From a virus: a stretch of DNA of 64,000 nucleotides. Location of the stretch: IMG/VR virus record IMGVR_UViG_3300042558_005646, one strand, 5' to 3'. The number at the start of each line of letters is the position of its first letter. Position 1 is the first letter of the stretch. Made by a program: the position numbers and the translations under genes. Shown one piece after another: positions 1 to 64,000 of the stretch. The notes beneath the pieces were generated by a model. That model did no database searches. It worked only from the letters and a program-made list of their open reading frames with translations, and was not told where the DNA came from.

Positions 1-1452
1 TTTGTCTGCGCTTGTGTAATTTGGAAATTTTATAGGAACTATATCAGAAAATTGATTTGCGTCTAATCTAAAGTCCTTAAAATATGAAATGTTTTTATCT
101 TTTGGATTTGATTCATTAAATCCAGTAGACCTTGGAGATGCATTTATCATATAAGCTGATTTTTCAAAATGTTTTTTTACTACATCGACAAACGCTTTTA
201 CATCTGGAATTTTTGACCCAGAATACTTGAACTCAGCAACAATATAGTTTTCTTTAGAATTCGCTGGTTGATCATTATTGTAATTATTAAAAATAATTGC
301 TGAATATCTAAATTTGAGATTGCAATTGCTCATCGTCATAACTATTGAAGTGGCTGGATTAAAATAAACTTCTCTTCCACTAAAATTTATAATAGTGTTC
401 CATTTTGTGATGTCAGGACTAAAACCTATAAGCATGTTTGGTCCTGCGAAATGCACAAACAAATCATAGGATGACATTGTAGTTGAATCTAGTACTGGAG
501 CAATTACATCAGTTTGTATCAAAAACTGATTTGTATCTGGATCATAAATTTTTATGACAGGTTTTTTATTTAATTCAAAAATAATGGCCATACTACATAT
601 AAAATCATTATTTTTATCTGGTATCCCACCAGCTACAAGTACTGTGATAGAAGATGTTGATTCTTGAAAATTTGATATTGAAAAATTTATGTGAAATCCA
701 TTGTTGCCTAAAGTTCCTCTAGCCAATATCGGTTCTTTGTTGCCATCTGGATTTACAATTTCCGCATTTGTTTGATATACAGCATCAAAAGAAGTTGGAA
801 AATATCTCATTATTTGCGTAACTGTTTTTATTGAAGTTACTTCTACTTGAGCTCCATATGTTGGATCTTTTATTGTTCTGAGTGTTCCTGTATTTTTACC
901 CTTGATTGCTGGACCAATATATTTATAAGCCTCTTTTGTAACTGGGGATAAGTCTGGATTGACAGTATTCCATATGTTGTAAGTGACCAGAGTATTTCCT
1001 TCACCTGTAAATGGAATTTTTGGAAATTGAGGGGTGCTTTGATCTACAGGCGCTGTAACAGTACCAGTAGTGGGAGATCCAATAAAAACAGGATCGTAAA
1101 GTTCTTTTGAAGGACCTTTGAGTAAGTTTAAGAATGGATCAACTTCGTCAGGAGCAATTGAGCCCCAAGCAAAAGTGCAAGATGATGCACTTATAGATGT
1201 ATTTACTTCTGGAATTCTAGCATTTTGCAGCGATGACAAAACTTTAAGTCTAGTGCTATATTTTGGTTCAGAATTACCTTCACTATCAGTGTACGTAGGG
1301 TTGAAGTCGTAGTTTAATACAGCTAGATTATCTTGAGCTTTTGTCGCAGAAGAAGCTGAGTATTCTCCAGAAAAAAATCCACTTTCTGGTGCATTCAAAA
1401 TACTTAAAGTAACATTTGTTTTAAGTTGTCGTGGATCTGGGGAAAGGTTCAT
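1..1452 (-). CDS. Partial (3'-truncated by window edge) hypothetical virion/baseplate-region protein, at least 484 aa
   Basis: Not in the ORF track. ATG at 1452 opens a frame (MNLSPDPRQLKTNVTLSILNAPESG...NFPNYTSADK) that is stop-free to base 1. Directly downstream of and co-oriented with the 3469-aa gene. Beta-rich, S/T/N-rich composition like neighbouring structural proteins. Confidence 0.8.
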   Translation of the reverse strand, partial: MNLSPDPRQLKTNVTLSILNAPESGFFSGEYSASSATKAQDNLAVLNYDFNPTYTDSEGNSEPKYSTRLKVLSSLQNARIPEVNTSISASSCTFAWGSIAPDEVDPFLNLLKGPSKELYDPVFIGSPTTGTVTAPVDQSTPQFPKIPFTGEGNTLVTYNIWNTVNPDLSPVTKEAYKYIGPAIKGKNTGTLRTIKDPTYGAQVEVTSIKTVTQIMRYFPTSFDAVYQTNAEIVNPDGNKEPILARGTLGNNGFHINFSISNFQESTSSITVLVAGGIPDKNNDFICSMAIIFELNKKPVIKIYDPDTNQFLIQTDVIAPVLDSTTMSSYDLFVHFAGPNMLIGFSPDITKWNTIINFSGREVYFNPATSIVMTMSNCNLKFRYSAIIFNNYNNDQPANSKENYIVAEFKYSGSKIPDVKAFVDVVKKHFEKSAYMINASPRSTGFNESNPKDKNISYFKDFRLDANQFSDIVPIKFPNYTSADK

Positions 1453-1464
1453 ATATTAATTATA
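1452..1464 (-). promoter_or_regulatory. Putative -10 box for leaderless transcript (TATAAT-N6-ATG)
   Basis: Minus strand TATAAT (1464-1459) taatat ATG (1452); no Shine-Dalgarno. Confidence 0.45.
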
Positions 1465-1487
1465 AAATTTAAAGTGATGTTATACCT

Positions 1488-4400
1488 TTACCCAACTATT
1501 TGAGTAATTGGATAAATAGTAAGATTTGTAATAATTGGATACCCGTCAGGTCTAATAATTGTAAAAGATTGTCCAGATGGCTTGATATTAGATGCTAATA
1601 TGACTGAATGATTTCCACCAGCTGCAATATCATATGCTCCTATAACTCCAGCATTTGACAGAATTACATTTATTGGTACACCACTCTTAATATTTTCATT
1701 TCTAGAATTCGTATAGCTTTGTGCAAATCCCAAAGCTCCAAAAGAATTGTCTCCATATGGATAAAAATTATCTTGAGATAAAGCCAAAAGTCCAAGTGCT
1801 CCTGTTGAAACTTTTATATATGATTGCCCAGGATTTCTATAAGATGCCACCTGATATCCAACATTGAAAACAGGTATTTCATTAGTAGCGAAGCCATATG
1901 AAATAATACTTCTTTCTTCTGCTGGATCTTGAGAAGAAGCTATAATAATTATATTGTTCTCATATGTTGAGATATCATAAGCATATCCCCACCCTCTTAA
2001 ACTTGACAAACCACTAAACCAAACTATTTGATTATCTATGTCAAATGATATTCCAGTAACAAATCCCAAACCGTTATTAAATCCAACTTCTACTTTAAAA
2101 GGATTCAAATAATTTGTACTTCCAATATATTTATCAGGATTTGGATCTATATTGACTGGATAGAATCCTAAATTAGAAATTCCTAATTTATTAACATATC
2201 TAGATCTACCACTAACCCAAACTTGTTTATTGTCTATAAATGCAAGTATATAAGAGTTGCAAGATACATCAGCCAGACTGTTACTGGAAGCATAACTAAA
2301 TCCATTATTAGTATTCGATTTTTCCAATATTGGTTGAAATGAAAATATATTTGTCAAAGGTAAAGATTGACCAAATATTCCGTTTACATTGGAGCCACAA
2401 ACTAGTAAAACTCTTTTATTAATTGATGTGTCTTCAGCTATAATAGCCGAACATAAATCTCCAGCAGATACTTTGATTACCTTGTATTTTGCTGCCAAAG
2501 GAACCAAAGTAAGTGAATTCAACTGTGAAATGTTGGATGGAAATCCAAGCTGACCGTTGCTATTTGATCCACTTGCGTATAATTTTCCATCTATATCTAC
2601 CACAAAAGTATGGTAAAGACCAGCTTCAATGATTGTGTATTGTTTTGTATCATCTATCAACTGAAATCCATATCTATCAGGTGTATTACTTCCACTTGCA
2701 ATTGCTCCGTATAATGCTTGACCTGAAGAATATAGTTTATTTGCTAAAGGATTAGGTAGAACAGTAACGTTTACATCTACCGTATATCTTTGACCTAAAT
2801 TTGTTGCTGGGGTTGATGCAAGTTTTTGACTGTCAAATACTACAAGGCTAACAGTAAATATTCCAACCATGTTGAATTGATTTACAAATGTAGAATTAAA
2901 TCCAGACTTTACACCATTTATAGACCATTCGAAGGTTATATTTTTGGTATCTTCAGGATCATAAGATCTGGTTCCATCAAAGGTAAAAGTATCTCCAACT
3001 TTCAATTCAATATAACCAGTTATTCCTGGCTCATTACCCAAAATAGCAATTGGATTTTGATTTGCTAATGGCGGTGGTGGATTTGAGATGATAAACAGAG
3101 TTTTTGACACAGGATCTGATTCTAATCCCAAATTATCAAAAACAGATAAAGTTACTGTGTGATAACCAATTGAGCTAAATGATGTAGATAATGTTGGTGT
3201 GTTTGAATTTTGATTCACTCCATCTACAAGCCACTTATATCCATTTATAAATTGATTATTATCTGGATCATAACTTCCATTTGAAGTAAATAATACTGGA
3301 GTATTTATTTCAACTTGTGTAATACCTGGTGGCGTTGTGTCTAATACTGCAATTGGTTTATTATTTTTAACAATGTAATCTAGTGTTGCAGTATTACTAG
3401 CTCCCAAGTTATCGGTTACAGTTAATGAAACTTTATAAGTACCTGGCTGTGAATAAACTGTGTCCGTATTTACAAGACTTGATCTACTACCATTGCCAAA
3501 GTCCCATGAATAAATAAGTTCGCCACCAATATTATCAGGATCGTAACTTCCAGCTCCTGAAAAACTTACTGTCACTGGTGCTTGTCTTGTATTTGATTCT
3601 GGGTTTGCTCTAATTACTGAAACGGGTGGAATATTTTCTGGGTTTACCTTAACACCAATTGATGCAACATCACTCCAATCTCCATCATCATCTCTGACAC
3701 GTAAAGTTACAACATATGGAATAAATCTTGCTGTTGTAAATGTGTAAGTAAAAGTTTTGGTTATAAAAGGTGTGCTAGAAATACCATTCAAATACCATTC
3801 ATAATCAACTACTGTTCCATCCAAGTCATAAGAGTTTGAATCAAAAACAACAGTAAAAGGAGCTATTCCAGAAATAGTGTTATTGGATGGGGCAGTGTTT
3901 GTAGATATTACTGCAAATGGTTTTCTATTTAAAATGCTTACAACTTGAGATGATGTGTTTGATAATCCCATGTTGTCATAAACGGTTAAAGATGCTGTGT
4001 AATTTCTTTTACCCTTATTGTAAGATTTCTGCGGAGATTTTTGCAAAGGATCTCTTGTTGTAAAACTTGTTTCATCACCAAAATCCCAATCCCACCTGAC
4101 CAAATTATTTTCTGGATCTGTAGAATTATCTGAAAAATTAATTACATCAAAAGTAAAAGCATTATTTGGAGTAAATGAAAAAGATGATACTGGAGGCTGA
4201 TTATTTATAATTATAATTTTTTTAGAGTTTAATGTTTCTAAACTTTGGCCAGCTCTATTATCCGTCAAGGTAAGTTTTGCAGTAAATGTTCCAACCCTAT
4301 TGTAAGAATGTAAAATTGGGCCTGGAGTTGCAAATTGTTTTGAAGTTCCATCACCAAAATCTATTTGATATAAAACAATATTTCCATCTGGATCATACGA

Positions 4401-7400
4401 TCCAAGTGTGTCAAAAGTAAAAGTATCATTTATCACTCCAGAACTTTTATCAACATTTAAAATAGCAATGGGCAAAACATTATCAGCTGGTGTGACAATT
4501 ACTAAAACACTGGTTGTATTAGTGCCACCTGAATCATCTGTTACAGTTAGGTAAATTGTGTAAGAACCTTCTACTGTAAAATTAAAAGTTGCGTTTGGTG
4601 TGTTTGCAGAAAGTCCATTTGTTGTTGACCAGTTATATGAAACTATGATTCCATCTGGATCATAAGATGTATCACCGTTAAAAGTTAAACTGCCTGGAGC
4701 TTTAACGCTTAGAGACGTATAAGTAATGACTGCAACAGGATTTCTATTTGTAATTGTAATTTGTAAATTAGCTGTTGATGTGTCTCCGATATTGTCTGTT
4801 ACTGTCAAAGAAGCATTATATACACCAGGTTTAGTGTAAACATGGCTTTCTCTTGTACTGCCTTGAAGAATTTTATTTCCATCTCCAAAGTCCCAATTAT
4901 ATTTAGTAATACTCCCATCTAGATCATATGAATTATTACCAAAAAAGTTGACTTGTGTTTGAGACAAAGTTGGATTAGGAAAAGCTGATAATTCAGCCAC
5001 AGGTAAATTATTTTTAATATTTACTTCAAATATATAAGTATTTGTAAGATTTCCGTCATCTGTAACGGTGAGTTTAACTGGATATATACCAGATCTTGTA
5101 AATCTATGTGAAACAACTTTTTGATAGGTTTGAATATTGAAAAACAATGACGAATTAGCTTCAAATTCCCATAGCCATGAAACTATTTTTCCATCTAAAT
5201 CAGAAGAAAGATCAGTAAAGTTTATCACTGCTGGTGCCAAAATATTATTGATATCAACATTGAATAAAGCTATAGGTGGTTTGTTTGCAGGAGGTGAAAC
5301 AATTGTAATTTCGATAGAAGATGTAGCTGTTTTAATTTCTGTACCGTCAGCCAATCCATCATCACTTACAGTTAATCTAATTGTATACGTTCCAGGTAGA
5401 AAGTATGTATGAGTTGGGTTTTTAAGCAAACTATTTGTCGTCGAAAAAGTTTGTCCATCTCCAAAATTCCAATCCCATTTTGTTATAAAACCATCTGGGT
5501 CTATAGATATTTCGGTAAATTTTGCCTGTAAAGGTGTGAAACCAATTTGTGAACCAGAAATATTATTTATAATTGGAGGTAAGTTTATTAGTGGAGCAAC
5601 TATTACATTTTTTGTGATAGAACTAAATTTACCGCCGCTATCAGTTACTTTCAAAGTTACTTGATATGTACCAGCTATAGAATATGCGTGTGTAGGATTT
5701 TGAACAAGATCTGTAGAGCCATCACCAAAATCCCAACTCCACAAAGATATTATCCCATCAGAATCAGAAGATAGATCAGTAAATTCTACAATCAACTTTC
5801 TATTTTGTTGAGAAAAATTAAAGTTTGCAATGGGCGGATTATTTCCTGGAGGAGCAACTGTAATTTCAATTGTTCCTGAGACTTGAAGTCCTCCAGAATC
5901 AGTAACAGTAAGAACCACTCTGTATTTGCCAGGATCTGCATAAATGTGTTCTGGGTTTTGAACGTCAGCTGTTTGGTTATCTCCAAAATTCCAGCTCCAA
6001 GCAACTAATGGTCCTTCATCATCACTTGAAGTATCAGTAAATTTTACTTTTAAATTTGGACTATACGATGTTTGAGCCCAATTAAAAGATGGAGATGGTG
6101 GATTGTTGACGGTACCATCCACTGTAATAGTGGGTCCTATAAACTTACTTGAAATTCTTAGTAGGTTATCTCTTATAATCAAAGAAGGTGTAAATTTACC
6201 AGCTCTTGTGTAATCATAAGTAAAAGATTGATTATCGAATTTTATTGCAGTATTATCATCACCAAAATCCCACTGATAAAGTTGAATAAACGATCCGTCA
6301 TTAGCTGGAGAAGATTGATCCGTAAATGTCACACTCAAAGTAACTGAACCTGAAATTGGAGTGCCTGAAAATTTTGCTTGTGGCAATAAATTATTAACTG
6401 GCGCTGGGTTGACTGTAATAATTACTGTCGCTGGATCACTGCTAAATCCATTTGCATTGGTCACAACTAAAGATACTTTAAATTGTATAGGATCAGTTGT
6501 ATTATTTATAAATGTATGAGTTGGATTTTCTTCAGTTGACTGAGTATCGTCGCCAAAATTCCAAACATAAGTCAAAGCGCTTCCACTTGGATCGTAAGAA
6601 TTTGTTGATAAGAAACTTACAAATAATGCTGATTGACCACTGGTAGGATTTGCTGAAATATTAGCAATAGGTTTTGTATTTGTGATTGTATCTGTATTTG
6701 TGGAATCTGATGTATTGATACATTCAATATCAAACTTTCTTACGCCAAGTATTGATGCATATGGATTCAATAAAACAGCTTCTATGTTACATTTACCAGT
6801 ATCGTAAGCTACTATAACTTTTCCATTGTATTCTTGTTTTTTGCAACTTATTAAGGCTGGTTTGTGCTTAGGGACAGATGCATTAAATTCACTAGAAGAA
6901 TCATAGTATGTTATGATGTTTTTTCTATTTGATAATTCCAAGACCAATGGATCGTCAAGTCTTCCTTTTATCAAATGGAGCGTTTCATTGCGTTTCAAGT
7001 TCATGTCAACTGAATGCATAGCATGCTCAAAATAATAAATATTTCCATTGCACCAAAAAACAGATCTATGAAGACCCAGTTTTTCATCGTAATCTGATGT
7101 AAGACCATAAATATTGTAATCAGAATTAATTGTGTTTCCAGATAAAACGTCTAAGTCCAAAAGAGTATTTCTATCTTGAGCTTGGTAATTGGAAATTATT
7201 TTTAAATTTATTTTTCGTGGTGTCGCACTCATCGAATATGCAACAGCGTATTCTCTTGATGAAAGTTGCACAATTGTTGGGAAAGATGAATGAGCAGTAC
7301 CCGAAGAAGCTATTGGTTCTAATAATCTAAAATCTGAAGTAAATGTTGGTGCAACTCCATCTATGAAAATTGTCTTGTCTGTAAGTGGCGCAGTTATATT

Positions 7401-10400
7401 TGTAATATTAAGTGGTATTGATCTAACTAAAATTGCACCAGGATCAGCATAACCCACATTGAACAACTGTGCAGCTTGGTCAGTAATCAAATATGAATTT
7501 AGTTTTGTTGATTTAAATGCTTTTGATAATGTTGAAAAATTTGCATCAACTTTTGGTTCTCCTTGTATGTATGGATGCCAAGAAGCTTGATTTCTCATGT
7601 CAGTATTTGCTGATATAAGAGAATCATAATCGTGAGAGCTTGTTGAATTCTTTACTGAATTTCTTTCAGTCAACAAGAATGTATGAATTCTTTTTGTTTG
7701 ATTTATATGTAGTTCTGAAGAAATGAGAAATGGGAATTCACCTTTTAAAGTAATTCCTATACCTGTATTTACATTAAAACCCACAGGATATTTTTCGTAT
7801 TGTGTAGTGAAAAAAGAATCAGTTGTAATCACTGCAGTTTGATTTTCTTCACCAGTTTTTGTACTTGGAACTGTGTAAGCAATAACTATAGCTTGTTCAA
7901 ATCCTGATTCGCATGCAGTAAGATTTGTTGCTATGTTTGTTTTACCGCCCTTGAAAGATGTTCTTTCTCTTTTAGCTTGAGATAAATTCCTCACTGAACT
8001 TCTAAAATCTGATGGTGTTGGAAAATTTTTAGATTTTTCGAGTTCAATAAAATGGTCTCTTCTATTTTTTCCGTAAACACTACCAGTCTCGTAAAAACCA
8101 ATAATATCTGATTCAGAAGATCCTTTATTTTGTTGTGAAAATACTTCGATCAAGTTAGCTTTTCTTACATCTTCTACAGAACTTTTTCTTGGTGGCAAAA
8201 TAAGGCCATGTCCAGGAGCTCTTGCTATCAATCCACCTCTTAAATGCAACACTGATTCTTGTGCTGATCCATCTTGATTTCTCAAAGATGTATTGCCAAA
8301 TAAATCAGGCAAACCTGGAGGAAAATCACCATTAATTCTATGGAATATTGTTTGAGCGAGAATTATTCTAAGTTGATTTAAATCTATATCAATTGCTTTT
8401 TGATAAGTAGTACCACTGCCTGTAGTTTTTCCATTTGGTAAAGCTAATATGCCTCCACCAAATATCCATGAAGCATACCCAGTATCTGGATTCAGATACT
8501 CAGGATCCAGTTTATTGGTATAAATTCTATTACCAGTGATTGGGTCAACTGGATAAGATTTATTTGATTTTGTTGCAATCCATCCTGGGTGTCTTATAAC
8601 ATTGGTAGCTGAGTTATTTGTATCCAGCCATGATGGTGCAACATATTGATCAATTTTGTTAACATCGTTGCAAAAATCAGCAATAGATTTTGGAAATGGT
8701 GTCCAGTAGTCTACAGTTTCTGACTGTGTATGTTGCCATTCAATATCTCCCTCTTCTTCATCTCTAGCATCAGTGTTTTGTTGCCAAAATCTTCTCGTAA
8801 AATATTCAGTTGTAATTTTAGAAGAAGCATTGAATCTAGTTTTAGCTTCAAATGTATTATTGTTTCCTGAAATTACAAAATTAGCTTTAGAATTAGTTCT
8901 TGTTAATTTAGTCTCGCCCAATTCAATGAGAGGATTATCTAATTCAATTTTAGCAATTCTTGAAACTCCATAGTATGGACCATTAGTAGCTTCATCTTCT
9001 GGATAATCATCTATAGCATTTACTTCGTTTTGATTTGGGTCACGTGAAACTATATTTGTAAATAATGATGTGTCAAGAGGAAAAGTAAATTCCAATAACC
9101 TTGTTGGAACTACTGTAACCAAAGGGGCATTAGGAGAGAAAAAAGTGTAAACTCCGTTATTTGAAACAGCTATTCCAGCATAATTTGGTGGTGAATTCTT
9201 ATCAATCTTGGCGTATTCTAATGTAGCTCTAAATTTATTTTGTTGAATTTTGTCAATTTTCTTTATTTTTATTACACATGATCTAAAAGCATCATCTGTT
9301 TTTTTATCTAAGAATCCCAACCTAATGTTGCTTCCAGAAGGAAATACAATATTTCTGTCAAAACTACTTGGTAAAATAATTGTTATGTAATTCAATCCAT
9401 TGTCATTCAAACTGAAATATTCGTTAAACTTATAAGTTTTTCTAACCTTTGTTGATGGATTTTCAATAATAACACCATCATATGGATTGTTGTTTTGTTT
9501 TAAAAATTGAATTGGATTTGTAAAAATATTCAAATCTCCATCAGTATATTGTGCAACTGTTTTGCCCAAAATATCTGTTTCATCAGGGAATCCAGGATCA
9601 AAATCATAAACTTCAAACTCTTCAGTATATTCGCCTTTTTGATTTCTCAATAATAATTCATCTATAGACTTACCTGCTGTTAAGTCATTTTTTGGAATGT
9701 AAAGGTCTAATGTCCTAAAGTAATCAGGAATTATATCTTTTCTATTACCATTATCATCGTAAGTAAAACCATCAAGAGCATTAAATGGAGAAGCTAGTTT
9801 AATTTTTCCATTAAATACTCTTGGTCTTCCATAAATTATATTAGTACCACCTGAACTTGGAAATGCAGATGTATTTACTTCAAAGTAATCAATATTGGTT
9901 GATTTACTATCTGATAAATAAATTATTCCTGAGTTTTGGATTTGCTTCTTGACAACTTCGTTTATCCAAGTTTTTGATTCAATGCCGCTTTTTGGTTTAG
10001 TAATTATGAAATCATCACTAGGTTTATTTTCAGCAGACAATAGACCAAACGAGCTTACACTTAATGGTTTGGAAGTAGTGTAAGCATTAAGTCTAGGATA
10101 AGGAGAATCTTGATTATCTACATTATCGATTTTGTTATCAGGATTGCAAAGATCGATATATAAGTTTTGGAATGTAGATGAATTAGTTTTAATACTCCAA
10201 GTTTTTTTGTTAGTTAATGTAGTATTTTGTAAAGTTGTTGGGCCTTTGGAAATTTCTTCTATAGTAAATATGCCAGATTGTTGATCGTTATTCTTAGATT
10301 TAAGTTGTAAATTTAAGTATCTATAACCTGATAAGTTTTGATTGCCATAATAATTAGGCTCATTTCCATCGCCTAGAAAACTTCTTATATTTGATGTGCC

Positions 10401-11897
10401 AGGAATCAAATATTCTTTTTGCTGAAATAAAGTTAAGGCAGGGAACTTCCAACCTCTCAATGGTATGGGAATTGAAAAGGAACTACTAGGTAGCTCTAAT
10501 TCAGAAATAGTTAATTCTTGATTTAAAAAATTTACATCTTCGCATCCATCTGCTCCCAGAATGTACTTAGTTGGATAATCCATATGATCAGTCGGAGAAT
10601 CAAGATCGTCAAAAATTTCTTTTGATTTTGCTCCATCCAACATTCCAAAAATCCACTTTTGAGTATTGTCAAAAGTTATAGATTTTGAATCCCTTTGTGT
10701 TGGTCTTCCTAGTATATATGTATTTGCTTCAACTAAGGCCAATCCAATTCTATCATAAGTTTGAGAACTTGAAATCTTACCTGAATTTGTTTCAACTGTT
10801 TCAAATTGTGCTTTATTATATTTTATTCTCTTGTACTGCTGTGGCCAACTAGTACTTCCAAACCCAACAAGATAAGCTGTCAATGGGTCTGTATGATTTG
10901 TTTTCCAATCATAAACTTCAGCATCAAAAGTAACAGTTCTAGTTGGTTCTCCCGAATAATTTATGTATGCATTTGAAATATTATTATAATATTGATCATA
11001 AACTGTATTAACAGAAAAGTTGCTTAGATCAACTGAAACAGTATCAGTTTTAGCTGTAATTTGACTCTTGGCATCTGATGCTAAGCCATATGTTGCTATA
11101 TAGCCACTATTTGATAAGTTCCTAGCCCATGCGTTTAAAACTTTTCCAGCAGTGTAGTTCATTCTTCTAGAAAGACCAAATGAAATTGGAACTGACTTAG
11201 AAAACTCATTAACTTGACCTTTACTATTTACTGCAGTCAACTTGATTCCCATGGTTCCCGATGAACTAGGTCTTATAAGTTCGAACCAATTAAGTGTCGT
11301 GTATCTAGGAAATTGTCTGACAGTATTTTTGTCAAATTCTTTTTGAACTACAAATTCATCATTGCCACAACCTGTCCTTGAAGGCTCTGTCTTAATTTCA
11401 GATGGAAAAAATTCTTCTATACTTACATATTCGTCTAAAGGCGCACCGTAAAAAACAGTACCTTCAACAGATCCAGAAACAATCTTAAAATTTCCTTCTC
11501 TAGGAGATTGTTCATAATTGAAGTCAACTACTTCTAGAACAAATGGTCCTGACATTCTTGTTGTTGATTGAAATTCATTTCGTTTTTCTAAAGTGAATGA
11601 AAAAAGAATATATACTTTTTTGGCAACTTCATCATAAACCACCAATCCCTGATTGATGTCAGCTCCACCACCAGGATATCTAAAAGCTGCCTCTACAGGA
11701 GGGTTATTAAGAACAGCTCCATTGAATGTAAAAGCATCATGAGAAAAATTTACAGCAGCACTAGTGGCAAAATCTTGTTTTCTTTCATTGAAATTAAACT
11801 CAGTTCCAGGAATTACCCCAAGCACAATTTCGTAATTGAATTTGAACTTTCCAATAAAACTTGTAGTTCTCGATCTATTTGTTTTATAAGTTGCCAT
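1488..11897 (-). CDS. Giant 3469-aa virion protein (tail tip/fibre/adhesin-like): long N-terminal region, 14 PKD domains, C-terminal RCC1/BLIP-II-like propeller
   Basis: Repeated PxA...F.D.SyDPDG.I..w.WdFGDG...nPtH.Y...G.Y.V.LtVTD motifs (PKD/chitinase-type Ig). C-terminal AG..H...G.lya.GsN..GQLG repeats (RCC1). Confidence 0.85.
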   Translation of the reverse strand: MATYKTNRSRTTSFIGKFKFNYEIVLGVIPGTEFNFNERKQDFATSAAVNFSHDAFTFNGAVLNNPPVEAAFRYPGGGADINQGLVVYDEVAKKVYILFSFTLEKRNEFQSTTRMSGPFVLEVVDFNYEQSPREGNFKIVSGSVEGTVFYGAPLDEYVSIEEFFPSEIKTEPSRTGCGNDEFVVQKEFDKNTVRQFPRYTTLNWFELIRPSSSGTMGIKLTAVNSKGQVNEFSKSVPISFGLSRRMNYTAGKVLNAWARNLSNSGYIATYGLASDAKSQITAKTDTVSVDLSNFSVNTVYDQYYNNISNAYINYSGEPTRTVTFDAEVYDWKTNHTDPLTAYLVGFGSTSWPQQYKRIKYNKAQFETVETNSGKISSSQTYDRIGLALVEANTYILGRPTQRDSKSITFDNTQKWIFGMLDGAKSKEIFDDLDSPTDHMDYPTKYILGADGCEDVNFLNQELTISELELPSSSFSIPIPLRGWKFPALTLFQQKEYLIPGTSNIRSFLGDGNEPNYYGNQNLSGYRYLNLQLKSKNNDQQSGIFTIEEISKGPTTLQNTTLTNKKTWSIKTNSSTFQNLYIDLCNPDNKIDNVDNQDSPYPRLNAYTTSKPLSVSSFGLLSAENKPSDDFIITKPKSGIESKTWINEVVKKQIQNSGIIYLSDSKSTNIDYFEVNTSAFPSSGGTNIIYGRPRVFNGKIKLASPFNALDGFTYDDNGNRKDIIPDYFRTLDLYIPKNDLTAGKSIDELLLRNQKGEYTEEFEVYDFDPGFPDETDILGKTVAQYTDGDLNIFTNPIQFLKQNNNPYDGVIIENPSTKVRKTYKFNEYFSLNDNGLNYITIILPSSFDRNIVFPSGSNIRLGFLDKKTDDAFRSCVIKIKKIDKIQQNKFRATLEYAKIDKNSPPNYAGIAVSNNGVYTFFSPNAPLVTVVPTRLLEFTFPLDTSLFTNIVSRDPNQNEVNAIDDYPEDEATNGPYYGVSRIAKIELDNPLIELGETKLTRTNSKANFVISGNNNTFEAKTRFNASSKITTEYFTRRFWQQNTDARDEEEGDIEWQHTQSETVDYWTPFPKSIADFCNDVNKIDQYVAPSWLDTNNSATNVIRHPGWIATKSNKSYPVDPITGNRIYTNKLDPEYLNPDTGYASWIFGGGILALPNGKTTGSGTTYQKAIDIDLNQLRIILAQTIFHRINGDFPPGLPDLFGNTSLRNQDGSAQESVLHLRGGLIARAPGHGLILPPRKSSVEDVRKANLIEVFSQQNKGSSESDIIGFYETGSVYGKNRRDHFIELEKSKNFPTPSDFRSSVRNLSQAKRERTSFKGGKTNIATNLTACESGFEQAIVIAYTVPSTKTGEENQTAVITTDSFFTTQYEKYPVGFNVNTGIGITLKGEFPFLISSELHINQTKRIHTFLLTERNSVKNSTSSHDYDSLISANTDMRNQASWHPYIQGEPKVDANFSTLSKAFKSTKLNSYLITDQAAQLFNVGYADPGAILVRSIPLNITNITAPLTDKTIFIDGVAPTFTSDFRLLEPIASSGTAHSSFPTIVQLSSREYAVAYSMSATPRKINLKIISNYQAQDRNTLLDLDVLSGNTINSDYNIYGLTSDYDEKLGLHRSVFWCNGNIYYFEHAMHSVDMNLKRNETLHLIKGRLDDPLVLELSNRKNIITYYDSSSEFNASVPKHKPALISCKKQEYNGKVIVAYDTGKCNIEAVLLNPYASILGVRKFDIECINTSDSTNTDTITNTKPIANISANPTSGQSALFVSFLSTNSYDPSGSALTYVWNFGDDTQSTEENPTHTFINNTTDPIQFKVSLVVTNANGFSSDPATVIITVNPAPVNNLLPQAKFSGTPISGSVTLSVTFTDQSSPANDGSFIQLYQWDFGDDNTAIKFDNQSFTYDYTRAGKFTPSLIIRDNLLRISSKFIGPTITVDGTVNNPPSPSFNWAQTSYSPNLKVKFTDTSSDDEGPLVAWSWNFGDNQTADVQNPEHIYADPGKYRVVLTVTDSGGLQVSGTIEITVAPPGNNPPIANFNFSQQNRKLIVEFTDLSSDSDGIISLWSWDFGDGSTDLVQNPTHAYSIAGTYQVTLKVTDSGGKFSSITKNVIVAPLINLPPIINNISGSQIGFTPLQAKFTEISIDPDGFITKWDWNFGDGQTFSTTNSLLKNPTHTYFLPGTYTIRLTVSDDGLADGTEIKTATSSIEITIVSPPANKPPIALFNVDINNILAPAVINFTDLSSDLDGKIVSWLWEFEANSSLFFNIQTYQKVVSHRFTRSGIYPVKLTVTDDGNLTNTYIFEVNIKNNLPVAELSAFPNPTLSQTQVNFFGNNSYDLDGSITKYNWDFGDGNKILQGSTRESHVYTKPGVYNASLTVTDNIGDTSTANLQITITNRNPVAVITYTSLSVKAPGSLTFNGDTSYDPDGIIVSYNWSTTNGLSANTPNATFNFTVEGSYTIYLTVTDDSGGTNTTSVLVIVTPADNVLPIAILNVDKSSGVINDTFTFDTLGSYDPDGNIVLYQIDFGDGTSKQFATPGPILHSYNRVGTFTAKLTLTDNRAGQSLETLNSKKIIIINNQPPVSSFSFTPNNAFTFDVINFSDNSTDPENNLVRWDWDFGDETSFTTRDPLQKSPQKSYNKGKRNYTASLTVYDNMGLSNTSSQVVSILNRKPFAVISTNTAPSNNTISGIAPFTVVFDSNSYDLDGTVVDYEWYLNGISSTPFITKTFTYTFTTARFIPYVVTLRVRDDDGDWSDVASIGVKVNPENIPPVSVIRANPESNTRQAPVTVSFSGAGSYDPDNIGGELIYSWDFGNGSRSSLVNTDTVYSQPGTYKVSLTVTDNLGASNTATLDYIVKNNKPIAVLDTTPPGITQVEINTPVLFTSNGSYDPDNNQFINGYKWLVDGVNQNSNTPTLSTSFSSIGYHTVTLSVFDNLGLESDPVSKTLFIISNPPPPLANQNPIAILGNEPGITGYIELKVGDTFTFDGTRSYDPEDTKNITFEWSINGVKSGFNSTFVNQFNMVGIFTVSLVVFDSQKLASTPATNLGQRYTVDVNVTVLPNPLANKLYSSGQALYGAIASGSNTPDRYGFQLIDDTKQYTIIEAGLYHTFVVDIDGKLYASGSNSNGQLGFPSNISQLNSLTLVPLAAKYKVIKVSAGDLCSAIIAEDTSINKRVLLVCGSNVNGIFGQSLPLTNIFSFQPILEKSNTNNGFSYASSNSLADVSCNSYILAFIDNKQVWVSGRSRYVNKLGISNLGFYPVNIDPNPDKYIGSTNYLNPFKVEVGFNNGLGFVTGISFDIDNQIVWFSGLSSLRGWGYAYDISTYENNIIIIASSQDPAEERSIISYGFATNEIPVFNVGYQVASYRNPGQSYIKVSTGALGLLALSQDNFYPYGDNSFGALGFAQSYTNSRNENIKSGVPINVILSNAGVIGAYDIAAGGNHSVILASNIKPSGQSFTIIRPDGYPIITNLTIYPITQIVG
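1530..2740 (-). repeat. RCC1-like repeats (beta-propeller) at the C-terminus of the 3469-aa protein
   Basis: IEAGLYHTFVVDIDGKLYASGSNSNGQLG, KVSAGDLCSAII, VCGSNVNGIFG, PYGDNSFGALG, DIAAGGNHSVIL. Boundaries approximate. Confidence 0.75.
2760..6680 (-). repeat. Tandem array of 14 PKD domains (protein-level repeat, about 85-95 aa each)
   Basis: Counted by eye from NTKPIANISANP... to NQNPIAILGNEP...; most carry W[DN]FGD or a degenerate equivalent, all end in an LtVtD-like strand. Boundaries approximate. Confidence 0.85.
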
Positions 11898-14800
11898 TTA
11901 ACTTCTTAGGAATCTATCTAACATAGTTTGTACAGTCTGCTGGGTTTCCTTACGCAGCTCTTTGATCTTCTCTTCTGTCTTTGCTTCTATGTTAAAAATT
12001 TCTTGAATTATTTCTTTTTTGATAGTATTGAATTCATTTTTCGTAATGACATTGGATACTAAATTATTTGTTACATTTTCAATTTTCTTGACAAACAACT
12101 CTTCTACTTTGTTTTCAACTATTTTTTCAGTTTTTTTCTGTTCTTCTTTTTCTGAATGATAATTATTGGAAGTAAATGTCTGCCTGTTATCTATTTTGTA
12201 ATAGTTTTCTTTTTTCTCTTTATAGACATCTATTTTTATTTGTGATGTATTATTTATGATACGATTTTGAATCTGCTCGATTTTATGTATTTTCTGAGTG
12301 ACTTTTCTTTCGTTTGTTGTTTTTTGAACATTTAATACATCTAAGAGTTGAAAGAAATTATTAACTTTTCTATCTTTACTTGTCTTAGAAATTTTCTGAT
12401 CATTATAAAAATTCATCATGTCAAAGAAATTTTGTTCAACTTTGTAAGAATTTCCCTGTACTTTGATAGTTTCTTTACTCATTTTATCGATGCGTTTTGA
12501 AATACGAGCAAATTCTTTTTCAGTTCTTTTTTCTTGTTTTATTTGCTGAGTCAAATTCAATTCAGTAAATAAATTTGAAATATTTTTCTTATTACTTTCA
12601 AAACTATAACGATTGAGAATATTTGTATTTTGCTCAGTCTCTAACAGGTTTAAACTCTGAATAAATTCTTGCATCTGGACCTTTTGAGTCTTATTCGTAA
12701 TTTGAACTACTGAATTGTTTTGAACAGAATTTGTAATGTTAATATCTTGTAAGGTTTCTCTAATTCTTTGTCTTTGCGAAATGTTGCTTATTTTGCTTTC
12801 AAATTTATTAAATGATTGAATATAATTTTTACTCAAATTAATAGCTGTAATAAAGTCTTTTTGATCAATTTTACTTAAACGATTTTCATAATTATTTTCT
12901 TGAAATACATTGTTTACATAATTCAAATTTTTAACTATTTGATCTATATTCTTAACTTGAGATACTTTATTTATTTGTTGAATGCTTGTCTTGAATTCTT
13001 TATAATTTTGAGAGATTAAATTCAAATCTTTAGTAATTTGATTGATATTATTAGTATTAGAAATCTTACTAATATTAGTAGCAGTTTCTTGAGTAACATT
13101 TACTGAATCCAAAATTTCAACATTCTTAATTATGTTTGAAATTCTATTGTATACTTTTCTTTCTTGCGCTATCTTTGTCAAATTGATAACATTCAATAAT
13201 TCTTTATTGTCAAATTTAGAAATTTTTTGAACAACATTTGAAATTTCATTTATATTTGAAATTTTAAGATTTTGAATTTCTTTGGAATTTGTAAGATTTA
13301 TCAAATTGGAAACTTGATTTATTTTACTTTCGTTGACGTTATTCAATAAAGTAATTTGCTTAATTACATCAATGTTTTCTTGGGATAAGTTGGATACATT
13401 TGTAAGCTGAGATAATTTTTCAAGATTATTGCTTACCAAATTAAATTGAGAGACTTTGATATTATCTAGTTTAGATATGTTTATTTTGCTTAGATTATCA
13501 ACAGTAGTTTGCTTGATATCTTTGGTCGCATTTATAAGATTTTTTAATTTTTCAATTTCTGAGTTGAATTCTGTTTTACTAAAGTTTGTTTCAAAGCTAG
13601 ATATAGCATCAATATTTTCTGAAATTTGATTTACATTATATTTTGCCAATCTAGTAACTTTTCTTACAAAATTTTCTTGTTTTTTGAATTCTTGAATGAC
13701 ATTAATATTCTTGATCAAATCTATTTTTTCAGTTAAATTTTCAGTATTGAAGTTTGATAACTTTTCCACAATATAATTTACATCTAATTTATTAATTGTT
13801 TTATTTATTTTAGAAACATTTTCTATTTCTTGTACTTTTTTCTGATCTACATAAATTGATGAAAACTTTGGATTTACAGATAGGGTGTTTAAGTTTTCTA
13901 AAACGCTTGAAACTTGTTTAAAGCTCTGAGCTATTCGAGTAAACGATTTTGATTCTGATAAATTAAGAATAGAATTAAATTCTTGTAAATTTTTTGAAGA
14001 TATTTTATTATCTATATTATTTACAATTTGATTTTCAGTATTGTTTATATCGATAATATTTTTTGATAAAGAAATTAAGTTCTTTATATTTTCAACAGTT
14101 GAACTTGATACTTTGGATATTTCAAGATTACTATTCTTTGAAAAATTTATTACATCAACCAAGTTTTTGATATTATTTGTGTTGATGTTGCTTTGTCTAA
14201 GAACTGTAAATAAATTATTTAATTTTTCTTCATTAGAAACTAGGGACAATAAAGATCTTACAGTTTGATTGTTGGAAATATTACTTATTTTATTAATTAC
14301 AATGTTTGAATATTCATCGACATAATCTGTGTTATTAAGAACGTTTTTAATTTCACGAGCTATATAATTGTTTGTTTTTTCTTGAATATGAACTACACGA
14401 TGGTTGACAAAAGATAAATTTTGTTGAGTTATATTCAAGTCATTTTTTATCTTAGAGATTTTACTTTCAACATACTGATTGCTATTCTTGATTGTTTTCA
14501 AGACTGCATATTGGAATTCATAATCATTTGCAGTGTATTCGTAGTTGACATTTTTGGTCAAATTAAGAATATTTTTGTAATGATTATTTTTATGAGTTAC
14601 ACTATGTCTGTGAATGTTTTGATAAGTGTTTCGTAAATTTATTTCTGTTTGTTTTATTTCTTGGACAGTGTCGTTGAAAAAATTTAGATTTTGAATAAAT
14701 TCTCTATATCTATTTTCAATGTGTCTGTAGAAATTGTAAGAAGTAGATAAATTTTTCAGGTTGGTTTCATACACCGTTTTATCTGATATATTTAAAATTC

Positions 14801-15872
14801 TATTAAATTCAAAACTTAAGTTCTTGCTATGTTGATTGATTATTTTGAAGAATTGATTTTCAACATTTGGAGACAAATTCAAACCTTTTAAGAAACTTTT
14901 ATAAATATTATCAAAATCAATTTTACTAGAATCAGAAAATTTATTTACATTATTTACTATTTGATTTAAAGTTCTATTATTATTATCAACAAAATTAAAA
15001 TCAGTTTTATTCAAAGATGTAACATTATTTGTAACGTTTGAAGATCTTATTTGTGATTGTATTTTATTATAATTTTGTAAATTTAATTGATTGATGTTTG
15101 TCGTAGAATTATTATTAACAACAACATTATTTGATGGATTTTTATTTGAAAAAGAAATATCTTGCAAATATTCGTTGATAGAATCTTTGTTTGAATTACC
15201 TGGTCTTACTTCAAATTTTTTTTTTACTTTAACTTCGCTTGGATTTAAACCGAGTTTTTTCAAACTTTCATTTATCAATGCTTCGTTTGCATTTATAGAC
15301 TCTGAACTTTCGGTGTCGTCATAAAATTGTCCAAGACCTCCAGAGCTTACTCCAGTTGTAAGCATTTCCATGAATCTAGGGTATATCTGAAAAAAGCCAT
15401 TCATAACTTTTTCGTCTACAAATTCAAACTGTTCTAAATCTAATATCTTAATTGTATCATCAGTTTTTAATGACTTTAAATTCTGTAAAGCAATCATAAA
15501 TTCAATTTGATCGTCATTCAATCCTAAAGCACTATAATCAATTAATTTTTCTCTTTTTTCTTTTATTTTGGTTGGATAAATAATATCAGGATCAATATTT
15601 ACTTTATTTAACTCAATATTTTCTGAGTAGTTTGTGTGAAAAGGATTAATTCTATAAAGTTTTCTTGGCAAAATTTTGATAGAAACATCTGGGACTTTAT
15701 AATCATCAGGGTCTTCAGTCGTGCCAGCAGTATGCAACTCTTTCTTTATATTAAAAGAAGTTGCTTTTGTGGAAGGTAAATACTGAAAATAACAATTTAA
15801 CTCTGCAGATGATACGAAAGCATCTGAAGCAATTGAAATTTTATCATATTCGATAAAATCAATATCTGACAT
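11898..15872 (-). CDS. 1324-aa Asn/Ile/Lys/Gln-rich helical low-complexity protein (tape-measure-like or internal virion protein)
   Basis: Long ORF. After about 230 aa almost no Pro, Cys or Trp, with amphipathic N/I/K/S periodicity. Stop abuts the start of the 3469-aa gene (TAAATG). Confidence 0.55.
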   Translation of the reverse strand: MSDIDFIEYDKISIASDAFVSSAELNCYFQYLPSTKATSFNIKKELHTAGTTEDPDDYKVPDVSIKILPRKLYRINPFHTNYSENIELNKVNIDPDIIYPTKIKEKREKLIDYSALGLNDDQIEFMIALQNLKSLKTDDTIKILDLEQFEFVDEKVMNGFFQIYPRFMEMLTTGVSSGGLGQFYDDTESSESINANEALINESLKKLGLNPSEVKVKKKFEVRPGNSNKDSINEYLQDISFSNKNPSNNVVVNNNSTTNINQLNLQNYNKIQSQIRSSNVTNNVTSLNKTDFNFVDNNNRTLNQIVNNVNKFSDSSKIDFDNIYKSFLKGLNLSPNVENQFFKIINQHSKNLSFEFNRILNISDKTVYETNLKNLSTSYNFYRHIENRYREFIQNLNFFNDTVQEIKQTEINLRNTYQNIHRHSVTHKNNHYKNILNLTKNVNYEYTANDYEFQYAVLKTIKNSNQYVESKISKIKNDLNITQQNLSFVNHRVVHIQEKTNNYIAREIKNVLNNTDYVDEYSNIVINKISNISNNQTVRSLLSLVSNEEKLNNLFTVLRQSNINTNNIKNLVDVINFSKNSNLEISKVSSSTVENIKNLISLSKNIIDINNTENQIVNNIDNKISSKNLQEFNSILNLSESKSFTRIAQSFKQVSSVLENLNTLSVNPKFSSIYVDQKKVQEIENVSKINKTINKLDVNYIVEKLSNFNTENLTEKIDLIKNINVIQEFKKQENFVRKVTRLAKYNVNQISENIDAISSFETNFSKTEFNSEIEKLKNLINATKDIKQTTVDNLSKINISKLDNIKVSQFNLVSNNLEKLSQLTNVSNLSQENIDVIKQITLLNNVNESKINQVSNLINLTNSKEIQNLKISNINEISNVVQKISKFDNKELLNVINLTKIAQERKVYNRISNIIKNVEILDSVNVTQETATNISKISNTNNINQITKDLNLISQNYKEFKTSIQQINKVSQVKNIDQIVKNLNYVNNVFQENNYENRLSKIDQKDFITAINLSKNYIQSFNKFESKISNISQRQRIRETLQDINITNSVQNNSVVQITNKTQKVQMQEFIQSLNLLETEQNTNILNRYSFESNKKNISNLFTELNLTQQIKQEKRTEKEFARISKRIDKMSKETIKVQGNSYKVEQNFFDMMNFYNDQKISKTSKDRKVNNFFQLLDVLNVQKTTNERKVTQKIHKIEQIQNRIINNTSQIKIDVYKEKKENYYKIDNRQTFTSNNYHSEKEEQKKTEKIVENKVEELFVKKIENVTNNLVSNVITKNEFNTIKKEIIQEIFNIEAKTEEKIKELRKETQQTVQTMLDRFLRS

Positions 15873-15884
15873 AAATTAATTGTA
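15872..15884 (-). promoter_or_regulatory. Putative -10 box for leaderless transcript (TACAAT-N6-ATG)
   Basis: Minus strand TACAAT (15884-15879) taattt ATG (15872); no SD. Confidence 0.4.
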
Positions 15885-15891
15885 AAAGAGA

Positions 15892-16521
15892 TTATTTCTT
15901 TTTGAATCTATGGTGATGAATTTTAGTAGTCAATTCGTTTCTTGTTTCTTTTGGATGTTCAAGAGCAGTTCCAAAATCTGGACTACCTTCAGAATCATCA
16001 TAAAGAGAATTATAGTAATCTTCTATCTCTTCATCAGCTTCTTTGACCATATCATCTTCTGCAATCTTGATAAACTTAGCACTAGTGTGTGCATTCAATG
16101 TAGCAGATTCTCCAACTAACAAAGATACTACATAGTCATCAAGTTCTGCTAAAGCTTGTTCTCTAAGTTGAATTTGTTTTTCTAAAGAAGCAACTTCTCT
16201 TTTCAAGGATTCTTGAGCGTCTACAGTTGACACTTCAACATTTTTTCCACCAATATTGCCGAACAGAGGAGTGTCATAAGCTCCTCTAATATTCTTAATT
16301 TCATTTAAGTCTGATAGCTTTATTTTGAGTAATTTTAGAAATTTGTCAAGTTTTTGTCTTTTACCATCAAATGTAACATCAACAGCTATCTGCTTATAAG
16401 TAGGATATTTTTTCTCTATTTGTGTAATTTCTTGCTGAACTTTAGATTCATTTTTATCAAAATCAGCTTTTGTCAATTTTGGAGTGTATATTTCTGTTTG
16501 AGCTAATACTTTCTTAAACAT
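15892..16521 (-). CDS. Hypothetical protein, 209 aa (coiled coil, acidic C-terminus)
   Basis: ORF track 15892..16527; start moved to ATG 16521, which has GGAG 6 nt upstream. Confidence 0.75.
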   Translation of the reverse strand: MFKKVLAQTEIYTPKLTKADFDKNESKVQQEITQIEKKYPTYKQIAVDVTFDGKRQKLDKFLKLLKIKLSDLNEIKNIRGAYDTPLFGNIGGKNVEVSTVDAQESLKREVASLEKQIQLREQALAELDDYVVSLLVGESATLNAHTSAKFIKIAEDDMVKEADEEIEDYYNSLYDDSEGSPDFGTALEHPKETRNELTTKIHHHRFKKK

Positions 16522-19219
16522 TTGCATCTCCAGGTTTTTCAGAATCTAACTTATCAGATTTATCAAAGGGTGATCCTGTATTAACTTGATTTGGGCTTGT
16601 AGGTAATTTTGTCAATCCTGTGTTTGTTGGAAGCTTCATCATAGGAGAAATTTTGTCAGGATTTTTCAATAAATCCATTTTTTCATAATATTCTTTTCTA
16701 AGTTTATCCAAAGCTTGTTGTTCTTCTGACCTGATTTTACTAACTTGAGCTAAAATTCCATTTGGAGAAGCAATAATATTTGCCATAGGAATTCCTAATT
16801 TTTTCAAAGTGTTTAATTGTGTTTGTAGAGGTTTGAGTTTTTGCAGAAGTTGTCTTTTTCTCATCATGTGTTCTGCAATATTTTTCATGCTCGACCACTC
16901 AGCTTTCTTTGCTTGAATTTCAATAAGATCTTTTTCCAAAGCAGATAAAAGTCCGCTAGCTTGAGCTTGTTGAGCCTGATCAAGATTCTTAGTATTTTTC
17001 AAAGCATTTCTGAGTAAGTTAACATTAGCTTTGAACTGATTTTCAATTTGAGTGCAGAAATTTAAGAAATCTTTGAGTTTTGCTTGAAAGTCTACTGGCA
17101 AATCTCCAACTGTTGTTTCAGGCTGTCTTGGATTACCTGTTTGAACTGCTTGAGATTCTGCAGCTTGTAAATTATCTTCCTTAATACGAAGCTGCTCCAT
17201 GAAGTAAGTTCTTTGAACTGCAAATCTACCAAAAGCTGAAGCATCAGCATCTGAAATTCCCAGCGCAATCATTGTCTCTCTATTATTAGATAAAATTAAT
17301 TTACCTTGGTCTGTAAGGTTTCCATTGTTGTCAAAGAACATAGAACTCTGAGGAGCGTTTCCACCTACTATGTTAAGCTCTAAGAATACTTGTATCAATG
17401 TATTTTTAAGGCCAATTACTACAGGTCCTATCAATTTAATCAAGCTGTCCCAATCAGATTCAGCTAACACAGCCGCTGCTCTTGGTGCTAGTATAAATGT
17501 TGCTATTACAGTACCTACAGAAACAATTATATTTACAGCTTGAGTTATCTTGGCTGTTAATTCGTCTCCGCCAGGTCTAGTAATACCTTGCTGTGGGCTT
17601 TTTTGAGATTTCTTCACAAGACTGAAAGAATTTTGATTTGTATTTCCATTTTTCAATGAAATATCTTGATTATATGCAGTTTTTGACTGACCAGACAATG
17701 AAACAATGATATTGCTGAATACGTTTTCTAAATCTTGAGTTGTCAACTTTCCTTGAATAATTAACTGGTATATTTTTTTAATACCATTTATCAACGAATT
17801 GAAAAAATTTGTTATCTTGGTAATAATTCCTTTCAATTTAAGTTTATTTAAAACATTAGTAATGCTATTAAGTGTATCAGTTGCTGTTTTACCTATACTA
17901 TCTAAAATTTGCTTGACAAAATTTCCAGCAAGTTGAAGTTCTTGGGGAGTGGGTTTATTTGCTGCTGGAGCTGTTGCAGCAGCTGGAGCTGTTTGCGCAT
18001 AAATATGTCTTGTAATATCTGGACTAGCTAATTTTAAAAATCTATATTGCTCATTAGAAAAGGGTTGTCTTCCCTCATTTTGAGTAGGAAATACGTTCTC
18101 TCTTTCAATTTGTTGTTCTGGATAAGTAATTCTTGGATTAGTAGGATTAGATTCTGCGCCAAAAATTGAATTGAGTTGATTTAATAATATACCACCAGCT
18201 TTTAAATCATAGAACATGTCTTTAAGAGCTCTATACAAAGGATTGCTCAGTAGTAATTTGAAACCAGGACCAATAAAATTTATAAGCATTTTTTCTAACT
18301 GAAGATTCATTTCTTCAGTTTTCATCATGTCATAGATAGCTCTTTGCATGTTGACTTTTTCTTGTGCATTTCTTAGAGCATCTCTGCTTTTCTGGAATCG
18401 TCTTCTTATTTCTTCATCTTGATCAGGAAGGCTTGCTTGTGAAAGCATAATTAAGTTATTGAAAACTAATTGTGAATCTGGATCTTTTGATAAATAACCA
18501 AGATTAACTTTTGGTTGTTTACCAGCTACAGCATCTCCTAAGACGGAAAAAATATCTACAGTGGGATTTAATTTTTGATATTCACAAGCTAACTCAATAA
18601 TTCTCTTTGTATTGGCGCCTTGAAGTTTTTGACCATAATGAGCTAAGTAAAAATTTATTAAATCTTTTACTTTTGCATAACAAGATCTTGATTGCTGGAT
18701 ACAAAATTCTAAGATTCCAATAGTTTCTGTGAAAGGAAGTTTTAATTCATCAAGAAATCTGTAAAAAACTTCTCCTATATCTTTGTCAGACATATGAGGT
18801 TTTAATCTTGCAATTATCTGATCCTTTTGAGAAAGAAATGGCGCATAAGCTTCAGCTCCTTCACCAACTCTTTCGGCTCCTCCAGTCAAGTAATCAGTAA
18901 TCATGCTAGCTGGATCATTTCCAGAACTAGAAGAACTTGATCCTGATGATGGTGTTGAAATTTTCTTAGTAAATTCAAACATCTTTTCAGGATCACTAAG
19001 TATAGTTTTGACTTCAGGATGATTCATGATAGATTTTTTATCAGCTTCATTTGCGGCTTTGGCCAAAGCTTTTAAAATGTCATCAACCGTATTATATGTT
19101 CCAGCAGTAACCATTCTTTTTTCAAGAATCATTCCACTTGTAACAATATTAATATTATTATTGTCAATATTTTCAGTTGTAATAGAAGCTGTTATGCTAT
19201 CATTGAATACAAATTTCAT
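16514..19219 (-). CDS. About 901-aa helical/coiled-coil protein with a hydrophobic segment; possible internal head/ejection protein
   Basis: ORF track 16514..19273; start moved to MKFVFND (19219) just after the upstream stop. Q/K/L-rich helices; hydrophobic AVNIIVSVGTVIATFILAPRAAAVLA segment. Confidence 0.65.
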   Translation of the reverse strand: MKFVFNDSITASITTENIDNNNINIVTSGMILEKRMVTAGTYNTVDDILKALAKAANEADKKSIMNHPEVKTILSDPEKMFEFTKKISTPSSGSSSSSSGNDPASMITDYLTGGAERVGEGAEAYAPFLSQKDQIIARLKPHMSDKDIGEVFYRFLDELKLPFTETIGILEFCIQQSRSCYAKVKDLINFYLAHYGQKLQGANTKRIIELACEYQKLNPTVDIFSVLGDAVAGKQPKVNLGYLSKDPDSQLVFNNLIMLSQASLPDQDEEIRRRFQKSRDALRNAQEKVNMQRAIYDMMKTEEMNLQLEKMLINFIGPGFKLLLSNPLYRALKDMFYDLKAGGILLNQLNSIFGAESNPTNPRITYPEQQIERENVFPTQNEGRQPFSNEQYRFLKLASPDITRHIYAQTAPAAATAPAANKPTPQELQLAGNFVKQILDSIGKTATDTLNSITNVLNKLKLKGIITKITNFFNSLINGIKKIYQLIIQGKLTTQDLENVFSNIIVSLSGQSKTAYNQDISLKNGNTNQNSFSLVKKSQKSPQQGITRPGGDELTAKITQAVNIIVSVGTVIATFILAPRAAAVLAESDWDSLIKLIGPVVIGLKNTLIQVFLELNIVGGNAPQSSMFFDNNGNLTDQGKLILSNNRETMIALGISDADASAFGRFAVQRTYFMEQLRIKEDNLQAAESQAVQTGNPRQPETTVGDLPVDFQAKLKDFLNFCTQIENQFKANVNLLRNALKNTKNLDQAQQAQASGLLSALEKDLIEIQAKKAEWSSMKNIAEHMMRKRQLLQKLKPLQTQLNTLKKLGIPMANIIASPNGILAQVSKIRSEEQQALDKLRKEYYEKMDLLKNPDKISPMMKLPTNTGLTKLPTSPNQVNTGSPFDKSDKLDSEKPGDANV

Positions 19220-19224
19220 AAAGT

Positions 19225-19401
19225 TTATTCTGCTTTTGTAATTTTGAATGTAGATGTTGAACAGTGAGGACATTTACCTTGAAGTGCATGTCTACTACTT
19301 TTCATTACAATTTTCTTTGGTGCTGTAACCATAACCATAGTTCTGCACTTTACACAATACATATGATGTGTGGTTCCTGCGTTTGTAATTTCTGAACTCA
19401 T
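19225..19401 (-). CDS. Small zinc-ribbon protein, DUF5679-like, 58 aa
   Basis: YCVKCR...MKSSRHALQGKCPHCSTSTFKI pattern; TAAAGGAG SD upstream of ATG 19401. Confidence 0.75.
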   Translation of the reverse strand: MSSEITNAGTTHHMYCVKCRTMVMVTAPKKIVMKSSRHALQGKCPHCSTSTFKITKAE

Positions 19402-19478
19402 TTTTAGAGACTCCTTTAATAAGATTTCAAAAAGTATTGTACAAATACCTTTAAACTCTGAACAATTTATAAGCAAAT

Positions 19479-19823
19479 ATGCCTAGATACGAATACTTGT
19501 GCGAATGTGAAACTGAACCTAAAACATTCACAATTTCTCTTTCCTTTAATGATTACCAACCTGTAATTCCTTGTCCTTGTGGCAAAGGAGAAGCAAAAAG
19601 ACTTTTTAACACTTTTTCTGTTCAAGAAGGATTGACTGCTAAAGAAAAACAGTTTGGCACATCAGTCAAAAGAAAGCAAATGAGTGATTTTGTCAAGGAA
19701 CAAAAATCAATAAGAAAAGCTTCTTATGATCCCAATTCGAGAGAATCTAAATCAAATGAGAATTGGACGGGAAAAGAAGGTTTGGACGGTATAACATCAT
19801 TACCAATAAACAAAAAGGATTGA
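19479..19823 (+). CDS. FmdB-family-like zinc-ribbon protein, 114 aa
   Basis: N-terminal MPRYEYLCEC...F...S..D...IPCPCG...AKRLF, typical of FmdB regulatory zinc ribbons. Confidence 0.7.
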   Translation: MPRYEYLCECETEPKTFTISLSFNDYQPVIPCPCGKGEAKRLFNTFSVQEGLTAKEKQFGTSVKRKQMSDFVKEQKSIRKASYDPNSRESKSNENWTGKEGLDGITSLPINKKD

Positions 19824-19827
19824 AAAA

Positions 19828-20616
19828 ATGAATGAGAGCGTAAATCAAGAGCCAGAATCATTTATAGTGCAGAATGTTACTCTTGGTCCACACTATGTAA
19901 GTGATATTAGATTAAATTTTGGACCATTGCAAGCTATTGACCTTACTTGGGAAGACCCAAAAGTAGTAAAAGCTTCAAAAGATCTAAGAAATTCAATTAG
20001 ATTGGGATTATTGAAGAAAATTTCTCCTGAACAATTTGATAATATTGAAGAAAAAGCAGCTATTAAGGGTAAGAAAGAATTACTCAAACAACAGAATAAC
20101 AATAATCTTAGAACTGTTGATGTAGATGGAAAAACTATTGAAGCTGAAAGCATTGATGCAGAAAAAGCATATGCAAATAAAGAAAATTCTGTGACCACTG
20201 CAGGATATGCCAATGACTCTCTTTCTTATGCTATGGCACTTGATATTGCGCAAACCCAAGCTCAACTTCAAGGAGATGATTTATCAGTCGAAGAGTTCGC
20301 TGAAAGAGTTCAGAAAAACCCTGCTATCATCAATCACCTCTTAGCACAACAAAAAAACTTGGATGCTAATAGTTCAGTATCTGGAGTAGAAACCAGAGGA
20401 CGTGCATTTGTTGCTGAACCTCCTGGAGATGCAGTTAGAGGATCTACAGTAAGAGAAGTTGAGATGACAAACTACAATCGAGATAGAAGAGTAGCTGGAG
20501 CAGACTTCAATTATCTTGACACTCCAGAAGATGACGGCTACGATTCAATTGCAGATGCTATTGATTTAGAAGCAGATATGGCAGATGGAGAAGAGGGCTC
20601 AATCAGAAGAGTTTAG
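19828..20616 (+). CDS. Hypothetical protein, 262 aa (acidic C-terminus, probable virion-associated)
   Basis: ORF with AAGGA-type SD, followed by a terminator; no recognisable catalytic motif. Confidence 0.75.
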   Translation: MNESVNQEPESFIVQNVTLGPHYVSDIRLNFGPLQAIDLTWEDPKVVKASKDLRNSIRLGLLKKISPEQFDNIEEKAAIKGKKELLKQQNNNNLRTVDVDGKTIEAESIDAEKAYANKENSVTTAGYANDSLSYAMALDIAQTQAQLQGDDLSVEEFAERVQKNPAIINHLLAQQKNLDANSSVSGVETRGRAFVAEPPGDAVRGSTVREVEMTNYNRDRRVAGADFNYLDTPEDDGYDSIADAIDLEADMADGEEGSIRRV

Positions 20617-20634
20617 AAAATTTAATCTAGACTG

Positions 20635-20672
20635 AATAAAGGCTATCCAGTCGGATGGCCTTTATTTTTTTT
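20635..20672 (+). terminator. Rho-independent terminator
   Basis: AATAAAGGCTATCC-agtc-GGATGGCCTTTATT stem (one G:U) followed by a T run, 19 nt after the 262-aa gene stop. Confidence 0.75.
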
Positions 20673-20681
20673 GGAGAAATT

Positions 20682-21791
20682 ATGGCAAACGATTTTTCGG
20701 CTCAATCATTTACAAATAGTACGTTAGTTTACTACAACACACAACCATCATATCCTGGAATATTCATTGAATGGGAAAGAACTGGTGCAGAAAATGTTGC
20801 CTTTTACAAGATTCAAAAAAGTTCAAACTTTGAAGGCACATACACTACAATAGCAACAGTAGATTATCCCACAAACGAAGGGGTTGACACTAATGGTTCT
20901 CCTTCAGATTATTACAGAATCCAAGAAGTAGATTCTAACGGAAATGTACTCTCTACATCTTCACCAATGCTAGGAGATGAATTACTCGTAAAAAGCTCTT
21001 TAAGATATGAATTAGAGCACCTTTTGAACATTCCTATCTATGATGAAGAAGTAATTTTTAGAAGAAGTAGAAGTGTTGGATCTGTAGCCTTTCCTTTTTG
21101 GAATTCAGTACCAAAACCAGAAGTTAGAATTAGTGGGCCATCAAACCAAGGCGATAGAGATCCAATGATTCAATTGTCAGAAACAGTTCCAATTTATTCA
21201 ACTATCAATACAACATTTGATCCTATTATCAAAAATAGAGATGGTTATGAATCTCAATACACTAATGGAAACAATTATCCAGATGGTTTGAGAGTCAAAT
21301 ATGACTTTATGGGAAATATCTATTTTATTGACGCAAATGGCGATCCTGTAGAAATTCATAGCTATGACAATGTGTTAGTTTCATACAGCATAAAAATGAT
21401 TACAAATGACCATATGAATTCTAGTCTTTACATGGCATTACAAGCAATAAATTCACAACCTGGTGCAAGTAAATACAGAACAGTATCAGCAGCACCTTAT
21501 TTTTATGACCCAGCTTTAGTCTATGGAGCAGCATATTATATATTGAGAAGTCTGCTTACAAGTCTTACGAACAGGCAAAGAAGATTACTTATTGAAGATC
21601 CAGATGCAAGGATTACAGATGATATAAGGCAATCAGCTACTATGTACAAAGAAGATTTTGAAAAGATGTTAGAAAAATTACCAATTGCTACATACCCAGG
21701 AATAAGAGCCGTTGTTGTACCAGAGTTTAATATGCCAGGAGGAAGAAGTAGATTTTTCAGATATATCTGGAATATTGGTACTGGAGGGTAA
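20682..21791 (+). CDS. Putative head-tail connector/neck protein with N-terminal FN3/Ig-like domain, 369 aa
   Basis: Start moved to MANDFS (GGAG SD at 20673). N-terminal IEW...FYKIQKS...YYRIQEVD is FN3-like; C-terminal MALQAIN..P...LVYGAAYYIL is helical and adaptor-like. Confidence 0.5.
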   Translation: MANDFSAQSFTNSTLVYYNTQPSYPGIFIEWERTGAENVAFYKIQKSSNFEGTYTTIATVDYPTNEGVDTNGSPSDYYRIQEVDSNGNVLSTSSPMLGDELLVKSSLRYELEHLLNIPIYDEEVIFRRSRSVGSVAFPFWNSVPKPEVRISGPSNQGDRDPMIQLSETVPIYSTINTTFDPIIKNRDGYESQYTNGNNYPDGLRVKYDFMGNIYFIDANGDPVEIHSYDNVLVSYSIKMITNDHMNSSLYMALQAINSQPGASKYRTVSAAPYFYDPALVYGAAYYILRSLLTSLTNRQRRLLIEDPDARITDDIRQSATMYKEDFEKMLEKLPIATYPGIRAVVVPEFNMPGGRSRFFRYIWNIGTGG

Positions 21792-21941
21792 TTTGTTTAT
21801 TTGCTTAATGTAGCAAATATTTAATTTAAAATTTTAATTAATAAATTTCTTAATTAAAATATCTTTTAATATAATCTTTAATATTAAATCTTAATTCCCA
21901 TTATTAATGGGTGTAAAAAAACAGAAAGATAAAGGGTGGAA

Positions 21942-22358
21942 ATGATGAACAGAGTGATAAAGGTATTGGACGACATCAAGACAAGAGTAGCACAAGTAAA
22001 CCCAGAATTGAGCGACAAGATTAATAATGCAGTCTTTGATATGGGTGAAAGTGATTCTTTGATGGATGAAGGATCACTAAACAGAGATGTAAGTCCAAAA
22101 ATAGAATCTTTCGCTAGACCAAGACCAAACGTGTCTGTAGTTGGAGACGATGGAACAGTGCATAGTTTTGCCGTAGAAATCAAAGCAAAGCACAATGGAC
22201 CAATTCCAGATACACAGCTTATGTCTAAAATTCTTCAAGCAGTCGAAGATCATTCAGGAAACACAAGAGATTTTGCAGCTGGAGATGCTCCTGAATCAAA
22301 TTCTTTTGAGGTAGTTAGCTTCAAATACGAAAGAAGAGACGACAAAAAGAAGCAATAG
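21942..22358 (+). CDS. Hypothetical protein, 138 aa
   Basis: ORF track 21936 (GTG); ATG 21942 preferred, with AAGGGTGG upstream. Confidence 0.7.
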   Translation: MMNRVIKVLDDIKTRVAQVNPELSDKINNAVFDMGESDSLMDEGSLNRDVSPKIESFARPRPNVSVVGDDGTVHSFAVEIKAKHNGPIPDTQLMSKILQAVEDHSGNTRDFAAGDAPESNSFEVVSFKYERRDDKKKQ

Positions 22359-22362
22359 ACTG

Positions 22363-22377
22363 TAAAATTATTTCATG
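22363..22377 (+). promoter_or_regulatory. Putative -10 box for leaderless transcript (TAAAAT-N6-ATG)
   Basis: TAAAAT (22363-22368) tatttc ATG (22375); no SD. Confidence 0.45.
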
Positions 22378-22923
22378 GACGAAGATCAGATCAAGGCTCT
22401 CAGAGCATCATTTACAAACCCTCATCGAGAAGATTTGCCCAAGCCTAAAGTAAATAAGTTTGGGCATACAGTGCTTGGAGATGAAATGGAAATGTCTGAT
22501 CAAGAAATTGAACTCAAAATCGATGAATCTGGGGCATTAAGCGCTGAACCAAAGCAAAGTCTTTTTGATAGTCCAAAATTTCAAAAATGGGCAGAAAATC
22601 AACCTATATTGAAGACTTCTGAGCGTGAAGAACAAGTGTTGGAAGCTCAAGTGGAAGAAAAAAGTTCAATAGTTCCAAATACAGTCAATATTGCAGATTT
22701 GATTTCTGAACTTGACGAGATGGATGGCACTACTGAACGTAAGCAAATTGAAAAGCGTCAAATGAAAAATTGTGCAAATGAAAAATGCTTATATGCTTTG
22801 CCAATTGATGCTAAATTTTGTTTGAAATGCGGCACTGCTCAATTAGCTAAGTTCTGTATAGAATGTGGTTTTCAGTTTTTAGCAATGGAGAAGTTTTGCC
22901 CTGATTGTGGGAATAAAAGATAG
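22375..22923 (+). CDS. Double-zinc-ribbon (DZR) domain protein, 182 aa
   Basis: C-terminal CANEKC...AKFCLKCG...KFCIECG...EKFCPDCG. Confidence 0.8.
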   Translation: MDEDQIKALRASFTNPHREDLPKPKVNKFGHTVLGDEMEMSDQEIELKIDESGALSAEPKQSLFDSPKFQKWAENQPILKTSEREEQVLEAQVEEKSSIVPNTVNIADLISELDEMDGTTERKQIEKRQMKNCANEKCLYALPIDAKFCLKCGTAQLAKFCIECGFQFLAMEKFCPDCGNKR

Positions 22924-22957
22924 GTAAAGGACTTCGATACCTAGTATTTTCTTTATT

Positions 22958-23638
22958 ATGGAACGCTCTTGGTATCATATAGCAAAAGAATGCACTGCCT
23001 TACGTAAAAATGTCTTAAGAATAGATTTATGTATCTTTATTGATGAAGAAAAAGCATTTTCAAATGAAGATTACTTAAACTCAACAATCAAATCAATTCT
23101 TACTTCAGCTATAATTAATGGCTTAGACATTGTGGGAATATTGTCTCCTAGAAGTCCAGCGGTAGGCCTGAGAGCAAAACAAATGGCAATTGAACAACAA
23201 ATGGATATCAATGTTGTTCCTGGTCAGACATACATTTGTACTGGTAAAGAAGAATTATATATTTACAATTTGGCAAAACCCGTACCAGCAAATTTATCAA
23301 TAGACAAAGCTTGTGGATACGTGCATGACAACAATGGTTTTGTATTAGCCACAAATGTTAATTCAAAATTGGGACAAGTCTTAAGCAAACTTCAAGGCAG
23401 CAAGTTTGCTCCTGATGGAGTAGAAATTTTTAATGCTAAATCTGGTGGATATAGAGATATCGATATTGATTTTCCTAGATTTGTAAATTCTGGATCAACT
23501 TCAGCAGCAGATTTAGATGATTCAAATGTTTTTTCTCTTTTACCAAGAAAAACAGCTCAAGAAATGGGATTGATACAGGGAGATCAAGGTATTGATTATA
23601 CTCCCAAATATTTAAAGCCGAACACAGGAGTAGTATAA
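22958..23638 (+). CDS. PHP-fold protein, apparently catalytically degenerate, 226 aa
   Basis: PHP motifs in the correct order but with metal ligands replaced: IDLCIF (DLHxH), GLDIVGILSPR (GLDxIAITDH), VVPGQT (PGxE), GFVLATN (AHP), DGVEIFN, SGSTSA (GSDAH). Confidence 0.6.
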   Translation: MERSWYHIAKECTALRKNVLRIDLCIFIDEEKAFSNEDYLNSTIKSILTSAIINGLDIVGILSPRSPAVGLRAKQMAIEQQMDINVVPGQTYICTGKEELYIYNLAKPVPANLSIDKACGYVHDNNGFVLATNVNSKLGQVLSKLQGSKFAPDGVEIFNAKSGGYRDIDIDFPRFVNSGSTSAADLDDSNVFSLLPRKTAQEMGLIQGDQGIDYTPKYLKPNTGVV

Positions 23639-24132
23639 TGCCACGTTCTTATTGCACAACTAATGATGTCAAACAATACCTTCCACCAAATGTAGTTACA
23701 GAAGGTGACAATCCAATTCCAAACTTTAGAAATCCTACTCCAGAATCAGCATCAAATATTGATTTAGATTTCTTCATTCAACAAGCTTCTGCAGAAATTG
23801 ATGCAAATTTGGCAACTATGTATGATGTTCCATTGAAGCAAGTCAATATTGGTGGAGACGTTTCATATCCACACCCTGTGCCAGTTATTTGCGCAATTCT
23901 GTCTGCACAAATGTACTATATGCAAGCATTACAGGGTGCTGATCCTCAATACTCTGAAGCGCAAAAATCAAGATTTGATTTTGCACAAAATGAAATTGTA
24001 AGAATTCAAAATGGTGAAATCAGATTATTTGGTCAAAGAAATACTCGTGGAGATAGATTTGTAAGATCTACTTTAAGGGGTGTTGTCAGCAATCCTACAG
24101 AAGGCAAAAGATCAAAGGGTCAAAATCAATAG
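23638..24132 (+). CDS. Head-tail adaptor, Mu gp36/DUF1320-like, 164 aa
   Basis: YCTTNDVKQYL...IQQASAEIDANLATMYDVPL...ICAILSA..Y...RFDFAQNEIVRIQNGEIRL pattern. Confidence 0.7.
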   Translation: MPRSYCTTNDVKQYLPPNVVTEGDNPIPNFRNPTPESASNIDLDFFIQQASAEIDANLATMYDVPLKQVNIGGDVSYPHPVPVICAILSAQMYYMQALQGADPQYSEAQKSRFDFAQNEIVRIQNGEIRLFGQRNTRGDRFVRSTLRGVVSNPTEGKRSKGQNQ

Positions 24133-24141
24133 GTGAAATAA

Positions 24142-24918
24142 ATGCTTGAAAGAGTTTATGATACTTTGAGGGGCATATTATTTTACGAATTGCCAAAAAA
24201 TGCCAAAGGCGAAGCAGTAATATTTGATCGTCCAGTTTCAGGATTTTATATAGGTGAAGCTGCAGTAAGACCAAATGCAATTTCAGTTATTTTTAAAGGT
24301 GCAAGTTCTCCATTAAAAGATATATCCTTTGGGCTTCAAGAATTTGAACATAATGTGAGCATCGAAGTAAATGTTGGTGCTGACAATATCGAAACAACTG
24401 AGAGAGTAACTCAAGAAGCTACAAGAATAATCCTTTCTATATTAAGAAAACATAGAAGAATTTGGGTTGTAGATATGTGTCCTATTTGTGAAAAATTTAC
24501 ATTAACTCCAGCTCACTTTGTAGCAGACCATAACCCAATCCTAAGTTCTTATGTAACAACAGTTACAAATGAATTTAATACATTGTGGTCAGAAACTCAC
24601 CCAGCTTCAGTTGCAGCACCAGCACTTCCTGATTCAGGCAAATCAGCAGAAGCTTTTATCAGAATGTATAACGATGTAGGAGTTGGAACTACTGTAGCAA
24701 ATTTACCTACAAAAGCTAGAAATAACATCTTAAGGATGCAAGCAGATAGCGTTGAACCTATACGAATGCTTTATGATGTAATTTGCAACGATAATAAGTC
24801 TTCTGATGATGCAACTGGTAAACAACTTTTTAGAAGCGGAAATATTACAATCACTGCGAAAGAACTTGTAAGACAAATTTATTTTGGTCCAGATAATGTT
24901 CCTACAACAGCCTATTAA
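24142..24918 (+). CDS. Putative tail terminator/completion protein with internal CxxC..H..H insertion, 258 aa
   Basis: Follows the adaptor gene (AGGTG SD). N-terminal/C-terminal alpha-beta pattern (VSIEV...RIILSILR...FRSGNITIT) interrupted by CPICEKFTLTPAHFVADH. Confidence 0.45.
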   Translation: MLERVYDTLRGILFYELPKNAKGEAVIFDRPVSGFYIGEAAVRPNAISVIFKGASSPLKDISFGLQEFEHNVSIEVNVGADNIETTERVTQEATRIILSILRKHRRIWVVDMCPICEKFTLTPAHFVADHNPILSSYVTTVTNEFNTLWSETHPASVAAPALPDSGKSAEAFIRMYNDVGVGTTVANLPTKARNNILRMQADSVEPIRMLYDVICNDNKSSDDATGKQLFRSGNITITAKELVRQIYFGPDNVPTTAY

Positions 24919-24923
24919 ACACA

Positions 24924-27900
24924 ATGAGTCTAGTATCAAAAAAAGGTCTTGAATTTATAATTAATCAAATTGGAAAAGCAAAATATGCTTATGAAGATTT
25001 GGTTGGAGACTTAAGTTCGAATCGTGGATATTATTTAGACTATGAAAGAATAGTCATCAAGTTTAGAGGATCAACAATATTTCATGATTATGACTTGGCT
25101 GGTAAAACTCCTCAAGGATTAACCACAAAACCATATCAAACTTTTGACACAGAGGAAAACATTTCTTTTGGTTTTCAAGGTGGCAAATACATAGTTGATA
25201 ATAAGATTGCTAGTTTTGGAAATACTGGTGGTTGGACTCCTCAATATTACAATCCGCCTGCCACAGAAGGATGGGGAGTGTGGGATTACAATGCATGGCA
25301 ATATTACATCCCTACTTATAACTCAGCAGGATTAGCAAATACAAACTATATTATTTACAATATCAATTCAGAACCTGGTGATGGTTCTGATAGACAAGAT
25401 TATGATTATCCTGTTCGCTGGGATGGTTCTTTATATCAAAGGGTAAACCTTTTCAACTCATCAAGATGGATTTCTTTAAAAAATACTGGTAGCTCTTCAA
25501 ATAATGAAGCACACTTAATAATACCAAAAACTTATTTTGAAGGATTACAATTTATAAATCCATACACAAATACTCCAAAAGACTTAGGTATAGCTTCACA
25601 TACTTTTCTAAAGACAGAAGGTATTGGATCAACATTTAATTTGGCTGGTAGTATGGCAGGACTAGCCTTAACTTACCTTGCTTACAATATAAGTGAAGTT
25701 TCATCTACTGGATCAACAATTGGCAGAAATAAAGATCATTACCTAGTAAAAATTAAACTTCCCACCACATGGACTGAAAATTATTGGTATCACTTAGCAT
25801 TTTACTGGGATACTCATGATACAAATTTCTTAAACTCTTACCCTGTGTATTCTTCAGGTACAGCCCTTACATTTAACTCTAGTAATTTCATTTCATCTTG
25901 GAATGTTTTTCCAAGAAAAACATATTTTCAAAAAGATATTAAAAATTATATAACTTTTGATAAAACTGGTGTCAACGATACTAACGTTTATTTATTTTCA
26001 AAAAATAAAACAAATCAAAAATATTTTGATGGAGATTATGTAGAAGTCACAGAGCCATACAGATATCTTTATCCACAAACCTTTTCAGCTTATGGTGATA
26101 CAAATTCTCTGTCAAACTATGTTAGCTTAGGTGCTAATCAGTATTTGCCAGTAATTTTAGCTTCAAAAAATATAATTTCTGGCAATCAATACGAAAATGG
26201 AGATATAGACTTTTATTTATTTTTTGGAAAAGCTATGCCTCAAGAATCAGTTCCTGTTGATTGGAAAGATTTTACAAACTATCCGAGTATTGATAGTGAT
26301 TATGATGTTGTAGCAAAAATGATTTTGTCTTATCCATCATTGAAAACAGCAGGGACAATTAAAAATAAAACTTCAACAACATATAATCTCAATAATTCAT
26401 CAATAATTTATATTGAAAGAACTGCAGATAATTTTGCTGTGCCTCCAATTGGTGATAGTGATTTGATTACAGAAACACTACAAGATGTTATCTCCCTTAC
26501 AAATCTTACTAGAGCAGAAGATTATAAAAATATTTATGATAAAGTTTCATCAGATTTAGTTGCTCCTTTTACCAATTTTAGATCTTATGGAACAAGCAGT
26601 TATGCTGATTTTAAAAATAATAGTTTTAAGAAAAGCAAACTATTACACAACTTATTAAAATATCCAATATCACCATCATTAAAATCTAATTTTCAAACTA
26701 CCATTGGATTAGGCAAAATTTCCATATCTGCAGGAAGTAATGTGATAATAGGCAACTTGACAAAGTTCAATTCAGAAATTACTGAAGGTGATTATGTCTA
26801 CAGTTCTGACAATAAAATTCTTTATGGACAAGTTTTGTCAATTATTTCTGATACATATCTTACTTTAGAAGAAAATTACAAAAGTTTAGTCAACAACCAA
26901 ACTTATGGAATTAAGAACAGTCCTCTAGAAACAGAGCCAATAAATATAGAAGCTGATGAAAATGGAGCAAATGCTATGGTTTCATGGCTTTCTATTCCTC
27001 CAACATCTATTGTTTTTAAGTATGATCAAAATGGCTTGCAAATTAAGGATTTCAATTTTGATATAGATTGTGAGTTTGAATTTTATCAAGAAATTACAAA
27101 TGTCCCAGATTTATTAGATCAGGAAACAACAGGCACCAAACTCGCCAAAGACTATTCATTTACTATATTATTTTTAAATAATAAAAGTGATAAATTTATC
27201 AAAAATATCAAACTAAATTCATCAAAATTCCTAATTACTGATGATGAATATTTAAACAGACAAAAGAAAAACTTGACTGTTTCAGGTTATTACAAGCAGG
27301 GAACAAAAGCTGAATCAGACGTAAATGCCCCTGGAACGTTCAATTCTATTGACGAATATAGATTATATGGGTCTGCTGCAATTATTCCCAATATGCAAAT
27401 GGGAGAAAGCAGAACTATTTTGACCAAACTTGTACAGCCAGAAGATAAAACAAAACAAACAAAAACTGATTTTATAAATACGTTAAAATCTACAAATCCA
27501 TCTATATCACAAACAGAAATACAAGAACAAGTAAGTGAATATGAATTAACAAAATCTTTTTATTCACCAAACTTAAACCAATTTCCAAACACTTTTTCAT
27601 CAATAAAAGAAATTGGAATGACAGTGTCAAACTATGCTTACAATAGATCAAATCATTGGATATCTAATTATGATGAAGTTGTGGGTAATGAAAAGCAACT
27701 TAAAACTTACACTGCTCAGAATTTATTTGACCTAAGATCTGATTCTTTTGTAGTTTCTATTGCTGGTTATTCAACATCAGATTCTTCTATCAATAGTTTA
27801 GAAAATATATATAAACAACAATTAACAATTTCAGATGCCTCAAATATCAATCAAACAACTATAGGTAATTACAAGAGTGTTAATTACAATAGATTTGCTT

Positions 27901-29627
27901 TTAAAATTACTCCAAATGATTATCAATATATCAAGTCTCTCAAGATAAGGCTTCAAAGTTTAGCCAAGTGGTTAAATAATGAAGCCTACTTAGAGTGCAG
28001 TATTTGGGATAATTATAATAACTTACCAAACTCTAAATTAATAACAGGATCAAAAATTTACTATTCATCAATTGAAAACATTTTAAATGATATTTATTTT
28101 TATGTAAATTACGAGTTGACAAAAGATAGAACATATTGGATAGTCTTTGAATCAAATACAAATCCTCCAAGTTATGATGTCAAAACACAAGGATTGGTAA
28201 GCGTAAGCGGAACTGCTGTAAGTGGTCTTTATAATCCAGCAAATAATACAGCAGCTAATTTTAATAAATATCAGAAATATGCATCTATTGGTTTTGGCAG
28301 CACAATAGAAAATAATATTTCTACTTGGTATGAAATTTCTTCAATTGGTTCTTCAACAGCTTTAACTCTTGCTGGCAATGCTGGAACAAGTGATAATCAA
28401 TATTATGTTGTGAAGTATGACTTACGACTTCAAATACAAGAAACATCAACTCCATCAAGTACCAATATGGCATTTTATGATGGTAATTCTTGGACAATAG
28501 CTACAGGGACACCATATGTAGTATTTTTCGATCAAGATGATGAAATTTATGCAAGTTTCAATAGAGATTATTTTGGCTCATCTTTGATAATGCCACAACC
28601 AAATAAAACAAGAGCCAACAATACGGATTACTATTTAGACGAATATTGGACAGTAAATAATCAAACACTATTTACTCCATCACAACTTTATATATATCCA
28701 AGATCTTTCAAGGCAAATTTAACATCAATTGGCGCAACAGGAACAATCGGAACAAATTTACTTTATATTCCTCAAGAAAATTATGATCCAATAGTTATGG
28801 TTGGTATAGCTGTTACTTCATCAGTTATAGCAAGTGGTACAGCAGTCACAAGTTTAGTTTATGATAGAAATACTAGTTTATATCAAGTATATTTGAGTAG
28901 TAATTTATCAGGAAGTGCAAATACATTCTATTTTGGCGACAATGTAAATAGACTTATAAATAGAGCCAATGACATTCATATGTATTTCAAATATTACGTT
29001 GATAATCATTTGACAACAAAATATATAAAACTTGAAAAAACCCCAACTTGGATTACTCAATGGTATAAAAAGTCAACCTGGAATTACCTTGAACTTGATA
29101 AAAATGATATGAGCGACTTGGCGTCAGCTCATCAAAAACTAGATATCAGTAATTTCTCAGGATTGGGTCAAACTAATTATTTCAATGGTTTTATTATTGG
29201 AGATTTTACTGCTTTATCTTCCATAGGTTCTACTTTTGATTTCAAGATAACAACAAATGGTGGGGTTAAGTTGTTTATAAATAATGAAGAAAGACCTTAC
29301 ATAAGTAATTGGAAAAATATTACTAATAACATATTTACTACATCATATGTAGCAACAGGAAGTTCGCAACCAATATTATTTGAACTTCAATTTAATAATT
29401 ATCAAAACGAACACAGCTTAAAACTTGAATGGAAAAAAACAGGAACGTCTATTTGGCAAAATATAGATACATCTTTTTATCAAGATTATTCTGCATATCC
29501 TGTTTTGATTGATAGTAATAAAATTCAGAAGATAACATACTTAGCAGTAGGAAAAACATTAGAAGAGATAGATGATCAATATAATGGTTTTCCTATAACT
29601 GACAAAATTGTGATTAGGAGCAAATAA
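24924..29627 (+). CDS. 1567-aa virion structural protein with C-terminal PA14 domain and fibre-type beta repeats
   Basis: PA14-like FDFKITTNGGVKLFIN...ISNW...ILFELQFNN...LKLEWK; fibre-type GKISISAGSNVIIG..TKF....EGDYV...VLSIISDTYLTL motif. Confidence 0.7.
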   Translation: MSLVSKKGLEFIINQIGKAKYAYEDLVGDLSSNRGYYLDYERIVIKFRGSTIFHDYDLAGKTPQGLTTKPYQTFDTEENISFGFQGGKYIVDNKIASFGNTGGWTPQYYNPPATEGWGVWDYNAWQYYIPTYNSAGLANTNYIIYNINSEPGDGSDRQDYDYPVRWDGSLYQRVNLFNSSRWISLKNTGSSSNNEAHLIIPKTYFEGLQFINPYTNTPKDLGIASHTFLKTEGIGSTFNLAGSMAGLALTYLAYNISEVSSTGSTIGRNKDHYLVKIKLPTTWTENYWYHLAFYWDTHDTNFLNSYPVYSSGTALTFNSSNFISSWNVFPRKTYFQKDIKNYITFDKTGVNDTNVYLFSKNKTNQKYFDGDYVEVTEPYRYLYPQTFSAYGDTNSLSNYVSLGANQYLPVILASKNIISGNQYENGDIDFYLFFGKAMPQESVPVDWKDFTNYPSIDSDYDVVAKMILSYPSLKTAGTIKNKTSTTYNLNNSSIIYIERTADNFAVPPIGDSDLITETLQDVISLTNLTRAEDYKNIYDKVSSDLVAPFTNFRSYGTSSYADFKNNSFKKSKLLHNLLKYPISPSLKSNFQTTIGLGKISISAGSNVIIGNLTKFNSEITEGDYVYSSDNKILYGQVLSIISDTYLTLEENYKSLVNNQTYGIKNSPLETEPINIEADENGANAMVSWLSIPPTSIVFKYDQNGLQIKDFNFDIDCEFEFYQEITNVPDLLDQETTGTKLAKDYSFTILFLNNKSDKFIKNIKLNSSKFLITDDEYLNRQKKNLTVSGYYKQGTKAESDVNAPGTFNSIDEYRLYGSAAIIPNMQMGESRTILTKLVQPEDKTKQTKTDFINTLKSTNPSISQTEIQEQVSEYELTKSFYSPNLNQFPNTFSSIKEIGMTVSNYAYNRSNHWISNYDEVVGNEKQLKTYTAQNLFDLRSDSFVVSIAGYSTSDSSINSLENIYKQQLTISDASNINQTTIGNYKSVNYNRFAFKITPNDYQYIKSLKIRLQSLAKWLNNEAYLECSIWDNYNNLPNSKLITGSKIYYSSIENILNDIYFYVNYELTKDRTYWIVFESNTNPPSYDVKTQGLVSVSGTAVSGLYNPANNTAANFNKYQKYASIGFGSTIENNISTWYEISSIGSSTALTLAGNAGTSDNQYYVVKYDLRLQIQETSTPSSTNMAFYDGNSWTIATGTPYVVFFDQDDEIYASFNRDYFGSSLIMPQPNKTRANNTDYYLDEYWTVNNQTLFTPSQLYIYPRSFKANLTSIGATGTIGTNLLYIPQENYDPIVMVGIAVTSSVIASGTAVTSLVYDRNTSLYQVYLSSNLSGSANTFYFGDNVNRLINRANDIHMYFKYYVDNHLTTKYIKLEKTPTWITQWYKKSTWNYLELDKNDMSDLASAHQKLDISNFSGLGQTNYFNGFIIGDFTALSSIGSTFDFKITTNGGVKLFINNEERPYISNWKNITNNIFTTSYVATGSSQPILFELQFNNYQNEHSLKLEWKKTGTSIWQNIDTSFYQDYSAYPVLIDSNKIQKITYLAVGKTLEEIDDQYNGFPITDKIVIRSK

Positions 29628-30481
29628 TGGGAATGAATTATGCGTCAGCAATCACAATGAATAACTTAGTTCTAGCTTTAGATCAAACTGCATCAACTGT
29701 AGACATGGCACTTTCATCTCAAGAAAACGCATTGTCTACAAACTCAATAGAAAGAAATTTGCAACTTTTATATGGATTGTCAGCTATAAAATCTCAAAAT
29801 AAAAATATGGTCTTAGATGTTTTGAGCTTTGGAAAAGGACTTGTAAAAACATCACTATCAGCATCTAATATAGAATTGCCTAGTGGTAATGAGCAGGGAT
29901 ATACAATTCAGCAAATTCTAGGCAATATTGATACAATGTCTGATAGTTATATTTTTGGAAAAATATTTTTGACATCAGACGAAAATAATGGTGAAGAATT
30001 AGTTTTTAGTATTGCACGTCCATCAAGCGATCCAAATGGTAGTCCCTTAATTATAAGCAAAGATATAGATATTGACACTGCAGAAGAAATTATTAGAACA
30101 TCTAAAGAATTATCATTTACTGCAAATAAAACTTATCAATTAGAAATTTATAAATTTATTGCTGATGTTTCTTTTTATGATGGCACTATTAAAAACTCAA
30201 GAGTATTTTTCAAACTCATTGATCAAAGATTCCCAAGAGGATACTTTGGATACACAGAAGAAAATATTTCAAAGATTGTTACATCTTCAATCATAAGAAA
30301 TTATGCTTCAATTTCAGAACAATATAATACGCAAAAAAATTTAACCAATGAAATAATTTCAAATTGGGTTGGAAGCTCTAGTTGGGAGCCAGATTTTAAG
30401 TCTTTTTGGCAAGCTTCATATCAAGTTTTACCAAGTAGACTTTTATCTTATTTATCAACTGAGCTGAGTATAACAATATAA
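29627..30481 (+). CDS. Hypothetical structural protein, 284 aa
   Basis: Translationally coupled (TAATG) on both sides within the structural operon. Confidence 0.7.
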   Translation: MGMNYASAITMNNLVLALDQTASTVDMALSSQENALSTNSIERNLQLLYGLSAIKSQNKNMVLDVLSFGKGLVKTSLSASNIELPSGNEQGYTIQQILGNIDTMSDSYIFGKIFLTSDENNGEELVFSIARPSSDPNGSPLIISKDIDIDTAEEIIRTSKELSFTANKTYQLEIYKFIADVSFYDGTIKNSRVFFKLIDQRFPRGYFGYTEENISKIVTSSIIRNYASISEQYNTQKNLTNEIISNWVGSSSWEPDFKSFWQASYQVLPSRLLSYLSTELSITI

Positions 30482-32931
30482 TGGCAATTTCATCAAAAGT
30501 AGAAGAAATAGTACTCGAACTTACAAAAACTGTTGGGAATATTTACGATGCCTTGAATTATGGCATTGGAGATGTAAATATCCCTGGATCTTCTATATTT
30601 GAAATAAATAATTTATTATCTATGGCAAATTCTGGATATCCATATTTTGGAATACTAGAAACAGCTCCATTAGGTTGTGATGTAACTTATGATATAGCTT
30701 ATGATCCATATTATGTAACAGTTAGAAGTGGACAGGTTGCATACAACGGATCAGTATTCAATCTTCAACCGCAAAAAATTCCTCTGAAAAAAGAATGGTC
30801 TACTAACTATTCTTCAGGAGGTTTTGGTTCAAGTTATAAATATGGAGTCACTCTTGGTTTACCTATTGCAGAAGTTCAAAAAGCATCCCAAACATGGACA
30901 ACTACTGTAAGTACAACTTGTTTATCAGGTACAAATATTCTATATGTAAAAGACACTTCAATTGCTATTAATTTAGGATTTCCACTTCAAGCTTTTGTTG
31001 GAAACTACTTAATTACTTTTTCAAAAGTTACTGATGATTTACTGGGACTGATTGTTGATCCATCTTATTACAACGGATCTTCTTTTGGAACTTTGCCAGC
31101 AACTTACTACTTGGATAACCCTGTAACATTTTTATTTCAACCAAGAGTCAAGTTCATTACAGGTTTTCCTGTTCTAGAATCTAATGAAAATGTATCCACT
31201 TTTGATTACTTCCCACCATTACCGCAAAGTTGGATTCCAATAGGTAAAGTTATGGTCAAAAATCCAGAAAATCCACTAGTAGTAGATTCTGGAACTGGAT
31301 TGACTAGAACAGTAGTAGATATGCCCACAGACATATCTACATATCAAATATTGGGAGAATCTTCAGATAAGAGCTTGATAATTCAAAGTTGTATTGAAGC
31401 AAACAATGCTTTACAAAGCTTTAAATATAACGACTATGTGAGAAATACTGTATCGTCTGTCTACAGATACTTGACAACAATCTCCTCCAATTCAAGCTTA
31501 TCAAATAGAGAGTTGTTGGCAACACAACCTTTCAGAAAAACAGAATTTTATTCTAAAGGAACATCTTTTAGTGGATTGGAGAGATTTGAATTACCATACA
31601 ATTTTTCAAAAGCTTACTATGAAACAATAGGATCAGATCTTCAACATACTTTTGCTGTTTTTAGAGGAGATTTGATTACTTATAATGCAGCTATTGGCAG
31701 TGATAACACTGCTGCAGCAACAGGACTAACAAATTTGGTTATTCCTTGCTCAAATTATATTTCATCTTTATCTTCAGGAACTCAAATTTACGGAGTGACT
31801 ATAGTATATAATATTTCTACTGATGAATATGTTGAAAGCATTCCAGTATATAGTAACTTAATTTCTTCAAATTACACTTCAAATAATTATTTAGTTGAAT
31901 TAAGTTGGTCAGGAGCAGGAATTACGAATCCACTGTTCTATAACGTTTATAAAAAGCCGCAATTGAGTAGTGATTTGATAGAAAGAAAGCTAACAAATAC
32001 TGATGAAATTCAATATCCAGCTTACAATACAATCCTGAGTGTAGAAGATGATACTGATCTTTTATTGAGAAATGGAAAAACAGCTTTTAAGATAACTCCA
32101 ATAGAAGATTGTTTTGTAGGTGGAGTTACTTTCAAGTTGAACTACACAGCTGGTGGACAATCTACAGGGTACGGAACAACTGGATTATCATTATCAATTT
32201 ATTCAGCTACAGGTACAACTCCCACGCCAAATGGAATGATTTCAAGTGAATCAGTATTGAGAAATTCTGACATAACTCAAGGCACTAATGAATATACAGT
32301 TAAATTCAATTCTGGTGTAAATTTAGATCAAGGAACATCTTATTGGTTAGTGATAGACAAACCATCAGATTTTACAACAGCCTTGGGGTCAACTAGTTTG
32401 TACACAAGAGTCATATTAGGTGGTTCAGGACAAGGACTTACCTCTGTAAATAATGGAACTTCTTGGACAGGCTCAGGTGGTACAGCATACTATAAGTTTA
32501 GAGGCTATTTGGATGATGGAAACATACCTGGAGAAGTTCTTAAAAGAGGAATCAAACTTACCAACAGAATTGCTTTAGAGCCAAGGCAATTATCTGTTTA
32601 TGTTCCAAATGTTGAGGATTTGACAATATCAAACGTAGTTTTCAATGGCTCTACAACTGGTATTGCAACTACTGATGATCAAACAATCAAGAATGACTTA
32701 ATTGTCACAGTTATAGCAAAAAATGGTGATAATGGCATTCCTACTACCTTGACAACTACAATTCCAAAAGGAACACTTAGAAATCAAAGGTTTACTTTAG
32801 GAAACGATTTACAAGTCTTTGACAGAGTTATTGATGCTTATGTAACTCCAGGTGAAAACTTGACTAGAATAAATAATGGTCCAATATTATGGGATATTTA
32901 TGATCTTATAACTGTTGAAACCGCACCTTAG
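30481..32931 (+). CDS. 816-aa virion structural protein (beta-sandwich domains)
   Basis: Coupled ORF. VTVRSGQVAYNG-type N-terminal motif seen in baseplate/fibre-base proteins; shares a module with the 1567-aa protein. Confidence 0.65.
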   Translation: MAISSKVEEIVLELTKTVGNIYDALNYGIGDVNIPGSSIFEINNLLSMANSGYPYFGILETAPLGCDVTYDIAYDPYYVTVRSGQVAYNGSVFNLQPQKIPLKKEWSTNYSSGGFGSSYKYGVTLGLPIAEVQKASQTWTTTVSTTCLSGTNILYVKDTSIAINLGFPLQAFVGNYLITFSKVTDDLLGLIVDPSYYNGSSFGTLPATYYLDNPVTFLFQPRVKFITGFPVLESNENVSTFDYFPPLPQSWIPIGKVMVKNPENPLVVDSGTGLTRTVVDMPTDISTYQILGESSDKSLIIQSCIEANNALQSFKYNDYVRNTVSSVYRYLTTISSNSSLSNRELLATQPFRKTEFYSKGTSFSGLERFELPYNFSKAYYETIGSDLQHTFAVFRGDLITYNAAIGSDNTAAATGLTNLVIPCSNYISSLSSGTQIYGVTIVYNISTDEYVESIPVYSNLISSNYTSNNYLVELSWSGAGITNPLFYNVYKKPQLSSDLIERKLTNTDEIQYPAYNTILSVEDDTDLLLRNGKTAFKITPIEDCFVGGVTFKLNYTAGGQSTGYGTTGLSLSIYSATGTTPTPNGMISSESVLRNSDITQGTNEYTVKFNSGVNLDQGTSYWLVIDKPSDFTTALGSTSLYTRVILGGSGQGLTSVNNGTSWTGSGGTAYYKFRGYLDDGNIPGEVLKRGIKLTNRIALEPRQLSVYVPNVEDLTISNVVFNGSTTGIATTDDQTIKNDLIVTVIAKNGDNGIPTTLTTTIPKGTLRNQRFTLGNDLQVFDRVIDAYVTPGENLTRINNGPILWDIYDLITVETAP

Positions 32932-32939
32932 GTTTTGAG

Positions 32940-34412
32940 ATGAGAAAAAGTACTCCTTCAAGTTCACTCAAACCACAAGTAAAAGCTTTTGGCGTAGATC
33001 AAACTGTTATAGTTCCTAGCATTGGAAGTTCTGAAAGTTTTCCATCGCAATACTTATATAGAGAAGCATACAACAATTTTAGATCTCAACTTTATGCTCC
33101 AGCTTTTGAAACTGGATACTATGACATTTTTGCTTTGTCTAGAGAGTATGCAGAAGATCCAGATTTCAATTTGTCATTCAATAATATAAATTCAAATTAT
33201 TTGTTTTCGATAGATAATTTCAATATTATGGGAGCTCAAGAATCTGAAGCTGGTCAAAGATATGCAGGCGAAGGAGCAAATCCAAATACCTTTCAACTTG
33301 GACCAAAAGAGTACAATGTTAGTTTTACATATCCATTTAAAGTTGATAGTTGGGGATACTTAGACTTTTCATTAGCTGCTTTTTTTGATTATTGTATACA
33401 AGCATTTCAAGGTTCTCCAACATCATTTATTGGCAGATTTACAAGTGATAATTCTTCTGTTATAGGAGCAGGAACGACATCATTATATATTGATAACATT
33501 GCAGAATTTATGGGACTAAATCTACCATTTCAAGCAAAGATAAAATCAGATAATAATTCATATTACGATCTAGTTGAAATAACTTCAATAAATAAAGCAA
33601 ACAGTCTTTTGACAATTGGTGCTGGTATTAATACATCTTTTAACAGAGACACATCATTTATTTCTGCATATCCACAATCTACGGGAAGAGATGCATCTTT
33701 TTCGTTATTTACATTGAAACAAGGATTACTGAGTGGTTGTTTGGTTGAAAAATTTGCTATCAATTTTGTTCCTGGAGAACAAATTGTAGCATACATAGAT
33801 TTGAAAGTTTTGAATGTTGACAGAACTTACCAAGTACAAATGTTTAATAATTTTACTTCTATAGTTGAAAATTATTTTAAGAAAAAACCAAGTTATATAT
33901 TGAATGGATATAATGTCAGAGTCTATAAGAGTGCTCCAGAATATGGCTTGTTTGGATTAGGCGGAGTATTAAATTCTAAATTGTTTAGAGGATTTCAACA
34001 AACTCAACTTGACAGCATTTATGTTACTGAAATGTCAATATCTATAGAAAATAATTTAAAACCTGTTTTTACTCTTAATTCAAAAGGCAGCGACAGTAAA
34101 CAAAACTTTTTCAAAAATTCTTTGCCATTTGGATATTACTCAGAGGGAAGAAAAATATCTGGATCAATTACATACACTGGTCCTATGAAACCTTGGGCTA
34201 TGGTCGAATTTTTATCAGGTCCAAGTAGCATAAATAATGATGGTATAACTTTTGATATGGGACCAATTAAATTAGAGTTGCCAGAAGTTGTTTGGTCCAC
34301 AGAATCACAACAACACTCTAGAGTAGAGTATCAAAAAAATAAAGTTAATTTTACTGTGGCAACTCAAAATTACACATTTGATCCTATCTTAAAATCAACA
34401 GGAAGTTATTAA
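32940..34412 (+). CDS. Tail tube-like protein, 490 aa
   Basis: Tube-family pattern: GCLVEKFAINFVPG...VTEMSISIENNLKPVFTLN...EGRKISGSITY. Confidence 0.6.
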   Translation: MRKSTPSSSLKPQVKAFGVDQTVIVPSIGSSESFPSQYLYREAYNNFRSQLYAPAFETGYYDIFALSREYAEDPDFNLSFNNINSNYLFSIDNFNIMGAQESEAGQRYAGEGANPNTFQLGPKEYNVSFTYPFKVDSWGYLDFSLAAFFDYCIQAFQGSPTSFIGRFTSDNSSVIGAGTTSLYIDNIAEFMGLNLPFQAKIKSDNNSYYDLVEITSINKANSLLTIGAGINTSFNRDTSFISAYPQSTGRDASFSLFTLKQGLLSGCLVEKFAINFVPGEQIVAYIDLKVLNVDRTYQVQMFNNFTSIVENYFKKKPSYILNGYNVRVYKSAPEYGLFGLGGVLNSKLFRGFQQTQLDSIYVTEMSISIENNLKPVFTLNSKGSDSKQNFFKNSLPFGYYSEGRKISGSITYTGPMKPWAMVEFLSGPSSINNDGITFDMGPIKLELPEVVWSTESQQHSRVEYQKNKVNFTVATQNYTFDPILKSTGSY

Positions 34413-34798
34413 TGAGTATTTTTGTAGATGCTGGTAAAAGATTTAATCTTGTATTAAATTGCAATGTCATCAGAGATGACAATAATGAGGTTGTATGTTA
34501 CAAAATAGATCCTAATGGAAAATGTGAAATTTCTTGTGATGTAAAAGGAAGAAATTTTGCAGATATGTCAAATATTATAGAAGAAGCTACGATTATAAAT
34601 TCAGTCACAGGTAATCCTCTTCTAAGAACTTCTGTCTTGTGCAAAAGTATTATAAGTAATTTTTTCTCAGTCATCAGAATCAAAGATGGTGATAATGAAG
34701 AAACCTTTTATCCAGACCCACATAATGTTAGTATGATGAGATACGAATTAGTGAAATCATTATCAAAAAAATGGTTGGAGTTGACAGGCGGAAAATAA
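34412..34798 (+). CDS. Hypothetical protein, possible tail assembly chaperone, 128 aa
   Basis: Small ORF coupled directly after the tube-like gene; function inferred from position only. Confidence 0.5.
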   Translation: MSIFVDAGKRFNLVLNCNVIRDDNNEVVCYKIDPNGKCEISCDVKGRNFADMSNIIEEATIINSVTGNPLLRTSVLCKSIISNFFSVIRIKDGDNEETFYPDPHNVSMMRYELVKSLSKKWLELTGGK

Positions 34799-36028
34799 AT
34801 GCCAGATATTGTAAACAATGTCATCAATGGAATTTATCCAGCTTCAGGGCATAACATTTATGTTGTTGAACTGGCACCTTTCAGATTGGCACAGCCTTAT
34901 TTTCAACAGTTTAAATACTTTGGTGGATATAGAGTTGCAAAAAATATTACAGGTTCTAGATCTTATGTTTGGGATCTTTATCTATTGAGCCTATATGCTA
35001 AAAATGATAGTTTTGGCATATACGTAACTAAGAAATTTTCATCAGATTACAAACCTTTGTATTGTTCAAATTTTACTGATAATGCTGGACAAAATATTTA
35101 CCAACCAGTAAGAAATTTTTCTGGATTATCTGTTTTAAATCATCCTACTTTTGGAAATTATCAATATTCTGGCAATTTTTCTTTTAACCCAATTTTATCA
35201 ACAAATGTCAACCAGCAGTATCCAGCAGAAATAATACTTTACAGAGCTTCTTTTATACCTTTATATCCATTATTATTTTGTTCTTCTATACCTACTCACA
35301 GATCTTTTGGCCCAGCATTTGTAAATTCATTCACAATTAGTGTTGATGGTATGGAAAATTTGGGAGATGTAGAAATTAGTTGTTCAGTTTCAGGAGGCAG
35401 ATCTCTAATATCACCAACTGGAGTTTCGACTACACGACCTCAATTATTACAAAACTATATAAAAATGAAAACATTGAATACATCAGATAATCAAAATATT
35501 ACTGTAGAATCAAATAATTTTCTAAATAAATATAGGGCTATAAATTTATCAGATTGTGCCTTTTATCAAGGTTTATATTTAAAGTTCGATGATTTTGCCA
35601 AAGCTGTGCAAAATTCGTATAGTTCACAGAAAATGCCAATTTATAAAATTGTAAGCATGTCTCTATCAATAGATCAAAATATAGATTTCTCTTTTACTTA
35701 TCCTGGATATTCTTTTGATAACAGTCTTACAGAATTTACAGATGTTGTTGGACCAAGATTTGCATCTCTTGGCAGTAGAACAGTCAAGGGATCAATAAAA
35801 TTATTTAGCCCACAAAATTATAGTTTTATCACGACTAATGCTTCATCTTTAACTCTTTATTTTGGAAGTGTTTTTTACTACACAATGAAAAATGTTGACT
35901 GGCAACAACCTGTTATAACGATAAGTCCTGGTGGTGGATATTTTATTGAGTATAACTTTAGTGTTAGGCTTACAGAAATTACTTCGTTCAATGGTTTAGG
36001 GAACACTAGAGTTTCAGAGTTTTTATAA
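34799..36028 (+). CDS. Second tail tube-like protein (tube or tube initiator), 409 aa
   Basis: FVNSFTISVDG...VEISCSVSGG...IVSMSLSIDQNI...SLGSRTVKGSIKLF parallels the 490-aa protein. Confidence 0.5.
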   Translation: MPDIVNNVINGIYPASGHNIYVVELAPFRLAQPYFQQFKYFGGYRVAKNITGSRSYVWDLYLLSLYAKNDSFGIYVTKKFSSDYKPLYCSNFTDNAGQNIYQPVRNFSGLSVLNHPTFGNYQYSGNFSFNPILSTNVNQQYPAEIILYRASFIPLYPLLFCSSIPTHRSFGPAFVNSFTISVDGMENLGDVEISCSVSGGRSLISPTGVSTTRPQLLQNYIKMKTLNTSDNQNITVESNNFLNKYRAINLSDCAFYQGLYLKFDDFAKAVQNSYSSQKMPIYKIVSMSLSIDQNIDFSFTYPGYSFDNSLTEFTDVVGPRFASLGSRTVKGSIKLFSPQNYSFITTNASSLTLYFGSVFYYTMKNVDWQQPVITISPGGGYFIEYNFSVRLTEITSFNGLGNTRVSEFL

Positions 36029-36621
36029 TGAAAGAATTTATTGAATATTACGAAAAAATTAAATCAGATAAAGTACATATTATAAATATTGATTCAGTAA
36101 AATTTATTGTAAGAGAAATAACCTGGAAAGAAGGCTTGCTGATAGACGCAAAATCTTTTAGAAAAAAAGACAATATAGTTTATCAAAATTCAGAATTCGA
36201 AAAAAGAGAAATCTTAAGTCTCGCTATTCTACGTGCTTATGATTCTAGTACAAACATAGAATATATCCCAGAATTTGAAACATCTTTGATTCATACAATG
36301 AACCACACAGTAATTGAAAAATTATGGGTGGAATATCAAAACTATCTTTACTTAAATGCAGATGAAGCTAATTTTTATTACATAGCTGCAAAAAAATATT
36401 ACAATCCAAATGATACAGAAACTTATCCTCTTCCCCCTCTAATCGTAGAAATTGATTATATGACAAGAGGATTAGTTTCCATGAGTAAAGATGAATTTGC
36501 AAACTTAAGCATGAAAGAATTTGAAACTATTCAACTTGTTCTGGCTACCAAAAATGAAGTCAAGCCAGAATCAGCTGCTAATTTGGATATAGACTTAGAG
36601 AGAGAATCTCAACGTGTTTGA
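36028..36621 (+). CDS. Putative tail assembly chaperone, 197 aa
   Basis: KFIVREITWKE...EILSLAILR...IEKLWVEY chaperone-like pattern after a tube-like gene; 3' end overlaps the convergent 266-aa gene. Confidence 0.5.
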   Translation: MKEFIEYYEKIKSDKVHIINIDSVKFIVREITWKEGLLIDAKSFRKKDNIVYQNSEFEKREILSLAILRAYDSSTNIEYIPEFETSLIHTMNHTVIEKLWVEYQNYLYLNADEANFYYIAAKKYYNPNDTETYPLPPLIVEIDYMTRGLVSMSKDEFANLSMKEFETIQLVLATKNEVKPESAANLDIDLERESQRV

Positions 36622-37395
36622 TTCTTTAGCAAGAAAATGATTTGCTAATTCTGTTCTATCCCATTGATGAAATATGCAGTAAGGAACACCATCTTTATTG
36701 GTGACTTGCTTACCATCAAAGAAAACTTCTACATTATCACGCTTTATAGCTTCTCCAGTACATGCAAAAGTATCATTGTAAGGATGACATAACATATTCT
36801 TAGGATTATTCTTGAGATATTGGCTTAAGTATCCCAAAAATTGTTGATCCATAACCAAGAATTGTGATTTTCTATTTGTATTTGAAAACATCATCAAACA
36901 GTGATTGATCATATGTTCAATTTTGCCTCCAAATATTCCCCCATTAATCACCCATTCATCTTCATAAGAATCATTGTGAGACCTGAGCATTGTTCTCAAA
37001 GATTGTTCCCACCATAAATTACAGTCATTTTCTTTTATCTTCATGCCTTCCAATGAATAAAACATATTTATATCAGGATGAGATTCAAAAAATTGAAAAG
37101 GATCTGTTTGTATAACTACATCTCTCAAGTCAGAATGCATAACGTATTTATATTCATCAACATGTTCTGAAAGCCAATTATACAAAGCTAAATAACTTGT
37201 ATATAAATTCTCATTATTAGGAATGATGATATCGAAGTATCTTTCTAGCTTCTTAATGTTCTGAGGACTGACATTACTTACAAATACTGCCTTTTCAAAT
37301 GTTTTAAATTTTGAAAGTGAGTTCAAGAAAATATCACCTTCTAAAGAATCAATGCATTTATCTCCGACAGAAAAGTTGACCAGTAAATTTTTCAA
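36595..37395 (-). CDS. Putative GT-A fold glycosyltransferase, 266 aa
   Basis: VMHSDLRDVVIQTDPF (DxxD), INGGIFGG, MDQQFL and C-terminal HQWDR motifs. Confidence 0.6.
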   Translation of the reverse strand: MKNLLVNFSVGDKCIDSLEGDIFLNSLSKFKTFEKAVFVSNVSPQNIKKLERYFDIIIPNNENLYTSYLALYNWLSEHVDEYKYVMHSDLRDVVIQTDPFQFFESHPDINMFYSLEGMKIKENDCNLWWEQSLRTMLRSHNDSYEDEWVINGGIFGGKIEHMINHCLMMFSNTNRKSQFLVMDQQFLGYLSQYLKNNPKNMLCHPYNDTFACTGEAIKRDNVEVFFDGKQVTNKDGVPYCIFHQWDRTELANHFLAKESNTLRFSL

Positions 37396-38219
37396 TTTAA
37401 TTCATCCCTTAATTTATTATATGTATTTTTTATACCCAAATGTAATCCAAGCAAATCTATATCAAATAAATGCAAATTATAATCACCGTAATAATTTAAT
37501 CCAAAAGAGCTGCTATTGACAACAATATCAACTTTATGGTCGGACAATTCATTTATAATTTCCGCAATTGTACTAAGCTTGTATTTTTCTTGGTAAGAAC
37601 AGTTAATAATTTTTTGTGAAGTATTTGATTCAATAACAAATTTTATAACTTCACATAAATCATCCATATAGAAAAAATCCATCCATTTATCTTGATGAAT
37701 TACAATTGGTTTTTTATTTATGTAATTAACAATACTTGCTTTTATCATTCTAGAAGAAAGTTCATCTTCATTGAAAACATTAAATATTCTTATATTATGA
37801 AAATTTGGATACAATATTCCAGACTTGGCAATAAAGTTTTTACTCATCCCATAAGGATCAATTGGAAAAGCACTTTTCAATTCAACAGAAGGATCAATTC
37901 CGTATCTTCTGTCTAATTCTGCTCCTGATCCAAATGAAATATATTTATCAAATGAGCAAGCATTATCTAATATATTTTGATGCATTATGCAGTTTTCATA
38001 AAAAACATCTGAAGTATCTTCTTTGAGTCTACTTCCACCAGAAGTAGCTGTGTGAATTACAGCATCAAAAAATCTATGTTCAAAAAATTTTTTTACAGAT
38101 TTGGCATCTATTAAATTCAAGTTGGATCTATTTGCTAAGGTTAAATCATAGTCAGAAAATTGCTTGGCTATATTTCGGGCAATGTATCCATTACTACCAG
38201 TAATTAATAACTTTTTCAT
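37392..38219 (-). CDS. NAD-dependent epimerase/dehydratase/reductase (extended SDR), 275 aa
   Basis: LITGSNGYIA, YGMSK (YxxxK), RIFNVF; start moved to MKKLLIT just after the TPP gene stop. Confidence 0.85.
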   Translation of the reverse strand: MKKLLITGSNGYIARNIAKQFSDYDLTLANRSNLNLIDAKSVKKFFEHRFFDAVIHTATSGGSRLKEDTSDVFYENCIMHQNILDNACSFDKYISFGSGAELDRRYGIDPSVELKSAFPIDPYGMSKNFIAKSGILYPNFHNIRIFNVFNEDELSSRMIKASIVNYINKKPIVIHQDKWMDFFYMDDLCEVIKFVIESNTSQKIINCSYQEKYKLSTIAEIINELSDHKVDIVVNSSSFGLNYYGDYNLHLFDIDLLGLHLGIKNTYNKLRDELN

Positions 38220-38220
38220 A

Positions 38221-39951
38221 TTAGCTCCACTGAGCTTCAGATAGTCTGCCTGGAATAAATCTTCCATTTTCATCCATCTTTGCTACAACTCTAGGTTCAA
38301 AAATTTCATTTGGATCTGTGAAAACTTCGCAAAGACAAGGCCCATCATATTCAAAGAACTCAGTCAATCGACTTTCAATTTCACTATTATTTTTAATAGC
38401 AAAATAAGGTATTCCATATGCATCAGATATTTTTTGAAAATTTGGAAAAGAAACTCCACTTGATTTTTCTGAAGCTACATAATGACCTTTGAAAAATGAT
38501 TTTTGTGTTACTTTGATCGACAAATAACCTTCATTATTTAGCAGTAAAATTTTAATCGGCAAATTGTTGTGCATCATTGTTTGAAGTTCATGAATATTAA
38601 GATGTAAACTTCCATCACCTTCAATACATAATGTTTTTTGCCCAGTAGAAGCAACTCCGATAGCACAAGGAAGGCCATAACCCATAGGGGCACAACCAGT
38701 ATTTGTAATAAGTCTCTGGTTGTCTTTTAGCTTCACTACCTGCATAGTGACAACATTGGCAGATCCATCGCTTGTTACTATGTCGTAAGTAGGGGGAGTT
38801 ATTTCTGATAATTTTTCAATCAAAAAGTAATTACTTACATAATCAGTTTTTTCACGATGTTTGGCTAATACTTTTGGAGACCTCAGAGCTTCACATTCTG
38901 ATATCCAATCTGCTGAAGCTTTATTGATGAAAACTTTATTCAAATTATTTATGAATTTTTTTGCATCTTCGCAAACTTTCATATCAAGTCTAAGTGTAGG
39001 TTTTTCTAATTCGTTTGAGTCAATATCTACTGCAATTTTGTATGCGTTTTTGCCAAAATCATCAAAATTGTAACCTATTTGACGTACATAAAGTCTTGAA
39101 CCAATAGAAATTATAAAATCAGCTTCATTAATAAGCTTATTAGCGCATATCTGAGCATGAGTACCAAATCTCCCATAATAGTAGGGGTAAGATTCATTGA
39201 CAATATCGTTCCCATTAACTGCAGTAATGACAGGTATATTGGTCTTATCTAGAAGCTCAAATAAATTTTCAACAGCTCCTGAAATTCTTACACCATTCCC
39301 AACAATTAGTAATGGTTTCTTTGCTTTATTCCAAGAGTTCACTATAGAAATATAATCTACTGTAGATTGCGTCATCTCAATAATACTTGGCACAAAAGGT
39401 TTCAATTTTGATGGTTCAATTTGAGCAGACTGTACATCTAGGGGAATATCAACCCACACAGGTCCAGGTCTTTTATTAAGTGCAAAATAACACGCTTTTT
39501 CTAGATAATAGCGAATTTCTTCTGGATTGTTTACTTGAACAGCAAATTTTGTCATTGTCTTTGCAGTTTTTACAATATCAAATTCTTGATCACCTAATTG
39601 CCTAAGACTCAATTTAGTGTAATTTGTAGTCATTGGAGTGTTTACTTGTCCACTAATGACTATCACAGGAACTGAATCCAAATAACTGCATAGAGTTCCT
39701 GTGAGGGCATTTGTACCACCAGGACCAGAAGTTACTAAGCAAGCCCCTAGTTTATTCTTCTTTCTAGCGTAACCCTCTGCAGCAATTGATGCTCCTTGTT
39801 CATGATGAGTTGCTATGTAATTTACGTCTTCAGATTTTCCAAGTGAATCAACTAAATGTATACAACCACCTCCTGAAAGTGTAAAGATTGTATCTACATC
39901 ATAGTTATCGTGAAGAAATTTAATTACATAATCTGATAGTTTCATAAACAT
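38221..39951 (-). CDS. TPP-dependent enzyme, acetolactate synthase/YerE-like, about 576 aa
   Basis: HHEQGASIAAEGYAR, VTSGPGGTNA, RPGPVWVDIP, MGYGLPCAIG, EGDGS...LLNN TPP motif. Start may be MKLSDY at 39945. Confidence 0.92.
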   Translation of the reverse strand: MFMKLSDYVIKFLHDNYDVDTIFTLSGGGCIHLVDSLGKSEDVNYIATHHEQGASIAAEGYARKKNKLGACLVTSGPGGTNALTGTLCSYLDSVPVIVISGQVNTPMTTNYTKLSLRQLGDQEFDIVKTAKTMTKFAVQVNNPEEIRYYLEKACYFALNKRPGPVWVDIPLDVQSAQIEPSKLKPFVPSIIEMTQSTVDYISIVNSWNKAKKPLLIVGNGVRISGAVENLFELLDKTNIPVITAVNGNDIVNESYPYYYGRFGTHAQICANKLINEADFIISIGSRLYVRQIGYNFDDFGKNAYKIAVDIDSNELEKPTLRLDMKVCEDAKKFINNLNKVFINKASADWISECEALRSPKVLAKHREKTDYVSNYFLIEKLSEITPPTYDIVTSDGSANVVTMQVVKLKDNQRLITNTGCAPMGYGLPCAIGVASTGQKTLCIEGDGSLHLNIHELQTMMHNNLPIKILLLNNEGYLSIKVTQKSFFKGHYVASEKSSGVSFPNFQKISDAYGIPYFAIKNNSEIESRLTEFFEYDGPCLCEVFTDPNEIFEPRVVAKMDENGRFIPGRLSEAQWS

Positions 39952-40966
39952 TTTCCAGTGCTGTTTTTATTATAGAATAATCTTCAATTTTTTGAATTAC
40001 TGGTTGATTATCTTTGATTAGCACCATGTTAACACAGCCAGTATTTTTCTTATCTGACTTGACACATTCCATAAGGCTCTCATAATCAAACCATTCTTGA
40101 TTAACAGATACTGTATTTTCTAGAAGTTTTTTGACAATATTTAATGTTGCAGAATAATCTTTGTAATTATAGTTATAAGATAGTTCACTTAACCTCAAGG
40201 CTACAAGACATCCAATTGCCACTGCATATCCATGCGATAACTTGTACTTTGAGGTAATTTCTAAAGCATGACCAAATGTATGACCAAAGTTCAGGAATTT
40301 ACGCTCTTTTTTATCAAATTCATCAATCTCTAAAACTGAAATTTTATAATTAAGACTTTTATGAATGTGATACAAAACATTTTTATTTTCAGTAATCAAA
40401 TCAATGACATTTGATTCTTGAATTTTATTTCTCAAGATATCAAACTTCAACAATTCGCCTAAACCACTACAAAAGTTTTCTTTACTTAAACCATCAAGCC
40501 ATTCTTCACAAATAAGAATTTCACAAGGAGGATAAAATGTACCAAGAATATTTTTTCTTGACCCATAATTGATAGAAGTTTTACCGCCAACACAGCTATC
40601 GATTTGAGAAAGCAATGTTGTTGGAACTAAATAATATTCAATACCTCTACAATAAACAGAAGCACAAAAACCCACTGCATCTTGTAAAACTCCACCACCA
40701 ATAACTACAAGTTTAGTTTGCGTATTGACTTTTTTTGCAGCAAATTTATCAAATATTTTTTCTAAACCACGCCATGATTTTAAGTCTTCATTTGTGTCTA
40801 TAACTATGAGATCACCTAATCCAAATTCAGGAAAACAGTGAGCAACATTTTTGTCAACTACTGCAAGATGATAATCTTCACCAATGAGTTTATATATTTC
40901 GCTCAAGCTTACAAAATTTACAGAATAATCTTTGATTTTTGATTTGACATCTATTTGGCTGTACAT
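39920..40966 (-). CDS. 3-dehydroquinate synthase-like sugar-phosphate cyclase, 348 aa
   Basis: IGGGVLQD, PTTLLSQIDSCVGGKT, KN, GELLK, DE..ERKFLNFGHTFGHALE, HG.AVAIG, DKKN. Confidence 0.9.
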   Translation of the reverse strand: MYSQIDVKSKIKDYSVNFVSLSEIYKLIGEDYHLAVVDKNVAHCFPEFGLGDLIVIDTNEDLKSWRGLEKIFDKFAAKKVNTQTKLVVIGGGVLQDAVGFCASVYCRGIEYYLVPTTLLSQIDSCVGGKTSINYGSRKNILGTFYPPCEILICEEWLDGLSKENFCSGLGELLKFDILRNKIQESNVIDLITENKNVLYHIHKSLNYKISVLEIDEFDKKERKFLNFGHTFGHALEITSKYKLSHGYAVAIGCLVALRLSELSYNYNYKDYSATLNIVKKLLENTVSVNQEWFDYESLMECVKSDKKNTGCVNMVLIKDNQPVIQKIEDYSIIKTALENVYETIRLCN

Positions 40967-41589
40967 GAATAACCACCATCTATAACTATATTTTGACCAG
41001 ATATATATGAATTGTTTACACTCAAGTAATATACTAAATCTGCAACTTCATTTGTATATCCCAATCTACCAACTGGAATTTTGCTTCTTAAATCTTTCAA
41101 ATCTTCTTCTGTGTTATTTTGAAAAGTCATATCCGTGATAAAAAATCCAGGAGACACAGTGTTTGCCAAAATATTATAAGTGCCATATTCAGCAGTTATA
41201 GCTTTTGTAAGAGAGTGTAAGGCATTTTTGCTAGCACTATATGAGGATCTTCCAGGTTTTGCATAATCTACCCATACACTTCCAATATTTACAACCCTGC
41301 CATAATTTTGTTTCTTCATATGAGGTAAGCAAAGTTTAAATAATCTTAAAGGTGAGAAATAATTTACTGTCATCATTTCTTCATAATTCTCACCTTCAAA
41401 TATAGAATCTATTATGTTAATACCAGCGTTATTTATTAAAATATCAATTTTGTCTGGAATAAAAGAAAAGGGTTGAGATAAATCAAGTTCTTCACGAGTT
41501 GGAGCAATAACTTCATGACCATATTTTTTGAAAATTTCACAAATATCACTGCCTATGCCTCTTGACCCACCAGTGATAAGTATTCTCAT
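40951..41589 (-). CDS. Classical SDR oxidoreductase (FabG-like), 212 aa
   Basis: TGGSRGIG, NNAG, YSASK, VSPG, GQNIVIDGG. Confidence 0.9.
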   Translation of the reverse strand: MRILITGGSRGIGSDICEIFKKYGHEVIAPTREELDLSQPFSFIPDKIDILINNAGINIIDSIFEGENYEEMMTVNYFSPLRLFKLCLPHMKKQNYGRVVNIGSVWVDYAKPGRSSYSASKNALHSLTKAITAEYGTYNILANTVSPGFFITDMTFQNNTEEDLKDLRSKIPVGRLGYTNEVADLVYYLSVNNSYISGQNIVIDGGYSCTAK

Positions 41590-42386
41590 AATTCAGAAGC
41601 TGATTTATTTATACGAGCTTGAATCATTTTAACTCTTGATTCATCTTGATTGGCTTGAGATTGATAATATTCCATCTTGTTTGTAAGCCATTCGTATTCA
41701 AACATTTGAGCCTTGAATAGTGCTCTGGATAAATTCTTTAGTGTAATTGAAGGATCAAATATTGCATATCTTGTTTCAAACTTATCAAGAAGTTTTTCAG
41801 AGTGTAATTTCTTTAAAAAGTCTAATGAATCAATTGAAACAGCACCACCAATACAAGCTTTAGCACCAAGCTTTTTAGTTCTTTCAAAAACATCATGAGC
41901 CATATTGTAAACTTCTTCAGAATTTACGTGACTTCTATCTGCTCCCATTGAAGAAACTAAATCTACTCTTCCGACAGTAACTCCATACAAAGCAGATGCG
42001 TTTTGGTTTGAAAGAATTTTGTCAATAGCTAAAACTGCAGAAATAGTCTCAATATTCACATTAAGCTGCAACGAACTTACAACTTCGGAAGGTAAATTAT
42101 TATTAACAGCTTGAACAAATTTAGTTAAACCAAATTCAGACTCAACCATCGGGGCTACCAAACCCTTTACTCCAATGATCATAGAGTCTTTGATATCTCT
42201 TATAGCTTCTGGTCCACCTATCTTTAAGGTTACTTTTGTTTTTGCTTGATTACAAATTTCTTTAAGTCTAAGAACTTCATTAAATGCAGCTCCTTCGTCT
42301 TCAAAACTTGTCTTAACGCCAACCAATCCGTAGTTTTCTACTAGATCTGTCAGAATTCTAACACACTCAAATTCTCTATTATTCAT
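41586..42386 (-). CDS. HpcH/HpaI aldolase-citrate lyase family protein, 266 aa
   Basis: KIGGPEA..D...GVKGLVAPMVES, NIET, VTVGRVDL..SMG. Confidence 0.75.
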   Translation of the reverse strand: MNNREFECVRILTDLVENYGLVGVKTSFEDEGAAFNEVLRLKEICNQAKTKVTLKIGGPEAIRDIKDSMIIGVKGLVAPMVESEFGLTKFVQAVNNNLPSEVVSSLQLNVNIETISAVLAIDKILSNQNASALYGVTVGRVDLVSSMGADRSHVNSEEVYNMAHDVFERTKKLGAKACIGGAVSIDSLDFLKKLHSEKLLDKFETRYAIFDPSITLKNLSRALFKAQMFEYEWLTNKMEYYQSQANQDESRVKMIQARINKSASEL

Positions 42387-42401
42387 AAATATATTTTACC
42401 A
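42386..42401 (-). promoter_or_regulatory. Putative extended -10 promoter for leaderless transcript (TGG-TAAAAT-N6-ATG)
   Basis: Minus strand TGG TAAAAT (42398-42393) atattt ATG (42386); overlaps the rmlB Trp and stop codons. Confidence 0.5.
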
Positions 42402-43349
42402 AATGAAATGTGTTTTATAATATTCGACTATCTTTTTGATTTCATCGTCAAAAACACACTGAGGAGTCCAGCCTAAACCTCTAATCTTGTCGTCATTTAA
42501 AGCATATCTGACATCTTGTCCAGGTCTTTCAATTCCAAAATTAATAAAGTCTTGGTAATTATCCACTTCTTTTCCAAAGTATGCGTTCAAAACTTTTCTT
42601 ACTGTGTCTACATTTGATTGCTCAAACCCACCAGCGACATTGTAAATTTCGTTCTGCTTACCAGCCTCAATAATCTTCAACACAGCCAGAGCAGTGTCTT
42701 TTGCATGAAGCCAATTTCTTACTGGAGTACCTTGGTTATGTAATGGTATCTTTCTTTCAAGTCCTATAAATTTGCAAGATTTTGGAATCAACTTTTCAAC
42801 ATATTGTCCTTCGCCATAATTATTTGTAGGTCTTATGATATTGAAAGGTATGTCGTATGTTCTAGACCAAGCAATAATAAGTTGATCTGCAGCAGCTTTT
42901 GTGGCAGAGTAAGGATTACTAGGCTTCAAGATGTCTGTTTCAAAATGCTCACCATCTGCAATATCACCATAAACTTCATCTGTGCTGAAGTGAATTAGGG
43001 TTGGTACTACATATCCTTCTTTTTTGTATGTCTTAAGTAATTCAAGAATGTTGTGAACACCATAAATATTTGAATCAACAAAAACTTTACTGTCTCTTAT
43101 AGAATTATCTACATGAGTTTCTGCAGCTATATTGATAAAATAGTCACAATCCACCAATCTATCAATGTTGCAAATATTTTTATTTTCAAATTTGAATTTT
43201 GGATTAAGCATCCATTTTTCTAAAACACTAACGTCAGAGGCATAAGTACAATTGTCTATGCCATAAACATAGTATCCCTTATCAAGCAAAAGTTGAGTTA
43301 CTTGTCTGCCAATAAAACCTAAACAACCTGTAATATAAGCTAATTTCAT
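42396..43349 (-). CDS. rmlB: dTDP-glucose 4,6-dehydratase, 317 aa
   Basis: AAETHVDNSI, HFSTDEVYGD, PSNPYSATKAAAD, NNYGEGQYVEKLIP, RNWLH, RPGQDVRYAL. Confidence 0.9.
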   Translation of the reverse strand: MKLAYITGCLGFIGRQVTQLLLDKGYYVYGIDNCTYASDVSVLEKWMLNPKFKFENKNICNIDRLVDCDYFINIAAETHVDNSIRDSKVFVDSNIYGVHNILELLKTYKKEGYVVPTLIHFSTDEVYGDIADGEHFETDILKPSNPYSATKAAADQLIIAWSRTYDIPFNIIRPTNNYGEGQYVEKLIPKSCKFIGLERKIPLHNQGTPVRNWLHAKDTALAVLKIIEAGKQNEIYNVAGGFEQSNVDTVRKVLNAYFGKEVDNYQDFINFGIERPGQDVRYALNDDKIRGLGWTPQCVFDDEIKKIVEYYKTHFIW

Positions 43350-44326
43350 TTATTCAATTTACGCTCTATGGTGTTTTTGATAAGATTTAGTACATTCCAG
43401 TCTTCAAAATTTTGTGTGCGAATATATTCACAAGTTCCGTCTGCAAAGTACCAATCAATTGTATCAACGCAAAATAAAATTAAAGTTTTGTTTTCATCAT
43501 AAACAACAGCATCTGTAAAAGATAAGCACCCAGGACCAGACTGACTAGTAACTATAACATCGCAGAATTTATGTAAATATTCAATTTCATCCAAGTTTGG
43601 AATTGGAAAATAATCATCAATATAATAGACATTGTTTGTTTTTATTTCATTAATTTTTGAAGTTAAGAGGAAGCAAATATTTGGATTATCTTTTATGTAG
43701 TCAGACAAAATATCTTCGTAAATATAATTTCTTCTTTGTCCAGAGGTTGTATTACCATTGCAGATCATGACTCTCATATCGTAATGACTTGTATCATTTA
43801 TTAATTTATCTGCAAAAAATTTGTATCTTGGATTGGAATTCCATTTACATACAAATTCTTTATGATCTGGAACCTCTAACTGCTTTGTAGAGAAATTCTC
43901 AATCAAAAAACTATTTATATTGTTGATTTTTTCTTGATAAAGTTTTGATTGCCAAATAGTTGAATCTTGAATTTCTTTACACCCAGAATGATAATTTCCA
44001 TTTTCGTCAGGAAGCTTGTACCCACCAGTTTCAATCTCTCTCATCTTTTCATAACTTGCTGCCCAAACATCTATCCAAAGAGCATCATCAAAGAATTCAG
44101 ACTTAAGATTATTTTTTAATTTCAATGCAGTACAACCATACATAAAATGAGGTAATGCAATTACAGTAACTTTTTCATGAATAAAACAAGTATCTTTGTC
44201 CTTAGTATGTAAATAAAAATAATTAAAATTATCACCTAGTTTATTAACTACCCATCTAACACCTTGTCTTGAGTGTAAAATGTCACCATACCCATGAGAA
44301 TTACAAAAAATAATAGTTTTTTTCAT
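43346..44326 (-). CDS. Putative GT-B (GT9-like) glycosyltransferase, 326 aa
   Basis: N-terminal HGYGDILH and C-terminal CDVIVTSQSGPGCL resemble the GT9 GxGD and DSGPxH motifs; start moved to MKKTIIF. Confidence 0.5.
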   Translation of the reverse strand: MKKTIIFCNSHGYGDILHSRQGVRWVVNKLGDNFNYFYLHTKDKDTCFIHEKVTVIALPHFMYGCTALKLKNNLKSEFFDDALWIDVWAASYEKMREIETGGYKLPDENGNYHSGCKEIQDSTIWQSKLYQEKINNINSFLIENFSTKQLEVPDHKEFVCKWNSNPRYKFFADKLINDTSHYDMRVMICNGNTTSGQRRNYIYEDILSDYIKDNPNICFLLTSKINEIKTNNVYYIDDYFPIPNLDEIEYLHKFCDVIVTSQSGPGCLSFTDAVVYDENKTLILFCVDTIDWYFADGTCEYIRTQNFEDWNVLNLIKNTIERKLNK

Positions 44327-44366
44327 AAAAAAATTATACATTTATTGTTGGTATAATGTTCTCATG
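44324..44366. promoter_or_regulatory. Back-to-back divergent leaderless promoters of the two main glycan operons
   Basis: Minus: TATAAT (44338-44333) N6 ATG (44326). Plus: TGG-TATAAT (44352-44357) N6 ATG (44364). Confidence 0.65.
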
Positions 44367-44765
44367 AATAGAAAGTATTTACCAACTTTATCTGAACTTA
44401 TTGATAGATTGTCTATTGTCCAACTTAAAGAAGTTTTTATTGTTGATCATAAATCAGAATATTCAGAAGAAATAAGTGCAATTATTCACGACATTCAAGC
44501 ACATATAGACGAAAATAATGTTGTCTTAGATGCAGAAGTAATTCGAGCAATTGTTGTTTTGTCTCAAATGAATTTACATATCTGGCACAATGAAACAAAT
44601 TATCGTAAAGGTGTCAAAGACGGCAACAATCTTGAATTAACACACGGATTAAATGGCATTAGAAATACTGCAAAAAACAAAATTCAAGAAGCTTGTGGTG
44701 GTAGAAAAGATTATAAAATTGACTGTCTTGCCGCTGATTTTAAGGATTGGGAGATCAGCTGGTAA
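44364..44765 (+). CDS. Helical hypothetical protein, DUF6165-like, 133 aa
   Basis: TLSELIDRLSIVQLK...NLHIWHNE..YR...NGIR...KNKI resembles DUF6165 proteins found beside glycosyltransferases. Confidence 0.5.
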   Translation: MNRKYLPTLSELIDRLSIVQLKEVFIVDHKSEYSEEISAIIHDIQAHIDENNVVLDAEVIRAIVVLSQMNLHIWHNETNYRKGVKDGNNLELTHGLNGIRNTAKNKIQEACGGRKDYKIDCLAADFKDWEISW

Positions 44766-45703
44766 TGGAAAAAGTCTTAATTACTGGTGGAGCTGGATAT
44801 TTAGGTTCAGTTTTGACTGAAGTTTTGCTCTCAAAAGGCTATGCAGTAACTGTTTTAGATAGTCTTGTTTACAAACAACTTTCTTTGACACAATTCTGTC
44901 ATAAAAAGAACTTCAAGCTTGTTGTTGGTGATGTACGTGACACCAAACTTCTTATAAGCCTGGTAGAAACTCATGACATTATCATCCCATTAGCTGCAAT
45001 TGTAGGTATGCCAGCTTGCAAAAAAGATCCAGATTTGACAGTAGCTGTAAATTATCAACAAATTAAAGACATTGTTGAAATAATTCAACCAAGTCAAAAA
45101 TTGTTAGTCCCTAATACAAACTCTCAATATGGAAGTTCTGAAACAATCATCACAGAAGAAAGTCCATTCAATCCTCTTTCTCTTTACGCAAAAACAAAAT
45201 GTGATGCAGAAAATCGTGTTTTAGAATGGGGTAATGGTATTTCTTTAAGATTAGCAACAGTATTTGGAGTCTCATATAGACAAAGAATGGATTTGCTTGT
45301 AAATGATTTTGTTTACCGAGCATTCACTGATGAGTTTCTAGTTTTATTTGAATCTCATTTCTTGCGAAACTATGTGCACGTAAGAGATGTTGCTAAAGCT
45401 TTTGTTCATCTGATTGAAAATTATAATCGATGTAACAATAATGCATACAATGTTGGGCTTACGTCTGCCAATATGTCCAAACTTCAGCTTGCTCAAAAGA
45501 TCAAGGAGTATGTTCCAAATTTAGTAATTATTGAGGAACAATTTAAGCAAGATTTTGACAAAAGAAACTATGTTGTTTCTAATGAAAAGCTTGAAAAAAC
45601 AGGATGGTTTTGTGATTATTCTTTAGACACTGGAATTGAAGAACTTCTCAAAGCTTATGCAATGATTTATAATTTTAAAAATAAAGATTTTACCAATCTT
45701 TAG
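44765..45703 (+). CDS. NAD-dependent epimerase/dehydratase, 312 aa
   Basis: TGGAGYLG, LAAIVG.PAC, YAKTK, LRLATVFG; start moved to MEKVL (TAATG coupling). Confidence 0.88.
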   Translation: MEKVLITGGAGYLGSVLTEVLLSKGYAVTVLDSLVYKQLSLTQFCHKKNFKLVVGDVRDTKLLISLVETHDIIIPLAAIVGMPACKKDPDLTVAVNYQQIKDIVEIIQPSQKLLVPNTNSQYGSSETIITEESPFNPLSLYAKTKCDAENRVLEWGNGISLRLATVFGVSYRQRMDLLVNDFVYRAFTDEFLVLFESHFLRNYVHVRDVAKAFVHLIENYNRCNNNAYNVGLTSANMSKLQLAQKIKEYVPNLVIIEEQFKQDFDKRNYVVSNEKLEKTGWFCDYSLDTGIEELLKAYAMIYNFKNKDFTNL

Positions 45704-45711
45704 GAGCAACT

Positions 45712-46731
45712 ATGAAAGTTTTATATGTTTACAAACCATACTACGAGCATGATTTAAAATCCGAAAGCCAGCAAGAAAAAATAAGAGGTTCTTTTTACTC
45801 TGCATTTGGGGAAGACAATCCTGATTACACAATTGATGTAATTCACTTTGGGCATGCTCCTGGGTTAATTCGCACTTCTAAAGAAATGAATCAAGAAATT
45901 TTCAAAAAAGATTTTGATATATGTATAGTAAGTGAAGAGCTTGATTTTGCTGTTGAAATGGATACAATCAAAAAATTAGGAAAAAAACTATTTATTTGTT
46001 CTTGGGATAATTTTATTGCAACAAGTACAGATATGTATATAAACTTCAGGACAATGATTAAAAAGCCAAGAATTTGGGGCGAACATTGTTGGCCAATTCC
46101 GATTGCAGAAGCTGCGCAATATTGTAATGTCCTAGTTGGAGATTTTGGCAAAGATGAAATTATGCCCAATATTTATGGTGTCTATGGTGCAATGGACACT
46201 CGAAAATTAGATCTTGAAAATATCTTCGAGATTGAAAGAGATTTAGATGTTGGATTTAACGGAATGTTTTATATACCAGAAAGAGCTAGATTTTTTGAAA
46301 TATTTCAAAAAGCAAACATTCCAGTAACTTATTCTGGAAGTATTAATAAAAATATTTATCCAGCCCAAGTTTTGACTCTTGAAGATTACACTCACATGTT
46401 TAAAAGGACAAAAATATCTTTAGCTTACACTCAATCAGTATTTGGTCCAAACAATAAAACAAGAAAAGGTAGACCATTTGATTGTGCAATTTGTGGTAGT
46501 TTTATGTTGTCTACTCATCCTGAAGCTTATAAATTTAGAAACAGATATTGGTTTGAAGAAGGTGTTCATTATGATTCAATGAATGAATCGAACTGCGTAG
46601 ATAAAGTTAGATATTATCTTTCAAATCCTGAGAAAAGAATTGAAATGGCAAAAGCTATGAATCAACATTTTCATGACAATTACACTCCTATGCACTGGTG
46701 GCAAAATATCTTCAAATGGGCTGAGTCGTAA
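45712..46731 (+). CDS. Glycosyltransferase, CgeB/Glyco_trans_1_2-like (GT-B), 339 aa
   Basis: TKISL...RKGRPFDCAICGSFMLS...FEEGVHY...DKVRYYLSNPEKRIEMAKA; AGGAG SD. Confidence 0.75.
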   Translation: MKVLYVYKPYYEHDLKSESQQEKIRGSFYSAFGEDNPDYTIDVIHFGHAPGLIRTSKEMNQEIFKKDFDICIVSEELDFAVEMDTIKKLGKKLFICSWDNFIATSTDMYINFRTMIKKPRIWGEHCWPIPIAEAAQYCNVLVGDFGKDEIMPNIYGVYGAMDTRKLDLENIFEIERDLDVGFNGMFYIPERARFFEIFQKANIPVTYSGSINKNIYPAQVLTLEDYTHMFKRTKISLAYTQSVFGPNNKTRKGRPFDCAICGSFMLSTHPEAYKFRNRYWFEEGVHYDSMNESNCVDKVRYYLSNPEKRIEMAKAMNQHFHDNYTPMHWWQNIFKWAES

Positions 46732-46732
46732 C

Positions 46733-47692
46733 ATGTTCAAAGGAAAGAATGTTTTAATTACAGGAGGTTCTGGCATGATTGGTCGGCAACTTGTACTCAT
46801 TTTATTAGAAAAAGGTGCAAATGTATTTGTTGCTGACTTGAATGAACCTGTGAATATGCCAAATGAAATAACATTTTTAAAAGTTGATTTAAAAGAATTT
46901 TCAGATTGTAGAAGAATTTGTCAAGGTATGAATTTTATATTCAATTTAGTTGGTATTAAAGCTTCGCCAAAAGCTTGCATGGAACAGCCTGCTAATATTA
47001 TGGGCCCAATGATGCAATTTAACACCAATATGTTAGAAGCAGCAATGAAAGCAAATGTAGACTGGTATTTATATACTAGCTCTATTGGAGTTTACCAACC
47101 CGCACCTATTCTTCAAGAAGATGATGTGTTGAATACTATGCCTTCTAAAAATGACTGGTTTGGTGGTTGGGCCAAAAGAATGGGTGAAATGCAAATCAAG
47201 GCATATGAAGTTCAAAATGGTTTCAGCAAATGTTCAATTGTAAGGCCAGCAAATGTTTATGGTCCCTATGATAATTTTGACTTAAATTCAGCTATGGTAG
47301 TACCCTCATTAATTAGAAAAGCTGACGAAAATGAAAAGTTAGAAGTATGGGGAGATGGTTCACAGATAAGAGACTTTATTTATTCTCATGATGTTGCTAG
47401 AGGAATGATTTTTGCAGCAGAAAATAAATTAACTGAACCTATCAACTTAGGATCTGGTGAAGGCGTAACAATCAAAATTATTGCCGAAACTATAGCTAAC
47501 TATTTTGGAAAAGAATTAGTTTGGGATAAAGATAAGCCGTCTGGAGATCCTATAAGACTTTTTGACATGTCAAGAGCAAAATCTTATGGATATAAAGCAG
47601 AAATATCCATAGTTGAAGGTATTAATAACACTATTGATTGGTATGTCAATAATAAAAATATCATCAAGAAAAATTATGGAATCTTAAAATAA
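46733..47692 (+). CDS. GDP-L-fucose/colitose synthase-like epimerase-reductase, 319 aa
   Basis: TGGSGMIG, YTSSIGVY, GWAKRMGE, RPANVYGPYDNF, VWGDGSQIRDFIYSHDVA; start moved to MFKGK. Confidence 0.8.
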   Translation: MFKGKNVLITGGSGMIGRQLVLILLEKGANVFVADLNEPVNMPNEITFLKVDLKEFSDCRRICQGMNFIFNLVGIKASPKACMEQPANIMGPMMQFNTNMLEAAMKANVDWYLYTSSIGVYQPAPILQEDDVLNTMPSKNDWFGGWAKRMGEMQIKAYEVQNGFSKCSIVRPANVYGPYDNFDLNSAMVVPSLIRKADENEKLEVWGDGSQIRDFIYSHDVARGMIFAAENKLTEPINLGSGEGVTIKIIAETIANYFGKELVWDKDKPSGDPIRLFDMSRAKSYGYKAEISIVEGINNTIDWYVNNKNIIKKNYGILK

Positions 47693-48274
47693 ATGGAGTC
47701 AAAACCCAAAGTCTTAATTACTGGATGCTCATCTGGTCTAGGAAATTATTTAGCTAAAAAGTTTGAAAAAGAAGGTCATCAAGTTTTACGACACAATGGA
47801 AAACTTCATTTTGATTTAAGTGAACAAAATGAAGTTTTGTCTTTATCGAAAGAAGCTAAAAACTTCGGTGTCACTATATTGATAAACAATGCCGCAGTTG
47901 TTTGTCCCGATTTAAAATTTGATGATTATTCTTTAAATCAGATTAATGAAATGATAGACGTTAATTTGAAAGCTCCAATAATCTTAACTTTAGATTTATT
48001 ACCAGTATTGAAAAATATTATTAATATTAATTCAATTGTTGGTTTAGAAATTAAGAAAAATAGGACTATGTATTCAGCTACGAAATGGGGACTAAGAGGA
48101 TTTTATAATAGTTTCAAAATAAACAGCAAAGCTAAAGTGCTAGATGTGTATCCATCGAATATACAAACATCTCCAGAAAGAACAAATGCGCTTGATATAG
48201 ACTTTGTAGTAAATTCAATTTACGATGCTTATCTTTCTGATCAAACTGAATTAATTTTGGATGGAAGAATTTAA
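47693..48274 (+). CDS. Short classical SDR oxidoreductase, 193 aa
   Basis: TGCSSGLG, NNAA, YSATK. Confidence 0.85.
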   Translation: MESKPKVLITGCSSGLGNYLAKKFEKEGHQVLRHNGKLHFDLSEQNEVLSLSKEAKNFGVTILINNAAVVCPDLKFDDYSLNQINEMIDVNLKAPIILTLDLLPVLKNIININSIVGLEIKKNRTMYSATKWGLRGFYNSFKINSKAKVLDVYPSNIQTSPERTNALDIDFVVNSIYDAYLSDQTELILDGRI

Positions 48275-49239
48275 TGAAACAAAAAATGTTAATTTGCGGA
48301 GCAACAGGTTTTTTAGGTAGAAATATTCTTGAATATTATTCCAAAAAAAATCAGTATGATATCAAGGCAGTGCACTTTAGAAGACCAGCAATCATAGAAT
48401 ACCAAAATGTTGAGTGGATACATTGTGATTTAAGAAATTCTGATGACGTAAAAAAAGCTATTGAAGGAGTGGATATAGTCTTACAATTTGCTGCAACAAC
48501 ATCAGGAGCAAAGGATATTCTATCAAAACCATATATTCACGTTACTGACAATGCTATTATGAATTCTTTACTATTGAGAGAATCATTTGAGCAAGAAGTT
48601 AAGCATTTTATTTTTCCTAGCTGTACAATTATGTATCAAAGCTCAGAAAATCTTATTAAAGAAACTGATTTTAATCCTGCTGACGAAATAAAATCTACCT
48701 ATTTTGGAGCTGGTCATACTAAAGTTTATTTAGAGAATATGTGTGAATTTTATTCAAGGTTTGGCAAAACAAAACATACAGTAATTAGACATTCAAACAT
48801 CTATGGTCCTTACGATAAATTTGATTTAGAAAAGTCTCACGTTTTCGGAGCGACAGTTGCTAAAGTTTTCAATTCTACAGATGGATATGTTAATGTTTGG
48901 GGCGCAGGTGAAGAAAAGAGAGATTTACTTTATGTTGAAGATTTTTTAAGTTTCATAGATTGCGCAATATGTAATCAAAAAAGTTTTTTTGATATTTTTA
49001 ATGTGGGCTTGGGTCAATTCATAAGTATAAAAGACTTAGTTGACAAAATTATCAAGCAAGGTATAATTCCCTTGAAAGCAAGGAATGACTTATCCAAACA
49101 ATCTATTTCAACATCTATATGTTTGGATTGCACAAAGGCGAAAAACATTCTTGGTTGGTCACCCAAATTTACTTTAGATGCTGGAATTTTAAAAACTATT
49201 GAGTGGTATAAATTATGGAACAAAATGGATACTCTTTGA
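48274..49239 (+). CDS. Second fucose-synthase-like NAD-dependent epimerase/reductase, 321 aa
   Basis: CGATGFLG, RHSNIYGPYDKFD, VWGAGEEKRDLLYVED. Confidence 0.82.
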   Translation: MKQKMLICGATGFLGRNILEYYSKKNQYDIKAVHFRRPAIIEYQNVEWIHCDLRNSDDVKKAIEGVDIVLQFAATTSGAKDILSKPYIHVTDNAIMNSLLLRESFEQEVKHFIFPSCTIMYQSSENLIKETDFNPADEIKSTYFGAGHTKVYLENMCEFYSRFGKTKHTVIRHSNIYGPYDKFDLEKSHVFGATVAKVFNSTDGYVNVWGAGEEKRDLLYVEDFLSFIDCAICNQKSFFDIFNVGLGQFISIKDLVDKIIKQGIIPLKARNDLSKQSISTSICLDCTKAKNILGWSPKFTLDAGILKTIEWYKLWNKMDTL

Positions 49240-49961
49240 CTAAAGAACAAATAGACGAATTTCATGAAAATGGTTTTCTTCATTTGAAAAATGTGTTTTC
49301 AAATAAATATTGTCTTGAACTATTAGATGAGGCAGAAGAAAAGTCTAATGGATTTTACACAAACTATCTTCATTTTCATCGTACAGGCAAGTTTAGAAAA
49401 CTAATTGCTGGTAAAACAATGTGTGATATTGGGGATTCGTTAATGGATCATAAAATGATTCCTTGCGGAAGTGGCTTCTTTTTCTGCAAACCAAACAATC
49501 CTCTTGAGCATGGGTCTGTTTGGCATCAGGACAATTATTCAGTTAAGGCTCCATTCAATTCATATTTAAATTTAGCCGTAGTTCTAGACGACGCAGATGA
49601 ATCAAATGGTTCGCTTACAGTAGTACCTGGTTCTCATAAATTAGGTGACCTTCCTAATGATCCTAAACCAAATTTTAAGTACGATGAAGAAGGAAGACTT
49701 TACCAATTTGCACCTATTGGAAATAACTGCGAAGTACCAGAAGGTTACCCAATTGTAAACTTGACTTATAACAGAGGTGATGTTTTATGTATACATGCAC
49801 ACATTGTTCATAAGGCAAATAAAAATGTTCACGAAACAAAATGGAGAAGAAAAATTTATCTCGATTACATCAAGAATGGTGACCCATTTTGGCCAGGCTG
49901 GACTGCAAAAAGATTACTCTTAGAAAGATACGATTCACCTCACTATAAGGATGAAGATTAA
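49215..49961 (+). CDS. Phytanoyl-CoA dioxygenase (PhyH) family 2OG-Fe(II) enzyme, 248 aa
   Basis: EQIDEFHENGF, WHQD (HxD), LDDADESNGSLTVVPGSH, GDVLCIH..IVH. Confidence 0.88.
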   Translation: MEQNGYSLTKEQIDEFHENGFLHLKNVFSNKYCLELLDEAEEKSNGFYTNYLHFHRTGKFRKLIAGKTMCDIGDSLMDHKMIPCGSGFFFCKPNNPLEHGSVWHQDNYSVKAPFNSYLNLAVVLDDADESNGSLTVVPGSHKLGDLPNDPKPNFKYDEEGRLYQFAPIGNNCEVPEGYPIVNLTYNRGDVLCIHAHIVHKANKNVHETKWRRKIYLDYIKNGDPFWPGWTAKRLLLERYDSPHYKDED

Positions 49962-49964
49962 AAG

Positions 49965-50507
49965 ATGAAAAAAGCACTTGTTATTACTTGGGAAAAGTAT
50001 CAAGACCATGAATTGATTTATCCATATTATTCTCTAAAAGAACATGGATTTGAAGTTGATATTATGGCAAACAAGGTAGGAAAAATTTGGGGCAGTTTAG
50101 GAACTCATATGCCTTGTACTCGAGAAACTTCTGAATTCGAAAATTTAGAAAACATCGAAAAATACCTTAATGAATATGAAATTTTAGTTGTACCTGGTGG
50201 TGTAAAAGCGCTTGAAAAGGTTCGACAAGAAAAAGGTGTTTTAGAATTCATTAGACAATGGAACGAAAAAAGAAAAACCATCTTTTGTATCTGTAATGGT
50301 GCTCAATTGTTAATTTCTGCTAAGATTTTAAATGGCAGAATTATGTCAGGATATTATTCAATTGATATTGATATCGAAAATGCAGGAGCTACATATGATA
50401 GAAGTCCTGTTGTAGTCGATGATAATATAATTTCCTGCCCACATTATGACTTTATGGGCTTATGGCTTAAAACAGCATTTGAAGTTCATGCAAATAGAAT
50501 CTCATAA
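49965..50507 (+). CDS. DJ-1/PfpI family protein, 180 aa
   Basis: YQDHEL, VPGG, nucleophile elbow ICNG, VVVDDNIIS. Confidence 0.88.
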   Translation: MKKALVITWEKYQDHELIYPYYSLKEHGFEVDIMANKVGKIWGSLGTHMPCTRETSEFENLENIEKYLNEYEILVVPGGVKALEKVRQEKGVLEFIRQWNEKRKTIFCICNGAQLLISAKILNGRIMSGYYSIDIDIENAGATYDRSPVVVDDNIISCPHYDFMGLWLKTAFEVHANRIS

Positions 50508-51168
50508 TAATAATATAATTAAGAAACCTTGGGGCTACGAGTATCTTGTATATCAAGATACTAATGTAGCTCTTTGGTTTTTATATATTGCTCCAAATCA
50601 TAAAACATCTTTGCACTCTCATCCAAAAAAAACTACAGGATTGATAATTTTGGATGGAAAAGCACAAGTAGATTTTTTTAATAACGAAAATGTCTTAAAC
50701 AAACTTGACAAAATTATGATTAGAAAAGGGATGTTTCATTCAACAACATCTATTTCAGAAAATGGAACAAAACTTTTCGAAATAGAAACCCCAAATGATA
50801 AACTAGATTTAGTTAGATTAGAAGATTCATACGGTAGAAAGGGTTTGCCTTATGAAGATTCATCTTATGAAAATCCGAAACAAGATAATTGTCTTTGGTT
50901 GGAAAATCTTTCACTTTATGAGAATCAAAAACTTTTATTTTCTAATTGCAATCTAAGTATTTTGAATGTTAAAAAAATTACTGATTTGACTTGGTTAGAG
51001 CCGCAGAAAAATGTTATGTTTTTAACTGGTGGTATAATTACTGATTACGAAGTACTTATAGTTTGTCCCGGAGATATAGTCAAGATTGAAATATTACAAA
51101 AAATTGAAACAGTGTTTAATAAAATAAAAGAAAACACATTTGTAATTTTATTTGAAAATTTAGATTAA
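50488..51168 (+). CDS. Cupin-domain protein (sugar isomerase/epimerase-like), 226 aa
   Basis: KPWGYE, TSLHSHPKK, FH, FEIETP; start moved to MQIESH. Confidence 0.7.
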   Translation: MQIESHNNNIIKKPWGYEYLVYQDTNVALWFLYIAPNHKTSLHSHPKKTTGLIILDGKAQVDFFNNENVLNKLDKIMIRKGMFHSTTSISENGTKLFEIETPNDKLDLVRLEDSYGRKGLPYEDSSYENPKQDNCLWLENLSLYENQKLLFSNCNLSILNVKKITDLTWLEPQKNVMFLTGGIITDYEVLIVCPGDIVKIEILQKIETVFNKIKENTFVILFENLD

Positions 51169-51169
51169 T

Positions 51170-52000
51170 ATGAATAACTATTTAGAGAAAGTTTTTGAAA
51201 AAATTTCTTTTTGCAGGCATTTTGAACAATATGTTTATAAAAAAGTGCAAGATAAAACTATCAAAATCCCAGTGTATTTATCAGCTGGTCAAGAAAGTAC
51301 TCCTTGTTCAATTTCAACTTATTTAGAAGATAAAAATATTAAGCCAAATATTTTTATTCAACATAGAGGACATTCAACATACTTGGCTTTTGAAGCGCCA
51401 CCTGAAAAGCTAATTGATGAATTACTTGGGTTAGATTCCGGCTGTGCATTTGGTATGGGAGGTTCTGCTTCTATACAATCTTTAGAAAAAAATATATTTG
51501 GTCATGATGGTTTAATGGGTTCTCAGGTACCTATTGCTGTTGGACATTGCTATCAAACAAAACAACCAACTATTGTTTTTATGGGAGATGCATCTGCGGA
51601 AGAAGATTATGTTGGTGCAGCCATAGGGTGGGCTTCAACTAAAAATCTACCAATTCTATTTGTTGTTGAAGATAATAATTTGTCAATTCTTACAGAAAAG
51701 AAGATTAGAAGAAACTGGAATATGCATGAGCTTGCACAAGCATATAAGGTTGAAGCTTATGACATTGAAGATAGTCCTACAGAAATTTTCAATCATCTCA
51801 AAAATGTTTTTAATACTCCTTTATTGTTGAATGTGAGAACTATCAGAAAATTTTGGCATTCTGGTGCTGGAATTGATGGGGATTATTTTGATAGGCTTGA
51901 ATGGATAAAAGAAACCTTGCAGTTTGATACATCATTTATCGATGAAAACAACAAAAATAAAGTTGAGGCATTATGGCAATCACGCTTAGAGACACTATAA
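51170..52000 (+). CDS. TPP-dependent dehydrogenase E1 alpha-like subunit, 276 aa
   Basis: YLSAGQE, HRGH, GSQVPIAVG, MGDAS..E...NLPILFVVEDN. Confidence 0.88.
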   Translation: MNNYLEKVFEKISFCRHFEQYVYKKVQDKTIKIPVYLSAGQESTPCSISTYLEDKNIKPNIFIQHRGHSTYLAFEAPPEKLIDELLGLDSGCAFGMGGSASIQSLEKNIFGHDGLMGSQVPIAVGHCYQTKQPTIVFMGDASAEEDYVGAAIGWASTKNLPILFVVEDNNLSILTEKKIRRNWNMHELAQAYKVEAYDIEDSPTEIFNHLKNVFNTPLLLNVRTIRKFWHSGAGIDGDYFDRLEWIKETLQFDTSFIDENNKNKVEALWQSRLETL

Positions 52001-52893
52001 AATCAATAGTAAAAGACCATTTAGTTAGCAAAAAAGGCAAAGCATATGGTCAATGCTTAACTGCTGTAGGCTGGGTTGGTGGAACTTTACCAGAGCTTTA
52101 TGAACATGATGGCATGGTTGAACTTTCTATGGCAGATGTTGCTGGTGGTGCAATTGTTGTTGGTGCAGCTTTAGCTGGAGATAGACCTATTTATGTAGTT
52201 AGATATCAAGGTTTTCAGTGGTATAACTGCGTGTCAATTGTTAATTATGCCGCAAAATCTAAATCAATATGGAAAAGGCCTTGTCCAGTTTTTGTGAGAT
52301 CTATTGCTATGGAAGGCGGAATTGGGCCTGTTGCTGGTTCATCTCATCATTCCTTGGTTTATAGAATGCCCGGAATTAAAATTGCAAGTCCCATGTCTCC
52401 ATCAGAATATTTAGAATGTTATGATCATTTTATGAACGATGATGAGCCATACTATATATCTGAACATAGAAAAAGCTATGATAATACATCTAATTTATGT
52501 GATGTTTTTGAAAACGAGACTCCAGATTTTACAATTTTCCCAATTTCAATAACCAGATTTGAAATGGACAAACTAGTTCAATTATGTAAAGAATATAGTA
52601 TCAAGATTAACATATGTAATTTGATGTGGTTGAAACCACTTAAAGTATCCGACAAAGCTATAAAGAGTCTAAGTAATTCAAAATTTGGAGGCTTAGTATT
52701 AGATGATGATTACGAAAGCGGTTGCCAATCACATATTGCTAATCAATTATCAGTATCTTCTAGTAAAATTGTTAGATGCTTGGGCCTGGAAGATAAAACA
52801 GCAGGCTTCTATAACAGAGTTGATGTTCTACCTCCAACTGCTAAAAGTATCGTTGATTTTTTATTGAATATTAAAAACGAAACTAGGGTATAA
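51973..52893 (+). CDS. TPP-dependent dehydrogenase E1 beta/transketolase-like subunit, 306 aa
   Basis: GAALAGDRPI, GPVAGSSH, PGIKIASP, NLMWLKPL, LVLDDD. Confidence 0.85.
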   Translation: MAITLRDTIKSIVKDHLVSKKGKAYGQCLTAVGWVGGTLPELYEHDGMVELSMADVAGGAIVVGAALAGDRPIYVVRYQGFQWYNCVSIVNYAAKSKSIWKRPCPVFVRSIAMEGGIGPVAGSSHHSLVYRMPGIKIASPMSPSEYLECYDHFMNDDEPYYISEHRKSYDNTSNLCDVFENETPDFTIFPISITRFEMDKLVQLCKEYSIKINICNLMWLKPLKVSDKAIKSLSNSKFGGLVLDDDYESGCQSHIANQLSVSSSKIVRCLGLEDKTAGFYNRVDVLPPTAKSIVDFLLNIKNETRV

Positions 52894-52909
52894 TTTATTA
52901 GGGTGTAAA

Positions 52910-54073
52910 ATGTTTTATTTACCATTAATGAACAATAATATTGACAAAGAAGATATTAATTCAGTTATTGATTTTTTATCTCAAGATCAAATTCCCAAGC
53001 TTACAAATGGACCGAAAGTTGCTGAATTTGAGTCTGCTTGGGGAAAATGGCTAGGTACAAAGTATAATTTATTTGTCAATTCTGGAGCATCAGCAAATGA
53101 ATTGACAATGCTAGCTATAGCTCATTTAATTGGTGAAGGGGAAATTATTCTTCCACCACTTACCTGGATTTCAGATATTTCTTCAGTACTTTTTGCTGGA
53201 CATAAACTAGTATTTGTTGATGTAAATTTTACAAATCTTTCCTTTGATATAGAGAAATTAATAGCTGCTATCACCCCAGAAACAAAAGCCATATTTCTTA
53301 CTCACGTTCTAGGAATCAATGGTCTTACCAATGATCTTTTAAGGATATGTGAAGAGAACAACATTCTTTTAATAGAAGATGTTTGTGAATCTCATGGTAC
53401 AACTTTTCAAGATTGCAAAGTTGGAAATTTTGGATTTGCAAGTAATTTTAGTTTTTATTTTGCTCACCATATGTCAACTATTGAAGGCGGTATGATCTCT
53501 ACAAATAATTGGGAATTTTATCAAGTTTGTCGTGCTCTTAGGTCGCATGGAATGACTAGAGAAATGACAAGTGAAACAATGAAAATTTCTATTGCTCAAG
53601 ATAATCCTGACCTTAATCCAGATTTTATTTTTCTAAGACCGGCTCATAATTTTAGAAGCACTGAAATTAATGCTGTAATTGGAATTTCTCAGTTGACTAA
53701 GTTAGATCAAAAAAATAATGAAAGAAGAGAAAATTTTGACTTATTCATATCAAACTTAAATCCTGAAAAATATCATATAGCAATTAATACTGAGGGTAAT
53801 TGCAATTACGCTTTTATAGTAATACTTAAAGAGCCTAATTTTGAAAAACGAAATGCTCTGGAAAATAAACTATCTGAAAATGGAATTGAATTTAGAAGAG
53901 GATTGTCTGGTGGTGGAAATCAAATGAGACAGCCATTTTTTAAGGCTATTTATAACGATTTTACAAATTATCCTAATATTGAACACATTCATAATTTCTC
54001 TTGGTATGTTGGAAACTATCCTGGTCTTGAAAAAGAAAAAATTATCAAATTACTAGAGGTTTTGAATAGTTAA
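52910..54073 (+). CDS. PLP-dependent ColD-like NDP-4-keto-6-deoxysugar 3-dehydratase (DegT/DnrJ fold), 387 aa
   Basis: VNSGASAN, LIEDVCESHG, and FSFYFAHHMSTIEGG with His at the position of the Schiff-base Lys; no Fe-S Cys motif. Confidence 0.75.
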   Translation: MFYLPLMNNNIDKEDINSVIDFLSQDQIPKLTNGPKVAEFESAWGKWLGTKYNLFVNSGASANELTMLAIAHLIGEGEIILPPLTWISDISSVLFAGHKLVFVDVNFTNLSFDIEKLIAAITPETKAIFLTHVLGINGLTNDLLRICEENNILLIEDVCESHGTTFQDCKVGNFGFASNFSFYFAHHMSTIEGGMISTNNWEFYQVCRALRSHGMTREMTSETMKISIAQDNPDLNPDFIFLRPAHNFRSTEINAVIGISQLTKLDQKNNERRENFDLFISNLNPEKYHIAINTEGNCNYAFIVILKEPNFEKRNALENKLSENGIEFRRGLSGGGNQMRQPFFKAIYNDFTNYPNIEHIHNFSWYVGNYPGLEKEKIIKLLEVLNS

Positions 54074-54078
54074 TTTCT

Positions 54079-54849
54079 ATGAAAAGTCAATTTAAAAATA
54101 TAAATATATTAGTTATTGGAGATTCTTGCACTGATATTTTCACTTATGGAAATGTTTATAGATTGGCTCCAGAAGGCCCAGTACCCGTTTTTAATCCAAG
54201 CCATTCTCAAAGTAGTGGTGGAATGGCTTTAAATGTGCATCGCAATATTGTTGCAATAGGAGCAAATGCTACACTAATCTGTCAAGAAGAAGAAATTTAC
54301 AAAACAAGATATGTTGATTATCGGACAAATAGTCTTCTTCTAAGAATTGATACAAACGACAAATCAACAAGAATCAGTAGAGAAGTAATTAGTAAAATAA
54401 AAAATAATCATTATTTAGATGTAGCATACGATGCAATAATTATAAGTGATTATTGTAAAGGTTTTCTTGAAGAGGATGATATTTCTTTCATTGGAAGAAA
54501 TAATAAAAATGTTTTTCTAGACACTAAAAAAATTTTAGATGAATGGTGCAAGAATGTTTCATATATTAAAATAAATGAAACTGAATATGAAAGAACATTA
54601 CATACTATAGAAAAGTTAAATATTAATAAAAAACTTATAATAACAAAGTCTGATAAAGGTTGTGAATTTGATGGAAATATATTTCCAGTTGAAAAAGTTA
54701 ATATTAAAGACTTATCTGGCGCTGGAGATACTTTTATTTCAGGATTAGCTGTAGAGTTTGCAAGATCTAATGATATTTTTAATTCAATTGTTTTTGCTCA
54801 AGAATGTGCTACTAAAGTTGTGCAAAAGAAAGGTGTGTGTACTATATGA
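54079..54849 (+). CDS. PfkB-family kinase, HldE/RfaE domain I (heptose-7-phosphate kinase)-like, 256 aa
   Basis: VIGD, RLAPEGPVPV, GG.ALNV, LLRID, ISDYCKG, INETE, DLSGAGDTF. Confidence 0.85.
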   Translation: MKSQFKNINILVIGDSCTDIFTYGNVYRLAPEGPVPVFNPSHSQSSGGMALNVHRNIVAIGANATLICQEEEIYKTRYVDYRTNSLLLRIDTNDKSTRISREVISKIKNNHYLDVAYDAIIISDYCKGFLEEDDISFIGRNNKNVFLDTKKILDEWCKNVSYIKINETEYERTLHTIEKLNINKKLIITKSDKGCEFDGNIFPVEKVNIKDLSGAGDTFISGLAVEFARSNDIFNSIVFAQECATKVVQKKGVCTI

Positions 54850-55718
54850 TAGATATAGATACAATTATTCGTGAAAGATTAAATCTTCATGATATCTCTG
54901 ACATAGATTGTTATAAAAACATTGACAAAAGAAATGAATTTCATACAAAAATAAAAGACATTATTAATGAACATGTTCCGAAGATTGAATCAAAACATAA
55001 CCCAGAACATGAAGCACTTCTTAAAGATCAAGGATATGTCATTTTTGAAAATTTTTTGAGCCAAGAGCAAGTAAATAGTATTTTAGAATACACTAAAGAT
55101 AAAGCTGGATATAATTTCCATGTTCCTAATAGAGCTTACAATAAAGAAACTAAAATTTTTTCTGACGATATAGATTGGAATATTTTAGCTTATAATACAG
55201 ATGTATTACTTAAAAACGAGTTAATTATCAAAATTATGACTGACCCTGTGTTAGTTTCATTGGCGCAATCATATATAGGTTGCTTGCCCTCTGTACATAT
55301 GCTAAGTATGTGGTGGAGTAAATTCACAGGTGAAGTTTTTCACACTCAAAAAATACACAGAGACGGGGACGATTATAAGTTTTTAGCTTTTTTTGTTTTC
55401 TTGACTGATATTGATGAAAACAATGGACCTCATATTTTTTATCCAAGAACACAAAATGGTTCAGATGATCTTTCTGAAAAAGTTGTTATAACAGGAAAAG
55501 CAGGAACTGCAGTTTTAGCAGATACATTTGCTTGGCATCATGGAGCACCTTTAAAGGAAGGTAAAAGAATGCTAATGTTTATTAGATTTGGTCTATTTAA
55601 AAATAATAATTATTATAGAGATGAAAGCTACGTACATGCTCAAGATTCTGATGTATTCTTTAGTAAAATTGAAGATTCATATACTAATAGGCATTTATTG
55701 AGGTTATTTATCAAATGA
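54846..55718 (+). CDS. Second PhyH-like 2OG-Fe(II) dioxygenase, 290 aa
   Basis: QGYVIFENFL, HRD (HxD), FLTDIDENNGPH, GTAVLADT..WHHG; start moved to ATG 54846 (ATGA overlap). Confidence 0.75.
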   Translation: MIDIDTIIRERLNLHDISDIDCYKNIDKRNEFHTKIKDIINEHVPKIESKHNPEHEALLKDQGYVIFENFLSQEQVNSILEYTKDKAGYNFHVPNRAYNKETKIFSDDIDWNILAYNTDVLLKNELIIKIMTDPVLVSLAQSYIGCLPSVHMLSMWWSKFTGEVFHTQKIHRDGDDYKFLAFFVFLTDIDENNGPHIFYPRTQNGSDDLSEKVVITGKAGTAVLADTFAWHHGAPLKEGKRMLMFIRFGLFKNNNYYRDESYVHAQDSDVFFSKIEDSYTNRHLLRLFIK

Positions 55719-56005
55719 ATATGAAAGAATATTATGCAATGTACTTGACTTTGCATCAAAATAAAATTTGTAGAAGATTGCATGTGTTGGGTCAAATTAT
55801 GACATTACTTTGGATTGCAGGATGTCTTAATTTCGGATATTACTGGTTTCTTTTATTGACTCCTTTTGTAGTATATCCTTTTGCATGGTCAGGACATTAT
55901 TTTTTCGAAAAGAATCAACCAGCAGCCTTCAAGGATCCTTTAAAGGCAAAGATCAGTGATTGGATTATGTTATGGGATATTTTGAAAGGGAAAATAGAAA
56001 TATAA
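55715..56005 (+). CDS. Mpo1/DUF962-like small membrane protein, 96 aa
   Basis: YLTLHQNKICRRLHVLG...YPFAWSGHYFFEKNQPAAF. Confidence 0.85.
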   Translation: MNMKEYYAMYLTLHQNKICRRLHVLGQIMTLLWIAGCLNFGYYWFLLLTPFVVYPFAWSGHYFFEKNQPAAFKDPLKAKISDWIMLWDILKGKIEI

Positions 56006-56808
56006 TGAATTTGTTATTATGGATAAATCAATCAAATGGCGACACTCTGACTGCTATACCTTTAATGGAAGCAATAATAAAACAATTTCCTAATGTAAAT
56101 ATCAAATTTGCATGTTTCAAAAGTCAATCTTATTTAGTAAGACATTTGCCTATACAAATTATTGAAGCCGACGGTAATTACAGAAACCTCGTAATGAGAA
56201 CAAGACCGGATTATTTTTTGAGGAAAATTAAACCATTCATTAAACCAGAAGATACTCTAATTCATCTTTGGGGTGGTCTTTATAATTTAAAGCACATTTG
56301 GCAGGATCAAATCAAAACATTCAATCAACAATGCGCAAATAATAATATAAATTTATTTCTTGATAATTCAGAATTTGGGTATATTGAGTTACCTATAGTT
56401 GATGTAAATGTAAAAGCAAATGCAGTTTATGTAGAAAATAGTCAACCAGTTAGCGGACAAACTAATTTTCAGTATGATATGTATAAATTGGGCTTGATGT
56501 TTCCAAGAATTAATTTTTATACTGTTGGACCAATTAATTTTTCTGCAAATAATGTACATGATTGTAGCAAAAAATCTTTAATAGAACTTTCTAGTATTTC
56601 CAGAAAATGTAAACTTATTTTAGGAAAAGGAAGTGGTCCTTTTTTCTGTACATTAAATGAAGAAAACAAACATAAAACGAAGGTCTTGGCGGGCTTAATG
56701 GGTGGATTTAGATATAAGTTTTGGAATCTAAATGATGAAAATACATTACTACTTGATACTGAACAAGAAATATTTGAGCTATTAAGGCCAATAAATAGAG
56801 GTCAATGA
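56005..56808 (+). CDS. Putative GT9-like glycosyltransferase, 267 aa
   Basis: SNGDTLTAIPLMEAIIKQFPNVNI and CKLILGKGSGPFF; start moved to MNLLLW (TAATG coupling). Confidence 0.55.
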   Translation: MNLLLWINQSNGDTLTAIPLMEAIIKQFPNVNIKFACFKSQSYLVRHLPIQIIEADGNYRNLVMRTRPDYFLRKIKPFIKPEDTLIHLWGGLYNLKHIWQDQIKTFNQQCANNNINLFLDNSEFGYIELPIVDVNVKANAVYVENSQPVSGQTNFQYDMYKLGLMFPRINFYTVGPINFSANNVHDCSKKSLIELSSISRKCKLILGKGSGPFFCTLNEENKHKTKVLAGLMGGFRYKFWNLNDENTLLLDTEQEIFELLRPINRGQ

Positions 56809-56829
56809 AGATCTCTATTTATTGGCCTT
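56784..56829. terminator. Long inverted repeat / probable bidirectional terminator between convergent genes
   Basis: AAGGCCAATAAATAGAG (56784-56800) and its perfect reverse complement (56813-56829); extends 3 bp inward with one G:U. The loop contains the TGA stop. Confidence 0.7.
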
Positions 56830-56856
56830 TAAATTCAGTTCTAATTGATTTTATTT

Positions 56857-58167
56857 TTATTTGTCAAAAAAACTATCCAAAACATCACTTATATAATAAA
56901 TTTGTTCCGGTGTAATTACTGGAGATGTACCTAAAAAGAAAGTATCAGTGGTTACCTTTTTAGCTACAGGAAAATCACCAAGATCCATATCACCAACCAA
57001 ATGACTATAAGCTGGTTGCATAAGAATATTTCCAGCAAAATATGGTCTAGTTTGAATTTTTTTAGATTCTAAATATTGACATAAATCACTTCTCTTAAAT
57101 GGTGCGTTATCTTTTATAGTAATAGGAAATGCAAACCAATTAACATCTGAATTTTTTTGTGCTACTGGAAGAACAAAGTATTCTTCATACTTGCTAAAAA
57201 TATCAAAAAGCAACTTATGATTTCTTTGGCGAAGTTTCTTAATTTCATTAAGTTTATCAATTTGAGCCAACAACATACTAGCTTGAACTTCGATTGGTTT
57301 TAAATTATAACCAATTTCCTCATACACATACTTGTGATCAAAAACTTCACCTGGGATACTTGGCAACCATTCAGAAAATCTTTTATTACAAGCTCCACAT
57401 TCTGTAATATTTTGTTTACCAATACAGAAACAGCCACGCCCCCAATCACGAAAAGAACGAATTACTTTTTCAAGATTTTCATCATTACAAACAACTAATC
57501 CACCCTCACCACAAGTAATGTGATGAGCAGGATAAAAAGAGCAAGAAGCCATTGCGCCAAAGCTGCCTAAGGGATTACCATCAAATGACGATCCAAGAGC
57601 ATCACAGCAATCTTCTAACAAAATCAACCCATAATGGTCGATGATATCTAATAGCCTATACATGTCAGGAGGATTACCAAGTACATGAGCAAATGTAATT
57701 ATCTTGATCTCTGGGTCAGCCTGCAATGTGGCTTCAACATCGTCTAAGTTCAAGTTCAATCCATCTAATGAAATATCTACAAAGACTGGCTTAAAACCAC
57801 ACTGAAATATGGGATTGATTGTAGTGGGAAATCCAGCAATAGGAGTTAGTACTTTGGTTCCTTCAGGCAAATTTAAGTATCTTTTTGACTTAATTGCTGA
57901 CATCATAAGAAGATTTGAACTGCTACCAGAGTTTGTCAATAAAGCATGGTTTTTGCCAAATAAAGAAGCTAATTTCTTTTCAGCTTTATAGGCTTCAGCA
58001 CCAAGAACTAACCAACCATCTAGAAGAGTTGATACTGATCTAACAATTTCAGTATGATCAAAGTAAGGCCCAGCATAATGTACATGATCTTTTCCTGGTC
58101 TCCAACTCTTATTTGGTTCATTCTTGATATACTCTTCTACTAATTTAAGCAATTCTTCTTTGGTCAT
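56857..58167 (-). CDS. rfbH: CDP-4-keto-6-deoxyglucose 3-dehydratase (E1, RfbH/DdhC), 436 aa
   Basis: NSGSSSNL, AGFPTTINP, HVLGNP, EDCCDALG, SFYPAHHITCGEGG, RDWGRGCFC...C..RF (Fe-S), DHKYVYEEIGYNLK. Confidence 0.92.
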   Translation of the reverse strand: MTKEELLKLVEEYIKNEPNKSWRPGKDHVHYAGPYFDHTEIVRSVSTLLDGWLVLGAEAYKAEKKLASLFGKNHALLTNSGSSSNLLMMSAIKSKRYLNLPEGTKVLTPIAGFPTTINPIFQCGFKPVFVDISLDGLNLNLDDVEATLQADPEIKIITFAHVLGNPPDMYRLLDIIDHYGLILLEDCCDALGSSFDGNPLGSFGAMASCSFYPAHHITCGEGGLVVCNDENLEKVIRSFRDWGRGCFCIGKQNITECGACNKRFSEWLPSIPGEVFDHKYVYEEIGYNLKPIEVQASMLLAQIDKLNEIKKLRQRNHKLLFDIFSKYEEYFVLPVAQKNSDVNWFAFPITIKDNAPFKRSDLCQYLESKKIQTRPYFAGNILMQPAYSHLVGDMDLGDFPVAKKVTTDTFFLGTSPVITPEQIYYISDVLDSFFDK

Positions 58168-58182
58168 ATAATAATTTTACCA
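58167..58182 (-). promoter_or_regulatory. Putative extended -10 promoter for leaderless rfbH transcript
   Basis: TGG TAAAAT (58179-58174) tattat ATG (58167), immediately after the capsid terminator. Confidence 0.6.
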
Positions 58183-58192
58183 TTATTTAAAT

Positions 58193-58224
58193 AAAAAAAG
58201 AGGAGTATTTCTACTCCTCTTTTT
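58193..58224 (-). terminator. Rho-independent terminator of the capsid operon
   Basis: Minus strand GAGGAGTA-GAAA-TACTCCTC followed by T7. Confidence 0.85.
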
Positions 58225-58240
58225 CATGACTAGTTTAGAA

Positions 58241-59095
58241 TTAGCTAACGGTAATTCTTGAAACTGCATAGTCATTGATGAGAGCAAAACCGAGCTCTTC
58301 GTAAACAACCCATCCGAGTCTAAGTCTCTTTGGATCGTCTGCTGGGAGAACAGTAATGTCTTGGCGAACTGGCATTGCACCAACGAATTGGGCAGGTGCG
58401 AGAACGTAGACAGAGTTCTTAGGAACCATTGTGGAGACATGGATGTCTGCAGAATAAATATGTCCGTAAAGACCAGTCATAAGGATATCTCTTTGAGTTG
58501 CCTCATCGAAGAATTCCTTACCCCAGTTACGGATATCCTTGTATCTTTGTGGGTGAAGAACAACCTTAGCACCGATCAACTCGTGCTCTTCAATGAGGGT
58601 CAACGCAAGGTTGATATTCTCTGGTTGAAGGGTACCGGAAACGGAAATTGCTTGGTCAGTTGGAACACCAGCATTGATAACCTTGAAGACTTCAGTATCT
58701 TCTTGTCTTTGGAGGGAGTCCTTAGCACGGACTTGAGCTCTATCAACAATGTAGAATCTTCTTTGGCGGATTTCGTTCAATCTGATTTGTGGGTGTGCAG
58801 CTAATTCAACTGTAGGAACGAGAAGCTCTTCAGCCTCAACCTCAGCTGTTGGAACAGCACCACGCTTAGGAATGACGTATGACTTTACAGCAACGTCTCT
58901 TTCGTAGCGAGCAAGAGCACCTTGTGGGAGCTCATCAACCATCAAAAGCTTGCGCCCGATGGCTTGGTACATGAGGGAAGTCTTGATTGGCTCAACCATT
59001 GCTTGTGCAAGAGCTGTGCGTCCCTCTGGAGTCTCGAGAGCCATTGCAATAATGGATTCTCTTTGCTCATTTGTGTTTCTCTTAATCATTGACAT
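58241..59095 (-). CDS. Major capsid protein, HK97 fold, 284 aa
   Basis: ALAQAMVEPI...GRKLLMVDELPQG, P-domain helix RAKDSLQRQED, A-domain VVLHP...DI, C-terminal GWVVYEELG; strong TAAAGGAG SD; last gene of a scaffold-decoration-capsid order. Confidence 0.8.
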   Translation of the reverse strand: MSMIKRNTNEQRESIIAMALETPEGRTALAQAMVEPIKTSLMYQAIGRKLLMVDELPQGALARYERDVAVKSYVIPKRGAVPTAEVEAEELLVPTVELAAHPQIRLNEIRQRRFYIVDRAQVRAKDSLQRQEDTEVFKVINAGVPTDQAISVSGTLQPENINLALTLIEEHELIGAKVVLHPQRYKDIRNWGKEFFDEATQRDILMTGLYGHIYSADIHVSTMVPKNSVYVLAPAQFVGAMPVRQDITVLPADDPKRLRLGWVVYEELGFALINDYAVSRITVS

Positions 59096-59128
59096 TTGAA
59101 TAATTCTCCTTTAAAAATTCTTTACCGA

Positions 59129-59779
59129 TTAGATGCCGTTAAGTTGGGTGAAGTAAAGAAGGCCAGCAGCAGAGTCATAAGAATCAACTCTACCAACAAT
59201 AACGCCGTCTGTACCAGCTGTACTCAACTTTACAAGCTTACCAGCATTGGCAGAAGCACCTGCAACAGTAAGAAGATCACCAGCAGTAGGGGTCCATGCA
59301 GCACCGTCAGTTGTGACGTTAGTTGATGCAGTAGCTGCAAATCTATCAGTAATAAATTGTGCACCTGGGGTGTTGAAAACTCCAACACCTCTTCTTGGGC
59401 CTTCATATCCTGAAGAACCAGCTGTAGGGTTAGTAACACCATTGACGTTTTCAGCTAAGAAGTCGCCAATAGCTCTCTTTGAAACAACGTAGAAACCGTT
59501 GTTATTTGCTTGAAGAACACCACTTGAATCGGTGTATGAAGCACCAACTGGATCAGCAAGGATCATAGTGTTGCCAGTTCTTGCAGTATCATCTGCAGAG
59601 AATCCAACGAATCTACCAAGTTGTTGTGAAAGTGTGGTAAAACCAGTAGCCGCTCTAAAAGCAGCAGAAACTGTTCCATCAGCGGTGCTGATCATAAGAG
59701 CATCACCAGCAAGGAATGAAGCAGAAGCAGCTGTGTTGTAGTTAGCAACTACGAGTGTGTTTAATGCACGAATAGCCAT
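59129..59779 (-). CDS. Putative capsid decoration/cement protein, 216 aa
   Basis: Gly/Ala/Thr-rich, directly upstream of the MCP; GDLLTV...GKLV...VGRV motif typical of decoration proteins; AGGAG SD. Confidence 0.6.
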   Translation of the reverse strand: MAIRALNTLVVANYNTAASASFLAGDALMISTADGTVSAAFRAATGFTTLSQQLGRFVGFSADDTARTGNTMILADPVGASYTDSSGVLQANNNGFYVVSKRAIGDFLAENVNGVTNPTAGSSGYEGPRRGVGVFNTPGAQFITDRFAATASTNVTTDGAAWTPTAGDLLTVAGASANAGKLVKLSTAGTDGVIVGRVDSYDSAAGLLYFTQLNGI

Positions 59780-59811
59780 TTTATATTTCTCCTAATTATT
59801 TGTTGAGGAAA

Positions 59812-61476
59812 TTATCCCTCGATTTTTGGCATTGTAAAAGCGCCTTTGAGAGCACTTTGGATGTCAAGAGCTGCACTATTGGTGTTTACACCACTAAATG
59901 CAGGAGATGTAGATACGCCTAATGTAGAAGCGGTTCTAGTACTCATTCTTTCGGCAGCAGCAGCTGCAACTCTTTCAGTTGAAGATTGTGCTGACTTAAG
60001 TAAGAGTTTGGTTTGTCTGATCATTGAATCAGCTTTAAGACCATCATTAATCATTTGTTCTGCATATGAATCAACTTCTTCGGAAGTAATAATTCCTGCT
60101 AATGCTAATTTTGTAGCACAGCTATAAGAAGTTTTGACTCTTGCAAGATCAACTGCAGCAGACTTGTCCATCTCAACTTGAGTGTAAGCGTCTTGCAATT
60201 GTTGTTGAGTATTATTGATTTTCTTTTGAGTATTGACATGATTTTCAGTGTCAACATTTTGTGCTTCAACTTCTTTGTCCTTGGAGCCAGCGTTTGATGA
60301 GCAATCTTTATTTGCACAACGAGTTGCTTCATCATTCATTTCTGCTTCAGACAGTCTCATCGATGCACCACAAGAAGTGCATTCACAATCATGCTTTGCT
60401 TCTTCATCTCTGGATGCACCAACAGTTCTAGTGGTCTTATGTGGCATTGAAGGCATTTGAGTTGGGATGTGAGGATGATCAACATCCAAACCTTCAGATG
60501 GTGTTTCCAAATGATCCCAATCAACTGTATACTCTAATGAACCATCTCCAGAACCTTCAAGTTTTGAAGGCTTTGTAACTGTTGGAAATTGTAAAGAAGT
60601 TGGGTTGTTGGTAGGAACATGTTGATCTGCCCAAGTTGGGTTCTCTTCTTTTTGTGAATTCTCACCAGGCATTGTCATGCTTGGATATTCAATTTCACCC
60701 TTCATATCAACCATATCTTCGTTATACTTAAATGAGGCTGACGCTGGATAAGTCTCTTCTTCAGAAGCAATCTTCATGAGAATTTCTTCTCTTTCAGCTC
60801 TTCTCAATAGAGCTTCTCTCTGTGCCTTGCGCTCAGCCAATGCTTGTTTAGTCATTGATCTAACCTCGTTGCTTTTTTTCATAAATTGGTTTTCATTGTC
60901 TTCTTCATCATCTGATTCATCTTCAGAATCCATATCATCATCATCGTTAAAATGAGTGACATCTTCATCATCATCTTCATCAGAATCAACATCTCCGCCA
61001 AGAAGATTATCTAGCGCCTCTTGCACAGCTTTTTGTGCTTGGTCAACCATATCAGCGGGAACTTCAATCTCAAAAGTGGCGACATCATCACTATCTTCTA
61101 CTTCGTCTTCGTCGTCCATATCTTCATCAGACATGTCATCATCATCTACATCTTCTGAATCTTCATCACTCTCAAAGTGATGAAATTCCATATCATCTTC
61201 ATCATCTTCAGATTCATCGTTTGCGAAGTCAACAGTCTCTTTGCCCTCATCAAGGTCCAAACTTGAAACAACAATACCAGCTTGCTTTGCAATATTTGGA
61301 AGATATTTTGCTCTGATAGCATGGGCTACAACAATTGCCTCATCTTTTTCAAGTGAAGCTGTTTTTTCCATATCAGAAGCGCAATTTTTTAAATCTTCCT
61401 TATCAGTTGCATTGATTTCAGCTAATCTCATTGCTGCAAATCTCTCCTGATTGGCTCTATTCGAATTTTTATTCAT
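59812..61476 (-). CDS. Acidic scaffold-like head assembly protein with Zn ribbon, 554 aa
   Basis: Long D/E tracts, coiled-coil segments, CTSC...CANKDC; lies upstream of decoration and MCP genes. Confidence 0.6.
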   Translation of the reverse strand: MNKNSNRANQERFAAMRLAEINATDKEDLKNCASDMEKTASLEKDEAIVVAHAIRAKYLPNIAKQAGIVVSSLDLDEGKETVDFANDESEDDEDDMEFHHFESDEDSEDVDDDDMSDEDMDDEDEVEDSDDVATFEIEVPADMVDQAQKAVQEALDNLLGGDVDSDEDDDEDVTHFNDDDDMDSEDESDDEEDNENQFMKKSNEVRSMTKQALAERKAQREALLRRAEREEILMKIASEEETYPASASFKYNEDMVDMKGEIEYPSMTMPGENSQKEENPTWADQHVPTNNPTSLQFPTVTKPSKLEGSGDGSLEYTVDWDHLETPSEGLDVDHPHIPTQMPSMPHKTTRTVGASRDEEAKHDCECTSCGASMRLSEAEMNDEATRCANKDCSSNAGSKDKEVEAQNVDTENHVNTQKKINNTQQQLQDAYTQVEMDKSAAVDLARVKTSYSCATKLALAGIITSEEVDSYAEQMINDGLKADSMIRQTKLLLKSAQSSTERVAAAAAERMSTRTASTLGVSTSPAFSGVNTNSAALDIQSALKGAFTMPKIEG

Positions 61477-61585
61477 TTTTATGCTGCTTCCCTTAATAAA
61501 ATAAAATCTTTTATCAAAGAATCTATAAATTAGTTATTTATAAACTTTTTTTAAACTTCTAGATAACTTGTTTTTACACCTTTTT

Positions 61586-61628
61586 TAAAGAAAATAGTGA
61601 GAGAGCAAATCTCTCACTATTTTCTTTA
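61586..61628. terminator. Perfect 19-bp hairpin, probable bidirectional terminator
   Basis: TAAAGAAAATAGTGAGAGA-gcaaa-TCTCTCACTATTTTCTTTA, 4 nt past the stop of the large head gene. Confidence 0.8.
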
Positions 61629-61631
61629 TGA

Positions 61632-63998
61632 TTAATCAATCCATGTGATAGAAACATCAAGCTTTGATGGATCTTTTCTGGATGCATGTACACTAGTTCT
61701 AGAGTAATTTCCACACTTATAACAGAATGTATTATTCTTTACCTTATGAGCTTCTCTATTTCCACATGATGGGCAAACCATACCAATAGGAAGCATAGAA
61801 ACTGCAGTCTTATCAAAGTTTGGTAGTGCAGTTTTGAGGTATATATCAGAATCAACTGTGGCAGATAATCTGACCATAGTTTTGATTTCAGATGCTACAG
61901 GACCCATGCCTGGAGCTGCTGGAGAAGGTGTAGGAGTTTCAGTTGGAGCAGTAGCAGCTCCAAGACCCATATCTGGGCCTAATCCCATAGGTTCTTCTTC
62001 CATTGATGACTTACCCTTATCTCCCATTGAAATTAATTCAATTTGTTGAAGAATTTTGTAAGTTGTTCCACAGCTTTGACAGTCTGCATTTGATTCAGAA
62101 ATGTTTACATCGTCTGCTCCACAAACAGGACAAACGCTTCCCCATGGTTTCTTTTCACCTGGCTCAGCAATAGCATCCATATCTTCAGATGCGTTCATAT
62201 CTGTTCCACCAGTCAATGAAGAAATTCCTAAATCACCACCACCAGGAGCGCCAGCACCCATACCTGGATCAACAGGACCTGCAGCAGGACCGGCTGGAGC
62301 AGGAGCACCCATACCTGGGGCAACTTGTGCATATTTTGATAGAATAGAGTCTCTACGATTCTTTCTAGCAAGTCTAGCACCTTCGGTCATAATTACAGGC
62401 ATTTCTTCTGTAATTTCGGCATTCATTTCGCCATCTGCTTCATCTGTCTTGAAAGTCTTTGAAGATGATGTTGATACTGTTGCAGTTACATCACCATTTT
62501 CTGATACAATTAAGTCAGTGAAAGAGAAAGTACCTGGATCTACTTGGAAGCCATGTCCTTGAAGAACTTCAATTGCTTTTTGCTTGAATGAATCATCAAA
62601 GTTGCTGTCACTAGGTTGCATACCATCTAAGTCTTCAGATCTACAGATAAATCTGATGCAATCTGACTTGCTTTGGGTAACAGTCATACCAGCTGTTCTT
62701 TCAGAAGCAATTACAGCTTTTGCAACTAATTTTTCTGCAACTTCAAATTCTTCACAAAGTCTCTTTGCAGCCTTAGCAATTCTTCTTGTGCTGATGCCAA
62801 AGTTTGTTGAGTAGTCTGCCAACCATCCAACAACATTATCAGAAATATTCTTTGTTGAAGCAGTCTTTACGCCCCAGAATTCTCTTCTTGCTCTAGCTCT
62901 TAATCTGCCATCAGTTGCAGTTGCAGTTTTAGCTCTATCAATAGCAGCCATCAATTGTTTTTCTGGCATTGCTTCAACAGAATCAACTACTTCATCAGGA
63001 GTTGTTCCAGTTTCTTTTGATGACATTGCCATTGCAGAAATTGCAGACTTAAGATCATCTTTTGAAATAAGATCAGCATCAGCATCTACAGCTGACATTA
63101 AAGCAGACTTAAGTTCTTCATTTTTAGAAGGAGCAGTCTCTACGTCTAGTCCTTCTTCAGGAACAGAAGCTTGTCCCATAAGAAGTTCAGCAATTCTTGA
63201 AACACCTTCTTTGGTCATCTCGCCTTCTTCAACGGCAACTGAAAGTGCATCAGCAAGATCTTGAGCTGTTACTTCTGAAGTAACAGCTGCACCTAATTGC
63301 TTGAGAATTGCAGATACAGAATTTTCTGGTTCAGCATTGCCACCAAAGAAATCAACCTTTTCTGCTTTATCTGCTTCCATATCAGTTCCAGCAGCAGCAG
63401 TTCCAATCATTTCAGGAAGCATTGGTTCTTCAGCTAATGTTTGCGCAACTCTAACAATTGTCTTAGGAGTTTCAAGCGATGAAATTACAGCCTTGCCCAA
63501 GGCATTGATTGTAGCAGCCATAATTTCGTGAGCACTTGCAGAGCCCTCTGTACGGCAGCAAGCTAATTGTTTTTCTAAAACTTCAGTTGGAACACCATGA
63601 GTTACTTCATCTACCAATTCAGTTAAGGACTTGCAAACTTCTTCATCCTTGACTCTTCTGCCATAAAGTCCAGCATCTCCAAGAAGAATTTCCTTGACTG
63701 CATCTTGGCTTGCACCTGTTTGTTTTGATTTAAGAGTAAGTTCACGAACTTGATTGATAACACCAGTATTCTTGCTCTTAACGCCATCAACCAAGTTATC
63801 ATATGACTCACCACTTCTAACTTCATCAAGTTGTCTTTCTCTTTCATCAAGTCTTTCTTTGACATCAAGTAAAGCAGTCTTGACAAATTGTGAGTAGTCC
63901 TTGAGTAAATCAGCAGCAACTCTTGTTCCTTGTCCATTTTCCATTAAACCAATTTGGTTTTCATTAAGGATAGGTTCCCAAGCAGTTCTTTTTCCATT
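61632..63998 (-). CDS. Partial (5'-truncated) large head-morphogenesis protein with two C-terminal zinc ribbons, more than 788 aa
   Basis: The frame stays open upstream of the track's ATG 63944 to the window edge (NGKRTAWEPILNENQIGL-MENG). CPVC...CQSC and CPSC...CYKC; P/G/A/M-rich linkers. Confidence 0.75.
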   Translation of the reverse strand, partial: NGKRTAWEPILNENQIGLMENGQGTRVAADLLKDYSQFVKTALLDVKERLDERERQLDEVRSGESYDNLVDGVKSKNTGVINQVRELTLKSKQTGASQDAVKEILLGDAGLYGRRVKDEEVCKSLTELVDEVTHGVPTEVLEKQLACCRTEGSASAHEIMAATINALGKAVISSLETPKTIVRVAQTLAEEPMLPEMIGTAAAGTDMEADKAEKVDFFGGNAEPENSVSAILKQLGAAVTSEVTAQDLADALSVAVEEGEMTKEGVSRIAELLMGQASVPEEGLDVETAPSKNEELKSALMSAVDADADLISKDDLKSAISAMAMSSKETGTTPDEVVDSVEAMPEKQLMAAIDRAKTATATDGRLRARARREFWGVKTASTKNISDNVVGWLADYSTNFGISTRRIAKAAKRLCEEFEVAEKLVAKAVIASERTAGMTVTQSKSDCIRFICRSEDLDGMQPSDSNFDDSFKQKAIEVLQGHGFQVDPGTFSFTDLIVSENGDVTATVSTSSSKTFKTDEADGEMNAEITEEMPVIMTEGARLARKNRRDSILSKYAQVAPGMGAPAPAGPAAGPVDPGMGAGAPGGGDLGISSLTGGTDMNASEDMDAIAEPGEKKPWGSVCPVCGADDVNISESNADCQSCGTTYKILQQIELISMGDKGKSSMEEEPMGLGPDMGLGAATAPTETPTPSPAAPGMGPVASEIKTMVRLSATVDSDIYLKTALPNFDKTAVSMLPIGMVCPSCGNREAHKVKNNTFCYKCGNYSRTSVHASRKDPSKLDVSITWID

Positions 63999-64000
63999 TG

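Follow-up and report, generated by a model that had tools for sequence, protein, structure and literature searches.

A variable, exporter-free sugar island in a fixed slot beside the capsid gene of lake jumbo phages: a cytoplasmic glycosylation system that may act on the virion

Work by Freeman and colleagues is said to concern virion O-glycosylation in the mycobacteriophages Che8, Corndog, and Myrna. The flagellin islands of Pseudomonas and Campylobacter are hypervariable, exporter-free, and located inside a structural gene cluster, and they O-glycosylate a structural protein in the cytoplasm prior to its assembly. Published work on virion glycosylation in mycobacteriophages (Freeman et al., 2023, cited in PMC12619734) makes outdated the premise of the original prediction that virion self-glycosylation is found only in giant eukaryotic viruses. 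In the latter, autonomous virion glycosylation is described for the chloroviruses (A64R) and the Megavirinae (PMC10117803; PMC9614988), and the sugar clusters of the Megavirinae are described as clade-specific (PMC10117803).

The window (i.e., the whole 64,000-nucleotide stretch of DNA analyzed) has a predicted 25-gene sugar locus at 36595–58167. This locus indeed contains 25 ORFs, none of which encodes a polytopic membrane protein, and the family annotation proposed as a check, run with Pfam and NCBIfam, recovered the sugar enzymes. The head and tail-side operons converge on a fixed slot that the island occupies. Its GC content equals that of the bulk phage. Two genes border the slot:

36028–36621, plus strand: t6, last gene of the conserved tail-side operon t1–t6; left border
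58241–59095, minus strand: major capsid protein gene (phrog_2522, 2.4e-68); right border

The reported overlap at the left border is real, with the 3' ends of t6 and the first glycan gene (g1) sharing 27 nt. The identity of t1–t6 as a tail tube/chaperone operon is only putative, with no Pfam, PHROG, or phage tblastn match obtained (t6 itself has no family match); the only such match upstream of these genes is a Mu gp36-like head-tail adaptor at 23638–24132. At the right border, the major capsid gene was confirmed by the phrog_2522 match and by 48% identity to phage G gp27. This protein has 155 relatives in IMG/VR. Pairs of capsid genes differ by 29–124 nt changes vs. 0–11 aa changes (e.g., 88 nt and 1 aa), a pattern of extreme purifying selection as judged from these alignments.

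Assembly chimerism, raised as a concern for both junctions, does not apply, as each junction is seen again in contigs of independent origin. For a 9.9-kb stretch spanning the capsid-side junction, 89% or more of the words sampled are present in at least 14 lake metagenomes (2018–2024), and the genotype is stable across lake metagenomes from these years. A survey of relatives sharing the capsid protein, also suggested beforehand, revealed that the slot content differs and that the slot is sometimes empty. Among relatives with 96–100% identical capsid proteins, the distance from the capsid gene to t6 is 0, 0.9, 2, 8, 12.5, 17, 17.7, 20.8, 22.4, or 23.5 kb. The constant element is g1: of the 12 mapped contigs containing t6, 10 have g1 beside it, and g1 is the sole island gene in the smallest variant (L015); it is missing in c0004, and the contig of c12166 stops before the g1 position. 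The block of g20, g21, and g23 is found again in most island variants. Nowhere in the record of G003, a relative without the island, is there a DegT or SDR-epimerase gene, so the system is accessory and confined to this slot. The fixed slot of 0–23.5 kb, the g1 anchor, and the leaderless-type cassette starts (see below) are new here.

Four glycosyltransferase-like proteins had been proposed and all four find support, by Pfam for g11, by predicted structure for g1 and g8, and by an Atlas lead only for g24:

36595–37395, minus strand: g1, anchor GT-A glycosyltransferase and candidate priming transferase (AF2 pLDDT 88.8, Foldseek)
43346–44341, minus strand: g8, GT-B glycosyltransferase, GT9-like (AF2 pLDDT 91.7; Atlas lead)
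45712–46731, plus strand: g11, GT-B glycosyltransferase (Glyco_trans_1_2 5.2e-15, above cut-off)
55960–56808, plus strand: g24, putative GT9-like GT-B glycosyltransferase (Atlas structure TM 0.76 to GT9 clusters, lead only)

Phage-encoded soluble glycosyltransferases are thus present (g1, g8, and g11, with g24 as a lead). The Foldseek matches of g1 include glycogenin, LgtC, alpha-3-GalT, WbbM, and PBCV-1 A64R, as well as an uncultured phage protein in BFVD (TM 0.80). Its invariant residues in the alignment of relatives are D89, R91, D92, and HQWDR243-247. The top Foldseek match of g8 is WaaC (4.5e-6, TM 0.52), and its true start is probably 44326 rather than 44341. Copies of g11 range from zero to three in the relatives. 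Because g1, g8, and g24 have no Pfam/NCBIfam match, they do not belong by sequence to GT8/GT9 (the waa-type LPS-core set), and the likeness of g1 and g8 to these families is at the fold level only (TM about 0.5).

The other island genes mostly encode sugar-making enzymes:

37392–38273, minus strand: g2, extended SDR, candidate branched-sugar reductase with a YerF-like role (Pfam Epimerase 8.8e-21)
38221–39951, minus strand: g3, YerE-like ThDP carboligase (all three TPP_enzyme domains)
39920–40966, minus strand: g4, AroB-related sugar-phosphate cyclase-like enzyme (TIGR04425 4.3e-89, 299 bits, under the 400-bit cut-off)
40951–41589, minus strand: g5, classical SDR, FabG-like (adh_short 4.8e-37)
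41586–42386, minus strand: g6, HpcH/HpaI-type aldolase heading a leaderless-type unit (PF03328 1.1e-8)
42396–43349, minus strand: g7, RmlB-like NDP-hexose 4,6-dehydratase (TIGR01181 5.2e-86, 289 bits, under the 365-bit cut-off)
44364–45703, plus strand: g9 (133 aa, no assigned family; conserved operon leader) and g10 (extended SDR, Pfam)
46673–51168, plus strand: g12–g17, Fcl-like SDR, short SDR, SDR, PhyH oxygenase (g15), DJ-1/PfpI (g16), and cupin (g17) (Pfam/NCBIfam)
51170–52893, plus strand: g18/g19, E1 alpha/beta ThDP pair, putative second C-branching system (E1_dh, Transket_pyr)
52910–54073, plus strand: g20, ColD-like PLP 3-dehydratase (DegT fold; SFYFAHH at the Lys site; no Fe-S cysteines)
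54079–56005, plus strand: g21, PfkB kinase (RfaE domain I-like, heptose-kinase-like), g22, PhyH oxygenase, and g23, Mpo1-like small membrane protein of 96 aa (Pfam/NCBIfam)
56857–58167, minus strand: g25, RfbH/E1-type 3-dehydratase in its own unit (NF011936 441.5 bits, above the 423-bit cut-off; SFYPAHH and CxC...CxxC)

These assignments agree with the seven SDRs (g2, g5, g7, g10, g12, g13, and g14) and the two ThDP systems (g3 and the g18/g19 pair) named in the original prediction. Its RmlB label for g7 stands as an RmlB-like 4,6-dehydratase, but the score falls under the equivalog cut-off. The reading of g25 as RfbH and g20 as ColD-like also holds: in both DegT-fold proteins His-His replaces the Schiff-base Lys, and only g25 has the CxC...CxxC cysteines. 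As both are dehydratases, the island has no aminotransferase. By its NF011936 score and motifs, g25 matches the E1/RfbH 3-dehydratase of the yersiniose-type pathway. A YerE-type carboligase activity is predicted for g3, whose closest PDB relative is the YerE-like enzyme JanthE 8rph (6.8e-117, vs. 3e-75 for acetolactate synthase); in the colinear cassette of L098, g2 comes after g3. The g18/g19 pair has no E2 or E3 partner in the island, and a split pair (n11/n10) stands in its place in relatives. The plus-strand operon is headed by g9–g10 in six of the eight contigs with g9, and other genes lie between the two in c3493 and c6101.

Besides the four soluble glycosyltransferases, the island encodes soluble enzymes of the types by which 3,6-dideoxy and C-branched sugars are made from an NDP-hexose: a 4,6-dehydratase, 3-dehydratases of the E1 and ColD types, a YerE-like carboligase, reductases, and an E1 alpha/beta pair. 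The DdhA (NDP-glucose synthase) and E3 reductase (DdhD) of the yersiniose-type pathway are absent, with no NTP_transferase and no flavodoxin-reductase-type gene found; a ferredoxin-like gene occurs in other island variants only. Neither the window nor 8 of 10 related records that were searched have an NTP_transferase; the islands of c1860 (G002) and c12166 (G010) do, the latter by a direct Pfam scan of the ORF only, the whole-record search having missed it. Since no nucleotidyltransferase gene is encoded in the window, the NDP-hexose would be supplied by the host. The AroB-like cyclase, PfkB kinase, oxygenases, ThDP carboligases, and DJ-1 protein also recall aminocyclitol and deoxysugar-antibiotic clusters, and the product could instead be a soluble glycoside or cyclitol-type small molecule (a secondary metabolite or signal) made in the infected cell, with no macromolecular glycan. 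This is very improbable, as a scaffold synthase (PKS, NRPS, or terpene) is missing, as are aminotransferase, resistance, and efflux genes, and the four glycosyltransferases and O-antigen-like cassette turnover better suit a polymeric surface glycan.

The predicted lack of export and carrier genes (Wzx, Wzy, Wzz, Wzm/Wzt, and WbaP/WecA) in the island is borne out by Pfam/NCBIfam and a scan for hydrophobic segments. Across the island and 17 mapped related contigs, no protein has more than two such segments and most have zero or one; the maximum of two occurs in g23 and g4 homologs. Export genes elsewhere in the genome would have spoken against the original prediction, and Wzx, Bac_transf, and Glycos_transf_4 are all missing from the near-complete relatives. 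Specifically, five related records, of which four are 84–100% complete, gave no match to the priming phosphoglycosyltransferase families of the WbaP/WecA type (PF02397 and PF00953), and the whole-genome search for export families, which covered the flippase family PF01943, gave none in the relatives. Compared with a Wzx/Wzy- or ABC-dependent locus, the NDP-sugar genes and glycosyltransferases are present, and the priming transferase and polytopic exporters are not. No lipid-A, Kdo, or carrier-lipid enzymes were found among the families searched.

Soluble GT8/GT9/GT4-type enzymes act in the cytoplasm on LPS core, wall teichoic acid, and flagellin, and the glycosylated products then leave by host routes. 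The soluble glycosyltransferases may therefore decorate a host acceptor at the cytoplasmic face (LPS/LOS core, wall teichoic acid, lipid-linked repeat unit, flagellin, or pilin) with the host exporting the product, so that the receptor is masked against superinfection or the progeny is kept off debris. For LPS-core, teichoic-acid, and flagellin glycosylation no locus-encoded exporter is needed. Moreover, g8 and g24 resemble GT9 heptosyltransferases, g1 resembles the GT8 LPS/LOS transferases LgtC and WbbM, and g21 is RfaE-kinase-like; the GT8-, GT9-, and GT4-like folds are also the LPS-core set, which counts against a virion acceptor. The small membrane protein g23 is kept in most variants, and about 22 genes for cell-wall synthesis, with no known role, occur in large cyanomyoviruses (PMC12801897). 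However, the fold matches are remote (TM about 0.5, 10–15% identity), no lipid-A, Kdo, or carrier-lipid enzyme was found, and the fixed head/tail-side slot in an apparently lytic jumbo phage better suits a virion role. On balance, a host acceptor is a serious rival, though less likely than a virion acceptor.

Sugars could also be attached to modified phage bases, blocking restriction and CRISPR nucleases. GT-A enzymes matching A64R can glycosylate DNA, as phage GT-A enzymes with PBCV-1 A64R as best PDB match glycosylate 5hmC in DNA (bioRxiv 10.1101/2023.12.21.572611), and this too counts against a virion acceptor. Distant g1 homologs sit in non-structural neighborhoods, one of them between SbcD-like, SbcC-like, and RNR genes; these contexts, and the only putative tail role of t1–t6, further weaken a virion acceptor. 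The island also has two 2OG-type oxygenases (g15 and g22), but these are PhyH rather than Tet/JBP proteins. No match was obtained for ThyA (PF00303) in five relatives or for C5-methyltransferase (PF00145) in the island-bearing relatives, which are 88–89% complete, nor for Tet_JBP (PF12851) in the relatives, where the positive control also matched nowhere; these absences weaken a DNA target. In addition, the island does not lie near replication genes, and a 25-gene pathway contrasts with the simple known DNA glycans. Base modification is accordingly very improbable. That near-complete relatives have no Wzx, priming transferases, or known DNA-glycosylation starter enzymes is a further new observation.

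Expression signals were read from the sequence:

44326–44364, no strand assigned: divergent back-to-back −10-like boxes (GTATAAT), one for g8 and one for g9, with 6 nt between box and ATG
56786–56827, no strand assigned: bidirectional terminator-like hairpin with a 15-bp stem, between the convergent g24 and g25
58193–58219, minus strand: hairpin terminator, including a T-run, immediately past the capsid gene and upstream of the g25 −10-like box

Island cassettes open with −10-like boxes positioned for leaderless mRNAs, whereas the head genes are SD-led. For g8, the box, N6, and ATG lie at 44324–44339; g6 and g25 both start with GTAAAAT-N6-ATG, which is kept for g25 in 11 of 13 relatives. A similar hairpin precedes g25 in c3343, c3756, c4106, and c3380, and c12130 has a remnant with a T-run. 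This difference in start signals counts against a virion acceptor, since it leaves co-expression of the island with the virion genes only putative. Furthermore, sigma-70-like −10 boxes and terminators on island units are moron-like and would fit a host-envelope acceptor. RNA contigs cover the capsid genes but only scraps of the island, and have no bearing on either explanation.

In sum, this lake jumbo phage carries in its island a self-contained system for glycosylation in the cytoplasm. The originally predicted glycosylation of virion proteins stands insofar as the locus is phage-borne, non-chimeric, purely cytoplasmic, and exporter-free, but absent exporters do not force a protein acceptor, and no acceptor signature was found in the virion proteins: the C-terminus of the capsid protein lacks an S/T-rich extension, and SxSx (S/T) tracts are not above chance frequency. 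Virion proteins are nevertheless the likeliest acceptor, at a probability a little short of even. The conserved GT-A enzyme g1 would add the first sugar to a conserved acceptor, on which swappable cassettes would then build a species-specific glycan. The acceptor may be a virion surface protein, e.g., a capsid/decoration, tail, or fiber protein, such that the particle surface could vary while the capsid protein sequence stays near-frozen. More tentatively, lake jumbo phages may exist as glycan serotypes, in which g1 primes a virion surface protein and a swappable, O-antigen-like cassette of 0–23.5 kb adds species-specific glycans rich in rare 3,6-dideoxy/C-branched sugars; this would be the first phage with full autonomous NDP-sugar tailoring for virion glycosylation and a prokaryotic counterpart of the mimivirus fibril glycans.

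If the virion is the target, phage glycan coats would extend beyond the mycobacteriophages and count as a major, diversifying trait among phages abundant in the environment, with bearing on adsorption, lake grazing and particle stickiness, and antibody recognition in phage therapy, and the island would be an enzyme source for rare branched deoxysugars. With the host envelope as target, no larger phage-borne system for surface conversion would be known in an apparently lytic phage. For either target, the fixed slot and conserved anchor glycosyltransferase provide a simple genomic survey marker for such systems.

Among known systems, the mycobacteriophages share with this phage the soluble glycosyltransferases encoded by a tailed phage (sometimes with methyltransferases in mycobacteriophages), and its capsid protein shares a PHROG family with Myrna-type capsids. 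Unlike them, the island adds a full 20-gene deoxy-/branched-sugar pathway in a fixed head/tail-side slot, no C-terminal acceptor extension is seen on the capsid protein, and the glycan is a prediction. As in giant viruses, rare bacterial-type sugars and cytosolic glycosyltransferases are virus-encoded, with cluster content varying by clade, and g1 matches chlorovirus A64R at the fold level; the differences are a prokaryotic host, a tailed phage, 3,6-dideoxy and C-branched sugars, and only 10–15% identity. O-antigen/capsule loci and the yersiniose pathway (DdhB, RfbH/E1, YerE, and YerF) have a comparable 4,6-dehydratase, E1-type dehydratase, YerE-like carboligase, and reductases, and cassettes of O-antigen/capsule loci likewise turn over between conserved flanks, whereas the DdhA-type nucleotidyltransferase, E3 reductase, priming phosphoglycosyltransferase, Wzx, Wzy, and ABC exporter are absent here. 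The flagellin islands are similarly hypervariable, exporter-free sugar islands amid structural genes, but no Maf- or FlmG-type transferase is present here and the acceptor would be a virion protein. Finally, the T4-like cyanophages S-SCSM2R and P-SSM2 (PMC12801897) also represent large aquatic phages with big sets of glycosyltransferase and NDP-sugar genes; they belong to another lineage, whereas here a single slot holds the genes as one compact island that includes a conserved anchor glycosyltransferase.

The 25-gene island (36595-58167; genes g1 to g25) occupies a slot between a tail-side operon and the capsid gene. Features outside the island are as follows:

1488-11897, minus strand: 3469-aa protein with 11 PKD domains and propeller-like RCC1 repeats
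23638-24132, plus strand: Mu gp36-like head-tail adaptor
36028-36621, plus strand: t6, at the left border of the slot
58241-59095, minus strand: major head protein (phrog_2522, 2.4e-68)

The capsid protein is 48% identical to gp27 of Bacillus phage G, and relatives of it are encoded at 155 loci in IMG/VR, on contigs whose length reaches 488 kb. The source of the window is a jumbo phage. Phage G was also considered as a model for the flanks, which led nowhere: the capsid protein alone is in common, with no other phage G matches in the window. The original prediction had placed the island between a tail tube/chaperone operon and the capsid gene. The capsid assignment holds, and "tail tube/chaperone" is a putative label. 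The plus-strand operon upstream of the island includes the Mu gp36-like adaptor, a gene for a protein of 1567 aa, and the conserved genes t1-t6, all six of which lack matches in PHROG, Pfam, or tblastn searches against phages. The 3469-aa protein is probably a fibre or adhesin; the adjoining 1324-aa protein is rich in Asn and Lys, and GC content there is 0.23-0.25. Upstream of the capsid gene lies h2, which corresponds in position to the decoration protein of phage G and is tandem-duplicated in one relative (contig 3300035670_012130; L011/L086).

For comparison of the slot, loci were merged into 17 related contigs and their ORFs were clustered. The order is constant, namely t6, g1, a minus-strand module ending in g7, a plus-strand module headed by g9 and g10, g25, and the capsid gene. 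A variable glycan island at the same position, which was to be looked for in relatives with this capsid gene, was found, ranging from 0 to 23.5 kb. The slot is without an island in one relative (L026/G003), whose record has no DegT or SDR-epimerase genes anywhere; holds g1 as the sole island gene in L015; and holds g1, a methyltransferase, and one gene without assignment in L105. The remaining variants have islands of 8 to 23.5 kb. Pooled relatives add an RmlC-like epimerase, split E1 and split ALS pairs, a B12-radical-SAM enzyme, FkbM and other methyltransferases, NeuB, a GHMP kinase, and a ferredoxin; a HAD-nucleotidyltransferase fusion is present in two variants only. No variant among the 17 contigs encodes a polytopic membrane protein. 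Different islands were found within one metagenome, for example in 3300035670_012166 and _012130 and in 3300027770_003655 and _004229. Hypervariability within one strain was rejected, because flank DNA of the relatives is 76-87% identical to the window, indicating that the islands vary among species of one clade rather than among strains.

Despite this flank divergence, the capsid protein is 96-100% identical among relatives. In one relative, 88 nucleotide differences in the capsid gene change only one amino acid, and the capsid genes of L002-L048 differ from the window by 0-11 amino-acid changes against 29-124 nucleotide changes. In L105, the capsid protein is 98.6% identical, while t6 and g1 are 38% and 41% identical, respectively. 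The capsid protein sequence is thus almost frozen.

HMM annotation (Pfam and NCBIfam) agreed with the proposal of a nucleotide-sugar locus of 25 genes.

Predicted products of the island genes
g1, minus strand: no Pfam or NCBIfam match; GT-A fold
g2 and g5, minus strand: SDRs (Pfam, NCBIfam)
g3, minus strand: acetolactate-synthase-like ThDP enzyme (Pfam, NCBIfam)
g4, minus strand: AroB-related cyclase-like enzyme (Pfam, NCBIfam)
g6, minus strand: HpcH aldolase (Pfam, NCBIfam)
g7, minus strand: RmlB-like 4,6-dehydratase (Pfam, NCBIfam)
g8, minus strand: no Pfam or NCBIfam match; GT-B fold
g9, plus strand: no Pfam or NCBIfam match
g10, g12, g13, and g14, plus strand: SDRs (Pfam, NCBIfam)
g11, plus strand: GT-B glycosyltransferase (Pfam)
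g15 and g22, plus strand: PhyH oxygenases (Pfam, NCBIfam)
g16, plus strand: DJ-1/PfpI (Pfam, NCBIfam)
g17, plus strand: cupin (Pfam, NCBIfam)
g18/g19, plus strand: E1 alpha/beta pair (Pfam, NCBIfam)
g20, plus strand: DegT-fold (Pfam, NCBIfam)
g21, plus strand: PfkB kinase, RfaE domain I-like (Pfam, NCBIfam)
g23, plus strand: Mpo1-like, two hydrophobic helices
g24, plus strand: no Pfam or NCBIfam match; GT9-like Atlas lead
g25, minus strand: RfbH, exceeding its curated cut-off (NCBIfam)

The closest solved relative of g3 is the YerE-like carboligase JanthE (6.8e-117, compared with 3e-75 for true acetolactate synthases). In both g20 and g25, His-His replaces the Schiff-base lysine of aminotransferases, whereas only g25 has the CxC...CxxC cysteines that are typical of E1, an Fe-S enzyme. 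These patterns indicate that the island encodes two 3-dehydratases, one of the E1 type and one of the ColD type, and lacks an aminotransferase. PDB sequence searches with g1, g8, and g24 gave no matches, and folds were used in their place. The predicted g1 fold is a high-confidence GT-A domain (pLDDT 88.8) that matches glycogenin, LgtC, alpha-1,3-galactosyltransferase, WbbM, and the PBCV-1 capsid glycosyltransferase, and an uncultured-phage protein resembles it with a TM of 0.80. The g8 model (pLDDT 91.7) has a GT-B fold nearest to the GT9 heptosyltransferase WaaC. The family-less g1, g8, and g24 thus turn out to be predicted transferases, g24 by its Atlas lead alone. Because none of the 25 genes encodes a nucleotidyltransferase, we infer that the starting NDP-hexose is supplied by the host. 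A small molecule as the product of these enzymes is quite improbable.

The genes g25-g7-g6-g5-g4-g3-g2 recur colinearly, at 46-70% identity, on a contig of low GC content that had been assigned to a MAG (L098), and therefore form one coherent pathway unit. This contig (JBMOHW010000076.1, Terrimicrobiaceae bin, GC 0.35) may be a misbinned phage. Another MAG contig (L101; JBBARF010000157.1, Bacteriovoracaceae bin) is this phage, with a 100% identical capsid protein. Naming of a host through RfbH relatives failed, as the best "genome" matches were small MAG contigs that include these two.

Both junctions (36.6 and 58.2 kb), where continuity had been in question, recur in independent contigs: t6/g1 in 10 from different metagenomes, and g25/capsid, with the same terminator, in several further contigs, also from different metagenomes. 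An assembly chimera was therefore rejected. The genotype is also present in at least 14 lake-water runs (14 studies, 2018-2024), each of which contains 89% or more of the words sampled from 50500-60400. In two runs, one from 2018 and one from 2024, contigs match island stretches without one difference, and both runs have depth in all 30 bins of 40401-60400. Island GC content (0.29-0.33) is the same as in the tail-side genes; higher values are confined to the head genes (58000-64000; 0.37-0.43, compared with about 0.31 elsewhere in the window).

Shine-Dalgarno sites (AAGGAG) precede the head genes. Units of the island start with GTA(T/A)AAT, exactly 6 nt, and ATG, the geometry of a predicted extended -10 promoter that would yield leaderless mRNA. 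Six such motifs are present in the window (0.83 expected; none of 100 shuffles reached six), including:

22362-22377: start of a 182-aa zinc-ribbon gene
42384-42399: start of g6
44324-44339: start of g8 (at 44326)
44351-44366: start of g9
58165-58180: start of g25

The motif is kept at island-unit starts in relatives; in G001, two of the four strict matches are inside the island, a region that makes up 5% of the genome. A generic sigma-70 promoter scan gave no enrichment. No terminator-like sites were found in 35500-55400, covering 20 kb of the island (7.1 +/- 2.6 in shuffles), which fits long polycistronic units. A hairpin with a 15-bp stem separates g24 from g25, and the capsid gene is followed by a hairpin with a T-run. 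From these unit starts and hairpins, the island seems to consist of several self-contained transcription units. In two metatranscriptomes, coverage extends over the genes for the capsid protein, h2, and h3 (another head gene), with the island represented by short low-identity scraps; these data are contigs and therefore uninformative on island expression. River and lake metatranscriptome contigs have high summed depth over the same three genes (58410-60400), so that members of this phage clade were probably active there at the time of sampling.

The original prediction proposed cytoplasmic sugar transfer onto virion proteins, for which the chance is tentatively put at slightly below even. This target is favored because the island has a fixed position inside the structural block, a conserved anchor transferase (g1) is paired with an elaboration module that varies, the diversifying glycan locus lies next to an almost frozen capsid protein, and precedents exist in mycobacteriophages and giant viruses. 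No acceptor signature was found in virion proteins: SxSx and S/T runs numbered 15 (9.8 +/- 3.0 in shuffles) with none long, and S/T-rich C-termini were absent. The proposal also drew on the lack of an exporter, and this absence was borne out, with no Wzx, WbaP-type, or WecA-type genes in the records of five relatives, of which four are 84-100% complete. However, the lack of an exporter does not establish protein glycosylation, because sugars are also added in the cytoplasm to LPS core, teichoic acids, and flagellin. Remodelling of the host envelope or of host proteins, although unlikely, has a real share of the probability, and the GT8-like, GT9-like, and GT4-like fold matches are the same as the LPS-core set. 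Contexts of distant g1 homologs are all phage-like and uncharacterized, with no flagellin, pilin, or LPS genes beside them. The g1 family has 1996 representative clusters (E up to 0.001); in the L109/L111 set, one member is fused to an N-terminal methyltransferase (454 aa), and another, on a different phage-like contig, is flanked by SbcD-like, SbcC-like, and ribonucleotide reductase genes.

Hypermodification of phage DNA would be a third destination. To our knowledge, every known route of DNA glycosylation starts with a ThyA homolog or with a C5-methyltransferase plus Tet/JBP. No ThyA homolog was found in five relatives, no C5-methyltransferase in island-bearing relatives, and no Tet/JBP match in the relatives searched, for which the Tet/JBP control was uninformative. 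The missing starter enzymes make this destination very improbable, but some weight is retained because phage GT-A enzymes matching A64R are able to act on DNA (bioRxiv 10.1101/2023.12.21.572611).

Among known systems, the island would work in the manner of the glycan clusters specific to clades of Megavirinae (PMC10117803) and of bacterial flagellin glycosylation islands. It falls outside the class of Wzx/Wzy or ABC polysaccharide loci because it lacks their priming transferase and exporter. The match to the yersiniose pathway is partial, as E1-type and YerE-like enzymes are present, whereas DdhA and E3 are lacking. Published precedents exist both for glycosylation of phage virions and for large sets of glycan genes carried by phages. 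What is new is the size of the pathway, its predicted rare-sugar chemistry, the slot-and-anchor architecture with a turnover of 0-23.5 kb, the predicted leaderless-type cassette starts, and the fact that the phage is abundant and persistent in lakes.

Follow-up and report, generated by a model that had tools for sequence, protein, structure and literature searches.

A phage gene cassette predicted to build and attach the side chain of an acyl-branched, caryophyllose-type 3,6-dideoxyhexose

The DNA analysed here (the window, 64,000 nucleotides) comes from an uncultured freshwater jumbo phage with a bacterial-type sugar gene set. Five of its genes probably code the donor-building and branching core of a pathway to an acyl-branched (caryophyllose-type) 3,6-dideoxyhexose, a prediction held with moderate confidence. 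Since the gene set most likely builds a rare deoxysugar with a long carbon side chain, the proteins resembling dehydroquinate synthase (DHQS) and acetolactate synthase (ALS) are probably sugar enzymes and not amino-acid enzymes.

Organization of the cassette

The features relevant to this analysis are the following.

58241-59095: major head protein gene, a phage marker
56857..58167, minus strand: RfbH (E1-type NDP-4-keto-6-deoxyhexose 3-dehydrase), 436 aa; NF011936
43346..44341, minus strand: 331-aa protein without family match, first gene of the block
42396..43349, minus strand: RmlB-like NDP-glucose 4,6-dehydratase, 317 aa; TIGR01181, GDP_Man_Dehyd
41586..42386, minus strand: HpcH/HpaI-family (aldolase/citrate-lyase family) class II pyruvate aldolase-like protein, 266 aa; PF03328
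40951..41589, minus strand: short classical SDR (FabG-like ketoreductase), 212 aa; adh_short
39920..40966, minus strand: DHQS-like putative sugar-acid phosphate phospho-lyase, 348 aa; TIGR04425 and aroB scores
38221..39951, minus strand: YerE-like ThDP-dependent carboligase, 576 aa; JanthE is the best PDB relative
37392..38273, minus strand: extended-SDR (Epimerase/RmlD-like) candidate NDP-sugar reductase, 293 aa; PF01370
36595..37395, minus strand: weakly glycosyltransferase-like protein, last gene of the block, 266 aa; phrog_1579

The five cassette ORFs are intact, closely packed and all on the minus strand, at exactly the coordinates given in the earlier note, which had described overlapping or abutting genes at 37392-42386. 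Their junctions overlap by 4, 16 and 32 nt, and by about 1 nt at the reductase gene if its start is Met19. The major head protein gene likewise bears out the phage origin assumed in that note. The putative promoter that it had assigned to the five genes is not supported. A gap of only 9 nt separates the cassette from the upstream 4,6-dehydratase gene. Immediately before the cassette there is a single promoter-like match (42445-42417, 9 of 12 positions), while the region as a whole has 47 such matches compared to 46.4 +/- 6.9 in shuffled sequences, and no terminator-like site was found. The cassette is the middle of eight co-directional minus-strand genes running from 44341 to 36595, a better description than a five-gene unit with a separate promoter. 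The first gene of this block (43346-44341) is overlapped by the dehydratase gene; its product has no match in Pfam, NCBIfam or PHROG and no homologue among the related loci. The last gene (36595-37395) overlaps the downstream end of the cassette. Its product matches the phrog_1579 glycosyltransferase with an E-value of 2.3e-4, and only L007, L008 and L014-L017, the closest relatives, have kept the gene behind the reductase gene.

The carboligase, the aldolase and the reductases

Domains of the cassette proteins were assigned with Pfam and NCBIfam. Among PDB chains, the ThDP enzyme scores highest with JanthE (8rph, 394.6 bits, alignment covering residues 5-563), followed by PpYerE (5ahk, 257 bits), while acetohydroxyacid synthases (AHAS) reach 226 bits or less. 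It carries the HEQ catalytic glutamate and the GDG...NN ThDP motif. Its score with the AHAS large subunit family TIGR00118 is 352.9 bits versus a cut-off of 538, and it falls below all AHAS cut-offs. Neither an AHAS small subunit, nor other ilv genes (ilvC/D), nor shikimate genes were found among the scanned ORFs. This score ranking supports the assignment of the ALS-like protein as a YerE-like sugar-branching enzyme rather than IlvB/AHAS, in agreement with the YerE-type role proposed for it earlier. Across the related loci its lineages track cassette type.

The aldolase match to PF03328 is 35 bits. Its AlphaFold2 model (pLDDT 88.8) has HpcH/HpaI class II pyruvate aldolases as top PDB matches in Foldseek (E about 1e-9). 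The family comprises 332 clusters at E<1e-30 and the protein is 64-90% identical across five loci. Its gene adjoins or stands near the ThDP gene in all related loci. Fold and neighbourhood suggest that the ThDP enzyme probably receives a non-standard keto-acid donor from the aldolase, as had been supposed before.

The short SDR (adh_short, 127.8 bits) displays the TGGSRGIG, NNAG and YSASK motifs in its translation. The second reductase belongs to the extended SDRs (PF01370, 74.9 bits; RmlD_sub_bind, 29.7 bits). Its likely true start is Met19 (38219), which stands directly before the GxxGxxG motif (GSNGYIA) and gives a protein of 275 aa. It is a candidate side-chain ketoreductase of the YerF type, and its gene is always found 3' of the ThDP gene in related loci.

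Supply of the acceptor sugar

The 4,6-dehydratase scores 288.6 bits with TIGR01181 (cut-off 365) and 173 bits with GDP_Man_Dehyd, and its gene precedes the aldolase gene in most related loci. RfbH is recognized by NCBIfam NF011936 above cut-off (441.5 versus 423 bits). The rfbH gene lies 14 kb from the cassette, adjoining the major head gene and in the same island as the cassette; in many related loci a homologue is found directly upstream of the 4,6-dehydratase gene. Neither a nucleotidyltransferase nor an E3-type reductase was found in the window. As the dehydratase is RmlB-like and not RfbG-like, the carrier may be a nucleotide other than CDP.

The DHQS-like protein

The best-scoring family of this protein is TIGR04425, the AroB-related putative sugar phosphate phospho-lyases, although at 298.9 bits it remains below the threshold of 400, a cut-off passed by none of 14 control genomes. 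Its counterpart in the bacterial cassette of L012 scores 392 bits. With aroB (TIGR01357) the score is 242.6 bits versus a cut-off of 305. The cassette DHQS-like proteins form a clade apart from AroB with support 100/100 in a tree with four AroB-like proteins. Identity with housekeeping AroB was thus rejected. This gives part of an answer to the comparison with housekeeping enzymes suggested in the earlier note: the DHQS-like proteins branch outside AroB, and the ThDP enzyme stays under every AHAS threshold.

All 13 positions for catalysis, Zn, phosphate, carboxylate and NAD binding of DHQS are kept, with residue roles taken as in publications on the structure of A. nidulans DHQS. The positions binding phosphate, carboxylate and Zn are invariant in 18 of 18 cassette proteins. 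The control, a second Arsenicibacter protein of the DHQS family, shows H/A/D at K250/R264/N268. Retention of these three residues together with the phosphate and Zn positions favours a DAHP-like acid phosphate as the substrate. Cyclases of sedoheptulose 7-phosphate or glucose 6-phosphate (EEVS, DDGS, DOIS) were also considered and rejected, the DAHP carboxylate-binding K250, R264 and N268 being retained, not lost; DOIS and EEVS chains score below DHQS chains.

Related loci and an alternative to the DHQS-like step

The order HpcH-SDR-DHQS-ThDP-reductase is found in 66 fetched related loci, with 41-98% protein identity, a recurrence far beyond chance. At least 83 viral contigs from metagenomes carry the module, and none of 50,697 GenBank phage records does. 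Giant-virus MAG contigs with the module are L082, L083 and L087. In five giant-virus-type loci (L077, L080, L083, L085, L086) a single fusion ORF of 580-612 aa codes both aldolase and DHQS-like protein.

Among loci with aldolase and ThDP genes, 66 have SDR and DHQS-like genes and no HAD gene while 14 lack both SDR and DHQS, a pattern among kin that is no statistical test. Thirteen of these 14 are viral and have a small HAD phosphatase with DFDGV, TAKA and DDKA motifs between the aldolase and ThDP genes. The remaining one, from the bacterium Arsenicibacter (L010), has a 222-aa HAD gene immediately upstream of the ThDP gene. Because a phosphatase alone separates the aldolase and ThDP genes in these sister cassettes, the aldolase product would feed the ThDP step there. 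In the near group the SDR is missing wherever the DHQS-like protein is missing; four divergent loci have the DHQS-like gene without a detectable SDR. Locus L011 has HAD, aldolase and CMP-transferase genes as neighbours.

Proposed pathway and competing interpretations

The pathway is built on what the sequences show: the families and folds of the proteins, the conserved gene order, the fusion of aldolase and DHQS-like protein, the phosphatase that takes the place of the DHQS-like protein and SDR in sister loci, and the conserved residues. The HpcH-like aldolase would condense pyruvate and an aldose phosphate to a 3-deoxy-2-ulosonate phosphate; with erythrose 4-phosphate, the simplest choice, this would be a DAHP-like 3-deoxy-heptulosonate 7-phosphate. 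The NAD+/metal chemistry of the DHQS-like protein, with transient oxidation of the substrate, would then lead to phosphate elimination, and the short SDR would reduce the remaining ketone to yield 3,7-dideoxy-heptulosonate, an alpha-keto acid whose chain ends in a methyl group. The YerE-like enzyme would decarboxylate this donor and join it to C4 of an NDP-4-keto-3,6-dideoxyhexose provided by the RmlB-like dehydratase and RfbH. The extended SDR would finally act like YerF and reduce the carbonyl newly introduced with the side chain, and the product would have a 1,3,4,5-tetrahydroxyhexyl-type branch similar to that of caryophyllose. We infer in this scheme all substrates, the order of the SDR and DHQS-like steps and that no ring closes, as well as the stereochemistry, the carrier nucleotide and the molecule that finally accepts the sugar.

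The DHQS-like protein might instead close a ring. Its reaction after the aldolase would then give a dehydroquinate (DHQ)-like carbocycle that the SDR converts to a quinate-like cyclitol, which would either be the ketone to which the ThDP enzyme adds its donor or be built into a glycan that is caryose-like or bears a cyclitol. This fits the intact DHQS catalytic residues, and in the DHQS work of Bartlett and Knowles the enol intermediate reportedly cyclises spontaneously. JanthE-type enzymes accept bulky cyclic ketones, the DHQ ketone is reducible by an SDR, and a shikimate-dehydrogenase-N-domain gene is found few genes away in the related locus L007. Ring closure is nonetheless rather unlikely: in sister cassettes a phosphatase replaces DHQS and SDR beside the ThDP gene, the Mycobacterium marinum locus with an annotated DHQS-family gene makes the non-carbocyclic caryophyllose, an NDP-keto-sugar acceptor is indicated by the strict link to RfbH and 4,6-dehydratase, and DHQ, which is not an alpha-keto acid, cannot be the ThDP donor. 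It is unlikely, too, that the protein cyclises and that this phage and many giant viruses and phages with the module make a carbocyclic (caryose-like or quinate-bearing) sugar by means of a DAHP-type synthase that depends on pyruvate and is fused with, or coupled to, a DHQ synthase. If true, this would be a second, PEP-independent entry to DHQ-type carbocycles, serving glycans instead of aromatic amino acids. Of the caryose- or caryophyllose-like product put forward in the earlier note, the caryophyllose-like sugar is the best guess and the caryose-like ring the less likely branch.

A different order of reactions is quite improbable. The ThDP enzyme would attach the still phosphorylated keto acid, and the DHQS-like protein and the SDR would then dephosphorylate and tailor the resulting side chain on the NDP-sugar. 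The SDR and DHQS-like genes precede the ThDP gene, yet gene order does not fix reaction order and the data time no step. However, the DAHP carboxylate ligands K250 and R264 are invariant in all cassette proteins while no carboxylate is left after ThDP decarboxylation, and the DHQS-like protein is fused with the aldolase, not with the ThDP enzyme. Auxiliary metabolic genes for aromatic and branched-chain amino acids (AroB, IlvB) have long been the accepted reading of the homologues in prasinoviruses, which the literature classes under amino-acid metabolism, and the automatic JGI name '3-dehydroquinate synthase' agrees. For the phage genes this is a very remote prospect given the sub-threshold equivalog scores of both proteins, the placement of the DHQS-like protein outside AroB and of the ThDP enzyme nearest to YerE-like enzymes, the lack of companion shikimate, ilv and AHAS small subunit genes among the scanned ORFs, the aldolase fusion and the fixed synteny with RfbH, dehydratase and glycosyltransferase genes.

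Comparison with known systems

The favoured pathway to a caryophyllose-type sugar has a close counterpart in the caryophyllose sub-locus of M. marinum (MMAR_2329 to MMAR_2336), which has the same parts as judged from RefSeq product names only: DHQS-family, aldolase/citrate-lyase family, ThDP-binding, glycosyltransferase, RfbH and 4,6-dehydratase. Mutants in 2331-2333 make no caryophyllose, a 3,6-dideoxy-4-C-[1,3,4,5-tetrahydroxyhexyl]-hexose that ends in a methyl group and contains no carbocycle. M. marinum is a bacterium with lipooligosaccharide (LOS cluster) that uses RfbF/RfbG (CDP-glucose), while the cassette studied here is viral, with an RmlB-like dehydratase and no nucleotidyltransferase in the window. 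No mycobacterial member was present among the proteins checked, and no paper was found in the literature searched that links a DHQS-family enzyme with caryophyllose or describes the roles of MMAR_2329 or of an SDR.

AroB (EC 4.2.3.4) has the fold of the DHQS-like protein and shares its Zn, phosphate, carboxylate and NAD positions. The AroB-type HGE after the third Zn histidine is replaced by HG[Y/L/I/V/T/Q] in 17 of 18 cassette proteins, L066 keeping HGE. Unlike AroB, the phage protein has no shikimate pathway context, and a pyruvate aldolase is its fusion partner or neighbour. The genes 037f and 039f of prasinovirus OtV5, named 'acetolactate synthase' and '3-dehydroquinate synthase' and likened to the cassette by annotation, have as neighbours an epimerase (041r), a dTDP-glucose 4,6-dehydratase (043f) and a glycosyltransferase (035f).

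JanthE from Janthinobacterium sp. HH01 (PDB 8rph/8rpi/8rpj), the closest solved relative of the phage ThDP enzyme, is a ketone-accepting YerE-like carboligase that uses long and 4-hydroxylated 2-oxo acids; its ThDP motif is CDG while the phage enzyme has the canonical GDG. In the scheme of Steitz et al. 2022 for acyl-branched sugars, which covers erwiniose, caryophyllose and gastriose, an aldolase-made 4-hydroxy-2-oxo acid is transferred by a YerE-like ThDP enzyme to a 4-keto-3,6-dideoxyhexose and a reductase follows (PMC9306805). With a YerE-like ThDP enzyme, an aldolase of HpcH/HpaI fold, RfbH and a 4,6-dehydratase, the phage island has the components published for such sugars. The clusters of this 'unifying scheme', as described, have no DHQS-like enzyme, unlike the phage cassette (PMC9306805). 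Their aldolase ErwI is of the BphI type and has an acetaldehyde dehydrogenase as partner, while the phage aldolase is HpcH-type with a seemingly phosphorylated product. The logic of the phage cassette is the same as in ErwE/F/I/J (erwiniose), MyGE/MygI/MygF (gastriose) and YerE/YerF (yersiniose A) (PMC9306805).

Gene organization of the cassette

The five cassette genes named in the earlier note are all present as open reading frames on the minus strand with exactly the boundaries given here, and their products were assigned with Pfam and NCBIfam.

Genes of the cassette and its immediate neighbours
36595-37395: weakly glycosyltransferase-like gene, overlapping the downstream end of the cassette
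37392-38273, minus strand: Epimerase-fold protein
38221-39951, minus strand: three-domain ThDP enzyme, 576 aa
39920-40966, minus strand: dehydroquinate synthase (DHQS)-like protein, 348 aa
40951-41589, minus strand: classical SDR, 212 aa
41586-42386, minus strand: HpcH/HpaI-like aldolase, 266 aa
42396-43349: RmlB-like 4,6-dehydratase gene, ending 9 nt upstream of the aldolase gene
43346-44341: further gene without assigned function, overlapping the 4,6-dehydratase gene

The junctions overlap or abut as described, but the five genes are not a self-contained unit, given the dehydratase gene upstream and the glycosyltransferase-like gene overlapping downstream. The cassette had also been credited with its own promoter. 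The hexamer match upstream of the aldolase gene (42445-42417) is one of 47 in 8.6 kb, a number that shuffled sequences reproduce (46.4 +/- 6.9). Since promoter-like matches are at the shuffle level and the scan of the same 8.6-kb cassette region found no terminator-like site, the promoter is withdrawn from what had been observed, the rest being upheld. For the Epimerase-fold protein, Met19 (38219), immediately before the GxxGxxG motif, is a more likely start than the annotated one; the protein would then have 275 aa, and its relatives span 253-281 aa.

The aldolase and the ThDP enzyme

The aldolase has a weak Pfam match (35 bits), and the best PDB fold matches of its structure model (pLDDT 88.8) are HpcH/HpaI class II pyruvate aldolases. 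It is the best-conserved protein of the module (64-90% identity over five loci) and belongs to a family of 332 clusters at E<1e-30, whose members carry the NCBI product name 'aldolase/citrate lyase family protein'. A tblastn search against 50,697 deposited phage genomes gave zero matches to it.

The ThDP enzyme aligns over nearly its full length with its closest solved relative, JanthE (8rph, 394.6 bits), a carboligase described as YerE-like, accepting ketones and using long as well as 4-hydroxylated 2-oxo acids. The second-best solved relative, 5ahk, which we take to be PpYerE, gives 257 bits. True acetohydroxyacid synthases (AHAS) reach only ~226 bits, and the enzyme lies under every AHAS equivalog cut-off. 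Its catalytic Glu (HEQ) and canonical GDG...NN motif are kept. YerE-like enzymes are wanted as biocatalysts for tertiary alcohols, and the viral ThDP clade is a large untapped pool of them.

The DHQS-like protein

The best family of the DHQS-like protein is TIGR04425 ('AroB-related putative sugar phosphate phospho-lyase'; 298.9 bits, cut-off 400), ahead of the aroB family (242.6 bits, cut-off 305). Its counterpart in a bacterial cassette (L012) scores 392 bits on TIGR04425, whose cut-off is passed in none of 14 control genomes; the literature search found no paper naming this family. The protein is distinct from housekeeping AroB: the cassette DHQS-like proteins form a clade of their own, apart from the four AroB-like proteins in the tree (support 100/100).

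All 13 DHQS positions binding NAD, Zn and the phosphate and carboxylate of DAHP, whose roles we assume from the A. nidulans DHQS structure, do not vary among 18 cassette proteins. The control, a second DHQS-family protein of Arsenicibacter, has H, A and D at the positions of K250, R264 and N268. From this invariance of the DAHP-binding residues, the substrate is predicted to be most likely a DAHP-like acid phosphate and not sedoheptulose 7-phosphate or glucose 6-phosphate.

Five giant-virus-type loci encode aldolase and DHQS-like protein in a single ORF of 580-612 aa; one of them is labelled GVMAG (L083), and the others group with it in trees. The fusion, itself natural material for biochemistry, argues that both enzymes act on the same metabolite.

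Aldolase (N-terminal)-DHQS-like (C-terminal) fusions
L077:5034-6860
L080:6986-8728
L083:4057-5895
L085:6225-8018
L086:6953-8722

Distribution of the module and variant cassettes

The order dehydratase-aldolase-SDR-DHQS-ThDP-reductase, often with RfbH (E1-type 3-dehydrase) just upstream, recurs in metagenome contigs at ~50-65% identity. It is also found in a Terrimicrobiaceae MAG contig (L009) and in a further contig (L003), probably bacterial because it ends in a TonB-receptor-like gene. In IMG/VR, scanning by pattern yields at least 83 viral contigs with the aldolase, giant-virus MAGs among them. The tblastn map of all fetched loci, which are related to one another and thus not independent as counts, places the complete ordered module in 66. 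Four loci came from a scan of bacterial contigs by two exact peptide patterns, a number that is no measure of bacterial rarity.

The SDR and DHQS genes are both missing in 14 loci; in 13 viral ones the gap between aldolase and ThDP genes is filled by a protein of 131 aa that has HAD motifs (DFDGV, TAKA, DDKA). Its Atlas neighbours are PNK-type and capsular HAD phosphatases.

HAD-variant cassettes (minimal HAD phosphatase)
L029:7801-8196, with homologues in L021, L031, L032, L038, L062, L063, L067-L070, L076 and L081

The ThDP lineages follow the cassette type, that of the HAD-variant cassettes being a different one. Also among the 14 loci is that of Arsenicibacter rosenii, with the order RfbF-like, RfbG-like, epimerase, methyltransferase, HAD, ThDP, aldolase, RfbH, with the HAD gene immediately upstream of the ThDP gene.

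A Chitinophagaceae MAG (L011:8362-10494) has an aldolase homologue between a HAD phosphatase and a CTP_transf_3 cytidylyltransferase, a Kdo-like logic that may represent a route to a CMP-activated 3-deoxy-ulosonic acid from pyruvate in place of PEP; sulfate-activation and sulfotransferase genes adjoin it. Beside the cassette of a close viral relative of the window (L007:3096-8078) lie genes for a Shikimate_dh_N protein, a split transketolase, a SIS isomerase, an APH-like kinase and a cupin; in this form, such heptose- or cyclitol-like parts are missing from the window. Another related locus, L001, carries a family-B polymerase, and the SbcCD-like genes next to it are as compatible with a T4-like phage as with a giant virus.

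The phage setting and the sugar island

Judged by its genes, the window is phage DNA. Its DHQS-like protein is 95% identical to that of a 358-kb IMG/VR contig (L016), and megablast of its structural region against phage genomes gave zero matches.

Structural genes and RfbH
23638-24132: head-tail adaptor-like gene
56857-58167, minus strand: RfbH, one of two DegT proteins (441.5 bits, cut-off 423)
58241-59095, minus strand: major head protein (phrog_2522, E 2.4e-68)

On the minus strand the RfbH gene follows directly on the major head protein gene, at a distance of 73 nt (56857-59095). It may be expressed alongside late structural genes, a hint at virion glycosylation. Pathway-bearing viruses probably employ the pathway for virion or host-surface glycans.

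The cassette sits within a ~21-kb sugar island that also codes for several extended SDRs, two DegT-family enzymes, an E1-alpha/beta-like ThDP pair, two PhyH dioxygenases and an HldE-like kinase domain. The ThDP pair (51170-52893, plus strand) is a second ThDP system, split into an E1-alpha-like (276 aa) and an E1-beta/transketolase-pyr-like protein (306 aa). Similar two-subunit enzymes of the alpha-keto-acid-dehydrogenase type put two-carbon branches on antibiotic sugars (review PMC12247030), and a second branched sugar may come from the same island. The segments 49215-50507 and 54079-55718 (plus strand) hold the two PhyH-family dioxygenases, a DJ-1/PfpI protein and the HldE-like heptose-7-phosphate kinase domain, which is truncated. 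The window showed neither a nucleotidyltransferase nor an E3 reductase, and, the dehydratase being RmlB-like, the carrier nucleotide may be other than CDP. Outside the island, GC falls to 0.23-0.25 at 12001-16000 (~0.32 elsewhere), within a 1324-aa ORF (11898-15872) that comes after one of 3469 aa and has zero Pfam matches.

Proposed pathway

On balance, we read the cassette as the probable core of a jumbo-phage pathway to a long-branched deoxysugar of the caryophyllose type; pathways of this kind have been published. Active-site residues, phylogeny, fusion and the exchange of HAD and DHQS in the same slot together argue that the aldolase product is phosphorylated. Its phosphate would leave either by HAD hydrolysis or through elimination of the DHQS type with subsequent ketoreduction (DHQS and SDR), the elimination giving a terminal deoxy group on the sugar-acid donor; for the HAD-type cassettes the 7-hydroxy analogue is predicted. 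As a testable hypothesis, the DHQS clade would eliminate phosphate and stop before aldol ring closure. One may speculate that conjugate hydride return, in the style of 4,6-dehydratases, would sidestep the reactive enol.

Other readings fare less well. A sedoheptulose-7-phosphate or 2-deoxy-scyllo-inosose cyclase of aminocyclitol type was rejected, given the conserved carboxylate-binding residues. The mix of domains suggested a PEP mutase/phosphonate or an aminoshikimate (AHBA) pathway; both were dropped in view of the YerE-like ThDP enzyme and the strict linkage of RfbH and dehydratase. Housekeeping AroB/IlvB was likewise rejected, given the cut-offs, tree, context and fusion.

Comparison with known systems

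Look-alikes of DHQS and acetolactate synthase (ALS) have been known from prasinoviruses since 2008. In OtV5, 'acetolactate synthase' 037f and '3-dehydroquinate synthase' 039f lie amid epimerase, dTDP-glucose dehydratase and glycosyltransferase genes, and reviews class the prasinovirus genes as amino-acid synthesis. The proposed pathway would reassign this widespread viral 'amino-acid' gene pair to rare-sugar biosynthesis and extend the latter to a jumbo phage, with a marker aldolase absent from deposited phage genomes. It would also give an uncharacterised DHQS clade a concrete, testable job, for which the HAD-phosphatase sister cassettes are a natural control. The present analysis adds the exchange of phosphatase and DHQS in one slot, the fusion of aldolase and DHQS, the tests by residues and by tree, and the finding that deposited phage genomes lack the aldolase.

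Caryophyllose and other long-branched sugars shape the encounter of mycobacteria with macrophages. Burkholderia (Trinickia) caryophylli produces caryose as well as caryophyllose. Caryophyllose is 3,6-dideoxy-4-C-[D-altro-1,3,4,5-tetrahydroxyhexyl]-D-xylo-hexopyranose, and its branch, CH(OH)-CH2-CHOH-CHOH-CHOH-CH3, would be expected from decarboxylated 3,7-dideoxy-heptulosonate. The literature search found no paper mentioning both caryophyllose and dehydroquinate. According to Steitz et al., erwiniose, caryophyllose and gastriose are made by a common route, in which an aldolase-made hydroxylated 2-oxo acid is added by a YerE-like ThDP enzyme to a 4-keto-3,6-dideoxyhexose and a reductase completes the branch (PMC9306805). 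In the caryophyllose locus of Mycobacterium marinum, RefSeq names MMAR_2331 aldolase/citrate lyase, MMAR_2332 ThDP-binding, MMAR_2333 GT2, MMAR_2335 RfbH and MMAR_2336 CDP-glucose 4,6-dehydratase (supplementary table, PMC12395582); an annotation of MMAR_2330 was looked for and none was found. By RefSeq product names the gene set, which also includes a DHQS relative, matches that of the phage, while the 4,6-dehydratase is of the CDP-glucose type in M. marinum (MMAR_2336) and RmlB-like in the phage.
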